A stretch of DNA of 64,000 bases from Catajapyx aquilonaris (taxonomy: Eukaryota), in NCBI GenBank assembly GCA_000934665.2, contig KZ538061.1, positions 62,001-126,000 of the forward strand, read 5' to 3'. The notes beneath the pieces are model-generated. The model had not been told where the DNA came from. It was given only the letters and a program-made list of their open reading frames with translations, and ran no database searches. Shown one piece after another: positions 1 through 64,000 of this stretch (position 1 is its first letter; every line of letters starts with the position of its first letter). Both the position numbers and the translations under genes were made by a program.

Positions 1-3000
1 CCATCTTGTCATCTGGCAGGACCTGAGTCCGATAACTCAATCCATGTACCCCTGAATCCTCATCACCACCTTTCTTTACGAGCCTTGCTATTGCATAAAT
101 AAATATATGGTCGGGTCAGGAATTTGAGCTCACGACCCTGTATTTTTAGGACTCTTATTTATAGCCGCGAATATGCAGTCTGCGCTATGAAACGCAGCAA
201 AAATTAGCGCGCGGGGGCGTAAACAAAAATGAGGCCTGCTAACGAGCTGATCTGCTGCCGAATTAATGCCGCGTGACGCTGCTTGTTTTTTTATAGGTGT
301 ACACTATGGGGGATACCAGCACATGGTCAGCGTGTCATGTCCTGGACCTTCCGCAGGATTAAGCAATCTGGCACGCCGCATTTGCATGTGTCCACCTAAC
401 CCCCTCCCCCTATGAACCCCTATTGTGCAGCGCAAATGCTCATTATTGCACTGACATGCTCATTTTCGCCGGATTAAAATAAATTCCCGGCGTGTACGCA
501 GGATTGAACTTCCGCGTGATTTGAAAGGGGGCAATGACACCCGGCTAGTTTTATCGTATACTTGGCTGAACACCTGGCTTACGGCACGCTGATGTAACGT
601 GGAGGTGACAACACAGCCGCGCGACCGCATATTTGTTTATATGGAATACCCTAAGGAGGTCTGGGTATACCGTATATGTAGAAATAATGCAATGTGTCTG
701 CCCAACTTGATGGTCGTTTTATGGCACTTCCTTGCACTTGCCTCACGCAATATCCACTCATTGTCCTAGGCTAGTGCCATACGTATTGGTCTCTAACTAA
801 CCCATAAAACAGACACCACCCCCATAAATTCCTGCGCAGTTCGCAATATTTACAAGTTACAGGCCTGCGCCTTTGACCACCGGGTAGGCCCTAAAAGTCA
901 GCAACAACGGACGGACACGTCGGATTTTTAGCCCCAGATTGATGGAGTTGTCAGCACTTGTTCATTTGACTGTTACACCGGTATTTAATTCGCATTACAA
1001 GCGGGGGAATGGCCGCTCCCATCTCCCCACCCCTACCCACACCCTACATGTGCAAACACAATTTCCCAGTTATTCCCTCACTAAACAACTCCATTACGAG
1101 CCGAGCTAAATATTGAATGGGGGATCCAGGCAGCAACAATGTGATGTCGCGGGAAGGGGGGAGGGGGGGGGGGGGNGGGGGGGTGGCCCAGCAGCAGCCG
1201 AAATCCTCTGGAAATCGGTGCATCAGGAGCTGTGGTCGGCGTGGTTGCCCAGGGCCAAACCCAGCACATGCTCCGGACGCCTCCTTTCCACTGGGTCCCA
1301 GCTATGAATCAATAGAGCAGCAGCACTGGAACGGAGGCCCTCCACCAGAGGATGTCACCATCCTTGCCCGTGTTATGGAAAACCAGAAACTGGGGCACGG
1401 AAGTGCTCAACTATTACACTCGGGAACTATCTGTTCCATATTGTGTCGAGCAGACAAAAAAAGGTGGGCCCGATTCATTTGGCAGGGGCGGGAACTATGC
1501 TGCCATAATTGCAGTTGAAGTCAATGATTTCAATATATGGTGACGAATATACCTATTGTTAACCCCCAGCAACCACATAATATTATGACGGACACTTTTT
1601 TTTCATAAGAAAGCGAGGCCAGCAATTGTTTGCTCACTGAGAGAACATAGTACCAAGAAATCCATATCCTCACGTGACGAAATCCCGCCTTCTATAAGCC
1701 GTTACGTTATGTAACGCCTTTTCGACACCGTACCCTGCAGCGTGTACACAACACACTGCAAAAATATTATTCGCCCATCATTCCACCAAAAACCTGAACC
1801 GAGCTGTAATTAAGGATTCGAAATCGAAAACAACCCTCCACATCCTCATTGTAAGGTCAAAACATCCGCTAAAAAGGTGAACCAGGAAAACCTTCCATTG
1901 AAACCCCAGAACAAAAAGGTGATAATTGCACCTCTTCTCAACCGGGCCAATTTTTCATTCACACTAACGAAATACTACGCCCGTGCTCTACACCCTCCGA
2001 GCGGAACATACTGTGAAAGAATCCTCGCAAAAATTGGCCTCCACGACACAAAAGAAGTCCTCTGTGCCGTTTCCAAGCTCATTCCGCACATATTTATGGG
2101 CCGATAGGGGCCTACAGCTCATATCGCCTGTTTTTATATAGACTTGCAATGCTGTGCTCCACCTTTTCTTTTTCCCCCCTATTCTCTCCTCCAGGGTGAC
2201 ATTTGGATGCTTTTAGTCGTCCCCCAGATGATGAGCGCCAAATTTCGCAGGCGGCCCATTTCCCAGGTCCCCCCCCCCCTCTATTTCCGATCGATGCCAC
2301 ACAAACTCCCAGACAGAAGGTCAAGGGTACAATTTCTAGACCAGCCCCAAAATTCGCGTTAACAAGGACACATTGCCACTGACCCTACCCGGAAACGGAA
2401 ACTATTTTTATCTGCAATTTCTGCAAAACCGGTGGGAAGTGGTTAATTTGGCGAATTTCATTAACGATGTAGTACATCATTGGCGGAAATGCGACCTGGC
2501 ACTGCAACCGGCTCTAAATTTATTTCCCCATGCATTGCAGGAATTTTGCGTTCGTTACCCCCCTTTTTTTGCAAAGGTACTGTAGGAAACCGTCCAATAA
2601 AATAAGCAAAACACGCCCCTTCAAGAGCGCCTCTCAGCCATTGCAGGGAGTCATAATTAAATTCCGCAGATCTCTCAAAGCCCTGGTTATTTTCGCTAGC
2701 TCAATGGGGGAAGCTACAGCCAATTGAGGTATTCCACTTTTAAAAAAAAAAAATTCTAAGCACCATTGTCACATCAGCACATATTTCCACGCGGTCAGTA
2801 CAGGAACTGCATCAGCTAGATGGCTCTTCCTGTGTACTCAACACAGGTCAATGCGAAGAGTATCGAATAAATTCCCTTAGTTCACGATGCACATCAAAGG
2901 CGTTTTAATGCTCGTAAAAGCCATCCCCCTATATCCCTGCTGCATCCTGGGTTAATAAAGCCCTCCTTGAAAACAAAAACTATGCATTATTATAGCCTCC

Positions 3001-4060
3001 CTCCAAATTTTACATCGTCGTTCCGGCTGATGGTGCGGGACTCAAAATGTCGAATACCACTCCCATTGTCTGCTTATCCAAACATGCTTATGTAATCTAC
3101 GATGTTGGCCGTCTGGCTTCATTAAAATGGCCCGCTCCCTACACCTACTCCTTTGCGGCGGACAAACTCAAACATTTCCCCATAATTAAATTCTAAATTA
3201 GTTCATCCGAGGGGGCTGGACAGACGCAATGGCTTGTTTGCACTGCGTCCTCAAGGGGGTTTAACTAACACCTTAAGGAAATATCACCTTTTTTAAAAAA
3301 ATGCTGTTTTTTGCGCACAAATTTACAGGCCATAGGAACAGCATATCTGTAACAACAGCTCCTTCACGTGCCCAATGGTCCTTGCAGAATATAACCACTC
3401 CCACATTATCGACTTTTTCGCACAGAATCCGTTGACTCACAATTTCCACACCCTTTTGCGGATGAATCATCAACAGCTGGAGAAAGCACTTGCTCTCTGT
3501 ACACGTATGACCATGCGCGAAAAAGTTCAAAAAAAAAAAAACAATAGCCAGTATCGGTCGACGGGGAGATTCGCTTCCTCTGTGCTATCCATGTGCCACT
3601 TCACACAGGGACAGGAAGAGATCGATATGCAGGCTCCCAAACTTCCTTCCGCTTTTGAATCGCGTCCATTATCAAGAGCTTGTTTTAGCTTGGCCTGGAA
3701 ACAAAAAATGTTGAACCGTCCAAAAGCAAGCCAAAAAATCTCGCACCTGCCACAATATTTCGACAGGGCCAGTAACCCAGGATGGACATAGGTTTGTTTT
3801 TACTTCCTAGGAAAGCTAAACAGCGCCCTGGAACCTGCCGTTTTTTTGCAGGACTTTTTCCGAGAGGAAAACGACCCCGGTCCTCACTGGGGTTTGCTGG
3901 TCCGGACAATAACTCGCAATATCGGAGAGTGGCCCGGGCCTATAGGCACTATCGACGAGGCAGTGCCAAAATAGGCTGAGGTTGTGTTCACAACTGCAAC
4001 ATTTCCGAATTAAATCAAAAAATGACTGAACATGTAATTATTTAAATTGCAAGTACTCAC

Positions 4061-7000
4061 CAAGTCTTCCAAAGCTGTGACTGAGCCTCTTCTTGAGCTT
4101 CTGGACGCGGCTGAGAGTACCACTCTTCTTCTCCCGCATGGTCACGCCTGAAACAACAGACATCGTTAACACCCGAACCACAACACAATCATCCAATGCA
4201 ATGTTTCACCACACATGAATCAACCCCAGAATGTTTACCCGGACGTCACAGTTATCAGCTCGCGGTCGCTTATCTCTCGCAGCACGTCAAACACTTCTCA
4301 GTTAGCACATGCTATAAACTAGTGGGAACTAATTTTCTATTTTGCTCCGCCCCCCTTAACAACACTTTGATCCTCTAGGAGAGGACTGGTGTCATGACCA
4401 CTTGAGCTGCCCACACGGGAGTACTGAGGTTGAAGTGGTCAAGTCGTCTTCGAGTGTTGACAGAATCCCGCAGGTTGAGCAAACTCTTCCGACTCGCATT
4501 ATGCGAGCCTCCTGAGTGTTTCTGATGGGGACGGCTGGGATGGAGATTTGGGAGAGGAGGATTGGGGGGGAGGTAAATGGGAGGAAGGAGAGGGGAGGAT
4601 TCTATAGAGAACCGCAAGTGTGCTGGAGTGGCCACAGGGGTGTGCGCAGTATTTCTTTTCTTCGAATACTGCAGCTGAATTCTCTTAGAATACTCCATAC
4701 AGTAATTCACCGAGTGTACGCAACATGGATGCAATAACCTCTTTTACTATGTTCCAAATGATAATATATTCATAACTGGCATGTGGCATCACACAGATGT
4801 CTCCTATTTCCTTCCTTTTTCGGACGAGGGATAGCATTCCTGGTAGGTGACGTGTATACAAAATTCACGAGCAGAAGTTTTGGGACGGTGTTGTAAGTGC
4901 AAGGCTGCTAACTAAATCACAAACTTGCGTGAAAAATTTATCGTCACGTGTACTAGAATATCCGAAAGACGCGCTTTGACTCACACCGTCACCATGCGTG
5001 TACATAATGTACGAGCGCAAATGACCTCAACTGCATTTAGGGTATCTTATCACACTGGCGCCTAAACAAAGCAAATCCAACACTAATATCAGAACATCAG
5101 GCACGTAGGTAAACAAAAATCTATACGTGGCTATAATATTGACATAAAAATGTACGGTACATTTTTCTAAATTGCCCACAACTATTTTCATTACAAATCT
5201 AACCGTACATGTGGCAACCTCGGTATCACCGACTCGGGGTTATACACCAATGAACCTGGAAGTGCTTTTAAAATTTCAAGTAACGTTCCGAATGGTGACG
5301 GTGCATTTTCTTTCCACCGTTCCCACTTCGCTACTGGTTTTGGCCTCTGGCAAAAAAAAAGAAAAAAAGAAAAAAACGGGCGGATGAAAAGAGGGTGGTC
5401 CTTTCAGTCCCTCCAAGAGTTCTTTCGATCCGGGGATAACCGGAGATTCTAGCAGCCTACTCAATAGATCTTCACCTTGATCCTGAGGAGTACAGCAAAG
5501 TGAGACCAATTACGACCTCTTTTTTTATTTTCCTTTTTGTAGGTGTGGAGGGGGAAAGCTGCCCCCCCCCCCCTGTTTCAATTTGGTACCCTACCCTTTG
5601 CTCAGCACCCTTCATCGTGTTATCTTAATGGAGAACTGTCGCCAGCTTTTGGTGAGCAACCATGCGAGCACCTCGATACAGCCTCTCCGACTATCAATGT
5701 TTCAAAAAGTGTCAGGGCAAACTTTGCTCTTTTCATATATTTCCCCCTGCCCTTTTGCCTTAGCTGCGATATTTCTTCCCTTTCTCCAAATCCTTCGTGC
5801 CAATCATCTGCAGGCGACAATACCCGGCCAATCATCCCGATCCGAACAAGTTACCACGAGATCATCCATATAAATCTGAATCGGAGGTGATATTGCAACA
5901 AATCTCGATTAGAAGCTGCGTATAGGCAAAGCTTCTAGTAAGATAGAGCGCCCGAATGATTTATTTAGAGTCACTTTACTCCCAAGTCTGGAGTTAAGCG
6001 GCCAAGAAACCCTGGAAAAATCAATACCCCTGCAGCAATCACACAAACACAACTTATCAAAAGGCGTATATAAAATCCGGTGGTGGACAAATCGGCTTAA
6101 ATATTAGTAAAATTCGCATTATTCTTCTGGCATAAATAACTAATCATAAACATTGCCGGCGATCTACTCTTTTCCATTGTGAAACAGTGGCAGCCTTTTA
6201 GCTGATGACAGCAGTTTTGATCGGGGGACGCACCTCGTTTAAATAATTAATTATCGCTATTTGAACTGCACGCTCCAATTAGCGCAATGGAGCATGAGTT
6301 AATCCTCAAAAAATAAATACTGCATATGTGGATAAATCGATCTGAGCTCTTTTTGCAGCTCTCTTCGTGGCCAACTTTGACTGGACATGGCCGTAGTTGC
6401 CATGTCGGTACCCAATACACTGTCAACATAGCAGATTCTCCTTCATTTGCTCCATACAACTGACCATATTAAAGTACTGAATGAATATTCAATATTTACC
6501 CACCTGGTTTAATATTCCGACGATTTCAGCTCAAATTGACCAAAACAAAAACTGTCATAATTTATTAAGTCAATTTTCACGCATAGCAAGACACAATTGT
6601 GCGAAACAAAGGCCGGACGTCGCGTGGTCGCAATGTCACGCGCCTATAAATTACTCACCCTGATAATCTTTCCCAGACCTGATTTGGGTGCAGTATATCG
6701 CCATACCGGCTGACACATCGAGCGCCGATAAAAAGGGAATCAATCAAAAAGACAGCTGAGCGTATCAGTGCGCAGTGTCCAGGAAATCCCCTCCATCACT
6801 CCCCAGCAAAAGCCCATTACGCAACTACGTACAAGCACATGTCAAAATGCATTAGAGAGAACCCGACACGGCCAGAAATCAATGTTATTTGGCAACAAGA
6901 GTTGCGCGACCCGGTCCCGACTGCTAATCTGATTGTCAGGAGTTTATAAACCCTTGCAACAAGCCCGGTTTTTAAAATATTCATTTTGACGTACTTTGCA

Positions 7001-10000
7001 CACAAAAAAAGCGTAATCTTGCACCGGCGATAATTAACAACATTACGGGCCCCTGCGTTTTTTAATGGGAGATAACAACCGCCGCTAATTTTCCGGCCGC
7101 CGGCTAATATTATATTCCGACCTACTTTTATTACCCGATAACCCAACCTCCCTTTGACGATTCTACGAACAAACACTTCCCTTGCTTTGTGCCGCAAATC
7201 ATGTGCCGAGGGGAAATAATAGCCTATGTCCCCCATCGATATATGAAAGCATCCCAAATCCCCTGACTGCCAATCCACGGCTCAAAATTCAGTTGTAATC
7301 GATTGTAATGAACACCGGGGGTGTCCATCCCTCAAGTTCGCAGGGTTGCAAGAACTTTTTGACTCACCCTCTTCCGAACGGAAGCAACTTCTGGGCACCA
7401 GGGTGGACAAATTCACTGCAGCTCGGAACGTGCCCGAAATCTCAAGTCAGAGGGTCGAATCCCTGTTGGTTGAAGCTCGTAGAAATTCTCGTAGAAATTA
7501 CTCGTAGAAATTCGTAGCTCGCTTCGCTAGCTGATAAGCCCGAAGCTGCCCGACCCAATGGATGGAGGCACATCCACATTAGTTGGTTTTTCTCTCGTGG
7601 ACAAGTGGTGAGGAGGCACTTCCGCTGTCGGTTGTGACCCGTTGAGCTCCACGGCCAATGGCACACTGACGGGGGTCTCACCACGCGCAGCTCTCGCCCC
7701 TCCAAAGCCTCGTCTCTTCCCCCCTCTTTCCAAGTCCCTGACTCACAATCGGCGCACCACTTGTGAAACTCTCGATCCATCTGCGCCTTTCCTTCACCAC
7801 GCACCACTATACATAGTGTGTGCACCAAACGTTCGTCAAAATGTTAAGGAAATGAGATGGTATAAGCGACTCTCCGTAGTCGTTTCTCGCAGCCGCAAGT
7901 TTGAGGCGGACTGTAAATATTTACTGGTAAGCATAATGGTGACTGTACAGTACATGACATGGCAGCAGATCTGGCGTCTCAAGAAGAAACACCATATCTC
8001 CAAAACTAGTAAGGGTGAAAATCGCATGCATGCCCTGCACTAATCCCCCCTGACTCAGGATGGATTAGTGCAGGGCATGCATGCGATTTTCACCCTTACT
8101 AGTTTTGGGTTTCTCCTTGGGACGGTAGAGGTATGGGCTATGTGTACCCTGGACATGAACGATGTCCAAGTGAGACAGCACCAACTGGCACAAAATCCCG
8201 CCTTGTGATTCCACGCACGAACGCACGCACACGCATGAGATGGGAGGCACGTAACGCACATCCCCCCCCCCCTCCAAATCCCATAGCCCTCACTCTTGGG
8301 ACTCGTATGAAGTGGCAAGTGCTTTATAATCGTGGTAGTGGAGAGCATGACGGCACATGCTGCGGAAATGGCACACTGAATATGCACACGACCAGTTTAT
8401 GACAGCTAATAACGCACGAACGCACTGATGTGTGTTCCAGGGGAGAAAAAGACAGCTGGAGGGGATATTGTATCCAGTTGTCATAAATGTGACGGGGGGG
8501 GGGACAAGAGATCCCACATATAACGTAATGCAGAAATTTGTAGCATTTTTAAAGCGGTCCTTTTGCAGGGGAGAAATAACTCGTAAAAACAGTGGAACTG
8601 ATTTCCCAGCATGGGTAATAGTAAAAGAAAAAAAAAGTTATCACCCCTCGTGTATATATCTGGGTTCCCCCCCTCTTCTGATAACATTTTACACTTTGGA
8701 TTTTACTACCCCAACGTAATTCTTGCTTCAGTAATGCCGGAAGTTTAATTTGCAGTGAATTTTCTAAACTCGTGTAAAATTTCAATTATCCCACTATGAA
8801 CAGCGTTTTATCTCGGGGCGATCCTCTTCCCCCCCCCCCCCCTCTAGTGAGATCCTAATATACGACCCCAGTTTTGGCAATACTGACCGATAACAGGATT
8901 TGCCCTCGTTTTTGGTATTTACCTTGTCTAGATTATGCACTAACGATTAAGTATTGGGAAATCCCCCTCCTGTGAGTTGACATCAGTCTGCTTGACAACT
9001 CTGGATTATTTGGTAGCGGGTAGGGGGTTCGTAAAAAGCAATTAATCACACTTCAATGTGTATAAAAGGGAAGGGAATGTGCGCAAATAGTTGGGTCCAT
9101 CAAAACTCCCCGCACTTTGGGGTCATCCAGAGGCAAAAGTTTTGGGTCATCCCGACCCCAGCACATCCCCCTTCTTCCTATATAGCCCGTCATAAATAAG
9201 ATGGGGGAGCATATTCGGAAACGATTTGTGACAGGAATTGCAAACTACCTCTTAAATCTGTCATGGAAATCTATTGGCCAGACCCCAGAACTATGTGCCA
9301 TAATAGTTCAAAGTGGGGAGGGAAGGAAGGGACCCATAACGATGTACCATGTATCAAAACCTTTTCTAACGCATCTGTAAAGTGCTTGTAACTGTTGTCA
9401 ATGGGGAGGAGGGGGGATATAGTCATGCATACCCAAGTTTAGATGAATTTTGTACCAAAACGCTCGTAATTTAGAGGGTTTTTTTCCGAATCCGGCAGCT
9501 CCCCCTCCCTACACACAAATATGCAGCGTGACAATCAACCCTGTGTTTGCATGTACGCTTAACATTTTTTGTAAGTAATCGATTGTCTACAGTTGTTATT
9601 TAACAAACCCTATCCACATTCAAATGAAGGAACAACGAGGCGCCAGAATATTAATCGCAAACACAAAAGCAGACCCTGGTGTTGTTATCCGGATCAGATA
9701 ATAAGGCGACAACTCGTAATTAGCGCTAAATTAATTCGGGTCGAGCAAACACCTGCTTTTCGATTGTAAATAAGCAGGACAATTTTGCAACCCTGGTGTT
9801 GCGAAAGTACGTACAGATATCTTCGATCTCGGCACCTCCAATGTTGCCTCACCCTAACTTGAATAAATCTCCACAATAATGAGTTTCTTTCTCACAGTCA
9901 GCACTGAAGGTCCCACTGCTGATGACCCCAACCATGTATTCAGCAGAAGACAACCAAACAGACGCCAGCTGTAATCTTATTAGTTGATCAACTCATATTT

Positions 10001-13000
10001 TTGTGATAGTCATCTGTAGTACTGTATAATAAGTGGACCACAATTTATCCCAACTGGAGATAATTTAGAAATACCGCTTTAAAATAGCTGTAAATTCAGC
10101 TACTAATCTTCTTTGTCTAACATTTTATTTTTAACCGAAATAATTTTTGCAGTCCATCATTTCAACTGAATAATATACTGCATAACACTGTAAAAATCCT
10201 GCCCATCCCGAGTTTCCCCCCTCCCATGGCCAGGCAGGCCCAGACAATAAACAGACCTGCAAATTGATTGTACAGCAAGAAACGTTATCACGTAAAGTTG
10301 GCTGGCTCCCCGGAGCGCCATCATCATCAGGCACAAACTAGCATCCGGAAGAGTGTATACAGACTCCCTGATAATTTTAATCCGCGTCTTGATAACACTT
10401 GCACCTCCTCCTATCCTCACCGCCCCACCGCCTTTCTTTCCTCTTTATGGAAATGAATGTTGGGAGGCCCCCCGGTTAAGTGCTGTTCTTTGTCTGGGAA
10501 GGCCCTCCCATCTCCCCAATTGCAAGTGGGAGCCCAATTTAGTCAGGGCCCCAAGGAAAGGGAAAAGAGGCGGCAGACACACACTTTCTTGTGGTGAGGG
10601 AGAGAGAGAGAGAGGAGACTTCTTTTCAGCCCACTTGCTTTCCCGAATTTGCATGGCAAAAAGGGACCCAAGCTAAGGCAAGGGAAACACGGAGAGAATA
10701 TTAGGGGGGCGCCCACTGCCGCAAGTGAAGTCCCCACAGCCCAAAATTGGGGCCTGATGGAGTAACGCTTCCAATCTTCAGACTCGATTCAGTGAGGCTT
10801 GGTATAGCGATCGAGACAGTTGGGTGGCATAAGCAGCAGGATGACGCATTTCCTGGAAAGTGTCAGAACACTGCGACAAATCTAGTTCTCTCAAGAAAAA
10901 TATTTTTAGAGTGTAGGCATATACTATCGTATGGAATAATAAATAAAACTGCAATGATTAACAAAAATTCTCGTGTGCTCCATAATTATACATAAAATGC
11001 TCACTCACCTACAATAAATCAAAAATAATAGTGATCCGGAACGTGTTTGTGTACGTTCGAACCTACACAAAAGTCCAATTTCTTAAACTACCCTCTTTGT
11101 AAGGGTGATTTACTAACCTGTGCTGTACCGTGTGGCCCAGATGGTAATTTTGAACTAGACTGTGTAGTATAAATCTCCATGCAGACACCTACAACAGCCT
11201 ATTAGGAAGTAGGCAATGTGTGGGTCGAGAAGACGGTTTATGACCCCACCAGTCTAGACAAACTTGTACGAAAAACGAGTACAACAGCGGCACGCTTCTG
11301 ACTCTTGTCAACCCACTAAAAAAACGGGACAACACTTACGACCTCATTAATTAACATCTTGCACAACCAACACTTGTGCCCTTATGCATTTTTAAGTTTT
11401 TTTCGCTCTATTTACGCCTGACGGTCGGTTTGCCTTTGGTGGACCTAAGAAGCTATATTTACTTACATATACTATTCGCCAAATATAAAATTTCGGCCTG
11501 TATCCTGTTTCTTATACTTTACATACTTCACCTTGATCAAGTGCTGATGGTTGTATGAAGCCTGAATTTTGTCACAACTTTTTTAAGCATAAGTGAGCCT
11601 CATTTATTTTAAAACCTCATCCTCCATGCCTAACCTTGCTCCAAAGTTTGAAGACAGTCCCTCCCATATAATTTCAGCTCGCTTCAGAAATCCCTTCTAA
11701 TTAACCACGACATTGGAGGGAGTGCTTTTGATTCCTGTGACCAACGGGGACGGAATCCCCTTGCGATAATCTCCACTGATGACCACCCCCACCCCTCCAC
11801 CAATTTGCAAACCCTCTCTAGAAAATCATCCCCCCCTTCGTTAAGGCAGCCTCAGGCACTTCCCAACGAAACTTCTGATTTACGCACTCAATATTCAATA
11901 TTCTTCCCCCTTCCATACATAATTCTTTGAAGAAAAAAGGGCGTTGCTGACTTCTATTACACCACGCGTAATTAAGCCGTCTCTTTTATCGAGGTTTAAA
12001 GAGGGGTCGCGGTCGACCTACGCTGTTGTCACCTCCAAGCCTCATTTCTTTTCGCAGACGGGCCTTGTCACCAGCACTTTGTCGACTCATCAGATGTCCA
12101 ATTTCTGTAAAACGTCGGCTGGCACTTGCCAAGTGTAGCATGTAAACTTGGCCGCTTGGTTTCTCCCCCCTATAGATACACGAATATGGCACAGTAACCA
12201 CAAAATTGGCGGTTGGAGGGGTCCAAACGAGGATTCCATAATGAAACATTCACCAGCAGTAACAGCACTTTCAATTCTAATGAAAAGTGGAGAGAGAGGG
12301 GGTCCGGTTATTAAGCGGAACCCCATAGTGGAACGCGTCCAAGGAAAACCTAGGAAGTGTTCCAATTATCCACTTGCGAAAACCAAACACTATTAAAACT
12401 ACTGGTGACGCCGGCACTTTAAACCCTTTCTGAAAAAATATCAGTATGCAAATTTTCACTGTCCTTTTTGCCGCCTTGATCAATTTGGATGATGAGCAGC
12501 ATCAGGGGAGTGGAAAATGGGGATGGAAAGTGAGAAGCTGAAAAAAAAAATTATAATGAATAAGGGGAAAAAGACGGTTCCCCCTAAGGCATCTCCCCCC
12601 AAAAAATGGGGTGGGAAAAATTTTTCATTCCCCATAGTGCCAAACTCATTTTCGTCACTTGGGTTGTCCTGAGAGATCCTACCCTCATATTTACGAGGAG
12701 TCAGAACAAGTCGACATCACCTGCGGACGCATTTTGGACAGACCGAAGCGTCGTTCGTAAATAGTATTAGTGTCATTCTCGCTGGAGAGCAAGTTGGCAG
12801 GGTTTCCCTTGACGATCTCGATCTGGCGTTTTGGCTGGTAAGGCCCCCGGACTTGGTGGTTTGGACCGTCTCCAAGGGACCCCTGGTCTGACCTCGCTTT
12901 CTTCAGCATCATGCTTCGAGACGTGGAAGAGACCAAAGTTGTCCCCGTCCATAAAAATGGGGGAGAAGGAAGGAATGGTAGGTGGAGGGGACTGTCACAC

Positions 13001-16000
13001 TCCTAGACCCCTTTGGTGTACGTTCCGCTTGGGGACGTCCCATATGTTATTTCCGCGAAAGCCAAGTTCGCACCTGCTTGCTATTGTGAAACCGGGCTCT
13101 GGTCGCTGGATGCGACGACTACAAATTACTGCTGAGAAATAGTGGCTCCAGAACTATGTGGGCGGGGTTTCGTGAACGCACCGATTTGTCTGGTGTGAAC
13201 AGGGTCTAATTATTCTCTTAAAAAATTAATTTATAGAGGAAATATACTATGTGAATATAATTTCCGACCCACTTAAAACAATTCGCAGATTTCTCAGGCA
13301 TTAATATTTTATGCCCTTCGTCTTCGTCTTCTGTAAGTGCGTGCACATTCAAACAATACTAAACAATGCGGACGGGCAACTCTCAGACGAGATGGCTGAC
13401 AGATACAATGCCCGCGCCCATGACCTTTTCGTCTGCTGACATCATGCAGATTGGCAATGCTAATCATTCAGCCGTGAGAGCAAGCCCTCATCGGTCACGA
13501 CCGGCCCCATTGTCCAAATAAAATGCAGGGCAGGTCAACGTTCGTTCCTGACCCTCTGTTATTTCCCGTAGTAAAAAAAAACTTTCGCTTTTCAAGTGCA
13601 GCCGGCTTGAATATTAATAGTCCACCGATATGAAACGAATTTCGGATGCCTTTGCTGATACACACTTATTAACCATCCAAATCGTTGCAAATGTCCAGCT
13701 GGCCAACCATCAAGGTTGCACCACTTTCTTCTGCCGTTCTGCACCATGCCATGCGTGACGCTCGGTCATTGGCCAAATACCCACACGGGCGTGAAAGGGA
13801 AATTCAAGAATACAACAAAAAAATTTAATTCAATTGTTATTAAAACCACACACTGGTGGTGACTCCCAATTTTCGCCTTGGCCTCGTTTCCCAGTTTGCC
13901 CTTTTTGCTCCGTAAGTTTCGGTATTGATTTTCACGAGTGACCAGGGTTGTACCCCTACGAGTGAAATTAGGTCGTGTGTCGGGTCGTCATAAGATAGAA
14001 CCCTTTTTTTTGTGAGGAGGGATGGGTGCACTGTTACACGGATATAAGTACAAAAGGGGCGCCCACATACTCACGATTGGAATACCAGGAGAGGGGTGCA
14101 GCACACGTTATAACACTCTCGAAGACCGAAAACATATGAGCGGGCCACAAGAAAGGGCTGGAGGTCCTTGAAGCTAAGCCAAACCATCTCGTTTCAAGGA
14201 AGGCCGGATACCTTTCCTCTCAGGGCCAAAGACAATGTCAACACATTGCCTGAAGCAGCAGATTTTGGGCATAAAAATCCCCAGTTCATAAAGAAAAATA
14301 TTTGTTTACTCCAGCAACCATCGACTAGTACTGCCAGGCAATCAATCGCCAGCGCCATCTGTGAGCACCTTTGCAAAATGTGTCGTCACCTGACATGACT
14401 AATGCCTCCTGTTGCGCTTATACACGCGACTCTCGACAGCATTCGTCTTCATCTAAAGCAATTACAGGCTGGGTTGAGCCACAGCCTTGCCGACGCGAGC
14501 AAATGAGCAGTCGCCATAGTGTTAAATGGAAATTGTTTTCCTCCGTGTCATTCGTAATCAACATCTCTCCGCTCATTTATGTAACTTTGGAGTCGAGGGG
14601 GGAAAAAATTACTTACTGTTGGGTTGAATCGCGGCTAAATTGCCGCCGCGTTCTGACTCACACTTTCTAGGAATAGAAACTGAACAGGAAGTTGGGTGCA
14701 AAGGTGTTGTATAGGTTGGCATACGGCTCCGAGCTTGGCAACCATCGAGGGAAATCGCTCCTTAGAATTTTTCGGAGGTCCGTTTTAAAATGGTGTTTAC
14801 AAACAATAGGGGACGACGACAAATGTCAGTCGTGTAAAAGCTGTCGTGTCTTTTGTGAGGTAAATCGCGACGTTTCTATTCCAGTAGGTACATTGTGGCG
14901 ACACAACTCCCTTTGAAGATGTCAACATGCCAGGGACTTTTCATAGAAAATCCGGAGTGCCGCTGCATAATGCACTGTACGGCACGATAAATGGCAGACC
15001 GGAGTTTATAATGTGCAACTAGCAGTCAGCTTCGACGCGCCGGGAATAAATTAAGATTATGCCGTCATGTTGAATAATGACATCAACGCCTCAAATTTCA
15101 TTTGGATGGTAATTTCTCGTAAAAATGATGATCCTCGTTATAACATAATTATCTTGCCGGCATGTTTTTTTTTTTTTTTGCATTAATGTCTGTCCCTATC
15201 GTTATTCTTTACTCATATTGTGGCCCAAATTCCGATGCAGTACTGTATCGCATTTGTCGTGCTCTTTGAAGTGTTTTTTTTTCGTTCACTTGTACCGGCA
15301 GTCTCGAGCGAGTTGATATGCATACACCTGCTTGTGTATGCTAATGCTATACTGTAGCATCCACTAACAATGCAGTACAGTAAGAAAAACCCGTCTCCCA
15401 GCAAAGTAACAACCGGCGAAATTTGCAAAGCTACAAGGCGGAGTAAACAACTGTAATTATGCGGCACCAGACCGTATGTCTAACATACGAGCCCATTTTT
15501 CTTCCACAATACATTTCTTTATAAGCAAAATAAGTGACGGCCTTCCAAGACATGCTAATTAGTCATCATCATTCCATCATTTTTCCGGAATTTTTATACG
15601 TTCCCCACCCACGTGTGAAGGTTATGACTCGCTCTCCCGTAACCTTGGCCATGGCTACTCACCTGTCTGGAACTCACCTATCCAGCTGGGAAACCCACCA
15701 ATAACTCGACCGCAATAATTGCCACAAATGTGAGTAACACATAAATACTTACATCACGACTATTTCTCTGCACAGTCAACAATAGCACTTTGCCATCTCA
15801 TGTGTTTGTTACTCATATTTATTTAAATAACTTTTGCGTCAATAAATACATGTTTAATATTGTACTTGTACTGGATTTTGAGTGTTTCAATAAATTAATG
15901 TGCAAATAATAAATGCGTACCTAAATTTCCAATTAGTAGATATGAAGATAGTAAGTGGCCCAAGTTCATGAAGTTGAAGATTGTTGACTCCTGCAACCAC

Positions 16001-16318
16001 AACCCATAGGAGCGAACAAGCCATGACCTTCACCTCCTCACCACGGGTCATCTTGAGCCAACTAGAGGCAACAACGATCCAACGATCCAATGTCACGCAT
16101 CCAACCTGGAGGGCAACAAGTGCGAACCTCCTTCCAGTATTTCCAACCCCCTTTTTTTGTTCTTTACTATAGAGGCAAGCCCCAACCTGCAAGTGTCCCA
16201 TCTCCTTCAACAAGTGGCCACCCTCTAAAATGACCTGTCCGCAGCACAACTCACCGTTCCCAGTGGTGTTGGAGGAATCGGGCACGTCCGTGTCCCTGCA
16301 GCTGGCGTGCATGTACAT
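4061..16318 (-). CDS. CDK14: PFTAIRE/CDK14-like (Eip63E-type) cyclin-dependent kinase, first two coding exons only; gene continues left, with no further exon recognised in this window
   Basis: Exon 4061-4147 (ttgtttcag acceptor, G|gtgagt donor) reads (G)VTMREKKSGTLSRVQKLKKRLSHSFGRL, matching from memory the arthropod Eip63E/CDK14 N-terminal motif GVTMREKK...QKLKKRLSHSFGRL. A candidate first exon 16255-16318 (MYMHASCRDTDVPDSSNTTGN+G|gtgag) is phase 1 and joins in frame (G|GC=Gly) across a ~12 kb intron. The kinase domain is not in the window. Confidence 0.8.
7476..7517. repeat. Short tandem repeat, ~3.5 copies of ctcgtagaaatt(a)
   Basis: Seen directly in the sequence. Confidence 0.8.
8000..8108. 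repeat. Perfect 47-bp inverted repeat with 15-nt spacer (hairpin or minimal MITE) in the CDK14 intron
   Basis: 8000-8046 ccaaaactagtaagggtgaaaatcgcatgcatgccctgcactaatcc is the exact reverse complement of 8062-8108. Confidence 0.9.
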
Positions 16319-17204
16319 GGCACCAGTCAGAGTGTGTCATCCGGAGTGCACATGGCCTCTCCACTGTTGCGGTCCTTTTCCCCACAGGTGACTACCACCG
16401 ACCCGTCCTCCACGGCCACACTGGCCTCTTCTTTTCCACCAGCCTGCCCACCAACTCCATAATGATTCCGCCGCGTCTCTCTCTTCTTCCGAAACTGCCC
16501 CCGCACTTCTGGCGGGCTCAGGGTACACGAATTCCCCGCCAGAGGGAACCCACGTCGTGTGAGGAGAGGGGGAAGGGGTAGGGTGGGCCAAACTGCAGCA
16601 CCCCCGAAAATTTTCGGGCGCTACCAAGGTTGCAGCCAAAGGGGAGGGCATGGCCCGGGTCCAGCCACGTGCCTAGGAGGGCAAATCCTCTACCGAAATA
16701 ATCCGGTGCATTCCAAGCATGCCGCGCTTCCTGGTTTGCCATGCTGAAAACTGCGAATTGTTGACGCCAGCAACAATGGAAATAATCGAATCCCGTTACG
16801 GCGACTTCCAAATGACGTCATTGGGGTGGTTGAGTTTGCGGATGGCAGATGGCAGCACCGGTTGGGCGCCTGAGCGACACGCGGCGGCCGGTTGGGGAAG
16901 CAGTGTTTGTCAATGACTCAATCTCAATGGTGGGTGAGGATCGTCTGGTTAGTGTTTCGGTCTGGATCATTAGACAAGGATAAGAGGCTGATGTTTGCCA
17001 TACGAGTTGGTGCGATCTAGATACAGCAGCACCCGGCGGACTGACGCCCACCAGTTGGGGGTTTGTATATCTCTGGAGGTCCCGTTCATTCAGTATCATG
17101 TGTAGCCAGATGGTGGTGAGTTGACCATGAGGCGTTGGTTGTGTTCCAGGGTGGTCCAGGCTGTGGTCCTGCCCCTGGCCAACTACAAGAGGACCGCCGA
17201 GGGG
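16319..17204. promoter_or_regulatory. GC-rich region between divergent CDK14-like and SLC35F5 start codons (5'UTRs plus putative bidirectional promoter)
   Basis: Less than 0.9 kb separates the divergent start codons, and the region is GC/CpG-richer than the SLC35F5 introns. Transcription start sites are not determined. Confidence 0.5.
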
Positions 17205-20200
17205 ATGAACAAGTCACAGAGGCTCTTCCTGGGCATATTCGTGCTGCTACTGGTCGACCTCATTTGGGTTGCCTCCTCAGAGCTGACTGAAGTATGTCGC
17301 AATATGCAGCCTGCCATTTGGGGTTTGACAGATGGGTTTGTGTGTGTGGCCAAGGATACCTTAGTTTTGTGTGGCTGCATCTTTGCAATACAAGGAGTAT
17401 GGCACTTTAATGCAGTATAAATGGTGCAGCTTATTAATAGCTGCCAAGGATACACTTGCCATGGTTAATGGGCACTCTTGAGTGAAGGATTCAGCCCAAT
17501 TCCCTGCATGGGCTGCTACTCTTTTAAATATGCAAATCCTATAAGGTCAATTTTGTGTGTGGGAAAGGAATAAAATAGCAAGAATAGACAGGTGGAGGGG
17601 AAGTCAGGTACCGGAATTGTGTATTGTAATTTTTGTGTGGGGGTCTGGCCTTGCATGACTGCATAACATTGGGGCAAGGGGAAAAACGCACATTTTTCTA
17701 GTTCCCACTCATTTTGATCTTTTAATTTATACAGTATCATTTTGTCAATGAAACAGGTAGCAAAGAAACTGTTTTAAACTTTTCTTACTAGCTGAACAGA
17801 TTTCAATCCCTGGAAAAAATCTGCCACATGTTGGTATTCAGGAAATATTCCAATTATCACAGATTATACTACTTGCCTGCATGCTGGTAAACCTCATAAT
17901 ATACTGGCATATGTATATGTGCCAAAAGGCTATAATCATTAATCAATAATGATATAGTGAACAGGCAGTCACATTGCCTCACCAGGTCTGGAATTACACA
18001 TTCCGGCTTTGATGTCTGCTTCGTGACTGTTGTTTGTATTGACAATGCCCAATGAAATTAATTTTTACACCCCTGAAGTTGACACAAGGGAGTTATGACT
18101 GTATTTTTATGCTGGCACATTTCCCGCATGGTAAGTCATATATGAGATAATATTTTATGAGGCTCTAACATTTAAAATTTGAGAAGACATGTTGTGTGCA
18201 GCTCAAAAATACATGTTTGTGAATGTGCCAAATATCTTTAGACAACTTCAAAAATGTGCAGTGGTAGATGAGACATTTACACCTTGTCCTTTCTTGTATT
18301 TTCAATATGTCCTACATTTTGTGTAGTGTCACCATCTTGCTTTGTGTACCCATGGTGATTTAAGAATTATGAACCATTTTAACAAGAGGAAACGATGCCA
18401 GTGCTACGCACAGGAGTGCCAAGATATTTATGGTTACTGCCCTGGCCACTGGGGCCTCATAAGCTAACTGCTTTCCTATTTACTCTGATGATTTATGAAA
18501 GCATCATTTTTGATATGTGTGCAGGCAGTTTGAACTTCTCCGTCACACTTGATGTACCTCTCGTAACTTTGAGACATGAATGAAAGCATATCGTAGCGTA
18601 ATCTCAAAGTAGGTAAGTCATAGTAAGCTTTGTGTGCTGTGGCTGTTCAAGGGGCCTGCAGTTGTTATTTTCCACAAAACCCAGAATGTACTGCATATTG
18701 CATTTTTATTAATGTGATTAATTTAGTGAGTTTAGATTGAATCAAAATGTAATCATTACATTTTCAGTACATCTTCCATGAAGAGAAATTTGAGAAGCCC
18801 TTTTTTACTACTTACCTCAAGACCTCACTCTTCGCCACTTTCCTACTTGGCTTCTGCATCTGGCCGCCATGGAGGGAACAGTGCCGAAGACATCAATCAT
18901 ACACAGTAAGTTATACACCTCAGCAAATTTGGTATTGCAGCCACAATGTTAACACACTCATTTATTTTGTGAATCCAAGTACATGGAGCACAATCACAAT
19001 CACAATCACGAGTACAACTGCCTGCCAACAGCAGATGTCGATTCAACACTGGTAAATACTACATTGTAGTTTCCTGTTTACAAACATTTTGACTGCAAAC
19101 ATTTTCATTTCCAGAGCACTCCAACATATGTGCCTCTACGCTTCCAAGATGGCAGCGAAAAGGGGTCTGGGACTGAAAGTGATGATTCCTCATTAAAGTC
19201 GGTCAGATTCAGCAAGTTGGCTGAAGTGAGTCAGCTCCTTGGTAAAGAAATGTTTAAGGGATCAAATTTTGTAAGTTTTTTTTTCTTCCTAGGTCCGGCA
19301 TATGTCAACCTCAGAGGCAGCTGAAGCACTGTTGGCAAGATTGTCATATGAGGCAAGCGTGAGGGCAGAGGAGAGTGCAAGGAGGCAGGCAAATAAACTG
19401 CCCATATATGAAGTTGTGAAGATTGCATTCACCTTCTGCTTCATGGTCAGCAGCATATTTTTATCTAGAATATAAAATTTATCAGCTGTGGTTATGTGCA
19501 AGCAGTTGTGGTAAAAAAATTAGTTACACAACCTGGTGTTATTGTCAAGAATTGGAGTGTGTAGCCGAGAATGTTTTCTCATAGGAAACTATTGGATTGG
19601 CCTAGAAACTGTCCTCAGCATTCTTAGCCAGTGTTTCACTATACATTTTTTGGGAACCAAAATGATACTTACAGCCAAGGGTCTTGGCAGGATCATGAAA
19701 TCTTCACATAATCACTATTGCTGTTTGTGCATGACTCAACCTTTGAAGAGCAACAATTTGGACTTGGCAGCCAAGATTCTGCATAATGTGAGACTGAAAG
19801 GGAGCGCTCAAGAGTCTGTTTGTGAATAATGCAAGCACAATTATTGGATTCTTGTTAACCTGAGTGCCAGCAGTGAGAGGCATTTTAAAAATTGCATTTC
19901 TTGTCCTTTCAGAAAGCCATTGCATTTGAAATGTTCAAAATTGAATTGTTTCCAAAGAGTTGGTTGCAAATGTTCTAGGTCATGAAAAGGAGGAGTATTT
20001 TTGTTTCTAACAATTATTTTGTTTAATTCCACATCATGTCACTTTGGATTGGGTGACATTACCATATTATCCTGCAAAATTAAAGCCTGACTGTAAAATC
20101 AAGGTGGACCAGATTTTAGTAAATCCACATCTGATGGATGTACCGACCTGCTTGGTATAGAGCATGGTTTTGTCTACATTTCACATATAAGGCACTGTAC

Positions 20201-23200
20201 GCATTAACTACGCAATGGAGCCAAAAACTCAATCTACATCCCTATAAAGTGAATCATTGGTTATCCGAATACCGATCAACTGAAGCATCGGTTAACCGAA
20301 AGCGTTCAAGTCGGCAAATTCAAATTTGAGCACAAGATTTAGCAGCAAAAAAATGAGTCTCAGCTCTCAAGCAAAAGAAAATACATCTATCTAATGGACT
20401 TCTTTTCCCAAACTGTAGGCCTACTTTAATGTATGTAGTGTACGGTATACTACTTTATGTAAGGTATATGAATTTTTAAGACGACTGTGATACAAAATAT
20501 ACAGTTGTGCGTTTAATATCACTATTTTTTGTTTCATATTGCCCGGCTATGACACCGGTACAATTTTTCCCTGTAAATGATCGGTTATCTGAAAAATCAG
20601 TTATCCGAACACCCCCATTCCCCCATTGTTTCGGATAATCGATGCTCCACTCTATTAGTTTTGCAAGTACTGTGTACCAGACTAACTGGCGATTGGCCAC
20701 GAAAATTCCTTCACCCTGTATAGACATTCAGTATAAATGAAAATACCAAATTATTTTCAAAGCAAGGAATAACTGTACTTCATTTTACTTGTATACTGGC
20801 TGACCAGCTCCCCTGCAATACACTGCTTCCTAGTCAGGCACTGGCATGACACAACCTGTGGTGTGATACTGTATTCATCTGACATGTAAAGTGTAGGCAC
20901 CTAACTTGTTGTTACATTTCGCTGCATCTTTCTTTCTTGCAGTGGTTCATTGCCAGCTATTCATACCAGATGGCCCTGTCTGAGACTGAAGCTGCAGTGG
21001 TCAATGTCTTGTCCTCTAGTTCCAGTCTGTTCACACTTATATTGGCAGCCATCTTTCCAGCCAATGCAGGCGACAAGATCACAGTGTCGAAGTTCACTGC
21101 TGTGCTGATTAGTTTATGCGGAGTCGTAAGTGACCTATTTTTTAATGAGGGTAATGCAACAAGTGCAGTATAATAATAATTGCAATCCCTGAAAATGTTC
21201 ACACGGCCTGTAATTCCCTTGCACACTGTTGCTGATTAATGAGGAAGCTCAGTTTCTTTTTTGGAATTATTTTCTGTTAATGAAATTGTTCATTATTTGT
21301 ATGAATCACTGCTCATGAGAGGTTATTCAAGTGAGTGCTGCTACTTGCTGATGTTGTGTGCACAAGGTTTTATAATGTTTAGCTGCAGCAATGCATGCAT
21401 GCAGCCTTCCATGTGGTATAGCCTAAATAATTGAGGTGTCAATCAAGGAAAATATTCTTCTTTCACTGATATTAAGCATTTCGTGGATATTTCATGCAGT
21501 TTTTACAGTCATAAAATATTCATGTGGCAATTCCCTTTCAATAATTAACTTGGCATTTTAAACTCTTATGTCAGTTACATGACTTCTTCCTTGTTTGGCA
21601 GATTTTAGTGAGCATGTCAGATGTGAAGATGGAGCCCCATCTCCCAATGGGTGCCATCATGGCTGTGGTGAGCGCTGTCTTCTATGCCTGCTACATCGTA
21701 TTTCTTCGTAGAAAAGTGGACAATGAGGATAAGATGGACATTCCCATGTTTTTTGGTAATATTTTTATTTTACAATTGGTTGCCTAGCTTTATATGTAAT
21801 GTCATGGACCCTTATTTTAATTAACTTTTTCTCCCTTATGCTAACTAATCTGTTTTATAGGGAAATGCTGCAATGTGGTGATGATAATAATTGATGTCTT
21901 ACTAAATAGGAAAATTTCTTCATAGTGATGCTAAATATGCACAGTTCATTGGTAAATCATCAATTGCCAACACCTGTAAGGATTTTTTGGTTATCACATT
22001 GTACTGTGTCTTAGTCCTTTAATATTCTGAAACATTCTGCAGCAGCCTTCGTAGACTCCTCATAAAGTAAACCTTAGCATAATGAGAGAGAGAGAAACTT
22101 TTTGGTTGTTGAAATTCAGCAGAATTTATTCGTGGATTCTCCCCTCCTGTGGTTCTGCACAGTTCAGTTGAATTTTATTTCTGTCATGGGGTGCTATTGC
22201 TCACAACACTGACCAATAAGAAATTACTTGAACCTTGGTTGACTTGAGGAACCTGTCATCAAACTAAGCAACCTTGGTCACCTCCTAAACAAACCAAATC
22301 ACTCTTGCAAAAGAGAGGTGAGAGGAGCTATCTATAATATTAAAATCCTTGCATTGTTTGACTGAGTCCTCTGATTGGTTTGCCACATATTGTTGTTACC
22401 GTGATGCTTCCTATTGGCCCACATTCAACGCATGTGCAGTGGGTGGACACAGCGCCGTTGGTGGGTGGGAGTAGAAACTGTTCACTAGATTGTGACATTT
22501 TTGTCTATCTACCTTCACTTTAGAAATCTTATTGAGCACAAACTCTAGACTGAAACTGATTTTTTTTTAGGTAACTTTTCTGCACTGGTTACGAAATTTA
22601 CATGAATGCTACAGCTCATTTCCTTGGATTCGCTCCAATTGGCTCCTTACATTGTGCCATTCATGTTCTGTACTAAGAATGATTATTTTTTTATTTTCCT
22701 TGCAGCGTTTGTGGGTCTGTTCAATTTTGTCCTCCTCTGGCCCCTATTCTTCTTTCTGGAGTACCTGCAGGTGGAGACGTTTGAGTGGCCGACCAGAGAA
22801 CAGTGGCTGTACCTGGTGGTCAATGGGATTGTTGGGACAGTGGTGTCTGAGATACTGTGGCTCTGGTCAGTGTCATTTTAATGATGTGGAATAGAAGTCT
22901 TAAGTGTATGAAATGCGACCTAGGGGCTCAGCCTCACTGGTGGAATTTACAGTGGAGAAAGCCACCAAAAATTTTAAGTAGCTATTGCTGCTTTCACCGT
23001 CTATTTCAAAACAACTCGTATGAAATAGATCCTGAAATTTGTGGACTACTAAATTATGACTTGCAATCTCCATTTGCAGGGATAAGCTACTTATAATTTT
23101 TGCTCACCTTCTTTGTTGGAATTGCACCCAGGGGCTGGGGCCTTCGGCTTGACACTACAGCAGTGTATTTATTTATTCTTAATACATTTTACAACAGGTT

Positions 23201-23935
23201 GGAAAAGTAGTTGTAGTATCTGATTAGCTGTGACTCTTATAGCTGTGCAGGTAATTTGCAGCCAAAAAAATTTGGTCATTTCTGTTATGTAGTCATAATT
23301 TTGAGATAATGGGAGATAAGGTAAATAAGAAAACAGCCTTGAAGACAGTGATATCAGCTATCATGATTCATGCAAGGTGTTAATGAGTTTCTCAAGTACA
23401 CTTGCAAATTCCCACAATGTGCAAATGGCAAGTGCCATTATGAGAGCGTGGCATGATGCATAGCATGAAATGCTTCTCACCTTGGGAAAATTCACCCGCA
23501 GCAGATATAATCTCATGTCTTAATTTCATGTTGCAGGGGATGTTTCCTGACCTCGTCCCTCATGGCAACACTGTCTTTGAGCTTGACCATTCCCATGTCA
23601 ATGATGGCAGATGTGATGTTCAAAAATGTCAAGTATCCCCTGCTGTTTTATGTTGGGAGTGCGCCCATGTTCTTGGCATTTTTTGCAGTCACACTACTGG
23701 CACATTATGAGAACTGGGACCCAATAGTAGAAGTGGCAAAAAGGGCTTGCTATTCCTGCTGTTATGGCAGGGGTGTTGTGAGGTGGGTTACTGTTCAGCC
23801 GTTACTTTTGATGGTAGTTATAAATATCATTAATAAATCAATAAAATGCCTTTTTTTGTTTTCAGGATACGAGACTGTGATCGTGAGCAAACTGAATCAC
23901 TGATTGGAATCAATCTGGCAGAACATGAAGCATAA
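17205..23935 (+). CDS. SLC35F5: Solute carrier family 35 member F5 (EamA/DMT transporter), 10 coding exons, ~457 aa
   Basis: Exons 17205-17291, 18768-18905, 18980-19051, 19115-19225, 19293-19445, 20943-21125, 21602-21755, 22706-22865, 23537-23782, 23866-23935. All introns are GT-AG and frame-consistent. Translation includes [121 protein letters not shown], typical of SLC35F5. The start could lie slightly upstream (open frame from 17121). AATAAA at ~24815. Confidence 0.93.
20247..20652. mobile_element. Degenerate Tc1/pogo(Tigger)-like MITE in an SLC35F5 intron
   Basis: Imperfect TIRs: ta|aagtgaatcattggttatccgaa at left versus reverse complement of the right end ta|gagtggagcatcgattatccgaa. TA flanks, with subterminal ggttatccgaa-like repeats. 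Confidence 0.6.
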
Positions 23936-26115
23936 TTGTGCTCGGAGGAGCAGAACACAGCAAAATATTGTGATCATTAATATAACATACTTAATATATT
24001 TGGTGAAAAAGACTGACTGAGATTTGGGAGGCAAGAAGCACCAGTATTTTTAACGAGGCCTTACCATCAGTGTTTTGTTCTTAACCATATCATTCAGAAA
24101 GGTAGTGAAAGCTGTCACATTCCATTATTTCAGTTTAGTCACTTTCAAGATGGTGCAATGTGTACATTTAAAGAGCAAACACATATTGCCGAATGTCGTC
24201 AGTTAAATGTCTCGTTGCTTTTTGAAAGATGGGCTTAAAGATGCTATTTAAAGAATTTAGGGACCATTCGTAGATTTTATGTGTTTTAAGCAGATGTATA
24301 TATTCACTTTTAGTTGAGTTGATCTCAAGTCTCATGTGATGTAATACTATGTTAATGCAGTAAATGTGATGTGTTAAGGTCCTTGACTGGAGAAAATTCT
24401 GTACATTTGTGCTAAATGGTGCAATGCTGTAGCCAGAGAAGCTGTTATTGATACCTCCAAAGTGTTGATCTAAGTCATAGAGTGGTTACAAATAATTATG
24501 CAATGTGGTAAGAAGATCTTAACCTGGGAATATTTTGCCTGTTATGTTACCAGTTAATAAGTGGGATTCCAAAGCCAGTTTTTCCTTTCCAAACAGAAGC
24601 ATCGTTAACACTGATGGAGACTTGTTTCTGCTGGGAAAGAGAAACTATGATAGCTTGCATTTTCCTCATTTGTTCAACTGGATATGCTGCAGCCAAATAC
24701 TGCCAGGTTATGATCTTTTAACTAGAGACACATTCCAATGTGAACTGGGCTACTTGGTCTTAACGGTAATACCGTACTTGTTGAAGATTTAATTTTTGAA
24801 AGTGAAAGTGTCATAATAAATACACAAATAAATGAGTTGTATGAGTATTTATTTTTTTTATTTCAGATTACCCAACCTCTTTGCATTGTTATTGATTGTG
24901 AAAATAGATTGAGTGCTTCTGTTTCTTTGTACTTAAATTAAAGGTGGGAATGCAGGAATGCCTAATGGCAATAGCTTATTAGCTCTTGCTAATTGTGATA
25001 TCCAGTATACCATATGTTACTTCATTACTGCACATGTTAAAGCAGATCCCTTGTATTATTGCACACTAATTTTTCGAAACAAGAGAACGAAATCAACTCA
25101 ATGACATGCTAAAGCTTTTGTAAGTTAACTGAATGATGCACCATTTAAGGTAGCTACATGCATTAGCTGATAACATGTCAGTAAGAAGTTTTTGCCATGA
25201 TCCGAGGTGGAGAAGGTGTCTCATAATGCTTCCGACAGCATTCTGTGGTGTACGCGTGTGTGGGATGAGTAGTTGGATATTGGCTAACCATTCTGAGACG
25301 TCATTTCTCTCTGCAGATCCATTATGGATTTGTGAGGTAATTGAGTTCGTTATTCCATCTGCGTCGCGGTTACAGCTTATTCGATCCTTAAATCGCCTCG
25401 GAGATTGCCTGCTACATGTTACACGCAGGGAGTTGAAACTGCTGTGACACCCATCTACATTTTAAAATAAAGGCACTGTCGCATGAAGGGTCGCCTACCT
25501 ACCAGGATATGTTACACCATGTGTTTGAAGGCCATTATCATTCTAATGAGTCCGAAGACCTACCAAGTTACAGTTCTTCACATAATTGGAAGGTGATCAT
25601 CTGGTCCCCATGAGTTTACCATAACGTTGTCGAAAACCACGTGGTTGGGACCACACAGAACAGGCTCGATTAAAATAATATCCGACTTTTACTTGAATTT
25701 AAGCCGACTTTTATTTACCATTCAGTTGGGTGGCAATAACCGCAGTTATTTTAATTTATAGACAAATCAACGCTAAAGGTATGACTGTGTGACATCCGAG
25801 GGTCCCCATAGCAAATTTTCTTCAGGTGGAAAAAATTCCCTACTGTTTCTTGTTGTGTTTTGCCCCTTTGGACCTGAAATGGAATTTACTTTCATTCTTC
25901 TATGGAGTCCTATTCTTCCATCTTAACGGGATGCAGCCAAATTTAGCATGACTTTCGGGTAGAAATGACCACTTTCCCTGGGCCACTCGGAAACAAGATC
26001 TAGGTCACAAGGGGGCAAAAGGGTGCCCATAAAAGGTGAGAGGTGACCGGACATTTGTGTCAGTTGGTGATCACTAAATTTGAAGAAACAGCACCCAGTG
26101 TCAGTCTCAGCAGAT

Positions 26116-26530
26116 ATGGGATCTTCCGTGATGGTAAGGACACATTGTGGCTTCCAGATACTGGAATTTTAATACTCGAGCATTGTTGAAGATATTGGTC
26201 GTCCTGGCGGTGGTGGCCGCAACAATGGCCTACCCTCTGGAGCAAACCCCGGCCGAGGATCGAAGCTTTCTTGGACCGTTTGAGATCAACCCTTTCTTCG
26301 GCTACAGGAAGTTCAAAGAAATCCGCTACGAGCCACTCACAGCTCCGTTCCCAGGGATCATGCCCGTGGCAGGCGGCCCCGGGGTGCCCCCACCACCCCC
26401 ACCTCCAGGTGGATTCGGACCAGGAATGATGCCCAACCCTGTCCACATCCCGCCCCAGATGGCCCAACCATACGGGTCACCTTTCGGCATGGGAGGACCA
26501 GGTGGAATTGGAGGAATGGGAGTCTTTTAG
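26116..26530 (+). CDS. Secreted Pro/Gly/Met-rich peptide precursor, 118 aa (cluster gene 1)
   Basis: CATAAAA at 26028. Exon1 26116-26133 MGSSVM|gtaagg, 58-nt phase-0 intron, exon2 26192-26530 ILVVLAVVAATMA-YPLEQTPAEDRSFLGPFEINPFFGYRKF...PPPPPPPGGFGPGMM...GGMGVF*. AATAAA ~26854. Confidence 0.85.
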
Positions 26531-28494
26531 GTATGCTTCGACCATTACGGCTTCAACCAGAGAATGGTACACAAGACTTTAATTGCTAGCTTAATTGTTG
26601 ACATTTATTATGTCAGAGCCATTTTCTGGTTAAAGCACAAATTATTAGGGCATTTATTCATAGAATTTAGTAATAACAGACACTTTATTGCTCCAGGTAG
26701 ATGCTGCCATTAGATGTGACTGATCAGTGTTACTGCCGTAGCTTTTTATACGTTTTTGAGTGCTATTTTTTATATCATGACACCACAGACATGTTCCTAT
26801 CTGTGTAAATATTCATTTCATAGTTTAACTTAATGTGTGCTAATTGTGTGTTGAATAAAAAACCCAAACAAAGCTGTGCGTTACTGAGTTGCCCTTGGTC
26901 GTTGTTTCAGCAGTTTATTAATCAGCCAGGAGCATCATCAGATGGGAAATATTTATGCCGTTATTTGGCATATGCCCTCTTCAAAACTTCAGCTACTGCA
27001 AAAAAAGAACAATATTCATGTCGTGTTTGCCCTTCACTTTTGATTTCGGCACCCTTTTTGCAGCATCATACTGTGTGTGTATATTCGGTTTATTATTATG
27101 CCCGGATATTTTCTGAACTCAGGATGCTCGTACTTTTTTACCTTGCCATTTTTTTTGCAACACACTGGTATGCTGCCTGATTGATTAACACATCGAAGGC
27201 TACCCGAAGGCTGCAGTTTAGCATGCCAAATGCGACTCCTCTTCAGGACATAAAGGATCTTTATCTCGTCACGGGCTGTCCTCGACTATTATGAACGTAC
27301 GCCCTACCCACATTTGCCGCCTATGATGAACTACAACGGTCTGGTGATGTCGAAACAGCAGTAATTTAGTGTTACCTTTCTATTCCGGCATCCAAATCTC
27401 CGACGGTTATGCTGCAAACCAAGGAGTGACAGTTCATTACGAGTCGTGCCATATTTTTCCAGCTTTTTCTTTTCCGTTCGTCATTCAAAGTCACGATTGC
27501 GCCATGAGGAAAAACCCTGGTTCCTAAATTGTGCCTGTTGGGTAGTACCAGCATCAATCTTTTTGGCACTTGCTACTCCAAGACTACTGGGGACTTATCA
27601 CGTGTAACAAACAGACCTGAAAATTGTATGTATTACGCAATTGTATTTTTTTCTTAGCGTGAAAGTACAAGAGTAGTCATCTGTGGGAGCTGGTGACCAT
27701 GACGAATAAAAAGCATCAACACTTTCTTGGCTCTCCTGGCTGGCTTGGACCGTCATTTTTGTCCACCATCATCCGCTTGGGGCACAAAGACCAAGCAAAC
27801 TATTGGGACGTGACCAGTAGAGATGACAACACCTCCTTCCCGCGGGAACTTTGTCTTGTTGGTCCCGTTACACTCAAAGCCCGTATTTCACTTTCCCCCC
27901 GCCGAGTCATTCTTTCTTGAGCCTTCTGGCGACCAACGGGCGGAAGGACTTAATGGATTTGTGCTATTTCTCAATAATATAATATATATGCTCGTAAATT
28001 AAATGGTGAAAGGTGATGCGTATGTATAGTGTCGCAACTAGATTGCTGGTTGTCTCTTCTTGTTAACGAATGCCAATGTCACTTTTGGTGTCGGTTTAGC
28101 AGCGAGTTGGTCCAGGGACGGTCTTTGTCATGGTTTTGCAAGTCATGCGGTGTAATACGGGAAACATCGAGGGGCCTGTTCTAAGTCGATGATGGCCTCT
28201 GACGCCTCAGGTGGTAATTGCAGGGTATGGGGTGGTGAAACTAAACGGAAATAAATAAGTGATGGTAATAACTCTATCAACATCGTAAGTAGAGGGATGG
28301 GCCAGACAGTACTTCCTTTTGAATGACGTCAGGGTGATGGTACTGCTTGACCAATGTAAAGACACTGGACCTGACTAACCTCAAACCTCAAGAAAGGCAG
28401 GCATGTGAACGCCAGTCTTTATAACCAGCGTCACCAATATCTTGGAGTGATTTATAAGTGTTACGACTGAAGCTTTTCCTAGAACTGAATTGTA

Positions 28495-28635
28495 CCATGG
28501 GGCTCAAATTGTTTTGGCCACTTTATCCTGGTCTTGAAGCAACCCTTACACACACACACTTGCTCAACGTGGGGCCTGTGCGAAGGGTTGCTTCAAGACC
28601 AGGATAAAGTGGCCAAAATAATTTGAGCCCCATAG
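28495..28635. mobile_element. 141-bp hairpin MITE with ~53-bp TIRs and TA flanks
   Basis: ta|ccatggggctcaaattgttttggccactttatcctggtcttgaagcaaccctt ... aagggttgcttcaagaccaggataaagtggccaaaataatttgagccccatag|ta; 2 mismatches between arms. Confidence 0.8.
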
Positions 28636-29313
28636 TAATTTGCCTGTGACAAGTGAGTGCTCAGAATTTGAGGCATATGACCCAAGTTACATGCTGGAAC
28701 TTACAGTTGACATTATTTGGCCTAAGTCAAAGTTTGTTGAGTGTTTTACCGCAATTCGGTAACATGCATATAAAAGCAATTTTACCAGGAATAAATGTTG
28801 ATCAAACAATTGACTCTCTCCAAAAGTCCAGATCCACTCGCCTTACATTCAACCCGGCACTTTTACCTCATAATATTTATTTTTCCGGTATGGTTGTTTG
28901 ACTGGTCACGTTCTCTCAGTAAACAAACACCTCCTATGCCATAAGGAAGCCTCCTCTTGACCAACCCACCATTGACGGTAAAGTGCTCTTCCCATGGTTC
29001 CTCCCACGATCAACAAAAAAAAATCAGCAAGACAAGCAACCTTGGCCTCTTTCTCCCCATGAAAGCAAGATCATACCCACTTCCTACATGTGTTTTTTTG
29101 CACATCCTCAAGAGCTCCCTCCCTCGAGACAGTGATCTGTCACTAACATAAGTGATTACTGGTCACCTAGACAGCGGGTGAAACCGCACTGCTTCCATCC
29201 GGGTATAAAAGGAGACGCCTTGAAGTCAGACCATTCTTTTGAAGGACTTGTACGCACTTTCTTCGTGCTCTTCATCAGCTCTATATCTTCGCAGTCTCTT
29301 GTTTTCTTCGGCG

Positions 29314-29971
29314 ATGTTGGTCAAATATTTGGTGAGTACAACGAAGTTGCGTCTGCGGTCCTGCAATTCCGGTCACTATATAAGCGCCTTTGAAGTACTG
29401 TACAATAGAGGGTGATGTCATGCTTGTTGTCCGAAACCACTGTCCTCGTTGTAGCAGCAGGCAAATTTTTTTTGGCCGCAATTTGGACAATGGTCACTGG
29501 CCTCTGTATGCCCTCATAAAGCGATTATTAATAATTTTTCTTGCGGTTAGCGAAGGATGCGACGTGTGCGATTGTGTTTTTTTTTGCGTTATCATGTCCG
29601 TGAGTTGCGTTTTCTTAAGTACGATTACTTCTAGAGTCATGGCCGTAAAGAGACTTTAATTAGGTGCCCCCTACTAGGACTATCCTATTGCGATGACTTT
29701 TTTTTTGAATGGTGCTTTCTAATGTTCTGATTACTTCCTGCAGATTGTGGTTGCTTTTATATTACTGGCGATCATGGGAAGTGTTCAAGAAGTGGAAGGA
29801 ACAAAGCTGAAGAAGAAGTTAAAAAAGTTGAAGGGAAAATTGAAGATCAAGGGTAAAAAGGGTGGTGGTGGAGGATGGAAGAAGGCAAAAGGTGGTGGTG
29901 GATATCACGGATGGCACGGAGGCGGAGGAGGAGGAGGGGGAAAGAAGAAGTACAAAAAGTGGAAGGGATGA
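29314..29971 (+). CDS. Secreted extremely Lys/Gly-rich cationic peptide precursor, 81 aa (cluster gene 2)
   Basis: TATAAAA 29204-29210. Exon1 29314-29331 MLVKYL|gtgagt, exon2 29744-29971 IVVAFILLAIMGSVQEVEG-TKLKKKLKKLKGKLKIKGKKGGGGGWKKAKGGGGYHGWHG8KKKYKKWKG*. Confidence 0.88.
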
Positions 29972-30530
29972 AACACTATATCTGCACTATAATGCACTAC
30001 TAATGCGATATAACCACTGCCTAGCATATAGCAAAAATATGTGTGATGTTGAAACTCCAGTGAATGCATTTTGACATGTTACAGTACTGTAACTTTGCAT
30101 GTGTGCATTTGTCACACGCACATGCCTACATGCCATGTATAGCAGTTGTACTACTGCCATGTAATATCCATTTGTGTACCAATTTTCAAGCCTTTTTTGT
30201 GTTATAAAAGAGTGAAAAAAAATTGTGTCATCCTTTCACACAATAGTCTTACCACTACTAATATCCATGACCACTAGTGCAAATAACAATTTTTTAAACC
30301 TTCACTTCCTTTCGAAAAATATACGGAAGGAAGGAGTTTTGTGCAAAAACTATAGGGGGACACAGGGAGTGTTGAGAAGGGGGAATGAGTTTTTGTCACA
30401 TGATTCGACACACTGTGCAGCCGTCTATGCCTCGGGTATAAAAGAAAACGACGGACTCTGAGGACCATACTCACATAAAGCCCTCAGGAGCCTTTCACTT
30501 AAGTCAGGCTTCTTCAACAGACGCATCACA

Positions 30531-31626
30531 ATGAAGTTACTATCTCTGGTAAGTTAACATTTTCTTTAATTAGCTTGTAAGTTATATTCATATGCCGTAA
30601 TAGGCGTTAAGTCTCATTCTACTGTACTGATAGTGATTTACTTATTTGCAACAAAGCGATGTCAAATTGCGATTAGCGGTAACTGTCGTAAGATATAACC
30701 ATAATGTTGTGTGGTAATACCTGCCACATCTTTCTTACAAAATATGTCCCCCTGACCTATAGTAACAAAATAATGCAATAGGATTATCTTTAAAAAAACG
30801 TAATTAAGTAATCACGTGTGCCTGAATTTCCTTTTATGTCCAAATAAGCTAAAGTGTCTCAAAATCCAGCCTCTGCTGGGAGCACAATCAAGCTTTTATG
30901 CGACAAAATTTGAAAGGCACAGTTGAATGCCTAACCACACTTATTCACGCATTATTATTTCACCCATTTCTGTGTAAAGCGACATGCACGAACTACCCAC
31001 TTCCTGCAGAGCCGCTTACTGGTCTGTCACATTGCTCCAGATAGCTGCACCATGTGAAGACCTGAAACGCAGAACGATTACACTCACATTATGGTCTAAA
31101 TTGAGTCAAGCATTGTGCAATATATTCCTTGGTACAGTCCATCGCTCCATATAATTTATAGACCTCCAAATAAATGGGTGAAAAAATATCATTCTATCTT
31201 GCTGCATCTTCAAGTCCATATTACTCAGAAATTAATAGAGCGATTTGTTCCCACCAGATTCTGGTCCTCCTGGGCGTCATCTCTGCGGTGGTGGCCAGCT
31301 CCTACTCCCTGGAAGATGTGGTAGCCCTGGAGTCGGACTTGCCAACCCTTCTTCGTGTCAGGAGAGGCGGGAAGGGAGGCGGAGGAGGAGGAGGAGGAGG
31401 ATATGGTGGGGGTGGCGGGGGCGGGGGCGGGGGTGGTAAGAAGGGAGGCGGAGGAGGAGGAGGNGGAGGCGGAAAGAAGGGAGGCGGCGGCGGCGGCGGT
31501 GGCAAGAAGGGAGGCGGAGGAGGAGGCGGGAAGAAGGGAGGTGGCGGAGGAGGTGGTGGCAAGAAGGGAGGTGGAGGCGGCGGCGGTGGCAAGAAGGGAG
31601 GCGGCGGTGGCGGGTGGAGGGGGTAA
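30531..31626 (+). CDS. Secreted poly-Gly/Lys peptide precursor with RVRR site, ~128 aa (cluster gene 3)
   Basis: TATAAAA 30437. Exon1 30531-30548 MKLLSL|gtaagt, exon2 31258-31626 ILVLLGVISAVVAS-SYSLEDVVALESDLPTLLRVRR-GGKG9YG...(KKG6-9)n-WRG*. AATAAA ~31683. Confidence 0.9.
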
Positions 31627-33373
31627 CCGCACTCGCCCCCATGTGAATGAGGGAGAGGCACCTATTCGGCCAAGTGGTATTTAATAAAGTGCTCATTGAC
31701 CATCGCAGTGTGTTTTTATTTTGAGGGGTTGACTTTCACATCGGAATCCCTTGTTTACACCAGCCTGTGTGCCGCTGTTGGTCGTGACTCATGCAATCCA
31801 ACAGGTGATTTAGCATGCGTCCTTACCAGCTTTTGTTTGCCTGTTGCAGATACTTGCACAGCGTGAAAGGGGTTAAAGGCGAATTATATTATGCAAGAAC
31901 TCTTGAAAACATTGCGCTAATAATAGTGGGAGGTACAGGATAGTCATCATCGCAATTTGTGTACTCGGAGGTATCACACTTTGATGCTCGAATTTGCAAT
32001 TTACAGTGAGAATAGGACAAGCTCTTCGTTTCCAGTTCACTGTTCAGGCTCAAAACAATAGCAAATGTTTGGGAAACGGAGTGGAGAAGTAACAATTGTT
32101 TCTTGATGTATGTAATTAATTTTCTGGAAAATTGAATTGGTGGGATTATCTTGTAGACACGTATCGTAATTGGACGGTGTTATTCAATAATGTGTTAACC
32201 TACACAAATGTATTGAGCTAATCCCTGGAACATATGCCCAAAGGATCGTACTTCATTCAGTTAAAATCAATCGGCTGACGAAATCTGCCTACTTTTGCTG
32301 TAAATGACCGAAAAGGACGCGGAGTTAATTTCACAGGTGTGGACATTCGAAGCCCGTTTTCTCAAAACTGTTCCCATGTGGGTTGACGCGTTATTGCATA
32401 ACACCGTCCAATTCATTCGTCACATTTTTCATATACAGCGTGTTCAAGAATTCATCTGCCAAAATATGGGTGGTAGGGGGTGCATATGGCAAAGGCTGAA
32501 AAGCGGTCGACGCTACATATAGACGTCGAACTTGGACGTCGACGAAATTTATCCTGACAAGTATGGATTCCCCCGTGCATACCTGCATCGCTGGTTGCCG
32601 GGCCAGGCCGGTTGAGCAACGGTCTGGGAGTGCAAGCGCCTGACCCTGGCAACCAGCAATGCAGGTATGACTGTTTGGGAGTATCCATACTTGTCAGGAT
32701 AGCCATCGCGGCGTCGACGTCAATGTCGTCGCCCATGCCATGCTGCTTCCATACGCATCCCCTATACCACGTGTATCATTTTGGCACATTAATTCGTGAA
32801 CACGCTGTATAAGAATTAGTCAGCTGTGGAAGAGATGCTAGTTTACCCCATTTATGAACTTTGAAAAACATACATTCATTTCAATAAATCATTTAAACAA
32901 ACTAGCCTCCTAAAAACTCTAAATATTAAATCAAATATTAATAGATGAGTGTTAACTTTGGATCAACTCCCAAACGACATGAACAGCATGTCTCGCTAAC
33001 TTTGTCGCACCTAACAAAGTAAAATCACTCGGGTCACAATAATTGCAACCAACTCAAATTCGTGACAACATTGTGTTCTTATCATAATCACATAAAAGTA
33101 CAAAATAATAATAAGATCAGGTAAAAATTATACTAAAGAGATAAGGCAATAATATTGGTGTCGTTGTTACTTGTTATGATGTGCGCACCACTTCTTAGGA
33201 TTAAGATATTATAATCTACTACAAACAAAGCATTATTATACCCACGTAATGGGAACGTGAGGTTAAATTACCGATTTCAAGACCAAAAGGCTGGGGGGCA
33301 TAGTGAGATAAGTGTTTTTTAATGTTCACATGTCCTTATGTGAGTGCATGGTACATAATATATTGTCAGTTAC

Positions 33374-33632
33374 AGGGGCGACACGGTAATGCTGTAGTTA
33401 AGCCACAGCCTTCCACCTCTGAGGTCCCAAGTTCAATCACCGGCTCTGGCAGAGGATTTTTTCACAGGAAACTAGTTTTGATAAATTCTGTGTATTCCCA
33501 TAGGATATCTCTGGATTCTCTCGCATATCTCCCCACTGCACTGTCACAATCCATAAGCGAATAGCAGAGTGTAATACATTTCAACACAGATCCACATAAG
33601 GCCATAGACCTGTGATATGTACCTAATAAATT
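33374..33632 (+). mobile_element. Probable degenerate tRNA-derived SINE
   Basis: Head ggggcgacacggtaatgctgtagttaag...gaggtcccaagttcaatcaccgg resembles pol III A/B boxes, with a possible end near aataaa ~33625. No target duplication identified. Confidence 0.4.
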
Positions 33633-34929
33633 ATACATAGTCTATGTCTCTATCCTTTAAACGTTGTATAAAAATCTACAATTTCGTAATCTCAATATTT
33701 CATAACGATTCTAATACTAACGTTCACAATACTTAACATTTTGAATTGCCATGTACCAGAGCTGGTTGAACTCCTTGTTACATTTCTGAGACTTTATTCA
33801 GCACTTCCAAAGTGTATCTTTGCCTTTTTCATCCCACTCCTTGAATATGACTATGTTACTGCCTCACACCCGTTTTAAAACTATAATTAAAATATAAAAG
33901 CAGACACCACATAACTCTAGTCCGTTCATTACATTACCCTATATTCATATTTCGCCTGGCCTCCTATTCTCGACAGATGCACATCTCTGAACATCACAGG
34001 CACAGCGCACTACGTGACCTAAATGATTATAAACTTTTTGTTCTGACGCACCTTTGCTGGCCTGACCATGTCCTTGTCTCATGCCATATCATCTTATGAA
34101 CTCATACTTCACGTTAAGGGCCAATGCCAAAAGAAATTGATAGATGAGGCATTGAAAATCAATGACGCACGAGTCCATCTCTACCTTCCTCCAAATTAAC
34201 CTCCTCAAAAGTTTACAAACATATTTCTAAAAATCATCCAGTATTGAAGGAATATTAATTTTAAAAAATTAACACGACGCATCCGCAGTGATTGTCTCGA
34301 ATATTTCCGTGACACACAAGAGCTGAGGCAAACGGCACACATTTTCAATACGGCCACGGCCTTCTGGAACATCATTCTTGCAGCCCTACAAAGGACAATC
34401 CATGTGATGATGAAACCCAGAAGAATGCATTTTGACATCACCTACTGATTACGTGCCTTCGCATGTGTCACTTTGTATATGCACCCAAAAAATTGGGAAA
34501 GGTCATGTAGGCTACTGCATGTCACGTAGAGTAACATGCGAAATTATGTAGCCCATATTCTATAAAGTGCGCATCATAAAGCGTGTGAAAATCGTGTCAG
34601 CCGACGCCTCCATTATCTTCTAATAATTAATGTCCATGACCGCGTGTCCACTGTCCCGCCAAATAATAATGCAAAAAAACAAAAGCGGTCATTCACTTCC
34701 TGTCAAAAATACGGAAGGAGGATTGTGCAAAAGTCTATGCTGGCAATGGGAGGGATTGCTGTGAATGTAAATGAGTTTTTGTCGCAGGATGTAACACACT
34801 GGGCAGTAGCCTTCAGTGAGATGGGTATAAAAAGGCGACAGACGTTGAGGACCATGCAGCACTCATCAAGCCCTCAGGAGCCATTCACATTGGATCCCGC
34901 TCCTTCGAGCGAGGCACTGATCCATCATC

Positions 34930-36146
34930 ATGAAGACTCTGTCTCTGGTGAGTTTTTCCATCGGCCATCATGACCCCTCTTGACCTGGTATTTTCTACTT
35001 ATTTATTTAGGGCGTTGTTAGTGCAATTTTACTACGAATAATAATCATTCTTAACATTAAACCGCAACACTCTGCTGCTGCAATTGCAACATTAATCCAA
35101 ATAATCAGTGTACTTTCCATAAAAAACTAAGCTTGCAGCGTTTGGAATATTCATTTGTAGCCCGTACGATAAATCCAGTGTAAAGTGTGCTGTAGTTGTA
35201 AAAAGTTTCGTAAAATCGTTGTCGTACCGAATATGATAGTACAAAAGTGCTGCTCTAAGTACCTAGAGATTACTTTAAAGGGACACTCAAAAAACAAGTT
35301 TGTCTCTAAAAATCGGGCAAGAAATCATGAATCCGAAGATGCCATCCGTTTTTCGCTACGCGGAACGGTAATCCCAGGGCGAGGGGTCAAAGAGGGGAAA
35401 TTCAAATAGTGCGCTAGAAGCTGGCCGTCGCCAGCGACGCCCTCGGGACCTTCGGAACTGGAGGGCTGCTCCCGCCTCCACGCGCGCTTAGGCCCATCCC
35501 AGGGCGGTGCAGCCCTCCAGTTCCCCTGTTCCCCGCGTGGCGGCGCCGCTCATTAACAGACGGCACACTTTGACACATCGCCCTGGGATTACCGTTCTGC
35601 GTAGCGAAAAACGAATTGCACCGTCGGATTCAGAATTTTTTGCCCAATTTTTAAAGCCAAACTTGTTTTTTGAGTAGAGTGTCCCTTTAACGTATCTAGA
35701 ATATCATGATTACTGACTGATTTCGAAGTGCCTTTCGCCAATAATGTCAACCCTCTATTGCAGTTGCTGTTGTTCCTGGGTATCTTATCCGTAGTGGTGG
35801 CTAGCTCGTATTCCCAGGATGATGTGGTAGCCCTGGAATCGGACCTCCCGACCCTCCTGAGAGTCAGGAGAGGCGGCAAGAAGGGAGGCGGAGGAGGCGG
35901 AGGATATGGTGGTGGCAGAGGAGGCGGCGGAGGGAAGAAGGGAGGCGGCGGCGGAGGAGGATGGAGGAAAGGGGGAGGTGGAGGAGGGGGGAAGNNNNNN
36001 NNNNNNNNNNNNNNNNNNNNNNNNNNNNNNNNNNNNNNNNNNNNNNNNNNNNNNNNNNNNGGGGAGGTGGAGGCGGCAAGAAAAAGGGAGGGGGTGGCAG
36101 AGGTGGTGGTGGGAAGAAGGGAGGCGGTGGTGGCTGGAGGGGTTAG
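34930..36146 (+). CDS. Secreted poly-Gly/Lys peptide precursor with RVRR site, paralog of gene 3; assembly gap inside the repeat (cluster gene 4)
   Basis: TATAAAA 34826. Exon1 34930-34947 MKTLSL|gtgagt, exon2 35764-36146 LLLFLGILSVVVAS-SYSQDDVVALESDLPTLLRVRR-GGKKG7YGGGR...[N gap 35995-36060]...KKGGGGGWRG*. AATAAA 36195. Confidence 0.87.
35279..35686. mobile_element. Kolobok-type non-autonomous DNA transposon (MITE), 408 bp, in the intron of gene 4
   Basis: TTAA|AGGGACACTC... and ...GAGTGTCCCT|TTAA. Imperfect TIRs of ~105-110 bp extend to cggtaatcccagggcga / tcgccctgggattaccg, around a GC-rich core. A TTAA target with purine (AG) termini fits Kolobok rather than piggyBac (CCY termini). Confidence 0.8.
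35995..36060. other. Assembly gap (Ns) within the Gly/Lys repeat of gene 4
   Basis: 66 N bases. The reading frame differs across the gap, so the true gap length is unknown. Confidence 0.95.
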
Positions 36147-36353
36147 AATGAACCTCTCACCTCTATTGTAAGATTAACATGGCCAAATGTATTTAATAAA
36201 ATTCTCCTGGATCAGTTTTATATTTTTATTTCTAGCTGCCTGTTAGTGAATAGCCTACAGCACATAAAAAAGCGAAGATCAGATACAAATTATCCATGAC
36301 GCCCACAAATATTGAAGCAGAAAAATTATAATGGCTCCAGGCACTGGGCCGCG

Positions 36354-37151
36354 TTAGACGTAGTAGTAGGCCGGGTAGGCCGAGTAGGCGGCGTAGCCGT
36401 GATGGTATGATGGATAGTACGTCGAATAATAGGTCGGCACGGTGTAGGCGACGTGGGCCACGTGATGGGATGTCTCCTGGTTCTGCAGGGTCTCAACGGG
36501 CTTGGCGGCGTCTCCTTCGGCGGACTCAGTGGCCATCACGGCGGTGAGGGCCAGAGCCAGGACAAACTGAATGCACAGATAGCATGAGAATTAGGCCCTA
36601 CAAATCAATATTAAATAACATATATGCATGGATTGTTATGTTTTTTCCACATATTTTGGATTTGAAAAATGTGGTGTTGCCCATTTCTAACTTGAACTTT
36701 AATACTTAAAAGGAGGACGGCCCGACAATAGCCTCTCGTCATAATACCCATTTCTAACTGGGAAAGGTTGCCATTCAGTTTTTGCTCTTAATTCATTGGC
36801 GTCATATTGATTATACAGGGCCTAGAGCACTTTTCAAATTATAATGTATGTGGTCCTAAGGTTTGACATGTTTTAGCACGTTGGAAATTTTGAATCTAAG
36901 TTATTGTAATATGGTGTAAAGTAATATTGCAATTTTACCCTTAATACAGTACAATCGGCTGTACAAGTTATGTCACAATATCCGAGCTAAGAAGATAATT
37001 ATGTATCTCAGTCTTCTTTCATATGGGATTGCTTAAAAACTTTACCAAGTATTTCCTAATCCCTTTAGATACAAAACACCAGTTTTAACAAACAAATTAA
37101 ACATTAACCACACAACCGCCCCCAAAACCTACTCACCAGAAACTTGTACAT
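36354..37151 (-). CDS. Secreted Tyr/Ala/His-rich peptide precursor, 75 aa, cuticle-protein-like low complexity (cluster gene 5)
   Basis: TATAAAA 37225-37231(-). Exon1 37137-37151 MYKFL|gtgagt, exon2 36354-36566 FVLALALTAVMA-TESAEGDAAKPVETLQNQET-SHHVAHVAYTVPTYYSTYYPSYHHGYAAYSAYPAYYYV*. AATAAA(-) 36225-36230. Confidence 0.88.
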
Positions 37152-39783
37152 GATGATCTGTATAGTGTAGGATACTCCTAGGCTACTTGTATAATAGTGC
37201 GTGAGGAAAACCGCTCCAGATCACTTTTATACATTTTGATTTAGCCGGAAGGTAATGTCCTTGATGAGATATCTACTTTTGCTGGAGTCTTCCCATATTT
37301 CCGTCCCACTCATAGTCTCATCCTAGTCCCTGACCATGATTTTTGTTACAGCAGACTGCTAAACCACGCCCTGCGAAACTAGAGGATATGCTCAAAGCCA
37401 CCACCCTACCTTCAGGAAGTCTTGTTTTTCCAAGGCCTTGGCCTAAGGCTTGGCAGCACCCCCTTCTGCCATGTGTATGATTCCGATTGAAGGAATCGCT
37501 CAGGACCACACCCGTCATAAATATATTATGAAATAGGCTAATTGGTGTGCGATCATAATGCTTGTCCAGTATATAGGTATATTGGGGTTGGCATGAGTTC
37601 AAATCGGAGCACATTTTTAAATGAGCATATAATATTAATTACTCTGATGTACTGATGTAATACTACTATGCTGACGATAATATGTATGCAATATAATATA
37701 TTATTTTATGCTTGCGCAATGAGACAACACTATCATGCCTAGATCATAGGGACTGACTCCTTGTAGTGCTTCGAAAATAACCTTACGAATTATTATCTGA
37801 AGGACCTTCGCCCGTCATTATTGTGCCACTGAACCAAGTCGACGAACCGATTAAGGAGTCAGGCATTCAAGGACTACTTTTGACCGTGACAGTGACCATT
37901 CAGGTACTCGCATATAGGTGGACGTTGCTTTGTTCATTCCCAACTTGAGGTGTGCATAAATAAACCATGATTTTAGGTCGGCAGATGGACGCCTCTCATT
38001 AACATGATTGTGCAGTCAAATTTGGTAGTGTTTGGGAAGAAGATTTTAAATCGTACAGCAGTTTGTACTGTTTGTTTGTTTCCCTCATTTAAAAAGTCAA
38101 TATGAGTGTGGCGCCTAAAGTAATTGGCTCTATGTCTGTCTGCGTGCCTGGGAGGCGCCACCAACAATATGAATGGAATATTAGCCTGATACTGAGACAC
38201 TCGTTGTGGTAACCATTATCACTTTCAACGTATGTTTCTGACAAGTGCAATAATCTCAGTGCTATATATAATTCAGTTAACTAAATAAAATTTCAGGTAT
38301 TTCCAACAAAATATAAGTCTAAAATCATCAAAGATTATAATTAATAGGCCTACGATGTAATTGCTTTTTCAAAGTACAGTATAGCCTATGTAATCACATT
38401 GCGCCAGTATAGAGTTCTAGACTATTCTCTGAAGTAATTAATGAAAATGTTTTGCACAGTCCTTTTTAATTATTAGATTTTGCGATTTTGAGCGTAAGAA
38501 GATTTTTCTTGGGCATTTTCATGCATATATCAAAAAAGGACGAGAATTCTCATTTTTTGGCATTGTGCACGGAAGCTCGAAAATATTCGATGACTGCTGC
38601 AGAACAATCCTATACAAGGAAGTTAGTAGTTCAAGAAGGTGAGAAAAAAGTGGCAAGTTGCCATCACACACTTTTCTCTCCTTTTTAATGGTATGCATAT
38701 ATGTTTGGTAATGACCTTGTCAGTACTTCGTTCACATCAAGGTTACGCACGAGTTCGTTGCCTAATTACATGTAGACCTAGAATGTGAAAAGCGGAAAAG
38801 GCACTGTTTTCTACGATTACTGAAATAACTGCATTTAAGATTTTAAGAGAAGACATTAAATTTTAGGGTCTTGAATAGTGTAACTTGCGATTGTCCTAGA
38901 CACCTTGATGACTAAAATGAGATAATTTCTGGAGCAGTGGTCAGATGCAGGCTAAAAAGAACTCATCCAGGCGTGACCAGGAAAACTGACGAGAATCTTG
39001 AAGAGCGTGAATAAGATTGTATAATAATGCCAATTTTTATATTAATCAAATTGTTGCCAACAAAGTTCAACTGCAATAATTATTTTTATTATTGTTGCTT
39101 GTTCCGTAGTCCAGCTCAAACATTCGTGTCAATTGCAGTGATTATTACTGTCGTCAAAAACATCCGATGATAAGCCCTATAAGGTAAGGCCGAAGTGCAG
39201 TAGTGATAGTTATTCAGTACTTATAGAGCAGAAGATTGCATCATATACTGCAATTTTATGGCTGTAAATAAACCCTCCTTTTACTATATTCCAGGGCCTC
39301 CAATGCTGTTCACTCATTGCATGTCACACATATTTGATGTTAATTAGTGTGTATGATCTATCATAAATTCATAATGTAACTGGATAGCAGGTGAAAGAGA
39401 AGTGAAGGCAAGTCCTCTACTATATACTGTCATGATGTGTAATACATTATTAATGTTCAAAATACTATCTCACTAGTATCGCCACGCCCTCTTGCAAAAG
39501 ACTAGCCCCAGGCATATCGTGTATACCGTATGTTATAAAACACAGAAGGAACTTGGTGTTATTTTTTTACAACATCAGTTGCAAATGTCTGCCTTGTCTC
39601 CATATACGACTTGCAAAATAACTTACAATATATTACTGATTGAGGTATTAATGGTGACGTTATTATAATTTACCTTGAGAAAACATGAGCAATGGGAAAA
39701 TCAAAATATGCATATATGAACTATTTATTTTAAGCGTAATAGGTATACACATGGCTACTGAGATCTTTGACGAGAAAACGAGC

Positions 39784-40317
39784 TTAAAATATGCAAGGAG
39801 TGTGTTGTGAATTTTTTGCAAAGCAGTCCATCAGCCAGGGAAGTATGGGCCGCACGTTCCTAGCAGAAACCCTGTAGATTTCGGTTTCTTCATGGAGGTT
39901 TCTGGGTCGAAAGCCATCTTGTAATATTCGGGCCATCTCCACGGCGCACACGCAGAGAAGAAAGCAGATAGTGATTTTCTGAAAAACCCGAAAAATCTTT
40001 TGCAAACCAAACCTGTCTACAGTACCTTCACAGTACCCTGAAACAAATCATATTTTATCGTACTCATTTTTTACGGAAGAAATAAATAACATAATTTTGA
40101 CTGTTGATTATGTGCAAGATAGAGTGATATGTAAATCTGCTGTAGTAGGCAGCACCTTTGAATATAGTCTGTATATTACTTCACATTATTTTAGTATTTC
40201 CTTGTGGCATCACCTTCAACAAGCACTTCATTTTATGACTACAGGCTGCCATTTTTGAACCATCAATATTCGTCCATTGCTAAAATTTACTGTGAAAAAA
40301 TCACTTACCCAGCTCAT
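39784..40317 (-). CDS. Secreted peptide precursor with C-terminal Cys-x9-Cys loop, 67 aa (cluster gene 6)
   Basis: TATATAAA 40399-40406(-). Exon1 40309-40317 MSW|gtaagt, acceptor gggtttttcag, exon2 39784-39978 KITICFLLCVCAVEMA-RILQDGFRPRNLHEETEIYRVSARNVRPILPWLMDCFAKNSQHTPCIF*. Confidence 0.72.
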
Positions 40318-40857
40318 CTTTGCAATTTTCACACTCTCGCAGTCCGTTCGCGCAGAAAACCAATTCAGCTGTGCTGCTGGTTTGACTAGTACAGGGTGTT
40401 TATATAGCTGACTTGGGGTCGTTTACCCCTTATACCCTTCATGTTGAAAAAAAAGAAGTTATAATCATCCAGCTCTTCTTTTCCCTAATGATAGACCCGT
40501 TCTTTCACCCAGGGATTATGTACTGTCTAAACCAATTGGTCTTCCCAGCCAACCAACAATCACGATTACTGCTATAAGATGGTTGGGTCTTTAGCCGTGG
40601 CCAGAAGGTGCTATCCCCCAACCTCCTACCATAACCCCCCATACCCCTCAGGCATCAGACAGACGGAGGGGCAATCAACCGTTGCCATCATCACAACCGG
40701 TCAGGACAGTTACATGCATTCAAACTGCTGATGATGCTCCATCCGCAGTGGACCGTGGAACTGCGATTAATTTTATTGCTTTCTAGGAAAAGCGTACATT
40801 GATAATAAATAAAGCGACAACATTCATTTCCTGACGTCGGCGATAAAAGTTTTGAGA

Positions 40858-41260
40858 TTAGTAGTAGAGACGATGATAGTCACGCTTCCCAAAGGCGTTT
40901 ACACGTGCAAATCCAAAGCGGCTTCCGTGTTTGCGGCTGGGTTGTCGCCGGTGTGACGATTGTCGTGTGATACGAGCAGGGTTACACCCACTGGGGACAG
41001 GCGACGACTCGACATCGTCCACGGCAGCCAGAAGAAGCACCAGACTCAAAATGCTCCAAATGATCTAATTAAATGCAACAAAGTTAGCCTTCTCATTATG
41101 CTTATTCCAATTTTTATAAGGTCCAAATGACATCATTTTGTAACCATTCTTACTGAAATTTGCTTGGCACTGAAAACACTGATGATGCCATTTGCACCTT
41201 AAAAAACCAGAGAGTCTGCAGTTCCAAAACTTTTTATAAACTTACCTTATAGAAGTCCAT
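40858..41260 (-). CDS. Secreted Arg-rich precursor with dibasic sites and GKR amidation signal, 73 aa (cluster gene 7)
   Basis: TATAAATA 41329-41336(-). Exon1 41246-41260 MDFYK|gtaag, exon2 40858-41064 IIWSILSLVLLLAAVDDVES-SPVPSGCNPARITRQSSHRRQPSRKHGSRFGFARVNAFGKRDYHRLYY*. AATAAA(-) ~40773. Confidence 0.8.
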
Positions 41261-41996
41261 GGTTATATCTGGCCCCTTTTCTTCCAATACTGCCTGAATC
41301 AATGTGCAGGTTGACAGAAGCAGAGCTCTATTTATACTCCCTTGATTTTTATGTAGGTGGGTTACGAACAATTTTCTTTGTGTCTATTCAGAGAAGAGGT
41401 GAAAGAATAATGCGTCAAAGGATATTGCCCATGTCAGTGGCCGATTCTTTGAACCTTGTGAAGCTCACCGCCACAATGAAAAATATGAATCAGGCTGTGC
41501 AAGAGAAATATACGGACGTAAGATGCCATAGCCGACAACCGAACCGACAACGGAAATGAATGGAGCGATAATTGAGCTACTTGGAATATGCATCATGAGT
41601 ATGTCATGCAACTTTGTAACTTAATATTCTGCCACCTGTGCTCCTCTGAAGAGTAAAAAAATTGTTAATTACCATATAGTAATTATCTCAAAGGTCATTT
41701 GAGTAATAAGCAGGACTATGACTATGTGCTGTTGCCACAATAATACATAAATAGACTGAATTTGCCCTTGGCCTTGCTCGCAGTTTATACTTTGCTTTTT
41801 TGCATCCTGGAAAGCAAGCATATAAGTCGGAACAAGTGCAAGGGGGTTGAATGGATGTGAAGGTTGCAAAGGCGGGAAAGGTTTATTTAAATAACATAAA
41901 TAGGGTACAAGTTAGTTTTGAGCACAGACGGATATGTACAATCGGAGGGTAGTTGTCTTGATTTGTATCCATTTCAAACGAGCCATGTCAGTGTCA

Positions 41997-44493
41997 TTAA
42001 TAGTCTTCCCAGTACGATCCCTTCTTCCCCCATCCCCAGGCCCCACCATGTACCACTGGTTTTTTGTGTCCTCCTCCTCCTCCGCTGCCTCCCTTCCATC
42101 CGCCTCCACTGCTGCCTCCCTTCCATCCTCCGCCGCTGCTTCCGCCCCCGCCGCCGCTTCCCTTCCATCCTCCTCCGCTGCTTCCGCCTCCGCCGCCTCC
42201 TCCGCTTCCGCTCCAGCCCTTCCAGATGAAGCTGGGCTTATGGAACGTTGGTTTCTTCCATCCGCTGTGCTTCCATGGCTTCTTTTTCCATCCACCACCG
42301 CTGCTCCATCCTCCTCCGCCTCCGCTTCCACTTCCGCTGCTACTCCATCCGCCTCCGCCTCCACTTCCGCTTCCGCTTCCGCTGCTGCTCCATCCTCCGC
42401 CTCCGCTGCCACCCTTCTTCTTCTTCTTCCAGCCCTTGCTCTTCTTCTTCTTCCAGCCGTCGCCTCCCTTCTTCTTTGGAGGCTTGGGCTTCTTCCATCC
42501 CTTCTTCCAACCGCCCTTCTTCCAGTCCTTCCATCCGCTTCCACTTCCGCTGCCGCTGCCGCTCCCGCTCCCACTACTGCTCCATCCGCCTCCTCCTCCA
42601 CTTCCGCTGTTGCTCCACCCCTTGCTGCTGAAGTCTTTCCAGCCCTTCTTCATGAAGTCCTTCCAGCCGCCTCCATGCATGATATCTTTCCATTCGTCCT
42701 TCCAGCCGCCTCCCCCGCTGCTGCTCCATCCGCCTCCGCCACTGCCCTTCTTCTTCTTCTTCTTTTTCCATCCGCCCCCGCCTCCACTTCCGCTACTGCT
42801 CCAGCCCCCTCCACCTCCACCTCCGCTGCCTCCCTTCCATCCGCCTCCACTGCTGCCTCCACCTCCGCCGCTCCATCCCCCACCGCCACCGCCACCGCCA
42901 CCACTCCACATCAGGGCGGCTCCCTGTGTCAAATCAAATGTGTCAATCCTTACCATACAGTTTATTTTATGAGTATTTTTGTATTAGTGTTGACAATATT
43001 ATTATGTGATTTACTGGTTTTTCGAACTGCTTTATGTATCGACATGCGGACATTTTTGCTTTGAGGGGAGGCAGGTCCGTGAAGGCCAGCGTTTATCACT
43101 TGCCCACTTCCACCAGGCTCAATTTGATTATTTTGTCTTCACCCAAGGCAAAAATGGACAGATTCTATGTGCGTAATCAATCTTGCAATCATTTCATATC
43201 GGCCCTTCTCTGACTGGGATGGGATACTATTGAGGCTCATATATACGAATTTGAGACTTTCAGATCAATATTGCAGGCAAACAGTTCGAAGTCGTTCGAA
43301 TGACTGCTTCTTTAAACAGTATCGAAAGAGAGTGGCAGCTAAAAATTTCGAATCTTGTGTGCAAAAAGTCGCTCTACATGTCTCAAGTTCGCAGATTTGT
43401 GAATAAGCCTTTACTTGTGTGCTTATCGAAAGTCCGAGAACACTTTTCGATGCATATTGTAGGACCCAGCTCGTTACGATAATTTATAAAGTTTATACGC
43501 ACTAAATGCAGTGTTTATTAGTCATATGTGTAATGTAGCTTTTGTATGTGGTCAATAATTCTTTCATTTGCTTCAAGTAGCTCTTATTCTAAGATAATTT
43601 TTTGTTGCCAGGCATAGTTACATGATAAAAGTTTATAACATGTCATCCTATACCGTATATCACACTACGGGGCTAGCAACGCTATTTGAAATGTCCTGCA
43701 GGATAATCCCAATATCAAATATGAAAAATATTCATGACTTAATTGCTACCGCACGCAGCAATTAAACAATTATGCAAATTTTTGATTCATAATAGGCAGC
43801 CCTGCCTAAAGCCAACGCGGGTAATTAGCTACTGACCACCATGTTTCTTGTAACGTAAGATAGAGTTCAGTAAAATGTGTGTGGGCCTGGTGTCAATTCC
43901 TTCATCCTTATTTATAGGCCAGTGCAACCCTCAATTGGCACGAGGGTTGCTGACACATAAGGATGAACCTACCTCCAAGTCGCTCTTCTCCACCTGCAGA
44001 GTGGTGGATTCCTCTGTGCTATTGCCATCTATAGGACTGGTAGTGGGTGGTACTACAGGCGACGTGTCATTCTCCGCCGCAGATGTCCAGGCGGCCAGAA
44101 AGGTCAGCAAGAGAAGAACCTGGAAGTTAACGAAGAGGTCAAGGTTGGTCGCCGCCATACGTCAAAGACTCAGTTGTGACCTTTCGCGGGAGAATTAGGT
44201 TACAGAAGACCTAGTGACCAGGCCAAAGAATGTGGCAGAACAGGTTATTCCTCCACACGTTGCGTCTGTTCCAACTAGTTTTCCCCCCTGACACTGTTCG
44301 GGGTCAAGTTGCGTCATCAATTGCGGAAGATATTCACTTAGTGGGTCACCGGATCCTAGACTATGAGATGTTCTAGGATAGTATCGCGCTAGTACAACAC
44401 TATTGGTTCGGAAGAGGGAGGGTTCAAATCACTGCTTTTTTTATCGCACTATATGACCACTTGTCGCGTTCAACTCACCGGAATCGTCTTCAT
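41997..44493 (-). CDS. Secreted Gly/Ser/Lys/Trp-rich block-copolymer protein, 362 aa, 3 exons (cluster gene 8)
   Basis: TATAAAA 44594-44600(-). Exon1 44479-44493 MKTIP|gtgagt, exon2 43973-44119 VLLLLTFLAAWTSA-AENDTSPVVPPTTSPIDGNSTEESTTLQVEKSDLE|gtaggt, exon3 41997-42923 GAALMWSG10WSG...WKKKKKKKG...GKKGSYWEDY*. Both introns are phase 0. Confidence 0.9.
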
Positions 44494-45563
44494 CCTGCTA
44501 CTCCTTCCAGGTGCTCGCCTAGTAACCCTGGCCCTGACCGATGTGTGCAATGTCGTGTTCCCGTCTGTCAGAAGTGTGTCGGTCCCTTGCCCGTTTTATA
44601 TGAATGGGGGGAGGGCCCCAGCCAGGTCGGGTCCGTCACCTCTCGACCGCCAGCCAACAGCCGTGGGCTACCTACGAAGAGCTAGCTAACCAGAAGACGA
44701 ACCAGAAAACGGCGCGCGCCGAGTTCTACATCTTGTAGCCAGCCTCTAAAGATATAGGGGATGGTAGATGGTGGGGGTGGGAGGGATTTGGAAGAAGAGG
44801 AAAAAAAATATATAGAGAGGGGGGGGGGGGGAAGGGGTGCAAACTGAGAACGCACCTGAGAAGAGCTATTTCACCGTTGTTCATATACGGATATGAGGGA
44901 GCAACGACCTGATATTTTTTGGGAGGTCTTTCTAGACTCGTGGGAGCCTCCTTACCACGTGGTGACTAATGTGGCGGTATTAATAAAAGGGGTGGCTATT
45001 TTTGAAAGGGGCTGGATTGACCCCATCAATAATTCACATTGGCAATGTGCAATATGTGGCCTAAAAGGGATGAGTGAAACGTGATATTGTTCTTTTTAAT
45101 TAGCTAAAGTGTCATATGCTAATTATAATAGCTATAATGCTGCCGACGTGAATGAAAAAACCTGATTGATATTTTAATTAGCTAATATGTCTGTAAATTG
45201 CATATTGACATAATGCTGAGGAAGTAGGCTACTTACGTCATGAAAAAACCTGATCAATAAACAACATCATTACGCTAATTTTTTAAAAAAATATTGTGGC
45301 ACAATAATTCGGATTGTACATTATCAGAACTTGTTTTCAGTTTGAATCTGCCTGACTATTATTTTTCACCACATCCATTGTTGAATCCATTGAGATGCTG
45401 ATTGAGGTAGCCGGAGAGACCAGTAACTGTACTTCTTACCTGGCAGTTATTATGACAGAGCATGATCGTTAACGTCATCATGTGACATCTTTGTAAGGGT
45501 TCATAAATGAATAAAATACAACAAACGAGTCTTTCCATGGTTTATTGGGAAATGAACCCCTGT

Positions 45564-46658
45564 TTATTTACCCCAGTGATAATTCCATTTCGGATAACCG
45601 CTGCAGCAGGCACGGTAACCTCTATTCCAACGAGGATAGTAATTATTGTAGTAGGGGTAGTTTCCGTAATATTTAGGATAGTAGTTCTGGTAATAGCCGT
45701 AATATTGTGGATAGTTGACGTAGCCGTAGCCGTAGTGGTAGCGAGATTCTTCGGTGTCTTGGTCTTCACTTACGGAGTAAGCTTCTTGGGCATGATCTTC
45801 ATTTGCGGGTAGACCTTCATTGTTACTAGGGTTCACTTCGTTGGGGTTTTCCTCAGCCAAAATGCAGCCAGCCAGCAGAAAAGCTGCTAATATAACCTGA
45901 AACATTTTGACCTAATTAGCTCATGATTTTAACATATTTTGCAGCTAAACTGGAAAATCGACATATGACAGTACGTAACGGAAGTAAATAAATAAAACTG
46001 TCTGGTTTTAGGTAGGCCTAGACCCTATGCAAAAAAGAGCTTACTCATTAGCATCCCAAATTTTATTGGGCCATTATTAACCAGTTAATGAAATTGCTCC
46101 CTCGTAATATGGCAAACTTCTCGTGACAATTTTATAATCATTGCAGGCTATTAATTATCATTACATTTTTGTGACTCTAAATGCAGTACGATATGATCTT
46201 TTCCATCAATTATGACATCCCCATTGTAATTTAGAAGCAATAAATGCATATTGACCCTGCAATGCGGCATAAACTCTTATTACTGTCAAGTAACCCCACT
46301 TTCGATCCCTTTTCCTTTTCACTTCGGACATATCACCCTTAGGTGACCACACATGATAACGAAATATGCAATAGTTAAACGTGCATGTGAAACGGAAAGT
46401 CGCTAGAGAAAATGACTTGACGTTTTTCTTGCAATTGAGGTTGATGGATGCCTCTCCTTATACAGTACGAAGATCTGTTATAATTTCTAACAGACAGAAT
46501 GTCTACAATGAAGGCAGGTCTCATTAGCGTAAAGCGGTACGCGTTAAATGATTGCAAAAACATTACACCTCATAATATTATAGTGAAGGGAGGAAGTATG
46601 TTTTGAGAGGAAAAACGTTTTAATACTGAAGTAGGTTACTTACCAGGATCTTGGTCAT
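45564..46658 (-). CDS. Secreted acidic-pro / Tyr-Asn-Gly-rich protein, 115 aa (cluster gene 9)
   Basis: TATTTAAA-like element ~46742-46751(-). Exon1 46644-46658 MTKIL|gtaagt, exon2 45564-45896 VILAAFLLAGCILA-EENPNEV...SEDQDTEES-RYHYGYGYVNYPQYYGYYQNYYPKYYGNYPYYNNYYPRWNRGYRACCSGYPKWNYHWGK*. Confidence 0.88.
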
Positions 46659-47303
46659 GGTGTCAAGGGTGAGTAAAGGAACACTTCTTGCGATACGAGC
46701 AGTATGAGGTATGAATGCCTTTTTTTGAACTCTACGGGCGTTATTTAAATAGGTTTACGATGGCCTTGACTTTGAAAGCGTCAGACCAATTTACTCGATT
46801 TTCTGACCTTCCAGACGTGAATGCGCAAATAGAAATTCCCAGAGCATTATGATTTATATCAGTAGTTTTCTCATGCATGAAGACGCAAAGGATGTGTCTA
46901 TTTTCGTCATGACTTGTAGATGTTATCATTGGCAATTTATCGTCTCATAAAACTAGCAAAGTTCAGCGTTCGGAGTAAATGACAGCCGTTTTTACAGCAG
47001 CTTTAATCCTATTTCACATTCAATGTCGTACTGTATGCTGACCCGAACAGGATGTTCCTCTTTTTTCTTGTACAAGCGCGTTGTGATCTTGGTGAAAGGT
47101 CGTCCAAAACCTGTTTTTAGGTGAGGAGGTGCACAAATGGAGTTTCCCACTGACCCTAATTTTGTGCAATTACACAGCATGAAAAATGGCAATATTCCAA
47201 TTTATATTTTTTCTGCCAAAAGCAAATTCTGAGAAATTTTACATATGCATCCATGCGTGACCCACATTTTTTTTTAACTGAGGTAAATGTTCACAAATCA
47301 CAT

Positions 47304-47786
47304 TCACCACACTCGTCCATACAAAGGATGATAGCCAAATCCGTACCAATCAGCACCTCCAGATCCAGTTCCAAGCCCGGATCTATCACCAAACCATCCC
47401 AACCCTGACCCATAAAATAATGCTTTCCGATAGTTCGGAATCGGATTTCGAGCAGGTTTTTCAGCCCCGATGATGATATGAATAGGACCATTCCACAAAC
47501 TACGGTCCTTTCTGTCCTGGTGGTCCCCGGATGCCCACACTAGAAGCGTGAGAAACTATAAAAAAGCGAGGGGAAAAAAAGTAGACCAATTAATTTCGTG
47601 ATCGTAGACTAGGCTTGGAAAGGGGAACAAGTGGCTGGACCAACCAGTTTTTTTCGTGTTGAATATTCAATGCGTAGGAAGCTATGCGTGGGTAATAAAT
47701 AAAGCCAAAGGATGATAACTGCTATGGTTGATAACCATCATTTAAGAGAAAAAATTGGTACTCACAAGCAGTAATTTAGGTAGCAT
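47304..47786 (-). CDS. Secreted Gly/aromatic peptide precursor, 90 aa (cluster gene 10)
   Basis: TATAAAA 47849-47855(-). Exon1 47766-47786 MLPKLLL|gtgagt, acceptor ttttttatag, exon2 47304-47555 FLTLLVWASG-DHQDRKDR-SLWNGPIHIIIGAEKPARNPIPNYRKALFYGSGLGWFGDRSGLGTGSGGADWYGFGYHPLYGRVW*. Confidence 0.82.
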
Positions 47787-48166
47787 CCTAGCAGAGTACA
47801 GGACCGTACCAGGTAGCGGAGACTTCTACTGCATTTCCTCATCCATGCTTTTATATGTACAGTACATGTCGCATATTATGCATGGACCCCAAAGTTCAAC
47901 GGTCCCAAATCCGTGCCAAATTCTTTGGTACGGAAATGCCTTTTCAGGAATTCAATAAAACATTGGTGCCACGATTCAGTCAACATTTATTAAGTTACAA
48001 ACGTTGCAACAAATGTTAGTGTGCGAAAACAGTCCGAGTTAGTAAACAACAACAACAACAGAATCAACAACAATGTGAATTTGTACGACGTGCGAGATGA
48101 ATTTCTTTTCTTTTACTATGGGAAGATGAGTGCAAGGTGATGTCGGATGTCAATGTCGGATGAAGT

Positions 48167-49610
48167 TTAATGCCAGTCGTAGTCGTCGTCCCACCATTCG
48201 CCCTTCTCCCCCCAGCCCTTGGCCCCTCCGTGCTTATGGTGTTTTTCGCCCCCGCCGCTCCATCCTCCGCCACCGGACCACCCCTTCTTCTTCTTGTGCC
48301 AGCCCTTGTGCCAGCCGCCCCCGCCCCCGCTGCCGCTACCACTGCTGCTGTGCCCGTAACCCGCAGTCTGCAAACCAACAAGCAATAGAGTCAGTATATG
48401 GTCACACATACATTGTTGCGGTTCAGCCAATTCCTACTGCGAAAGAAAGGTGATGGATCACCACCGGCATGTGAATTAGTTTGAATAATACGTCACGTAT
48501 GTACTCTCCTGTCGTCAGTGTCATCGTCGTCAACGTCATTGGATTACAAAAGGTGATCAGAAGATGGAAGCAGGAAGAATGGACACTGGTTGGGAGCGTG
48601 GGTTTGAATGGAATAAAAATGCGAAGGCGGTGGTCGTGTAAGGGTCAAGGTCTTTTTCCACTTGGTACGCTGTAACATGTGTTACTGCTTGACCAACATG
48701 CGTAGGGCAGATAGGGAAAGAATTAAAACCAATAGAAAACTCTTTTGATCCAATTAAAGTCCGATTGGGATGAATAATTTTTGTCATTAGCATATTGATT
48801 ACATTATTTCCTTGCACTAAACTTTGGTCAAATTGCTGTGCATCATGCAGAGCCTCACTATTTCTGCTATGAGCCAATCAGGCTTGGTTGAATAAATGTA
48901 ATTGCTGGCATTCATATGCCTACTGCCCCTCGAGGGAGAAATATGCATTTTCAATATTATGCAGCAAAGTTTTACCAGATCTTGGCAAATGGTGGTCAAT
49001 CAGTAACAGAACTATCGAATACGTACCACTCCTTCAACTCAAATGATTATATCGACTACATGTTACAACGTCTAGAGTCTACTAAGGTCATAGTGTCTGC
49101 CAGGTCGCTACTGGAGGGCCAAAGCTGAGAGAGAATGAGTTGCAATACATACGTCCAAGTCTCCTTTGACTTTTTCAGGGAATGGGGAAGCGGCGACCAG
49201 TGCCAGCAAGGTCACCAGCAACAGCACCTGCAAAGAGAATCCAACCGGAACACTTGACGTGTGATCGTAAAAATCAGTCCCCAGGACTCGTGCGTCACCT
49301 CCTCATCCCTCGTTTTGGGGAATGCCGTGCTACAGGTTACAAAGAGGGCTAGCTCGGCTTTTTGAGAGAAGATCCTAACAGTCCTCGGTTCCTCTGGGTG
49401 TTTCTCTATGGAACCAGGTGAACGCCCTTCTCGCAACATCCCTAACCAAACTGATGGCTACCACGCCCTAAAAGGCTCCGTTCTGACACACACGAGAAGT
49501 AGTGTTCTCACAACAACTAGCGTTCCAGAACAGGTTGTGTGTTTGGATCATCCTCAGGGGCCGACATGAAAAAGAGTCTAAAGTTCAAATCTTACCAAAA
49601 GGGTCTTCAT
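48167..49610 (-). CDS. Secreted Gly/Lys/Trp/His peptide precursor, 96 aa, 3 exons, short paralog of gene 8 (cluster gene 11)
   Basis: TATAAAA 49720-49726(-). Exon1 49596-49610 MKTLL|gtaaga, exon2 49153-49227 VLLLVTLLALVAA-SPFPEKVKGDLD|gtatgt, exon3 48167-48367 TAGYGHSSSGSGSGGGGGWHKGWHKKKKGWSGGGGWSGGGEKHHKHGGAKGWGEKGEWWDDDYDWH*. Confidence 0.88.
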
Positions 49611-52600
49611 CCCGGCTTGCGTACTCTCTCTGGTCCGCAGCAGCAGCCTTCTGTAGAGGATGTCGCACAACCCAAGCACCTCCTCTCTTATGTTGCCGAA
49701 AGCTGCTCTCCCGCGATCCTTTTATATGGGTTAGAAATTGGTGCTAAACCTTACCCTGGGCAGTTCTTGTTACCCTGCACCGTTATCGAAGAGACATAGG
49801 GTGAAGGTAGCCACTCAACCAGGTCAATGGGCAGGGCTACTTCTTGCGTCGGAGGCCTATAAAGATCCTACATACCGTGTTCCTACAGGTTCAAATGGGA
49901 GGAGATCGGGTGAAAACTGGGATGCAACTTTCATCTTTCTCCTTGTCTCGTGTACGGTGTGTGTTTTTGTTGTTTAGCTGCTGGGTGGGTGGGTCAGGAG
50001 GGGGGTGTTGAAGAGGAGGATTCCATGACAAAACCGGAACACGCCTGGTAATTGAAGAGGACAGATGAAACTGGAAAACCTTTCTCTCTCATCTTCACGC
50101 AACACGGATTTTCTTTTTGCCACTGATCCGTTTTCTTCTATAGGTTTTTAACACCCTTAACAATCCTTGTTTTTGGTGATATCTATAGTGGGTGACCCGG
50201 AATTTTTGGAGGGATGACCCGAGTTCTATCTTTCTTATGGATAGATCCGACGTGAGTGCAAGTGCTCGATCCTTTAACCCACTTTGGTATGCCCTTGCCG
50301 CAGGTGACGACCCACTTCACTCTATCTCTTCGAACTGTGCCATCGTTCGGATGAAAAAATTGCTTCTGGAAAAGAAAAAAAAATGTTTCTCCGGCTTTCT
50401 GGGGCCCGTGGTTCGCTTTCTTTTCAACCGGAAAAAAGGAAATCGACAGCGGATTAACTCGTCTTTACAGTTATATTTGAAAGTGTAGAAAAAAATACAT
50501 TCGCTCTCGAAATTAATCACTTGATAAGTTAATGTAACACTGCTGTTATGCTATAATGTAATGCGTGGTACGTGAAGTTTATATTATTTTTAATACTCCT
50601 TGCTGCCCATCGCAAGAATTCAAAAAATACTGTGACATTTTTCATTTCTGATGGTGTAGTCTATAGCAGTAAGGTGAGAACTACTGCAAATAATAATCAC
50701 TGGAGATATTGTCACAATAGCATTTGGTGTACTTGTTTGAAGAAATATTTAAATTTTTATCTCTTCTTGCATAAGCCTTCTCATAAGTGTAAGTTAAATA
50801 ATATTGCATGATGTTTACGTGCCTTAAATTATTTCAAGAAGAAAATCACTCTGATTACGCTACACGTAGAAACTGATGAAATAGCAAAATTGTACAAAAT
50901 GATAGCAATAACTATGCAATAGTATAATAAATTCAATTGAAATGACGTGTCATGTCAGTAACATGATAATTAGATACATGCTGTTTTGTCTTTCTATTTA
51001 AGTTATATTGAGCATGTCATCAGTTTCATTTTGCGAACTACGTATTACGTATATTAACACCTACACATTAAATTACTTAATTAAAACTACAGTCTACTAA
51101 AAACCTATATTTTCATTGCATAAATCTAAAAGAATAACTGCTGGGTGACCAGCAGTTGCACATGACCACACTAATGTCGACTAATGTACTGTTAATATGA
51201 GATTGTAATTTATGCACACTTGAGGGACCGCATTCCTTCCAGACAAAATCTCTTGCCAAACCACTTTTGCGAATAAATATCTAGATTCGCAAAATGGATA
51301 GAAGAAGCAGCATACTGAACGAAAGCAAAAGTGTACTTGGCCATTTCCCACGCTAACTGGACTGACTGAATGGCTCCCAGCCAGCACCAGGCCAATTACT
51401 TTTGGCCGAAAATGTAGCGGGACTTTTTGCACATGATGGGATGCAAAAATGATGTTCCCTGCTGGCGGGAAGCATGCAGAAAGGAGGTTTCCATCCACAA
51501 GAGTGCACATTTTCCCAAGCCGGAATCTCAAGATATTCGAGTTAGGTAACAAAGTGTTTCCCAGTTGACCTTAAGCCAAAGTGCATTGCGAAAAAGGGCG
51601 CCGCCGTGACACGTGAACATTTCCGTTAATCCATTGTTTCCAGTCAAACATTTCTCACATGGCGTGAATTCTCCTCGTGAAAATTTCGCATAACAGTAAT
51701 AATCACCTTTACTCTCGTATGTGATTGTTGTGGTGATAAGACCGATAAGCGATTTTGCACGTGCCGAACTGTTCACACGGCGTGTACCAGCCCATAATTC
51801 ATCCGATTCCATTGTTTGGTGTTTTACAAGTGTGTGAGCTGCAAGTGTGGAGCTACTGTGAGCTTGCCTACACCGTAATTATTGTACTGTGTTGAACTTC
51901 ATGCAAAATTTATAAAACAAGATCGCGAAGGGAAGAGTGATTACACTATTGTAATACTAGCAACTAGCAAGTATACCTAGTGGAGAATTTTCTCGAATAA
52001 GCAAATTAGAAGCTATTCTAAATCCCAAAAAATTACATTCCAAGCAGGATAATGATATGAATTAAGTGCAATTGCAAGTACTTGATCATAATCATTATGT
52101 AGGTATTTAGATGCAATAGGCGTGTTCGTGTTTCAAAGTATTTCATGTCACAGAAACAAATAGACATTCACGCAAGAAAAACGACTAGGTAGGTTTGTAG
52201 GTGTGTAGGACAGATTGCAATTTGCAGGATGCCAGTCATGCTATAGCACCGGTATTAAGTTATTAAGGTCTTGCTAGTCTTCCGATACAAAAAAAATTAG
52301 AACGCTATCTACAAAACAATTATTCACAATACCTGTTCTCGCTCTCCATTTCTTTTCGATTTTTTTTCTTTTTCTTTTTTTTTTTTAAAAAAAGAAAGAA
52401 GCCGCTCCACAAAAGTGCCCTCCTGGTGAAGTGGGTCAAAATTTCCATTCACGATGCATCAGGATGGAAGCCTGTACCTCATCAGGTTCATGAACCACGA
52501 AGGGCAATGAGGGATAAGGAGAAGGATAGACGAAGTGAAGGATTGATCCTGTCACTTTTGAATAAATTAATAATTTTGCACTTGTTGGATGAATGCCCTA

Positions 52601-52844
52601 TCCAGTTGGATATGTGGTGAAAGCTGTTACTACCGCCTTGAACTTGAATGTCAAGTAGAAAATCTAGTTATGTGAAGGTTATTCACTCCGACGTTGACAT
52701 ATTCTAATTTATTATATCAACACTAATGACTAACACAGATTGATAGTTTGACACTCACACTTTTTATTTCTACAATGTCACCTACATTCAGGATTGTTCT
52801 AAGTTGACAATAAAAATGGCGGAAAAAGTTGGTTGCTCATGATG

Positions 52845-53526
52845 TTACCAGACTTGCTGCCTGTACCAAACGTGCGGTCTGTAGTTTGAGTCTCCATAAA
52901 CCGAGGTGGGTCTGTAGTAGCTGCCGTAAGTGTACTGGTACCGCTGAGTAGGACGAGCTGCCAGAAAAGTGGGCCACATCCAGCCGGCCGCCTTCAGGTC
53001 ATCCTCAGGAGCATCCTTGACCTCAGGTGCCTCTGGCCCTTGCGGCAACGCACGAGTCAAAACGATGCCGATCACGGCCAGCACCAATATCTGCGGCACA
53101 AATGAGAATAATTATTATCACAAATGGTGCTGTTAAGTCGTTTTATTATAGCTTTAATTTTATTGCATTGCACTGTACTTTTGTACGCTGGGTTGTGGTA
53201 AAATGATGAGTTATCTCTGACTCACATGGACCACCGGATGTAACAGTGCACATTATAAGTTACATTAAAAATCATTTCAGTTACTAAATTCCAGCATGGA
53301 TATCATTACAAGAGTTATCAGATGTATAAGCAACATTAAATATCTACATCTATCAATAAGATAATGTCATTTTCTACATTTCAAACTGTTTTGTTACAAG
53401 CAATGGTCAATTGAGATTTTTCTGCACAAAATCTCAATTTATCTCATAACCGTGGTCCTGATTATTAATTGTTATTGTACTATTTGCACTTTTCCATATT
53501 GTGAAGCCACTTACCACAGATTTCAT
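52845..53526 (-). CDS. Secreted Tyr/Arg/Trp-rich peptide precursor, 85 aa (cluster gene 12)
   Basis: TATAAAA 53660-53666(-). Exon1 53515-53526 MKSV|gtaagt, exon2 52845-53090 ILVLAVIGIVLTRA-LPQGPEAPEVKDAPEDDLKAAG-WMWPTFLAARPTQRYQYTYGSYYRPTSVYGDSNYRPHVWYRQQVW*. AATAAA(-) ~52763. Confidence 0.88.
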
Positions 53527-56500
53527 GGCTCCTCTGCTGTATTTTAGATGACCTATAACACCCTCTACCACCAGCACACGATCGGAGCTACTTTTGGATG
53601 GTTCCTTCCGGTGGGCCTTTTTTAGTCCAGGTGAATCAAGGAGACGAAACCAGGCACCCTTTTATATCTTGGGACCAACCCTCGACCTTGGAAGTCTGGG
53701 TTCCCGAGATAGTCTTTAAATTCCAAGCATCAACCCCAACCAACCCAGGGTGGGTAATTAATTGCCCAAACTGAAATAAATGATCCTTGGCATCTGATGC
53801 ACGTGCTCACCATGGGGTATAGACAGGGTCCTTAATAGCACTTAGCTCCTGTCATATACTCTGGGTCCATCTCAGGTGATTTCTCACCCACCTGTTACCC
53901 ACGTGCTCTGTTCTCATTCCTCCCACCACTAATTCTATTCAACGACCGATTTTCAAGCCACGCAAGGCTTTGGGAATACTTAACATGGGCACTAGAATAT
54001 TCTGTATGAACTGAACTTGATTATTAAATTTGAGTCCTATGTGCATTATCATAATAAGAGCAATATTGTAGTAATTTTTAAAATTTCTGCATGCTTTGTC
54101 TTACACGCGTGTCACCTCTTCTCCGAGCTAGTCAGCATATTTTGCCTTCGTACAGTACAAGTGTACATGGCGGCCAATTTCCAGGTGCACTGAGGTATGC
54201 TTCGCTGGTTGTCTAGTAGGTGGCAGCATCATTCACTGCGGATGTCTTGAAATTGCAATATGATAGCAAAATGTGCAAGAACTTGAGTAACTCACGCTTC
54301 CAGTAACTCCGTTAATATTATAATGACGCATAATTTTGTAACACTTCAATGTGATTATCAAACTAGCTTATTATAATCCTTTTGCATGTGAATATTTTCA
54401 TGAGGCAGGTCGCAGGTACAGGCATATTTGTGTAGATGTCACTTCATGCTGATAATAGTGAGCTGAAAATTGTGAGAAATAAAAATGGTTTTTAAACTGT
54501 TATTTCAAACGGAGAGTTCTCGTATTAGTAGCATGCTATAAAATGTTCAAGCGAGCTACCACATGCCCTTTATTTTATGGCTGTTGCGATTATTATATCA
54601 GAAAATAGCTTAAAGTAATCGTGATTAAAAGGAGGAAATAGTAATTAAGCCTAATGCCTTTAGATATGCTTGACTTGTACAGTAATGTGTTCATCATGAA
54701 GAACGGGTTCCACTGCTACTAAATATGTGCAAACTTTCTCCTTTATTAATAGAGAGGTGTTCATCATGGTGTGGGCTTTATTTTTACATAATAAGAAATA
54801 CGATAGGTGTACAGCAAGGTCCGCATCAGCTGCCCAAGAGATTGTTTAATTTCACTCCAAATATTTTCTTGATCATAATTATTAGTTGAACGTTGCACTC
54901 AATATCATCAGTTGCTTACAACATCAAACATATATCATTCCCTCTCCGTGCATCAAACCAGCACTCCAGATGATCATCCATGGTCATGTGCGACGGCGAG
55001 GAGTCCTTATCTTAGTATTACTTGCGGTTTCATTAGTCATCGCTGTCCTTGAAAGAAAATGTCCTGATGTAATGAATGACTTATTTTAAAGTTTTTATAG
55101 CTTGATTTTATAGTGATTGGTAAAAATTATAATATTCAAAATTATTACGATATGTTTTTAAGAAAGAGAAACTACAGGAGTGCAAAAATTATGGGCGCGT
55201 GCGTACCATTTTTACAAGATATAATCTTAATTGAAATGAATATGTGCTTTATTATGAGTTTATGACTGTGTTTAAAATTAAGCCAAGAAATGAAATAGTA
55301 TTGTAGTGAATTTCTGGGATCTCATCAGGAAATGCTTGTACGTTATGGGTTTTGATTTCATGTTACGTATGTTTGTATAAGTTTTCAGTGCAATACCTCT
55401 ATATGATCAAAGTCTAGGAATGTAACGTGTGCACCGCTATAGTCAATAATAATGCCGTGTTTAAGCGTGAGAGGCCGCCTTTTCTTGACGAGAAAGTAAA
55501 ATTTTAATATGCCTAATCTAAGAGTCATCTAAGTTAGTCATGGAATTGTGTAATATCAAATCCTTCGGTCAGGGTACCTAGAATCCCTCCACATAAAAAT
55601 GGGCTAAACAATATGAATGCTAATTGCAATCAATCACATTTGCCTCACAATGGAGTTCTCATTTCGACCTTTATTATGTTACAGTGTATTGGCCTGTTAC
55701 ACAACAGGGGAGAGTAATGTAAAGACTAATGATTATTAAATTATTGTTGTTATATCAAGCAGACGTATAAATTACTGGAGTAATTAATTATGAACCAGAT
55801 GTAATATTTGGAAGGCCATTAATGCACAATGGTTTTGAGTGGAAAATCTCTCATAAAGACAACGGAAAGGCACTTTTCCTTGCACATATGCAACCCTTCA
55901 CACTCATCCCAATGGAAAGCTGTATCCTAGAACGTATGTAACCGTTCTGGCATTAAACCTAACCTGTTTTGAGCGTGGTAATAACTGTTTTAAAATGTTT
56001 TATCAACTCTAATAATTATTTTCACTGATCTGTAGCGTGTAACTTAAGGTGTAACTGCTCATTGCTCTATGAAAATGAAATACTACTTACAATATAAAAA
56101 AATTCGTACACAGTTCAAAGAATTCAATTATTCTGCCAACACATATACGTGGTCATACCTGGTCACACGTTTTGGCTCACCTCTTCAACAAACCGGAGGT
56201 CAACTTTTTTGTGATGATTTTTCTGGTTTGGTTTACACGTGTCCGTTGTACAGGATATACTAGATTCCAATGTCTCGTAACCGGTAAAAATGACGCAATT
56301 TCTATGCCTTCTGCATTCTCAATTCCGGAATTTACTTATCTGGGAAGGTAGGCCATTTCTTAAAAGTCTTCTCGAGTTCATTCTTACACACTTACCTGTT
56401 ACGAGGTCAATGCCAAGGATATTACACTTTTTTTTTACCTGTCAGCTCAGGGTCAAGGTAAGAAAGATGACGTCCACGTTATCCCAGTCTTCATCCTGAT

Positions 56501-56821
56501 TTATGGTACGGAGGCTACTAAACTCAAGTGCACTGAAATGAAACGGGTTAGGATTTACGCCTACTGTACTACCCTTTTTTTAAGGTCGGCTTTATTCACC
56601 CTCTTGTAAACCCCACAAAGTAAAACGCAGTACGTTACAAAAAACAGAGACTTTACTGGGGACGAATTTGGCAACAATATACAGGATTCTTCTAGTACGG
56701 TTCAAATCGCAACAGTAATATACACCTCTCTTGTTACCTTCCGGGTACAATAAATTATCTTTTGGATATCCGTGGAGGGCGGAATAAATTAGAGCCAGGG
56801 TTGCCATCAAGTATGGGTCCA

Positions 56822-57529
56822 TCACGTCTGACGCCACTTTTTGCCTCCACCGCCGTGACCGTGACCTCCGCCTCCCTTCTTGCCACCCTTTTTGTTGCCC
56901 TTGCCCTTGTTCTTCTTCTTGTTCTTCTTCCTCTTCTGCTTCTGGGCCTTCTTGCCGTAAACTCCCTTGTAGGTGTGTCCCTTCACGCCCCAGCCATATG
57001 GACCTTTGCTCTTGTGGCTGTACACCGGGTAGTGACCTCCTCCGCCACCGTGACCTCCGCCGCCGCCGCCGCCTCCGTACCTACAAATGCAGTCAGTAGC
57101 AAATTGCATTTGTTGCAAAAAAATCCATGCTCACTTACTTAACAACAATAGGACGCCACCACATCCAGTCGGCGGTGTCCAAATCTGTCTCCAACTCTTC
57201 CTTTTCGCCATCTCGCTGACCCCATGCTATCGTCGCCAGGACGATCAGCAAGGAGCCAAGGAGCTGTGTGAACAAATAATAAAAAAACAGCAAGTTAACA
57301 TCTGACCTAACTGGCAATTGACCAACTGTACCGTTACAGTTAGCACTCACTGCCAAATTTTTTTCGCAAAATTTAATTTTAAAAATAAATTGCGAGATAG
57401 GCAACAATTTAACACCAAACTACAAAAAATTAAGTCCACGCACTAATTTTTGCACGATGGTTTCCATAAATACACGCGCGATATCACTGTTCCTGCTTGT
57501 GGTCACCAACTTACCACCAGTCTCATCAT
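56822..57529 (-). CDS. Secreted Gly/Lys/His/Tyr cationic precursor, 132 aa, 3 exons (cluster gene 13)
   Basis: TATATATAA 57668-57676(-). Exon1 57515-57529 MMRLV|gtaagt, exon2 57139-57263 LLGSLLIVLATIAWG-QRDGEKEELETDLDTAD-WMWWRPIVV(K) ending phase 2, exon3 56822-57080 YG8HG5HYPVYSHKSKGPYGWGVKG...KQKRKKNKKKNKGKGNKKGGKKGGGGHGHGGGGKKWRQT*. Confidence 0.88.
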
Positions 57530-60500
57530 GTTTTCTCAGCTAGTCCTCCCCACAACCACTGGCCCAAATGGTAGTGTCCCCCACAACTGATGTAATCCCA
57601 CAAAGCTCCTCAGGTTCCCCGTTGGACACCGGAGGAGATACGCCGGCAACAGCCCCCAACAACAGCCTTATATATACCTTCCTCTTCACCCCCCGAGACA
57701 CGCCAAGAAACAAGAATCGCAGACTTGATAATTCATCTGAACGTGAGGCCGAGACTTCCGGAATTGGTGGAATGTTTCACGCGCGAATCTTTCCCATGAA
57801 CCGTTAATAAAACGCATGTAGGTGGGGATTACTAAAGGGGAGGGGTCCAATTCCTATCAATTTTTTAGGGGGGTCTTAGAGCAAGTCTAAAGGGCGCGAA
57901 GTTTAAGTCCCGCATATTGTTGAGGATATAGTTTTTTTTTTATGTCTTCGGCTCTTTTTTTCTCCACCCTCCCACCTCTTACATCGTTTTGACCTATTGG
58001 GTTCGTCGTCGTTCTGAAAAAAGAAGAAAAAAAAGGGCCAGCCAATGATGAGGTTGGATGTTTAGCGGGGTCGTGGAGTCTCCTGCAGGAAACCGCTTGC
58101 TTCCTGGAGTCAATGGCCTCAACTGTGGTGGTTGGTGCCTTCCAGATGCCAGCTGGCTGGATGGCCCAGACCTTGCTCCAAGGACCAATGCTCCCTGGGT
58201 TCATGTCCAGTCTCACCCTGTTTGCCTCCCCCGAAGACATCACACGAGCTGACCATTACGACGTGGAGGCCGCGCTGAGGTCATCCGCACCCACGCCACG
58301 TCTTGCGGCTTTTCCGACGCACAACTTGCGCCATTAGTGCGGCACTCTTTGTGAATCACGTGCGATGGGGCTTATTAGAGGGGGGAACGTAATAATTTGC
58401 AATCAACTGAGACTGTCAATTGCCATTTTTGATGGATGTCGTCAAACCAAAATGGTACATCCAGATGTGGGTGCAGCAATGTTTACAATGCATAATCCGA
58501 TGTAATAAGACAAAAACCGGTCTTTAGTACAGTAGTTGCTATTAACTTTGGTTTTAAGGTGACGACTGATCTTTAGTCGGGATCTTTGTTGCCATCAGCA
58601 TCAATTTGTAGAAGCAATGAAACTAGTTGGAATGACAAATATGGCAGGGTTTACTGCATGTTTAGCTACTAAGTAGCGTTGATCTCGTGACTTTAGATCA
58701 TAGAATAATATTAATGCTTTCCCGGATTTGTTGGCTTTCTTTTTCAAACCAAAGTCGTGCATGTCATCAAGGCTACCGGAATGACCCATTTCCAATGCCC
58801 TGAGGAGCAACATTAAGCTATTTTTTTGAATCCTTTTGCTACCTGAATCCGTTCAGCCTAAATAGTCTTCCAGCTACGATATAACCTGAAAAAGAGGCGA
58901 ACTTAGAATGATTACACTGATGCAGTTATTGTGATGTGCGTAGGGTTTTTTTAACTGTTTATTCGTTGAATAGCTCCATACATTTTTATTATCGAGTTTG
59001 ATTTTCAATCAATTCCTAGAATGCAAGTGCATCTCTGGGAATAAACTGGTTCAATAAAGGTTCAACTTCTTGAGGTTTTCATTTGGTGATGATGGTGTGT
59101 ATATAAAAGAGCAATCAGCAATCAAAATAGTTGTGCCTCAATTTCCAAAAACATCGGGATTGCCTCAATGATTGACTGATGTCTGATTAATTAAAGTACC
59201 AAAATTCACTTACATCCTTCATGCAAACTGTGATGATGGAAACACTAAACTACTGGTCATGAAATCTGAAGCCGAATTGAAAATAAAATCTCCTTACATT
59301 TGTTTAGTATGGAATAAGTTGAGAAGAGAGGACTTCGTACCTCTCTATTTTCATAAAAATTCAGCAAAAATTGCAAAAATGTTTGCACCACAAACAAAAA
59401 ACTACATCAACCATTCCATCGTGACAATGCTAAGAAACAACGAAACTCCATAATTTGACTGATAATACGCAACATTCCATCCTCCTGGAGCATGTCTGAT
59501 GTCATCCAATTCTCCCGCCGATAATGCATGACATCTTCCGTTTTTTTTCTGCCCTGCTGGGAAACCGGAGAAGAAGAAACCACACCTCGAAAATGATGCA
59601 TCCCCGAGGCTACCAAGCCTCATTAGAACCTCGCCATTGCAAGAGTTCAAGGCAGTAAAACTATGCATCCTCAGCGGTATTATCAAGCAATGCAGCAGGC
59701 AATGACTTTACAGCTTTTGACAACAGGAAATGCTGCCCCAATAGTTTTACGATGTCATATAGAATGTGTCACACTTTTTTTTTTTTACTATTTCGATTCC
59801 CTTTTCTAGGTATGGAAAATAACCTAAGACAATATAATTCATGAAAAAAAGGAGGAGCTATAATAGAAAATTCGTCCACTTTTCCTTCATACATGTATTC
59901 GGGGCAGCATGTCACTAGCTTACATTATGTCCTTTTCAGGAATAACAAAAGGAGGACTCTTTGATATCCGTTTTTCTACTGAAGCAGTAGCTGGAACCTT
60001 GACCGTTGTGCTGGACTGGTTCTTGGAACACACACAACAAACCGGATCCTCAAACACCACCGAGACTTGCACGTGCAGTGAATTGGGAATGGATTGGAAA
60101 AAATTCCGATACATGTTAACACCCGTTGAAAAGTGATGCCTTTCGTTAAGACCCGTCGTAAAACCCGGTTGTACTATCAGGTACAGGGCTTGAAACCTAA
60201 GCAATATCTGACCTCCGCATTACTTGGCACGAGGTCATCTGGAAGGCTAATACGGATCCATCCCACTTTTGTGATAAGCTCTTTTTTATTCTAACACCCA
60301 AAGTATTTCAGTAGGCTGCAGTTCCTGGAGAAATGTAGGTCCACGTCAAACACTCCTCTTAACCCAATTTTTGATCTCGTTACTGGTGCTGGAATGGTGT
60401 GAATTACCATGCTTTTTTTGATACAAATATGGAGTCTCCCTCGAAGCAACTTTTACTTTCGAGCTGGTGCCATGTGGATGCTAAAATTAGATACCGGCTC

Positions 60501-60642
60501 TGCAAGTTTACTTAGGGCTTGAAAGGGAAATGACAAAAGTAAAAGTCACTTGGTATATAAATGTTTATTCTTTCACATACAAAAAGTGTGGTTAGCGGCC
60601 AAAGAACGGATAGGGAAATCTGCAACAAAAATTGGTGTCGAA

Positions 60643-61638
60643 TTAGACTTTAAAAAATGTTTTCAAAACAGGATTTAGGTTGGGGAAAATATCAAGCTGA
60701 ACAAACCCTCCTCCGTAGATGCTGATACCAACAGGGAATATTAGAAATTCTGATTCTTGCATTGTTTCCTTTTCCTCCGCCGCAACTAATGCGACCAGAA
60801 GGCTCAGGCAGTAAAGAAGCTGCACAAGTATAAGTTAAATTACTTCAAATAATTTTTTTAAATGTAAATGTCGGAGTGTATGCACAGTATTTAACTTACG
60901 GCAATTGATGCTCTGCAGAGCCTGTCCATGGTTTGCTTCTGTTTTGATATATTTTGTCTCTCTCAGACCGCTTATATAGTCATTTGGAAGGCCAGATTTT
61001 TCGGGTTGTTTTTGGTTTTTGGAACCCAACTTTCGAAATATTGCGACATATACAAGCCTTGGTGCAATACTGAAATTGACTCAACTGATAAATGTTGTGA
61101 TGAGTCGGGTCCAAGACACATATTTGTGTTACTGGAGCAAAAATGAAACATTTATGCGTAATGAATATTTCATAGTAACCACTCCTTGGATATAGCGAGG
61201 AAACGCCACGCAGTCGCCGGAAAACACCTAACGTCACTTGCACCTGGAAAACCTGCTTTGTGGAATTTTTGGGCTGTATACAACCGTAGGCCTTGCTTAG
61301 GATGTTGGTAGCAAGTTTTTCTGGAATAAAAGTAGCTGTGATTTGCTGGGTCTTGAGAGACTTTTACTATCGCCATTTTCAAGTCTTGCATTGGAGAAGG
61401 CATGCAGGATGAGCTATAAAGACACCATCAACCTAACGTGATCACTGATCGTTCCACGTGCATATTTCAACACTGCGAATTAATTATGTCCACATTTTCA
61501 AATCGATTCTAATTTCCATAAACTGTTGCAATTAAATCTCACAAAACTATGATTTTTATTGCAGAAATTTTATTACTGTGGCAGAATATCAAGGGAGGTA
61601 CTTAGGCCTACCTCATGCAAACGAATTAATTTGGCCAT
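60643..61638 (-). CDS. Secreted acidic-pro / hydrophobic peptide precursor, ~67 aa (cluster gene 14); first coding exon tentative
   Basis: Exon 60643-60819 after ttgtgcag: LLYCLSLLVALVAA-EEKETMQESE-FLIFPVGISIYGGGFVQLDIFPNLNPVLKTFFKV*. AATAAA(-) ~60564. Candidate start exon 61612-61638 MAKLIRLHE|gtaggc. TATATAAA 62049-62056 with a donor at ~61927 suggests an extra 5'UTR exon. Confidence 0.7.
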
Positions 61639-62571
61639 ATTTGCTAAGTAGCGTTGACAGTGGAAAAGTGAATCTCGTTTAGGTCTGTACTGTCTGAATT
61701 TTATGTCAACAGACCAACCTACTTATTGAATACCGTTTTCAAAACAAGTTAGGCTAACGATACGTTGCTGACGTTTTGCAAAATACAAGTCAGGAAGTAG
61801 GCCCACCTGTCTGGAAACGAAGTAATAGGCCTACTCTACACTCCTCAATTATTTTTCACATCATTACGGCTAAATTCCCCATAATTATTTGGCAATTTTA
61901 AAATTTAAAAAAAAAACTGAAGCCCACCTTATATGGAGCCCTTGATGGTCTTGGCACCACACACAACCTTCTCAGCTGAATAGAATAACTGTGGTCATTT
62001 TTATAAAACTGGTAATGTATGGGCAAGTCCTTGTTACTTAGGCAGAGTTTTATATAAGTCGGGCCACAGTCGGGCCATGCATCTAACATGTCAAGAGCAC
62101 ACGACACAGGCACGTATTAAGTTCATTCTAAGGCCGTGAGAAAATTACTTTGTTTCTAAAGTGTCTGAACTATTACCACTTCGTGACCTCATTACGCCCA
62201 AAAGCTACCGTACTAGTAATGGGAGTCATGTGACCTTGTCAATGATGCCGTTAATTATAAATGTAATATGCCACACAGAACTCATGATACTGCCAATATT
62301 GATTTTAATCCTCCGAAACTAACATTAAAATTGTTCATTATTAAGGTACGTTTGAAAAGGTCGCTATTATGAAACGTCGTAAGAGTGAGGCCTTCTGAAT
62401 TGCGATTAATTAAACGAAATAAATCTATATCTAATATTCTATTTTAATGAATGCATAAATTCATTTTTAGTTTCTGTTATTGAATGCCATCTTTTTATGT
62501 GTCATATTTTAAGCCTGCATTTACTATTTTGACTTACGTTTCCTATACATTGTTGACCACACATTTTACAC

Positions 62572-62808
62572 CGACTTTATAATTGATATATTTAAGGAGG
62601 TTGGCCCAGCATTGCCTTCCAACCTCCAAGGATAGGGAAGGAAGGAAGCGGCTGTGGCCTATTATACGGAAGCAACCCCGGAATTATCCTAGAAAGACCG
62701 TGGAAAACCACAGAAAACCACGGTCAAGGTTGCCGGCCCCGGGATTCGAACCCAGGACCTCCCAATTAGCAGTCGGACGCCTTAGCCACTATGCCAACCT
62801 GCTTCGGT
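62572..62808 (-). mobile_element. tRNA-derived SINE with 12-bp target-site duplication
   Basis: Minus-strand head accgaagcaggtTGGCATAGTGGctaag...cctgGGTTCGAATCCcgg contains A and B boxes. It is flanked by the exact direct repeat cacattttacac at 62560-62571 and 62809-62820. Confidence 0.85.
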
Positions 62809-64000
62809 CACATTTTACACTGAGGGAAACATTGCTTTGTTTTTTTCGGTTTGGTTTTGAGAAGCAACACGAACCAAATGAACACTGGATTTTCAGAATG
62901 ATCAGAGGACCTTGTGGTCAAAATTGAGCCTTTCATCAGGTCAGTTATCTATAGAGAAATTCTAGTCTCCCATGGATAGTTATTTGAAAAGAATCGATCC
63001 CAATAGGAATTATGCAATTTCAAAATTCAAATGGGCTCACGTTGCTATTTAAAATAATTAGTTTATGTTGCAGTATTATGTACCATTATGCTATAGTTAG
63101 ATCGTTCTGCATTTTCAGTATTTAGTTGTGTCGCATCAAGTAATCTCTTATTGTAGATGGACCTGTAAGCAGGAGAAGTATGTCCGGGAACAAAAATAAG
63201 CAAATCTGTACGCCAACAATATTTTATTGGCAAAATCATGGCATGATGAACAGCAAGTGTAAACGTACAAGAAACGACAGCAATGAAATAAACAATGAAA
63301 GATTGCTTCTGCAAGCGTTACCACCACCATCCGCCATAGAATCCGGGGAACAGGCCGAATCCAAATCTGAAATCAGTGAAATGGGAGTAAGTCCCCGTCC
63401 TTCACCCTATGAGCCCCAGTCATTTTGATTATAAGTTATTTACCCCCATGGTCCCCAGAAGGTTTGCGACGTCTCCATTTCCTCCTTGTCCTGTTCCTTT
63501 GCAGGTGCTGCCATCGCTAAGCACACCACCAGAGCCACCAAAAGAAGAGGCTGCCCAACAATGCTATTTGGTTAACAACCTCAAGATTTATTTCTCAATT
63601 TTTAACTTACCAGGAAAGCCTTCATGTTGTAATATATTATAGTAAGTTCAAACTGACAGTGCCGAAGACTAGGACCAGGGTCAGACCACAGGGCCAGTTT
63701 TATATGGGTGGTCAAGGGTACATTTCACCCGAAACCAAAAACAACATTAAGTAGCTCTATAGTGAAAACAAGTTTTATCAGAAATGGCCCTCTTCTAATC
63801 CAAATATAGATTGGGAGAAATTGTTGTTTGTAAAGTTCCTGTCTAGAAGCAGGTGTAATTTAGGCATAATATTTTAATTGCGACCCTTACCGGCGATACG
63901 CTCAAGGAATTTGTCTAATTGCATTTTTGGCCAGATTCCCGTAAATAAAACATACCGGTTGGAGAGCGGATATTGTTAAAGTATATAACAGGAACGGTTT

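Follow-up and report, generated by a model that had tools for sequence, protein, structure and literature searches.

What do the small genes crowded downstream of SLC35F5 encode, and are they genes at all? The question was raised by a sequence-only reading of the 64,000-nucleotide stretch analysed here (the window), which described a cluster of at least 14 genes at 26028..62056. The cluster was confirmed, but its range proved too short. The array is a tandem run of at least 15 TATA-driven genes (g01-g15) of two or three exons, predicted to encode small secreted proteins, and its onset lies 2.2 kb downstream of SLC35F5. The last gene, g15 (63625, minus strand), falls at 63.6 kb, beyond the range first read, and the array probably continues past the window end. 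Eleven of the 15 genes share one strand. The left neighbour is:

17205..23932, plus strand: SLC35F5 (nucleotide-sugar-transporter-like), a housekeeping transporter

This gene was traced as nine exon pieces by tblastn with a termite SLC35F5 query, and a Pfam EamA match covers 20883-21170. Its closest matches are arthropod (71-74% over one exon), and the SLC35F5 tree places the window sequence among insects (support 100/96). The CpG observed/expected ratio is 0.40 at SLC35F5 versus 0.64-0.80 in the cluster bins; mosaic CpG depletion is the pattern of invertebrates with gene-body methylation. From the best matches, the tree placement and the mosaic depletion we conclude that the DNA is of arthropod origin.

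The gene models, in which every splice junction is a prediction, are:

26028..26530, plus strand: g01; TATA-like CATAAAAG at 26028, exon 1 26116-26133 (MGSSVM), exon 2 26192-26530; 118 aa, Pro/Gly/Met-rich
29204..29971, plus strand: g02; TATAAAAG at 29204, exon 1 29314-29331 (MLVKYL), exon 2 29744-29971; 81 aa, Lys/Gly/Trp/His-rich, C-terminus KKWKG
30437..31626, plus strand: g03; TATAAAAG at 30437, exon 1 30531-30548 (MKLLSL), exon 2 31258-31626
34826..36146, plus strand: g04; TATAAAAA at ~34826, exon 1 34930-34947 (MKTLSL), exon 2 starting at 35764, stop at 36146
36354..37231, minus strand: g05; TATAAAAG at 37224-37231, exon 1 37151-37137 (MYKFL), exon 2 36566-36354; 75 aa, Tyr/His/Ala-rich tail (22% Tyr), net charge ~0
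39784..40406, minus strand: g06; TATATAAA ~89 nt upstream, exon 1 40317-40309 (MSW, donor GTAAGT), exon 2 39978-39784; 67 aa, two Cys (C-x10-C) close to the C-terminus
40858..41336, minus strand: g07; TATAAA 76 nt upstream, exon 1 41260-41246 (MDFYK), exon 2 41064-40858; 73 aa, basic, with an internal GKR site
41997..44600, minus strand: g08; TATAAAAC 107 nt upstream, exon 1 44493-44479 (MKTIP), exon 2 44119-43973 (donor GTAGGT), exon 3 42923-41997
45564..46751, minus strand: g09; TATA-like TATTTAAA 93 nt upstream, exon 1 46658-46644 (MTKIL), exon 2 45896-45564; 115 aa, acidic N-terminal piece, tail with 23% Tyr, C-terminus HWGK
47304..47855, minus strand: g10; TATAAAAG at 47848-47855, exon 1 47786-47766 (MLPKLLL), 210-nt intron, exon 2 47555-47304; 90 aa, aromatic, Gly-rich tail
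48167..49726, minus strand: g11; TATAAAAG at 49719-49726, exon 1 49610-49596 (MKTLL), exon 2 49227-49153 (KGDLD end, donor GTATGT), exon 3 48367-48167 (Gly/Trp/His/Lys-rich)
52845..53666, minus strand: g12; TATAAAAG at 53659-53666, exon 1 53526-53515 (MKSV), exon 2 53090-52845; 85 aa, an acidic piece (EDDLK..GWMW) followed by a Tyr/Arg/Pro tail
56822..57676, minus strand: g13; TATATATAA ~147 nt upstream, exon 1 57529-57515 (MMRLV), exon 2 57263-57139 (ETDLD..DWMWW, phase-2 donor GTAAGT), 58-nt intron, exon 3 57080-56822 (Gly/His/Lys/Tyr-rich)
60643..61638, minus strand: g14; exon 2 60819-60643 (58 aa, hydrophobic, Phe-rich), with two candidate first exons
61638-61612, minus strand: first candidate for g14 exon 1 (MAKLIRLHE, chosen in the earlier reading), donor GTAGGC
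60929-60900, minus strand: second candidate for g14 exon 1 (MDRLCRASIA), ACCATGG, TATATAAG ~49 nt upstream, donor GTAAGT, 80-nt intron
63318..63704, minus strand: g15; TATAAAAC ~79 nt upstream, exon 1 63625-63611 (MKAFL), exon 2 63550-63444, exon 3 63366-63318; introns of 60 nt and 77 nt (phase 2); 56 aa, C-terminus GFGFGLFPGFYGGWWW

The mini first exons proposed earlier for 14 genes were all present. Several models were nevertheless revised: the low-complexity part most likely lies on a third exon in g08, g11 and g13, and for g14 the first exon at 60929-60900 is a better candidate than that at 61638-61612. In g08, exon 2 would carry the signal core and an acidic piece with a KSDLE end, and exon 3 308 aa with ~42% Gly (130/308 codons) and an abundance of Trp, Lys and Ser; the Gly frame is backed by codon-position composition, and we infer the exon 2-3 join. 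A further correction concerns g01, whose intron 1 is just 58 nt long with a weak acceptor (TTGTTGAAG); similarly short introns (58-80 nt) also occur in g13, g14 and g15. Translation of g09 could also dispense with the mini-exon and start from an in-frame ATG just within the exon-2 open reading frame. Exon 2 of g04 is broken by a 66-N assembly gap (35995-36060), 3′ of which the reading frame ends in GGGGGWRG.

We then asked how far these models exceed chance. All 14 mini first exons of the earlier reading were found; the 13 with peptides of four letters or more were each at the expected place with GT directly after them (13/13). A GT[AG]AG donor follows 13 of the 14, the exception being MAKLIRLHE (GTAGGC). 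Across the 15 predicted models the first coding exons have lengths of 9-30 nt with a median of 15, and every first intron is in phase 0. As had been proposed, each phase-0 acceptor leads straight into a hydrophobic run: the highest Kyte-Doolittle mean over 10 residues is 2.79 or more in 15/15 spliced N-termini, whereas of 181 control ATG-ORFs in the window just 4.4% attain 2.5. Upstream TATA or TATA-like elements were likewise borne out: 11 of 14 genes have a canonical TATA[AT]A at a distance of 69-147 nt before the ATG, and g01, g09 and g14 have TATA-like boxes. The combination of TATA, ATG, 2-9 codons and GT[AG]AG occurs at 12 distinct sites in the window, whereas 30 first-order Markov simulations averaged 1.57 and never exceeded 5. 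These sites span 29.3-63.6 kb, and none lies within 1-26 kb. A stricter scan, which added the acceptor and a hydrophobic exon-2 start, recovered nine cluster genes versus 0.5 per simulation (20 simulations); it also picked up three alternative starts and a single site beyond the cluster (24088). The signals thus exceed chance ~8-fold in the basic scan and ~18-fold in the stricter one. The TATAAAAG element occurs 12 times versus 3.6 expected, and six of the 12 are cluster-gene promoters.

It is very improbable that these are non-genes or mostly dead genes, with stop-free GGN repeats and mini-exons that are chance ATG..GT pairs. Homologues were not found for g01, g09 and g12, and several frames on both strands are open across the repeats, as this explanation would have it. 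Against it stand the excess over chance and the hydrophobic cores placed exactly at the acceptors in 15/15 genes. In addition, the Gly tracts have codon structure (positions 1-2 G-rich, position 3 mixed), nine members are not simple repeats, and the coding sequence of g03 and g04 is kept by purifying selection although their introns have diverged. Genes of the kind first described, in tandem, TATA-driven and coding for small, apparently secreted, low-complexity proteins of varied chemistry, thus look real.

Paralogy is demonstrable, from sequence comparison, for three pairs only; beyond these, homology among array members could not be demonstrated, and no domain shared across them was found. 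In g03 a predicted signal peptide is followed by an acidic propiece with an RVRR end, (Gly7-11 Lys2) repeats and a WRG end; its paralogue is g04. Their propieces differ with a dN of 0.13 and a dS of 0.64-0.65, and 20 consecutive propiece codons contain seven synonymous and no non-synonymous changes, whereas blastn detected no similarity between their introns. The acidic propiece and RVRR of this pair are under purifying selection. The paralogues g08 and g11 resemble each other in the signal peptide (z = 6.1) and, over 60 nt of the low-complexity part, at 82% identity (family D5); g12 and g13, also paralogues, are similar with z = 6.2.

Database searches returned little. Pfam gave nothing at E≤0.1 for 15 of 16 pieces and nothing at E≤10 for 11; the sole signal was a sub-threshold match of g04 to GRP (22.5 bits, cut-off 30), in agreement with the earlier statement that no folded domain is present. 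None of the cuticle-associated Pfam models (R&R chitin-binding consensus, GYR, YLP, Retinin and others) was matched by array proteins. Searches with g01, g09 and g12 yielded no homologue, cuticular or other, and an exhaustive phmmer search with g12 no true relative; because of this, the link to cuticle is drawn entirely from gene architecture and composition. In the Atlas, where neighbours count as more than a lead above 0.9, g05 lies near arthropod 'cuticle protein 16.5-like' (0.82) and 'Vm26Ab-like' (0.81) clusters, which are weak leads.

We tentatively favour, at somewhat short of even confidence, the view that the array encodes lineage-restricted, non-R&R, low-complexity matrix proteins of the cuticle, of the eggshell or of a similar secreted layer. 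The layout, described earlier as one shared gene chassis, is not peculiar to the cluster: in the literature it is standard for genes of arthropod cuticular proteins. According to the available part of the An. gambiae CPR survey (PMC2259329), the signal peptide is interrupted in 86% of the intron-containing genes, first exons measure 3-36 nt (median 12), TATA and INR occur in 93%, and 96% of RR-2 introns are in phase 0. In Drosophila, tandem arrays contain about 75% of the CPR genes (PMC2793513), and CPG cuticle proteins are defined in composition by GXGX/GGXG-type glycine repeats (PMC12426002), which are present in six of the 15 genes here. This ordinary cuticle-type architecture of the array is our reason for the matrix-protein interpretation; tissue and function would be those of such a layer. 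The analogies with frog skin peptides and conotoxins drawn earlier are unneeded, since the genes for arthropod cuticle, chorion and cement proteins are nearer parallels. Composition is compatible: the tails are Cys-poor and disordered and combine Gly with Trp/Tyr/His/Lys, or are Tyr-rich (22-23% Tyr in g05 and the g09 tail) or Pro/Gly/Met-rich; Cys is absent from 12 of 15 mature parts, and a short acidic piece follows the signal core in ten of 15 genes. The mature g08 protein (~343 aa, 38% Gly, 9% Trp, 15% Lys+Arg, net charge ~+35) is large for a defence peptide, which we count in favour. The Cys residues of g06, g07 and g09 count against, as do traits more typical of processed bioactive peptides: RVRR in g03/g04, a Gly or Gly-Lys C-terminus in g02, g03, g04 and g09, the GKR within g07, extended stretches of Lys and net charges as high as ~+35. 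In the predicted models, Met and the basic n-region of the signal peptide are encoded on the mini-exon, and the hydrophobic core begins exon 2. The proteins may work as sticker-and-spacer polymers in which glycine-spaced aromatic and cationic residues drive self-association and condensation following secretion, and Tyr, His and Lys could then serve oxidative or quinone cross-linking. An anionic N-terminal piece, a cationic tail and spaced aromatics have a parallel in tick cement GRP77 (PMC11794139), which we also count in favour.

The same traits may be read as a host-defence arsenal of precursors of cationic Gly/Trp/Tyr-rich antimicrobial peptides, which we consider unlikely, though it is the main rival. 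Its specific form, equally doubtful, has an anionic propiece neutralising the peptide until furin-type or dibasic cleavage, and several products C-terminally amidated. Glycine-rich antimicrobial peptides are an accepted class in arthropods, with acanthoscurrin, ctenidins and armadillidin as examples. Another, tenecin-3, is named in the available part of a Nasonia account (PMC2853521). The order of signal peptide, acidic propiece, RVRR and Gly/Lys polymer in g03/g04, with selection on propiece and RVRR, fits this explanation, and so do the C-terminal Gly of g02, g03 and g04, the Gly-Lys of g09, the internal GKR of g07, tails that range in net charge from +7 to +39 and reach 14% Trp, and orphan status, as expected of fast-evolving genes. 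Nevertheless, g01, g05 (charge ~0) and the hydrophobic, aromatic g14 and g15 are not cationic, and the mature g08 protein is large at ~343 aa. The mini-exon layout is documented for cuticle genes (PMC2259329, in the part available), while the Nasonia defence-peptide genes covered in the accessible text have introns placed either downstream of the signal peptide or within the mature part (PMC2853521). GGGRAYYYYY, which we take to be a kappaB-like motif, has three sites in the g01 and g09 promoters versus 0.56 expected, a weak statistic in favour of defence; across 15 promoters, GGGRNNYYCC (one site versus 1.6 expected) and GATA sites (seven versus 11.7) are not enriched, which speaks against it. 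YCAAGGYCR, presumably an FTZ-F1 site, has only two exact sites in 64 kb, just upstream of the g09 and g12 TATA boxes, a post hoc and weak lead towards the matrix reading.

Rather improbable is another co-secreted gland product (adhesive, cement, saliva, silk-like or egg-glue) set by coacervation, the non-cuticular version of the single-material proposal in the earlier reading. Drosophila glue genes have a small intron within the signal peptide, and complementary members (Tyr-rich, Lys/His/Trp-rich, Pro-rich) lie side by side in the array. The sticker-spacer pattern and the anionic head with cationic tail match tick cement GRP77, which phase-separates via cation-pi and pi-pi contacts (PMC11794139). 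However, the SLC35F5 tree places the organism as neither tick nor barnacle, and cuticle accounts equally well for the same features.

Compared with known systems, the array resembles glycine-rich antimicrobial peptides, likened by description, in having a cationic Gly-rich polymer with a few aromatics behind the signal peptide and, in g02, g03 and g04, a C-terminal Gly that is a potential amide. Many members differ from them in being non-cationic or far larger, and wasp defence-peptide genes have another layout in the available part of PMC2853521. Tick GRP77 is likewise secreted, disordered and Gly-rich, N-terminally negative and C-terminally positive, with glycine spacing cationic and aromatic residues (PMC11794139); homology is not claimed, the stickers are Arg with Phe/Tyr there (PMC11794139) and Lys with Trp/Tyr/His here, and the window groups with insects. 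Silkmoth chorion and Drosophila Sgs genes are clustered, with a tiny first coding exon and a signal-peptide intron, and their products have Gly/Tyr-rich low-complexity arms. Chorion proteins have a conserved central domain and genes with divergent paired promoters, unlike the array, with no shared domain found and 11/15 genes co-oriented. From cuticular proteins the array proteins, known from genes alone, differ in having no R&R consensus, unusually much Trp and Lys, and acidic propieces, one pair with a conserved RVRR. Although this type of gene architecture is already known, the database searches detected no relatives of the proteins encoded. Like the cuticular arrays (CPR, CPG/CPLC) of An. 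gambiae, Drosophila and Bombyx, the genes are in tandem, with a TATA box, two to three exons and a first exon of a few codons that splits the signal peptide ahead of a phase-0 intron, and their predicted products are Cys-poor, Gly/Tyr/His/Pro/Ala-rich, of low complexity and unalignable outside short motifs.

The sequence-only reading had claimed at least 14 genes for small secreted low-complexity proteins, each opening with a first coding exon of few codons (mini-exon; MKLLSL in gene g03, for example). All 14 mini-exons were found, each with GT after it. A peptide search of the window recovered 13/13 peptides of at least four letters in the region 26028..62056, with GT[AG]AG directly after 12 of the 13, and the fourteenth, MSW of g06, lies at 40317 on the minus strand and is followed by GTAAGT. 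In the predicted splice models every mini-exon is paired with a phase-0 acceptor, and a run of hydrophobic residues begins right there. The array was borne out and enlarged to 15 genes (g01 to g15, left to right) by a further gene of the same build, and it probably continues past the window end. The models give first coding exons of 9-30 nt in 15/15 genes (median 15), a phase-0 intron 1 in 15/15, and two or three exons per gene, in tandem. Of the 14 genes first proposed, 11 have TATA[AT]A, as do g15 and an alternative g14 start, and the remaining genes carry TATA-like boxes. For g14, the tentative mini-exon MAKLIRLHE is present but has a GTAGGC donor, and another first exon is the better one.

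Features added to the array, and assembly gaps (window positions)
60929-60900: better first exon of g14, with TATATAAG upstream of it, a start context ACCATGG, the donor GTAAGT and an intron of 80 nt
63625-63318: g15, fifteenth gene, same build, beyond the 62056 end first proposed for the array
62731-62802, minus strand: tRNA-Ser (anticodon GCT; Rfam 36.5 bits and ARAGORN), inside the array between g14 and g15
35995-36060: assembly gap of 66 N, in the Gly/Lys repeat of g04
31464: single N, in the g03 repeat
1176: single N

The window is eukaryotic DNA with a GC content of 35-50%, and the tRNA was the only match in the Rfam search. The N positions within the g03 and g04 repeats leave the repeat lengths of both genes uncertain. 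In g08, g11 and g13 a stop lies a few codons beyond a good exon-2 donor, and a good acceptor leads to an in-frame downstream low-complexity ORF; hence these are most likely three-exon genes, and the model for g08 would take in the 308-residue Gly/Trp/Lys/Ser ORF at 42923-41997. The predicted intron 1 of g01 is only 58 nt, which is plausible for this genome since introns of 58-80 nt are also found in g13, g15 and the alternative g14 model. As a raw count, 13/14 assessable genes have AATAAA or ATTAAA no more than 400 nt past the stop, the exception being g02; g04 was left out, its distance being measured from the gap. Splicing, secretion, co-expression and function of the array are predictions at this stage.

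The signals were compared with chance. A scan for TATA[AT]A 40-160 nt upstream of an ATG, followed by 1-8 sense codons and GT[AG]AG, returned 12 distinct sites (13 with a nested ATG), all at 29.3-63.6 kb and 0 in the first 26 kb of the window; in 30 first-order Markov simulations of the window the average was 1.57 sites and the highest count 5. When a pyrimidine-rich acceptor and an uncharged hydrophobic exon-2 start were also demanded, 13 matches were left (nine cluster genes, three alternative starts of those genes and one site outside the cluster), against 0.5 per run in 20 simulations. The element TATAAAAG occurs 12 times in the window (3.6 expected; 0/100 shuffles got to 12); half of the copies are cluster promoters, and the other 6/12 have no mini-exon after them. 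The best 10-residue Kyte-Doolittle mean was at least 2.79 in 15/15 spliced N-termini, whereas 4.4% of 181 control ATG-ORFs of the window get to 2.5, and 14/15 spliced N-termini have Lys or Arg among the first eight residues. From these values, the mini-exon is the n-region of a predicted signal peptide whose h-region opens exon 2. The glycine tracts are G-rich at codon positions 1 and 2 but mixed at position 3, which identifies the Gly frame as the coding frame. That the array does not consist of genes at all is scarcely credible in view of these statistics and of the selection test on g03 and g04 described below.

Silkmoth chorion and Drosophila glue genes have the same short-first-exon architecture. 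According to Cornman et al. (2008, PMC2259329), the signal-peptide region is interrupted in 86% of intron-bearing An. gambiae genes for cuticular proteins with the R&R consensus (CPR), first exons measure 3-36 nt (median and mode 12), TATA and INR are given for 93% of genes, RR-2 introns are 96% phase 0 and most genes have two exons; the same paper adds that a short, signal-splitting first exon is not exclusive to CPR genes. In Drosophila ∼75% of CPR genes are in tandem arrays, according to PMC2793513. The genes studied here are like the An. gambiae CPR genes in tiny first exon, phase-0 intron 1, TATA, two to three exons and tandem array, and they show the cuticular-protein gene architecture as defined in PMC2259329, which is a shared trait and not a homology family. 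In contrast, Nasonia antimicrobial-peptide genes described in PMC2853521 have their introns either downstream of the signal-peptide part or inside the part for the mature peptide, unlike the array, where the intron is placed within the signal peptide. Given the fit to the CPR gene statistics, the chassis (TATA, mini-exon, phase-0 intron and signal core) is the ordinary architecture of arthropod secreted structural genes and not special to the array. The interpretation put forward in the sequence-only reading is partly supported: the genes look real, but the most striking part of the finding, the chassis, is explained away as known biology, the normal build of arthropod cuticle-type genes. With a first coding exon of only 9-30 nt, such genes are often missed by automatic annotation.

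The left neighbour of the array, SLC35F5, was used to place the window. One of its exons, of 82 residues, had 32 protein matches, the best being termite, katydid, stick-insect, cockroach and beetle SLC35F5 (64-74% identity), followed by decapods, millipede and amphioxus. In a maximum-likelihood tree of 26 rows, in which the window was represented by a 430-residue concatenate of its tblastn pieces and the other sequences came from the matches of this exon, the window row grouped with insects at 100/96 (best identity 66%), and stood outside the sampled beetle and polyneopteran clade at 100/97. What can safely be said is that the window is arthropod and, of the sequences sampled, nearest to those of insects. 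With this placement, readings of the array as mollusc proteins of shell matrix or byssus, as sandcastle-worm cement or as a vertebrate SCPP cluster were dropped. An Atlas search with the SLC35F5 exon yielded no taxon of use, and a metagenome scan with it for a relative plus flank found a single 1.9-kb contig (57% identity), neither long nor close enough to serve. The CpG o/e ratio is 0.40 over the SLC35F5 gene body (16001-24000), 0.64-0.80 over the cluster bins and 0.64-0.84 in the rest of the window, which suggests gene-body methylation of housekeeping SLC35F5 and none over the cluster; such a mosaic is the expected outcome when methylation covers the bodies of housekeeping genes but spares tissue-specific genes. 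Upstream of SLC35F5 (1-17000), no Pfam-recognisable coding ORF of at least 95 aa was found; GC content there is 43-49% and GC skew is negative throughout.

The chemical variety first reported for the members held up. The mature parts of g02, g03, g04, g08, g11 and g13 are 29-67% Gly; they also contain Lys, and a Trp, Tyr or His recurs at intervals of 2-20 residues. Both g10 and g15 combine much Gly with aromatic residues. Tyr makes up 22-23% of g05 and g09, while Tyr, Arg and Pro are all abundant in g12; g01 has 24% Pro, 19% Gly and six Met. The g14 product is hydrophobic with much Phe, that of g06 contains a C-x10-C loop, and the basic g07 peptide has GKR at an internal position. Cys is absent from 12/15 mature parts. 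After the signal peptide, 10/15 proteins carry a 22-residue stretch whose net charge is -3 to -6, and the remaining sequence ranges from neutral to strongly basic, g08 being highest at +39. Candidate processing marks are RVRR in g03 and g04, the Gly with which g02, g03 and g04 end, and the terminal Gly-Lys of g09. In layout and charge, RVRR and C-terminal Gly included, g02, g03 and g04 fit a cationic Gly-rich peptide released from a signal/pro precursor by putative cleavage.

Pfam gave no family at threshold for any member, in agreement with the earlier statement that no folded domain is recognisable; the single match was a sub-threshold plant GRP for g04 (22.5 bits, cut-off 30). The Rebers-Riddiford domain PF00379 was absent in 16 exon translations at E≤0.1, in 11 array translations at E≤10 and in 55 of the 75 window ORFs of at least 95 aa at E≤0.01 (families listed for those 55: EamA, DUF1473 and MLVIN_C, all sub-threshold), and a regular expression for the R&R consensus had 0 matches in the six frames of the window. 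Retinin-like PF04527, which served as the test for the low-complexity cuticular class CPLCA, had no match in the Pfam searches of members. The GYR and YLP motifs (PF02756, PF02757) had no match at E≤10 in Tyr-rich g05, g09 and g12, although short motif matches could be missed here, since the HMMER filters remove most matches above ∼0.1. Tested against the CPR, CPLCA and GYR/YLP cuticle families, the array proteins came out negative. The classes CPLCG, CPLCW and CPLCP are marked by a family block (two invariant Gly, an invariant Trp and a Pro-rich block, respectively). They are restricted to Diptera, mosquitoes or Lepidoptera (PMC12426002), whereas the window's SLC35F5 falls outside the sampled pterygote clade. 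Glycine repeats of the GXGX/GGXG type, which define the glycine-rich cuticular proteins (CPG; PMC12426002), were found in 6/15 members (g02, g03, g04, g08, g11 and g13), a compositional class that carries no evidence of descent.

Word-based homology searches at E≤0.01 found nothing for g01 (111 candidates) or g09 (one candidate). With g12, phmmer against 1.84 billion representatives gave two matches at E≤0.001, both of which, on inspection, look like repetitive junk translations. In the Atlas, the neighbours of g05 were a nematode peptide family (0.84), an arthropod 'cuticle protein 16.5-like' (0.82), a 'vitelline membrane Vm26Ab-like' (0.81) and a Retinin_C-bearing cluster (0.80 and 0.75 only), all leads only as matches below 0.9. 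The array proteins are orphans with an unusual Gly/Trp/Lys chemistry.

Kinship was examined in all 105 member pairs, with significance by shuffling. Over the 40 residues after the signal peptide, g03-g04 (z = 14.9) and g12-g13 (z = 6.2) stood out, with a ..DL..[GD]WMW pattern in common; g03/g04 against g13 reached z ∼5, which may be inflated by Gly runs. For signal peptides the values were 11.8 for g03-g04 and 6.1 for g08-g11, and the tails of g08 and g11 have a 60-nt stretch in common (82% identity). An [S/T/G/D]-D-L motif in the acidic piece of g03, g04, g08, g11, g12 and g13 hints at a common origin but proves nothing. At the DNA level, non-repeat similarity among the 15 gene regions was limited to g03/g04, and the other matches were GGN repeats. 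The proposal of one shared chassis therefore stands as an architecture common to at least three small sub-families and several singletons, whereas a single family was not demonstrable from DNA or pairwise tests.

The selection test was possible for one pair only, g03/g04, which are similar both in promoter/5'UTR and in coding sequence. The first 46 codons give a dS of 0.65 and a dN of 0.19, 20 consecutive propiece codons (DVVALESDLPTLLRVRRGGK) have seven synonymous and 0 non-synonymous differences, and the first introns gave no blastn match. From these data we infer that g03 and g04 are old duplicates kept under purifying selection that includes the RVRR convertase-type site. Intron 1 of g04 contains a 108-nt inverted repeat (arms 35285-35392 and 35568-35675, 88% complementary, 175 nt between them), which may be a small foldback or MITE-like insertion and would help to account for the non-aligning introns.

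A motif hunt in the 15 promoters revealed, TATA box apart, no convincing common element. GGGTGAA is present in 5/15 promoters, with 15 occurrences in the whole window. YCAAGGYCR, which we take to be a nuclear-receptor site of the FTZ-F1 type, has only two exact sites in 64 kb, at 46769 (g09) and 53691 (g12) on the minus strand, both 15-25 nt upstream of the TATA boxes of these genes (0.19 expected in promoters, a post hoc test). The FTZ-F1 site is used by moult-regulated cuticle genes; in 2/15 genes it is a lead only towards moult regulation.

What the array makes can be weighed from these data. We give slightly less than an even chance to the reading that its products are lineage-restricted extracellular-matrix proteins, low in complexity and not of the R&R type, from cuticle, eggshell or some comparable secreted layer. 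Gene architecture and array organisation match such genes, the Gly-repeat members have the CPG composition, and proteins so poor in Cys and so rich in Tyr, His and Lys are suited to oxidative or quinone cross-linking. The 308-residue tail model also makes g08 too large for a defence peptide, and this size counts, together with the gene layout, the non-cationic members and the lack of overall kappaB or GATA enrichment in the array promoters, against an arsenal of such peptides. We regard that arsenal as somewhat unlikely. It draws support from the acidic propiece, RVRR and cationic tail of g03/g04, and would also fit the candidate amidation signals, the strongly positive charge, the abundance of Trp, and the g01 and g09 promoters, which hold three GGGRAYYYYY sites where 0.56 are expected. 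A gland secretion (adhesive, saliva or egg glue), which sequence alone does not separate from cuticle, seems decidedly improbable. The array may well be functionally mixed.

A more far-reaching proposal, which we think quite unlikely, is that the array is a birthplace of new secreted polymers. A cassette of TATA, mini-exon and signal/acidic-propiece exon with the [S/T/G/D]-D-L motif would have been duplicated repeatedly, with a new low-complexity tail each time. The outcome could be either a material formed by cation-pi coacervation of co-secreted partners (Trp/Lys/Gly, Tyr-rich and Pro-rich), or defence peptides of a Gly/Trp/Lys class; we know of no such coacervate set or defence class described in hexapods or close relatives.

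Of interest, then, are a compact set of 15 orphan proteins, predicted to be secreted, with unusual Gly/Trp/Lys and Tyr-rich chemistry, and at least one pair with a selectively kept propiece and convertase-type site. If these are matrix proteins, Trp/Lys sticker-spacer chemistry would be added to the known arthropod extracellular materials; if they are defence peptides, a cuticle-gene scaffold would have been reused for immunity. In either case, the gene models give RNA-seq, proteomics, and recombinant tests of phase separation or antimicrobial action exact targets to aim at.

Under the matrix reading, aromatic and cationic residues with Gly spacers could self-associate in a sticker-and-spacer manner. 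A described system of this type is the tick cement protein GRP77 (PMC11794139), which is negatively charged in its N-terminal and positively charged in its C-terminal part, has Gly between its cationic and aromatic residues, and phase-separates via cation-pi and pi-pi contacts and then ages into a gel. The array proteins, as read from their predicted sequences, are like GRP77 in charge polarity and in Gly-spaced stickers.

Follow-up and report, generated by a model that had tools for sequence, protein, structure and literature searches.

A Putatively Secreted Gly/Ser/Lys/Trp-Rich Protein Encoded in a Tandem Cluster of Low-Complexity Genes: A Tentative Matrix or Coating Candidate

Introduction

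Prion-like domains, such as those of FUS and hnRNPA1, carry evenly spaced aromatic stickers in Gly/Ser-rich spacers and are about 12% aromatic. In barnacle cement, the GSrCPs consist of Gly/Ser low-complexity domains in alternation with domains rich in Lys/Arg, and Lys is proposed to serve in surface binding and cross-linking (PMC5099703). The glycine-rich protein of tick cement is described in a preprint as a disordered chain whose coacervation is driven by cation-pi and pi-pi contacts and sets in later owing to the acidic N-terminus; evenly spaced aromatics are discussed there as well (10.1101/2023.03.27.534361).

The low-complexity cuticular proteins of insects (CPG and CPLC, including CPLCW) are secreted, Gly-rich, repetitive and clustered. 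CPG are defined by GXGX or GGXG repeats together with presence in cuticle, and the hallmark of CPLCW, which are reported from mosquitoes only, is a conserved domain in which one Trp is invariant (PMC12426002). The acanthoscurrins, ctenidins and serrulin are described as cationic, glycine-rich and C-terminally amidated peptides of 3.5-10 kDa (PMC6784228).

The gene considered here, referred to as the target, is one of about 13 small, secreted low-complexity genes arranged in tandem between 26 and 64 kb of the window, i.e., the whole stretch of 64,000 nucleotides that was analysed.

Gene Model and Gene Cluster

An earlier note had read this locus as a three-exon gene of the minus strand encoding a 362-aa Gly/Ser/Lys/Trp protein, and every element that it quoted was found in its place (Table 1). 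Both introns are GT..AG and stand alongside a canonical TATA box, ATG, stop codon and AATAAA signal. Exon 2 encodes the remaining signal peptide, then an acidic Thr/Ser/Pro-rich segment that ends in ...SDLE, with the sequons NDT and NST at precursor residues 22 and 38. In exon 3, the frame is unbroken over 308 codons (924 nt), from a family motif at its start to a shared tail. Judged from its letters and, above all, from its gene context, the target is very probably a real three-exon gene of the minus strand.

Table 1. Features of the target gene and its neighbours (positions in the window).
Feature	Position	Strand	Description
Target gene	ATG 44493, stop 41997-41999	-	3 exons; 362-aa product
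TATA box TATAAAA	44594..44600	-	107 nt 5' of ATG; sequence read and script scan
Exon 1, coding part	44479..44493	-	5 codons, signal-peptide start; donor GTGAGT
Intron 1	44120..44478	-	359 nt, phase 0, within signal peptide
Exon 2	43973..44119	-	49 aa; acceptor ...TTCCAG, donor GTAGGT
Intron 2	42924..43972	-	1049 nt, phase 0; donor GTAGGT, acceptor ...ACACAG
Exon 3, coding part	42000..42923	-	308 aa; Gly/Ser spacers, 32 Trp, Lys blocks; acceptor ...ACACAG
W-K7-G block	42744..42770	-	Target exon 3
WKD-type insert (WKDEW...SSKGW)	42615..42704	-	Exon-3 residues 74-103; weak predicted helix
Central Lys-rich block	42414..42533	-	Exon-3 residues 131-170; 15 Lys in one 28-residue bin
Lys/Pro/His/Phe block	42213..42290	-	Exon-3 residues 212-237
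C-terminal tail	42000..42068	-	23 aa; common to paralogue G9 (alignment and BLASTP)
Stop codon TAA	41997..41999	-	Read in sequence
AATAAA poly(A) signal	41882..41887	-	About 110 nt past stop
G13	26116..26527	+	Pro/Gly/Met-rich secreted; exon 1 26116-26133, exon 2 26192-26527
G1	29314..29968	+	81 aa; Lys/Leu, then Gly/Lys/Trp; C-terminal Gly
G2	30531..31623	+	128 aa; after an acidic pro-piece and RVRR, about 80% Gly, interspersed KK pairs and a WRG end
G3	34930..36143	+	G2 paralogue; assembly gap inside (N run 35995-36060)
G4	36357..37151	-	75 aa, Tyr/His/Ala-rich
G5	40861..41260	-	73 aa, Arg/Ser-rich
G7	45567..46658	-	115 aa, Tyr-rich; exon 1-exon 2 junction in public contig
G8	47307..47786	-	90 aa
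G9	48170..49610	-	96 aa; exons 49610-49596, 49227-49153, 48367-48170; TATA near 49725
G10	52848..53526	-	85 aa; pro-region motif DDLKAAGWMW, Tyr-rich end
G11	56825..57529	-	3 exons, 132 aa; TDLDTADWMWW, then Gly/His/Lys-rich part
G12	63321..63625	-	56 aa using exon 3; 41 aa if in-frame TAA at exon 2 donor is read

All 13 cluster genes share a TATA-like box 71-200 nt before the ATG, a first exon of 4-7 codons and a phase-0 intron in the signal peptide, and intron 1 of the target has the same position and phase as in G9 and other cluster genes. Such an early intron in the part coding for the signal peptide is common in insect cuticle and chorion genes. A secreted product, as had been claimed, fits well with the N-terminus, whose classic signal-peptide features are common to the whole cluster. 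A pro-region motif (acidic, DL[EDKP], then A..(W)MW) constitutes moderate evidence, at the sequence level, that the target belongs with these genes, the motif being short: ...SDLE is followed by GAALMW in the target, and the equivalent in neighbours is TDLDTADWMWW (G11), DDLKAAGWMW (G10), GDLD then TAG (G9) or ESDLPTLL (G2 and G3).

The architecture of the cluster genes is confirmed for G7 by a 417-nt public contig that maps to 45576-45894 and 46642-46739; between these two parts it lacks 747 nt bounded by CT..AC on the plus strand, i.e., GT..AG on the minus strand. On the target, the run that contains this spliced contig gave just low-complexity matches of 19-25 nt.

A short three-exon paralogue, G9, shares the strand of the target and lies roughly 4 kb upstream of it; neither this gene nor the tandem family as a whole had been noticed in the earlier note. 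Exon number and intron phases agree between the two genes, as do the MKT start, the VLLL of the signal peptide and the DL[ED] at the end of exon 2, and the promoter stretch CATATAAAA is conserved as well. Their tails are identical at 11 of 16 residues (BLASTP, E 0.003) and a 60-nt stretch of exon 3 is 82% identical in DNA. BLASTP gave no alignment between the two second exons; the case for paralogy is therefore built on the tail, on gene architecture and on motifs of short length. The 362-aa target could have arisen from a short family gene resembling the 96-aa G9 by in-frame repeat expansion in the last exon.

Other members of the cluster differ in composition. G2 and G3 are 75% alike in DNA over 173 nt, and the N-terminus of G1 is rich in Lys and Leu; G1, G2, G3 and G11 resemble glycine-rich cationic immune peptides more than matrix proteins, a point that counts against the matrix reading of the target proposed below. 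The cluster is flanked by an SLC35F5 gene that groups with those of pancrustacean arthropods, near hexapods.

Composition and Patterning of the Product

Exon 3 encodes 130 Gly, 55 Ser, 51 Lys and 32 Trp among 308 residues (42% Gly). The whole protein lacks Arg and Cys, and exon 3 holds very few aliphatic residues or Met (A3, I2, V2, L1, M3), which agrees with the earlier description of a product devoid of Cys and almost devoid of aliphatics. Without its predicted signal peptide, the protein would comprise about 341 aa, with a mass of 32.9 kDa, a pI of about 10.3 and a net charge of about +36.

The arrangement of these residues is far from random. Gly directly precedes 25 of the 32 Trp of exon 3 (binomial p 4e-5) and Lys or Ser directly follows 29 of them (p 5e-11). 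The coefficient of variation of the gaps between Trp is 0.47, compared with 0.90 in shuffles; W-K adjacency occurs 19 times against a shuffle mean of 5.3; and 36 Lys have a Lys neighbour against 15.4 in shuffles. None of 5000 shuffles was as extreme for any of these three measures, which bears out both the regular Trp spacing with Trp-Lys adjacency and the sticker-and-spacer layout proposed earlier. In bins of 28 residues, Trp is even (2-4 per bin) and Lys is blocky (0-15), and Gly and Ser dominate outside the Lys blocks. At least four distinct block types can be recognized, and both the WKKGGWKKGWKKPKPPKKK block and the WKKKKSKGWKKKKK block were found in exon 3, as were the poly-Lys blocks, the K7 run and the SYWEDY tail mentioned in the earlier note; the NDT and NST sequons that it quoted lie in exon 2. 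The protein also contains Gly runs and GSGS repeats, the CPG criterion (GXGX or GGXG) being compositional and no proof of kinship.

Structure prediction gave no fold for the target (mean pLDDT 43.1, pTM 0.17), and the chain is predicted to be disordered. Helix is predicted for exon-3 residues 79-82 and 88-93 only, with a pLDDT of about 55; these lie in the insert that had been called possibly amphipathic, which is thus the sole part with any predicted helix. The division into a pro-segment and a mature region found no support, since no processing site lies between them: a protein without Arg has no furin-type site, RVRR being present in two neighbours. In the same way, the C-terminus (...SYWEDY) is acidic and does not end in Gly, and the amidation signal, Gly after a basic residue, is absent from the target.

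Searches for relatives beyond the window found none. A phmmer search of the target against 1.84 billion representatives gave 0 matches at E up to 0.001, and exon 3 matched 0 Pfam families at E up to 1, Chitin_bind_4, Ago hook and GW182 included. Furthermore, the 98 ORFs of the window that were scanned gave 0 matches to cuticle families.

Proposed Function

The reading that we favour, tentatively and with somewhat less than even confidence, is that the target is an intact, disordered, secreted, polycationic sticker-and-spacer matrix or coating protein, encoded by a lineage-restricted and repeat-expanded gene of a tandem family. We infer that it would be secreted, escape processing, and condense or adhere in the tissue where it acts. 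It would work extracellularly as a multivalent polymer. After the signal peptide, an acidic and probably glycosylated stretch would precede the disordered body, in which Gly/Ser runs would be flexible spacers. The 32 even Trp, mostly in G-W-K or G-W-S, could be stickers, either through cation-pi or pi-pi contacts or by stacking against sugars or surfaces, and the Lys blocks may bind polyanionic partners or surfaces or act as cross-linking sites. Together, spacers, Trp stickers and Lys blocks could produce a condensed matrix, a glue or a coating. A net charge of about +36 makes it less likely that the protein would coacervate simply by itself, with neither salt nor a polyanion present, and the fact that charge is carried by Lys, not Arg, also counts against homotypic coacervation. 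There is no strongly acidic partner within the cluster, the most acidic members having a net charge of only about -3 to -4. Underwater adhesion, as suggested earlier, finds no support, and the host appears to be a hexapod-like arthropod.

A broader proposal, which we regard as quite unlikely, is that such a polycation with Trp/Lys stickers and Gly/Ser spacers makes up an extracellular condensate that does not depend on DOPA, for instance a glue, a coat of eggs or spermatophores or a layer on the cuticle surface, and that the cluster is a fast-evolving toolkit. One conserved cassette of signal and pro-region would then carry low-complexity bodies that can be exchanged for one another (Gly/Lys, Gly/His, Tyr-rich, Trp/Lys) and that could co-assemble in one material or double as an antimicrobial coating.

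Alternative Explanations

The main rival to the matrix or coating reading, though an unlikely one, is an immune role. On this view, the cluster would encode glycine-rich, cationic AMP-like proteins, with the target as a large one among them that acts either intact, by coating or agglutinating microbes via Lys and Trp, or cut into W/K fragments; W/K-rich cationic chemistry suits membrane attack. The acidic stretch, DL[EDK] and the A..(W)MW motif are common to the target, G10 and G11, and partly to G2 and G3. Furthermore, the anionic pro-piece, RVRR, about 80% Gly and C-terminal Gly of G2 and G3, and the charge of +19 and terminal Gly of G1, match the published description of acanthoscurrins, ctenidins and serrulin (PMC6784228). 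Kappa-B-like motifs are somewhat enriched: the 13 promoters hold 6, two of them in that of the target, against an average of 2.0 in controls, of which 9 in 300 reach 6. However, the matching sequences are rich in G/C, and this was one of six motifs scanned for. The target itself fits less well. It is a 33-kDa protein whose exon 3 is 42% Gly, its N-terminal stretch is mucin-like and carries sequons, and it has neither Arg, a furin-type site nor a C-terminal Gly; the Tyr-rich G4, G7 and G10 are neutral or acidic, unlike AMPs. Cleavage at the KK runs into W/K fragments, another suggestion of the earlier note, is unsupported and remains conjecture. It is also scarcely conceivable that the target acts inside the cell as a GW-repeat protein (an Argonaute hook of the GW182 type) or is another glycine-rich protein that binds nucleic acids. 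G-W flanked by Gly/Ser does resemble GW/WG hooks and poly-Lys would bind nucleic acids, but the N-terminus looks like a classic signal peptide, as throughout the cluster, and neither Ago hook nor GW182 was matched in Pfam at E up to 1.

Other explanations question the gene rather than its role. It seems rather improbable that the target is a neutral or decaying by-product, with little or no expression and no function of its own, in which replication slippage inflated the last exon of a family paralogue. Exon 3 is indeed made of slippage-prone triplet repeats, 54 of the 55 Ser codons are AGY, a single transition from GGY, and no orthologue was found in the searches. However, the frame is intact between a conserved start of exon 3 and a conserved tail, as are the splice sites, TATA box and poly(A) signal, and the tandem-repeat periods, divisible by 3 in 22 of 22 rows, speak for a maintained reading frame. 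The repeats are degenerate (matches of 64-91% in most rows) and all four Gly codons are in use (67, 41, 10 and 12), so that the array is no pure microsatellite of recent origin. Duplication of a single repeat unit would not account for the even spacing of Trp, its pairing with Lys or the variety of blocks. A still more radical view, and a very improbable one, is that there is no minus-strand gene, the frame being due to a GGN/AAG-rich repeat, a plus-strand gene or an assembly artefact. Plus-strand ORFs of 380 and 322 aa cover the same DNA. Across exon 3, ORFs of at least 245 aa are found in four of the six frames; a composition of this kind readily yields long open frames, so that ORF length alone is little proof for the target. 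In addition, contigs of the likely source runs break within the repeat. Signal peptide, splice sites, TATA box, poly(A) signal and paralogue architecture nevertheless fit the minus strand only, and codon entropy in the target frame is highest at position 3 (1.89 against 1.61 and 1.20), whereas the first codon position would be the most variable in plus-strand frames. Short-read contigs cover 42090-42735 at about half depth with 0 differing letters; they leave 42736-42912 unbridged, and the exact repeat length of exon 3 thus rests on the assembly.

Comparison with Known Systems

If expressed, the target would be a natural, secreted example of the sticker-and-spacer design in unusually pure form, with about 10% Trp, even and mostly paired with Lys, Gly/Ser spacers and separate poly-Lys, without Cys, Arg or DOPA-prone Tyr. 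This chemistry is unlike that of mussel, sandcastle-worm, barnacle and tick materials and could inform the design of adhesives or coacervates. The growth from 96 to 362 aa by in-frame repeat expansion would be illustrated by this gene, and the cluster would exemplify the coupling of a conserved cassette of signal and pro-region to fast-evolving low-complexity bodies.

Like the barnacle GSrCPs and cp19k-like proteins, the target is a pancrustacean, putatively secreted protein of high pI with alternating Gly/Ser and basic domains. However, barnacle cement proteins are not rich in Trp and make use of Ala, Thr and Val as well, the phmmer search of 1.84 billion representatives gave no homology to GSrCP or cp19k, and the host groups with hexapods, not barnacles. 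With tick GRP77, the target shares a signal peptide, a disordered Gly-rich chain and an acidic N-terminal part before a cationic/aromatic part, the coacervation of GRP77 being driven by aromatic stickers separated by small polar spacers. No homology between them was found, and GRP77 has 77 aa, 26% Gly, Arg with Phe/Tyr and little net charge, whereas the target has 341 aa, 42% Gly in exon 3, Lys with Trp, a charge of about +36 and long Lys runs. The FUS and hnRNPA1-type domains resemble the target in their Gly/Ser-rich spacers, in an aromatic content of about 12% and in even aromatic spacing, which was measured in the target; they are intracellular, nearly uncharged and use Tyr/Phe, whereas the target is a putatively secreted polycation that uses Trp.

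The acanthoscurrins, ctenidins and serrulin are, like the target, cationic, very Gly-rich, secreted and from arthropods, and the neighbours G1-G3 share with glycine-rich AMPs a small size and a C-terminal Gly that signals amidation. The target is 3-9 times larger and less rich in Gly, with an acidic ...WEDY end and no amidation or processing signal; a small peptide of the acanthoscurrin/ctenidin type was rejected for it, given 32.9 kDa against about 3.5-10 kDa and 42% Gly in exon 3. The CPG and CPLC are also arthropod, secreted, Gly-rich, repetitive proteins encoded in gene clusters; unlike cuticle proteins defined by a domain (CPR), the target lacks any Pfam domain for chitin binding or of other cuticle families. 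As an orphan gene, albeit a well-formed one, it falls within a common general class, the secreted glycine-rich proteins of arthropods.

Gene structure

The minus strand of 41700-44900 reads as a complete small gene, whose parts are listed in the table together with the other features of the window. Splicing of its exons by coordinates with a script gives 362 aa, which confirms the three-exon minus-strand product proposed in an earlier note, and all the strings quoted there were found in the sequence. The N-terminus has the anatomy of a signal peptide (a Lys, 11 hydrophobic residues, then small T-S-A-A), and the stretch after it is acidic, rich in Thr, Ser and Pro, and carries sequons at residues 22 and 38.

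Across exon 3, four of the six frames hold ORFs of at least 245 aa, so that ORF length is weak evidence for the gene. Inside this exon, the period of every tandem-repeat row (22/22) is a multiple of three, variation is highest at codon position 3 (entropy 1.89 versus 1.61 and 1.20) and all four Gly codons are in use. Furthermore, the frame runs unbroken from a family motif at the exon start to a conserved tail at the exon end.

Over 42090-42735 of exon 3, contigs from the likely source runs have roughly half the depth seen in the flanks (17.8 versus about 37 and 13.8 versus about 28), which could reflect heterozygous repeat-length alleles or assembly-graph noise; 42736-42912 is not bridged by contigs of these runs. 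Contig joints linking 42329 or 42568 to about 57057, as well as a joint that "goes back 553", have repeat sides of 20-40 nt and were rejected as graph artefacts. The contigs of public run X5 gave only low-complexity matches of 19-25 nt on the gene, a result that is neutral as to its expression.

Features of the Gly/Ser/Lys/Trp protein gene, of the tandem cluster (G1-G13) and of the rest of the window
Feature	Position or length	Strand	Remarks
TATA box TATAAAA	44600-44594	-	sequence reading
Start codon ATG	44493	-	coding exon 1 of five codons, closing at GTGAGT donor
Intron 1	359 nt	-	between exons 1 and 2
Exon 2	44119-43973	-	49 aa, stop-free translation
Intron 2	1049 nt	-	donor GTAGGT, acceptor ...ACACAG
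Exon 3	42923-42000	-	308 aa (P0001)
Stop TAA	41999-41997	-	ends exon 3
Poly(A) signal AATAAA	41887-41882	-	about 110 nt past stop
G9	49610-48170	-	short paralogue; same three exons and intron phases
G1	29314-29968	+	Lys/Leu-rich start, then Gly/Lys/Trp; charge about +19; ends KWKG
G2	30531-31623	+	acidic pro-piece, RVRR, about 80% Gly with KK pairs, C-terminal WRG
G3	34930-36143	+	as G2
G7	45567-46739	-	secreted; body Tyr-rich, neutral or acidic
G4, G10			bodies Tyr-rich, neutral or acidic
G11			body Gly/His/Lys
G13			body Pro/Gly/Met
G8, G12			small aromatic/Gly peptides
G12 exon 2 donor	63444-63460	-	in-frame TAA overlaps GTAAAT donor
SLC35F5-like gene	17205-23932	+	complete; nine tblastn pieces
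Inverted repeat	28493-28637		55-nt arms, 96% complementary, 35 nt apart
Inverted repeat	35285-35675		in G3 intron 1; 108-nt arms, 88% complementary, 175 nt apart
Assembly gap (N run)	35995-36060		66 bases, in Gly-rich coding exon of G3
tRNA-Ser (GCT)	62731-62802	-	just downstream of G12; ARAGORN and Rfam (36.5 bits)

Composition and patterning

Exon 3 contains 130 Gly, 55 Ser, 51 Lys and 32 Trp among 308 residues, and the whole protein has no Arg, no Cys, a single Gln and two Tyr. The patterning of exon 3 was compared with 5000 shuffles of the same composition. The gaps between Trp have a coefficient of variation of 0.47 versus a shuffle mean of 0.90, W-K adjacencies number 19 versus 5.3, and 36 Lys have a Lys neighbour versus 15.4, none of the 5000 shuffles being as extreme for any of these; the longest Lys run is 7, a length reached by 3/5000. 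Trp is preceded by Gly in 25 of 32 cases and followed by Lys or Ser in 29 of 32, and each bin of 28 residues holds 2-4 Trp and from 0 to 15 Lys. Taken together, the shuffle tests, flanking residues and bin counts make evenly spaced Trp stickers, Gly/Ser spacers and separate Lys blocks an accurate description of the protein.

Single-sequence AF2 prediction gives no fold (mean pLDDT 43.1, pTM 0.17), and its only helices, at exon-3 residues 79-82 and 88-93, lie within the WKD insert (residues 74-103). A Lys/Pro/His block occupies exon-3 residues 212-237. The computed values for the chain minus its signal peptide are about 341 aa, 32.9 kDa, pI 10.3 and a charge of about +36. C-mannosylation was set aside as speculation since the W-x-x-W motifs number only two.

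A tandem cluster of predicted secreted low-complexity proteins

A scan for a TATA box, an ATG, a few codons and GTRAGT returned 15 candidates, none of them before 29 kb in the window, and tracing them to acceptors led to 13 gene models between 26 and 64 kb. All 13 have GT..AG introns, a first exon of 4-7 codons, a phase-0 intron within the signal peptide and a TATA-like box 71-200 nt upstream of the ATG. The cluster begins about 2 kb past the SLC35F5-like gene and extends to the window end. A literature search on introns interrupting the signal peptide in cuticle genes found no cuticle paper. The architecture with a tiny first exon is confirmed for G7 in a transcript-like record, a 417-nt spliced contig of run X5 that lies on 45576-45894 and 46642-46739 of the minus strand and skips 747 nt with GT..AG ends; G7 is the sole cluster member with such support.

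In the pro-region of several members, an acidic stretch leads into DL[EDKP] and then A..(W)MW, a motif that the Gly/Ser/Lys/Trp protein carries divided by intron 2; the bodies that follow differ greatly among members. One member, G9, is a short paralogue of 96 aa. Like the longer protein, it starts with MKT, has VLLL in its signal and closes exon 2 with DL[ED]. The 66 aa encoded by its third exon include runs of Ser/Gly as well as G-W-H-K and K4 motifs. The tail of G9 agrees with that of the longer protein at 11 of 16 residues (BLASTP E 0.003), and a 60-nt stretch of DNA is 82% identical between the two genes. BLASTP of their second exons produced no alignment, and their promoters have little in common beyond CATATAAAA and one 12-mer.

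Judging by their sequences, G1, G2 and G3 resemble precursors of glycine-rich cationic peptides and may be antimicrobial-peptide genes. The repeat lengths of G2 and G3 are uncertain, N bases lying inside both: besides the gap in G3, single N bases occur at 1176 and at 31464, the latter in G2. Unspliced read-through of G12 would yield a 41-aa peptide ending in Gly, and splicing one of 56 aa ending in WWW, so that two products from this single gene are possible. The two inverted repeats of the table resemble small elements of the foldback or MITE type.

Six promoter motifs were tried against 300 controls, and all signals are weak. No 8-mer is common to the cluster promoters beyond control levels, the TATA box excepted. 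There are six kappa-B-like motifs versus 2.0 in controls (9/300 controls reached six), and GATA motifs are depleted. FTZ-F1-like motifs number two versus 0.14 (5/300 controls), solely upstream of the Tyr-rich G7 and G10, a weak hint of moult-linked control of these genes.

Placement of the host and search for relatives

The SLC35F5-like transporter gene is the only one in the window with a conserved domain: Pfam on 98 of the 107 ORFs gave an EamA match (E 1.3e-5) plus two chance-level matches, the nine ORFs left out being those that overlap the gene under study, G9 exon 3 or the low-complexity stretches of G11. The transporter protein has 62-64% identity with polyneopteran insect sequences, compared with 54-59% for those of molluscs, annelids, nemerteans and brachiopods. 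In a quick tree, it joins springtails and insects (SH-aLRT 94), apart from malacostracans and lophotrochozoans. On these identities and this tree, the host is placed near the hexapod base and treated as a pancrustacean from that region, no more than that. A mollusc shell-matrix or byssus reading of the Gly/Ser/Lys/Trp protein was set aside, because the flanking transporter groups with hexapods and not with molluscs.

Pfam on exon 3 (E up to 1) returned no family, a word-indexed homologue search scored 8000 candidates with none at E up to 0.001, and a PDB sequence search (E up to 1) had no match. In the same way, phmmer against 1.84 billion representatives gave no match, with a composition correction in HMMER that may mask real low-complexity relatives. 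The highest ESM Atlas score of exon 3, 0.75 against a DUF4766 cluster of Gly-rich arthropod proteins, is under lead level. For neighbours used as proxies, exon 2 of G7 gave 0.81 and 0.77, both weak, and exon 2 of G10 had no word-sharing candidate in the homologue search. The protein thus appears lineage-restricted, in the sense that it has no relative detectable by the searches used. No Gly/Ser/Lys/Trp protein of this kind was found in a literature search with limited coverage of subscription journals; among five short motif strings sought, one was found, in an unrelated plant-peptide paper.

Mode of action and alternative readings

The protein has no Arg and hence no dibasic Arg site, and its end is acidic and not Gly. 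Nothing in it points to convertase processing or amidation, unlike G1-G3, which show such signs, and this favours an intact polymer. The favoured model is that of an extracellular, disordered polycation that would work intact by multivalency. The evenly spaced Trp would be its stickers, making cation-pi contacts with the Lys next to them or pi-pi contacts, or else stacking on sugars or surfaces; the Gly/Ser runs would serve as spacers and the Lys blocks as putative polyanion-binding or cross-link sites. Solubility until deployment may come from the acidic tip together with the N-terminal stretch, itself acidic and probably glycosylated, by analogy with the tick cement GRP, for whose acidic N-terminus a preprint (10.1101/2023.03.27.534361) proposes such a role. 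Given the high net charge, condensation would presumably require salt, a pH rise or an anionic partner. The interpretation in the earlier note stands in part. Its sticker-and-spacer layout and its claim of secretion are upheld; the pro-segment, cleavage at KK runs and underwater adhesion are not supported.

The main rival is that the protein is an immune effector, within a cluster akin to arthropod glycine-rich AMPs, which PMC6784228 describes as cationic, of 3.5-10 kDa and C-terminally amidated. The Gly/Lys and Gly/His members do look like such peptides, and the common pro-region suggests one family; however, the protein itself departs from them in size, Gly content and amidation, and three cluster members are Tyr-rich and non-cationic. 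A neutral, unexpressed blow-up of repeats in the exon seems rather improbable to us, as the frame is intact and the repeats are degenerate. A reading on the wrong strand, or an artefact, is unlikely: TATA box, ATG, splice sites, stop and poly(A) signal are all consistent with the minus strand. It is also unlikely that this protein, with its signal-peptide-like N-terminus, is an intracellular GW-hook protein.

Comparison with known systems

Springtail-type Gly-rich antifreeze proteins are built on GXX triplets; the protein has Gly runs with Lys blocks instead, and an antifreeze reading was set aside. By layout, its closest counterparts are barnacle cement proteins of the GSrCP / cp19k type, in which Gly/Ser domains alternate with basic ones (PMC5099703). 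In proposed physics it comes nearest to the tick cement GRP of the preprint cited for its N-terminus, and in taxon and gene architecture to the insect low-complexity cuticle proteins, as covered in a review (PMC12426002). With no common domain and no detectable homology, the protein cannot be shown to belong to any of these three groups. Its sequence would place it in a known class, the arthropod secreted glycine-rich low-complexity proteins, as a distinct variant whose distinctive trait is its Trp/Lys chemistry, with about 10% Trp.

Follow-up and report, generated by a model that had tools for sequence, protein, structure and literature searches.

A short word that is not dibasic, with the core L-x-T-[AS], ends the charged leaders of several small secreted proteins in Catajapyx aquilonaris, lies at the junction with the low-complexity domain, occurs well outside the cluster in which it was noticed, and is absent from leaders that end in Arg. 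We give an even chance to the reading that the word is a signal for cleavage without a basic residue, that the cut falls after L-x-T-A/S, and that a solubilising leader is thereby removed from structural low-complexity proteins. The window analysed is a stretch of 64,000 nucleotides of contig KZ538061.1, and coordinates are given as positions in it.

Junction words in the window

The four strict junctions reported in the earlier note, in genes 8, 11, 12 and 13, were all located, on the minus strand. Gene 8 (41997..44493, minus strand; exons 44493-44479, 44119-43973 and 42923-41997, phases 0,0) is predicted by its model and composition to encode a secreted protein of 362 aa rich in Gly, Ser, Lys and Trp. 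Its KSDLE (43973-43987) is predicted to be spliced to GAALMW: the first half of the word, DLE (43973..43981), ends exon 2 and is followed by the donor GTAGGT, the second half (42906..42923) starts exon 3, and the phase-0 intron within the word (42924..43972) is predicted from the gene model and splice-site scores. Gene 11 (48167..49610, minus strand; exons 49610-49596, 49227-49153 and 48367-48167, phases 0,0) is a paralogue of gene 8, and here KGDLD (49153-49167) is predicted to be spliced to TAGYGH (48350-48367) across a phase-0 intron with donor GTATGT (48368..49152). The phase-0 introns after DL[ED] thus stand as described earlier, with open frames in both models and predicted splice sites. 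Among the local candidates (7 donors and 4 acceptors in gene 8, 5 donors and 6 acceptors in gene 11) the called sites scored highest; the donor scores, 6.5 and 4.0, lie below those of all 11 training donors (7.6-13.6). On these models, splicing would give both genes the complete word. Gene 12 (52845..53526, minus strand; two exons, mature part Tyr/Arg-rich) carries DLKAAG-WMW at 52974-53000, and gene 13 (56822..57529, minus strand; three exons, phases 0,2, mature part Gly/Lys/His-rich) carries DLDTAD-WMW at 57159-57185. All gene models have a signal peptide, judged by eye as a hydrophobic N-terminal stretch.

DLxxA by itself is common, with 13 matches in the six-frame translation of the 64-kb window. 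Its position, however, is non-random against composition-preserving shuffles of the eight leaders: the probability of at least 4 of 8 was ~7e-7, and that of at least 2 of 8, counting two lineages only, was 0.004, both significances being overstated because the motif was picked post hoc. The looser versions proposed for gene 5 (36354..37151, minus strand; TLQNQET at 36468-36491), gene 9 (45564..46658, minus strand; Tyr-rich, with a long acidic leader ending in EESR at 45741-45764) and gene 14 (60643..60929, minus strand; TMQESE at 60745-60765) did not beat the shuffles (p 0.16, 0.24 and 0.38, respectively). Gene 15 (63318..63625, minus strand; three exons, phases 0,2), which lies outside the interval of the earlier note and was missing from its list, has EMETSQ-TFW at 63455-63481; its EMETS beats the shuffles (p 0.002), and its nearest relatives are on contigs C4020 and C5956.

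The motif had been defined as DLxxA-[WL]MW, a definition that did not hold. Strict DLxxA is found in 0/8 of the genes outside the window, and the conserved core is L-x-T-[AS], the Thr being missing in genes 8 and 12. [WL]MW is present in 3 of the 4 genes with strict junctions and in 0/8 relatives elsewhere in the genome; it is confined to the window cluster and was rejected as a general component of the signal. A MAFFT alignment failed to keep the motif in register. The rule for furin-type cleavage is R-x-x-R. In agreement with the earlier description of the word as not dibasic, R-x-x-R, KR and RR are all absent at the junction of the motif genes. Contrast cases are gene 10 (47304..47786, minus strand), which lies inside the interval of the earlier note and has a leader ending in RKDR without the word, the Gly/Lys-rich gene 3 (30531..31626, plus strand) and its paralogue gene 4 (34930..36146, plus strand, with an assembly gap inside), both with a furin-type RVRR at the leader end.

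Spread of the word in the genome and beyond

Gly/Tyr-rich precursors with a charged leader lacking a terminal Arg were chosen without use of the motif (n=8, on 4 other contigs). All 8 have a word resembling [DEKT]-L-x-T-[AS] whose end lies 1-3 residues upstream of the low-complexity domain, and a profile of the four window words had its best site there in 8/8 (combined p 3.3e-4 in a shuffle test with one value per contig; chance of the profile-site position, 9e-4). These genes are related among themselves and so represent fewer than 8 independent events. Thr is the most constant residue of the word outside the window (8/8), the synonymous codons of the kept word differ, and the flanking leader is 12 to 59 residues long. 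The residues downstream of the word are diverse (D, G, A, S, Q and E), and in C264 Glu stands at the proposed P1. Control leaders that end in Arg (n=7) gave p 0.11 and 0.58 in the profile test. With leader limits and classes drawn by eye on sequences already seen, the word is present in 13/15 leaders without a terminal Arg and in 0/8 Arg-ending ones, or, by lineage, in 5/7 versus 0/7 (p 0.02). On contig C1890, KPKR occupies the register of LDTA, LETA and LNTS in the relatives, four residues upstream of LGY; the likeness of this gene to C4020a is weak (p 0.03-0.04), and its exon context is of low complexity. Many relatives have no leader, the Gly/Tyr domain starting directly after the signal peptide, so the domain can work without one.

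The family found so far comprises ~13 genes on 5 contigs. The earlier suggestion that such junctions occur beyond the cluster was borne out by the 8 genes on 4 other contigs and by one metagenome gene, predicted to be spliced, with matching exon layout, leader and an ELETAEG word. Among the matches listed from a pattern scan of metagenomes, 2/120 stretches (one gene) combined the word with a secreted, Gly/Tyr-rich product; many of the rest were off-frame artefacts of the pattern. The word is directly followed by an Arg in gene 9 and in the metagenome gene, and in these two the Arg could be where cleavage really occurs.

When the genome was scanned with the motif only, 35 matches were obtained versus 21 for the control, and small secreted genes accounted for just 2 of the 35; the word alone therefore carries little information. 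Among small secreted genes, DL[DE]TA[DE] (19 matches versus 21) found only gene 13, DLx[TA]A[EDG]W (25 versus 21) only genes 12 and 13, K[SG]DL[DE]+GT (21 versus 17) only genes 8 and 11, and [DE]T[AE]ExR[YF] (21 versus 21) only gene 9; one longer pattern had 0 matches in the genome. A third WMW match, on contig C2775, was rejected, having no signal exon nearby. None of 51 matches on viral contigs was a secreted Gly/Tyr-rich gene.

Homology and literature searches

Protein homologue searches returned 1 candidate for the gene 9 exon, which did not score, 53 candidates for alignment A2 without a match, and 8000 candidates for exon 3 of gene 8, none at E<=0.001; the gene 9 exon, scanned against all 1.84 billion representatives, gave 0 matches. 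These blank results are probably explained by low complexity and are not evidence of absence. The ESM Atlas gave leads below 0.9 only. At the curated Pfam cut-offs there were no matches for the 17 window exon translations or the 2 pieces of the metagenome gene (locus L111), and C4020b had none above them. Chitin_bind_4 has 66 matches in the genome, which mark it as that of an arthropod.

The word was undescribed in the literature searched, a scope that leaves out subscription journals, figure images and the supplements of PMC2853521, the last of which may bear on the claim. The supplements of PMC3766229, PMC2932725, PMC3244413 and PMC7393499 held no relevant match and are mostly without sequences; other Tyr motifs are described in sections of PMC2932725.

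Possible functions of the word

By their sequences the genes appear to belong to a loose family of small arthropod proteins that are secreted and rich in Gly, Tyr, Trp, His and Lys. The proteins look disordered, and we infer a role that is most likely structural, in cuticle, egg shell or secreted matrix. In the proposed mechanism the signal peptide would be followed by a short charged leader ending in [DEKT]-[LM]-x-[TAG]-[AS], and a candidate protease would recognise the word without needing a basic residue. The cut would fall after a small residue, with L at P4 and A/S at P1, to within ~2 residues. The word would replace the role of the furin-type or single-Arg sites in sister genes; on its way through the secretory pathway the aromatic-rich domain may be kept in solution by the leader, whose loss would then permit assembly outside the cell. 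Such a processing role is indirectly supported, because the word is confined to leaders that do not end in Arg and KPKR lies in the same register on C1890, although the register argument rests on that one gene. Extracts of PMC6585902 indicate that evolution can swap a furin-like site for another site type. More tentatively, and at less than even chance, there may be an arthropod-wide processing route, in which a protease reading [DEK]-L-x-T-[AS] without a basic residue, evolutionarily interchangeable with furin sites, triggers the assembly of low-complexity extracellular proteins.

It is rather unlikely, in our estimate, that the leader is instead retained to act as a charged cap by which solubility or phase separation is tuned, with the word serving as a binding, sorting or modification site (e.g., for Golgi phosphorylation or glycosylation of Thr). 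The constancy of Thr outside the window and the variable residues downstream of the word fit such a site, and for tick GRP77 the portions consulted of bioRxiv 10.1101/2023.03.27.534361 describe a negatively charged N-terminal part, retained as a regulator, that delays phase separation driven by the aromatic C-terminal part. A retained cap leaves unexplained, however, why the word is absent from all 8 Arg-ending leaders and why KPKR stands in its register, and the Thr to be modified is lacking in genes 8 and 12.

We consider it unlikely that the word is a relic of descent, a signal-plus-leader exon having been copied onto fast-evolving tails, or a compositional preference at the ends of charged leaders. 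Kinship among the genes speaks for a relic. The claim of common ancestry for genes with divergent mature parts was upheld by a detectable likeness across the whole leader-junction piece of the word-bearing genes, the family is small, and genes 8 and 11, like genes 12 and 13, are a paralogue pair. The description of the genes as otherwise unalignable fails for genes 8 and 11, in which 11/16 C-terminal residues are identical (E 0.003) and the three-exon layout is the same. Because these two are alignable paralogues, their shared intron represents a single event, and it was rejected as independent evidence. On the other hand, the shuffles, which keep composition, are still beaten; great changes in the length and sequence of the upstream leader have left unaltered the word and how far it lies from the low-complexity domain; and the word recurs in a gene of another organism, from a metagenome.

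The earlier note had proposed that an acidic pro-piece neutralises a cationic cargo until cleavage. The leader is indeed acidic in genes 8 (-7), 13 (-6) and 12 (-4), but not in gene 11 (-1), and outside the window leaders have a net charge of 0 to -2 in 6/8. The mature parts carry +42 in gene 8, +25 in gene 13, +4 in gene 12, +2 in gene 11 and 0 to +1 in genes 5, 14 and 15. Neutralisation thus fails in most genes (in genes 8 and 13 the leader would need 4-6 times its charge) and was rejected as a general function. Gly makes up 129/305 residues of the mature part in gene 8, 22/63 in gene 11, 32/95 in gene 13 and 2/45 in gene 12, so that genes 8, 11 and 13 reach at least ~20% and gene 12 falls below. 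We consider it less likely still than a relic that the products are antimicrobial or membrane-active cationic peptides kept neutral until a non-dibasic cut: a Gly-rich mature part with a strong positive charge is seen in genes 8 and 13, the charges of leader and mature part balance in gene 12, and acidic pro-pieces are known, from partial texts, in navitripenicin and hymenoptaecin (PMC2853521) and in spider linear peptides (PMC7889660), but genes 5, 11, 14 and 15 have no cationic mature part (0 to +2), most leaders outside the window and that of gene 11 are near neutral, and in the consulted portion of PMC7889660 pro-piece length shows no obvious relation to the number of cationic peptides.

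Low-complexity secreted proteins of arthropods escape ordinary homology searches, and the junction word is one of few handles by which they can be grouped. Should cleavage occur at the word, a candidate protease of the secretory pathway and a switch controlling cuticle or matrix assembly would be indicated; if the wider processing route is true, one could predict at which residue many unannotated secreted proteins begin once mature, and a substrate for an enzyme search is at hand. If it is not cut, the word is still a family marker, of modest interest.

Comparison with known systems

The processing quadruplet motif (PQM) of spider venom precursors is, in the parts consulted of PMC7889660, likewise a short conserved non-dibasic word ending a charged pro-piece; a dedicated protease reads it, and the pro-piece lies upstream of a cationic cargo. 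In the PQM position -1 must be Arg, with at least one Glu between -2 and -4, whereas Arg is absent at the junction of genes 8, 11, 12, 13 and 15 and of the 8 outside genes, so that the definition is satisfied by gene 9 and by the metagenome gene but by no other. The Glu criterion depends on the cut position, the x of L-x-T being acidic in most, not all, words. The cargo here is also unlike that of PQM precursors, being a low-complexity Gly/Tyr/Trp protein.

Honeybee GB12449 and GB12811 (PMC3766229) and the tick GGY family (PMC11772090) are, from extracts of both sources, also small, secreted, Gly/Tyr-rich and mostly Cys-free, and share a tiny first exon and tandem clusters; Gly-rich signal-bearing proteins of similar style are epidermal in honeybee (PMC3766229). 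The same extracts mention neither a pro-piece nor a junction word. In contrast to such glycine-rich cuticular and GGY proteins, the four window genes (8, 11, 12 and 13) have no GGY or GGYGG repeats, which are present in some outside relatives (e.g., C4020d and C264), and are rich in Trp, Lys and His, gene 12 not being Gly-rich. As in the window genes, in GRP77 a charged N-terminal part precedes an aromatic, Gly-spaced disordered part, but the available portions of that preprint treat the N-terminal part as retained and describe no cleavage word.

Arthropod precursors with furin or dibasic sites, such as those of navitripenicin and hymenoptaecin, have the same arrangement of signal peptide, charged pro-piece and Gly-rich mature part. 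The motif genes differ from them in having no basic residue at the junction, and sister genes 3, 4 and 10 and the gene on C1890 use furin or dibasic sites at the same place.

A cluster of small genes of one design

The window (G000:C142:62001-126000, G000 being the 285.6 Mb source genome) contains about 15 small genes of one design between about 26 kb and 64 kb, numbered here as in the earlier note. Each has a TATA box and a short first exon (3-10 codons), which a phase-0 intron separates from the part encoding a hydrophobic signal stretch; this is followed by a short charged leader and then by a low-complexity tail. Common to all the tails are aromatic residues with Gly, Ser or Pro as spacers. 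None of 17 window exon translations gave a Pfam match above cut-off; genome-wide, the Rebers-Riddiford cuticle domain had 66 matches, which marks the genome as that of an arthropod. The Gly/Lys repeat of gene 4 is interrupted by an assembly gap (window 35996-36061). Gene 14 has a candidate third exon behind a phase-2 intron (window donor 60707, a weak GTTTGT, and acceptor 60619, minus strand), which would give the tail end GGGFPYPFFGR and the 0,2 layout of genes 13 and 15. Between genes 14 and 15, window 62731-62802 (minus strand) was called as tRNA-Ser(GCT), which could be a tRNA-derived repeat. A multi-exon membrane transporter gene at window 17106-23900 (plus strand) presumably resembles SLC35F5; tested exon by exon, its frames did not match Pfam.

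The four strict DLxxA-type junctions listed in the earlier note, in genes 8, 11, 12 and 13, were all found as it describes them. For genes 8 and 11 the predicted splicing gives an open frame with a phase-0 intron directly after DL[ED]; no local candidate scores better than the splice sites called (acceptors strong, donors weak), and both genes would be spliced across the junction word. DLxxA occurs 13 times in the six-frame translation of the window. With shuffled leaders, the chance of finding it in four of eight is about 7e-7, and in two of eight about 0.004, both values being flattered by the post hoc choice of motif. The genes had been described as otherwise unalignable, but genes 8 and 11 align in a C-terminal block (11/16 identical, E 0.003). 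They also share Ser/Gly/Trp blocks, Lys blocks and exon layout and are thus paralogues, so that their shared intron counts as one event. A second pair of paralogues is formed by genes 12 and 13.

The junction word outside the cluster

Gly/Tyr-rich loci were collected from the genome with three patterns encoding tail words only; every contig matched was fetched, plus neighbours, and the N-termini were read and sorted into classes by eye. The tail directly followed the signal in about 15 genes, about six had another N-terminal domain, and 11 had a charged leader. Three leaders end in Arg (contigs C1890, C1136 and C2289; on C1136 and C2289 the signal exon is not firmly placed) and eight do not (five on C4020, one each on C5956, C217 and C264). 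All eight of the latter contain [LY]-x-T, the words being KLDTA (twice), KLETA, KYQTS, TLETS, KLETS, DLNTS and DLKTE.

A forward profile built solely from the four window words had its best site 1-3 residues ahead of the tail in 8/8 outside genes; the chance of such positioning is about 9e-4. Its p values were 0.006-0.55 singly and 3.3e-4 combined (one value per contig); seven Arg-ending leaders gave p 0.11. The reverse profile, from the eight outside words, matched genes 15 and 13 (p 0.002 and 0.010, respectively), and gene 12 weakly (0.08). The looser versions suggested for genes 5, 9 and 14 did not match (p 0.16, 0.24 and 0.38). The junction word is a real feature. Strict DLxxA and [WL]MW each occur in 0/8 outside genes, so that DLxxA-[WL]MW fails as the definition; the motif is [DEKT]-[LM]-x-[TAG]-[AS], of which it is a local dialect. 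The outside genes resemble one another and genes 13 and 15, which argues for conservation in one loose family rather than convergence and makes the effective sample smaller than eight.

The survey also met a separate secreted family (L248, L256, L259, L292, L299 and L305, on contigs C289, C567, C1806 and C4305) in which the Gly/Tyr tail is preceded by an N-terminal domain that is conserved and not repetitive (YGYxIxGPYG...VNN); the one member tested had no Pfam match. At L294:1701-2081 (G000:C2289) a Gly-rich stretch precedes a WAP domain (E 1.8e-8), as in crustin-like proteins. A DLGAADWMW outside the cluster (L026, G000:C2775:4305-4331) was rejected as chance, neither a signal exon nor a low-complexity tail being found nearby.

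Protein homologue searches with window sequences gave no matches. A pattern scan of metagenome contigs found, among the matches listed (at least 120 stretches), the same spliced gene on two contigs, with a TATA box, a five-codon first exon, a phase-0 intron, a signal, an acidic leader, ELETAEG, Arg and Gly/Tyr repeats; the pattern itself demanded LETAE and GYGG, not the exon layout, signal, leader or Glu before Leu. Since this is a single eukaryotic gene, the wide arthropod spread earlier suggested gains thin support. A second metagenome locus, L146, is a secreted Gly/Tyr-rich gene with repeats parted by KR and acidic Ala-dipeptide spacers, a processing design different from that of the junction-word genes.

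Role of the leader

The earlier note had the acidic leader neutralising a cationic cargo. Leader and mature charges are -7/+42 in gene 8, -6/+25 in gene 13 and -1/+2 in gene 11; genes 5, 14 and 15 have neutral tails, and in 6/8 outside genes the leader mixes Glu with Lys for a net charge of 0 to -2. In tick GRP77, according to bioRxiv 10.1101/2023.03.27.534361, the aromatic tail drives condensation and the charged N-terminal part delays it. Because the charges misfit neutralisation, the tails share spaced aromatics and GRP77 behaves in this way, the leader is better read as a solubilising cap, which may be removed or retained. Composition, clustering and a design similar to that of honeybee epidermal Gly-rich proteins and tick GGY proteins (PMC3766229 and PMC11772090) suggest a structural function; cationic members possibly have an antimicrobial role.

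The junction word as a candidate cleavage site

That the junction word is a cleavage site is plausible, and three points favour it indirectly. The word occurs in 13/15 genes without a terminal Arg versus 0/8 with it, by a rule written after the data were seen; by lineage the contrast is 5/7 versus 0/7 (p 0.02). In the C1890 gene four residues separate LGY from the KPKR that ends the leader, and in C4020a-e and C217 LGY stands at that same distance after LDTA, LETA, YQTS, LETS or LNTS. This register, an indirect argument from one gene, would place the cut after Ala/Ser; in genes 12 and 13 it would then fall one residue ahead of WMW. Finally, many relatives have no leader at all. Against a cut, the residues behind the word are variable, and small secreted genes made up only 2/35 matches of a motif-only genome scan. 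Moreover, the word is directly followed by Arg in the metagenome gene as well as in gene 9, and both fit the processing quadruplet motif (PQM) rule for spider venom precursors (PMC7889660). Genes 3 and 4 have D-L-P-T five residues ahead of an RVRR furin-type site (window 31336-31365 and 35842-35871, plus strand), possibly a decayed copy of the junction word (p 0.11 and 0.15).

Comparison with known processing sites

Searches of the text of open-access papers and of readable supplements gave no description of the junction word. Some subtilisin-like and elastase-like enzymes prefer a hydrophobic P4 and a small P1. If it is cut, the junction word is like the PQM and furin sites in closing a charged pro-piece; both of those are defined by Arg, and since this Arg is missing from the junction word, it belongs to neither class.
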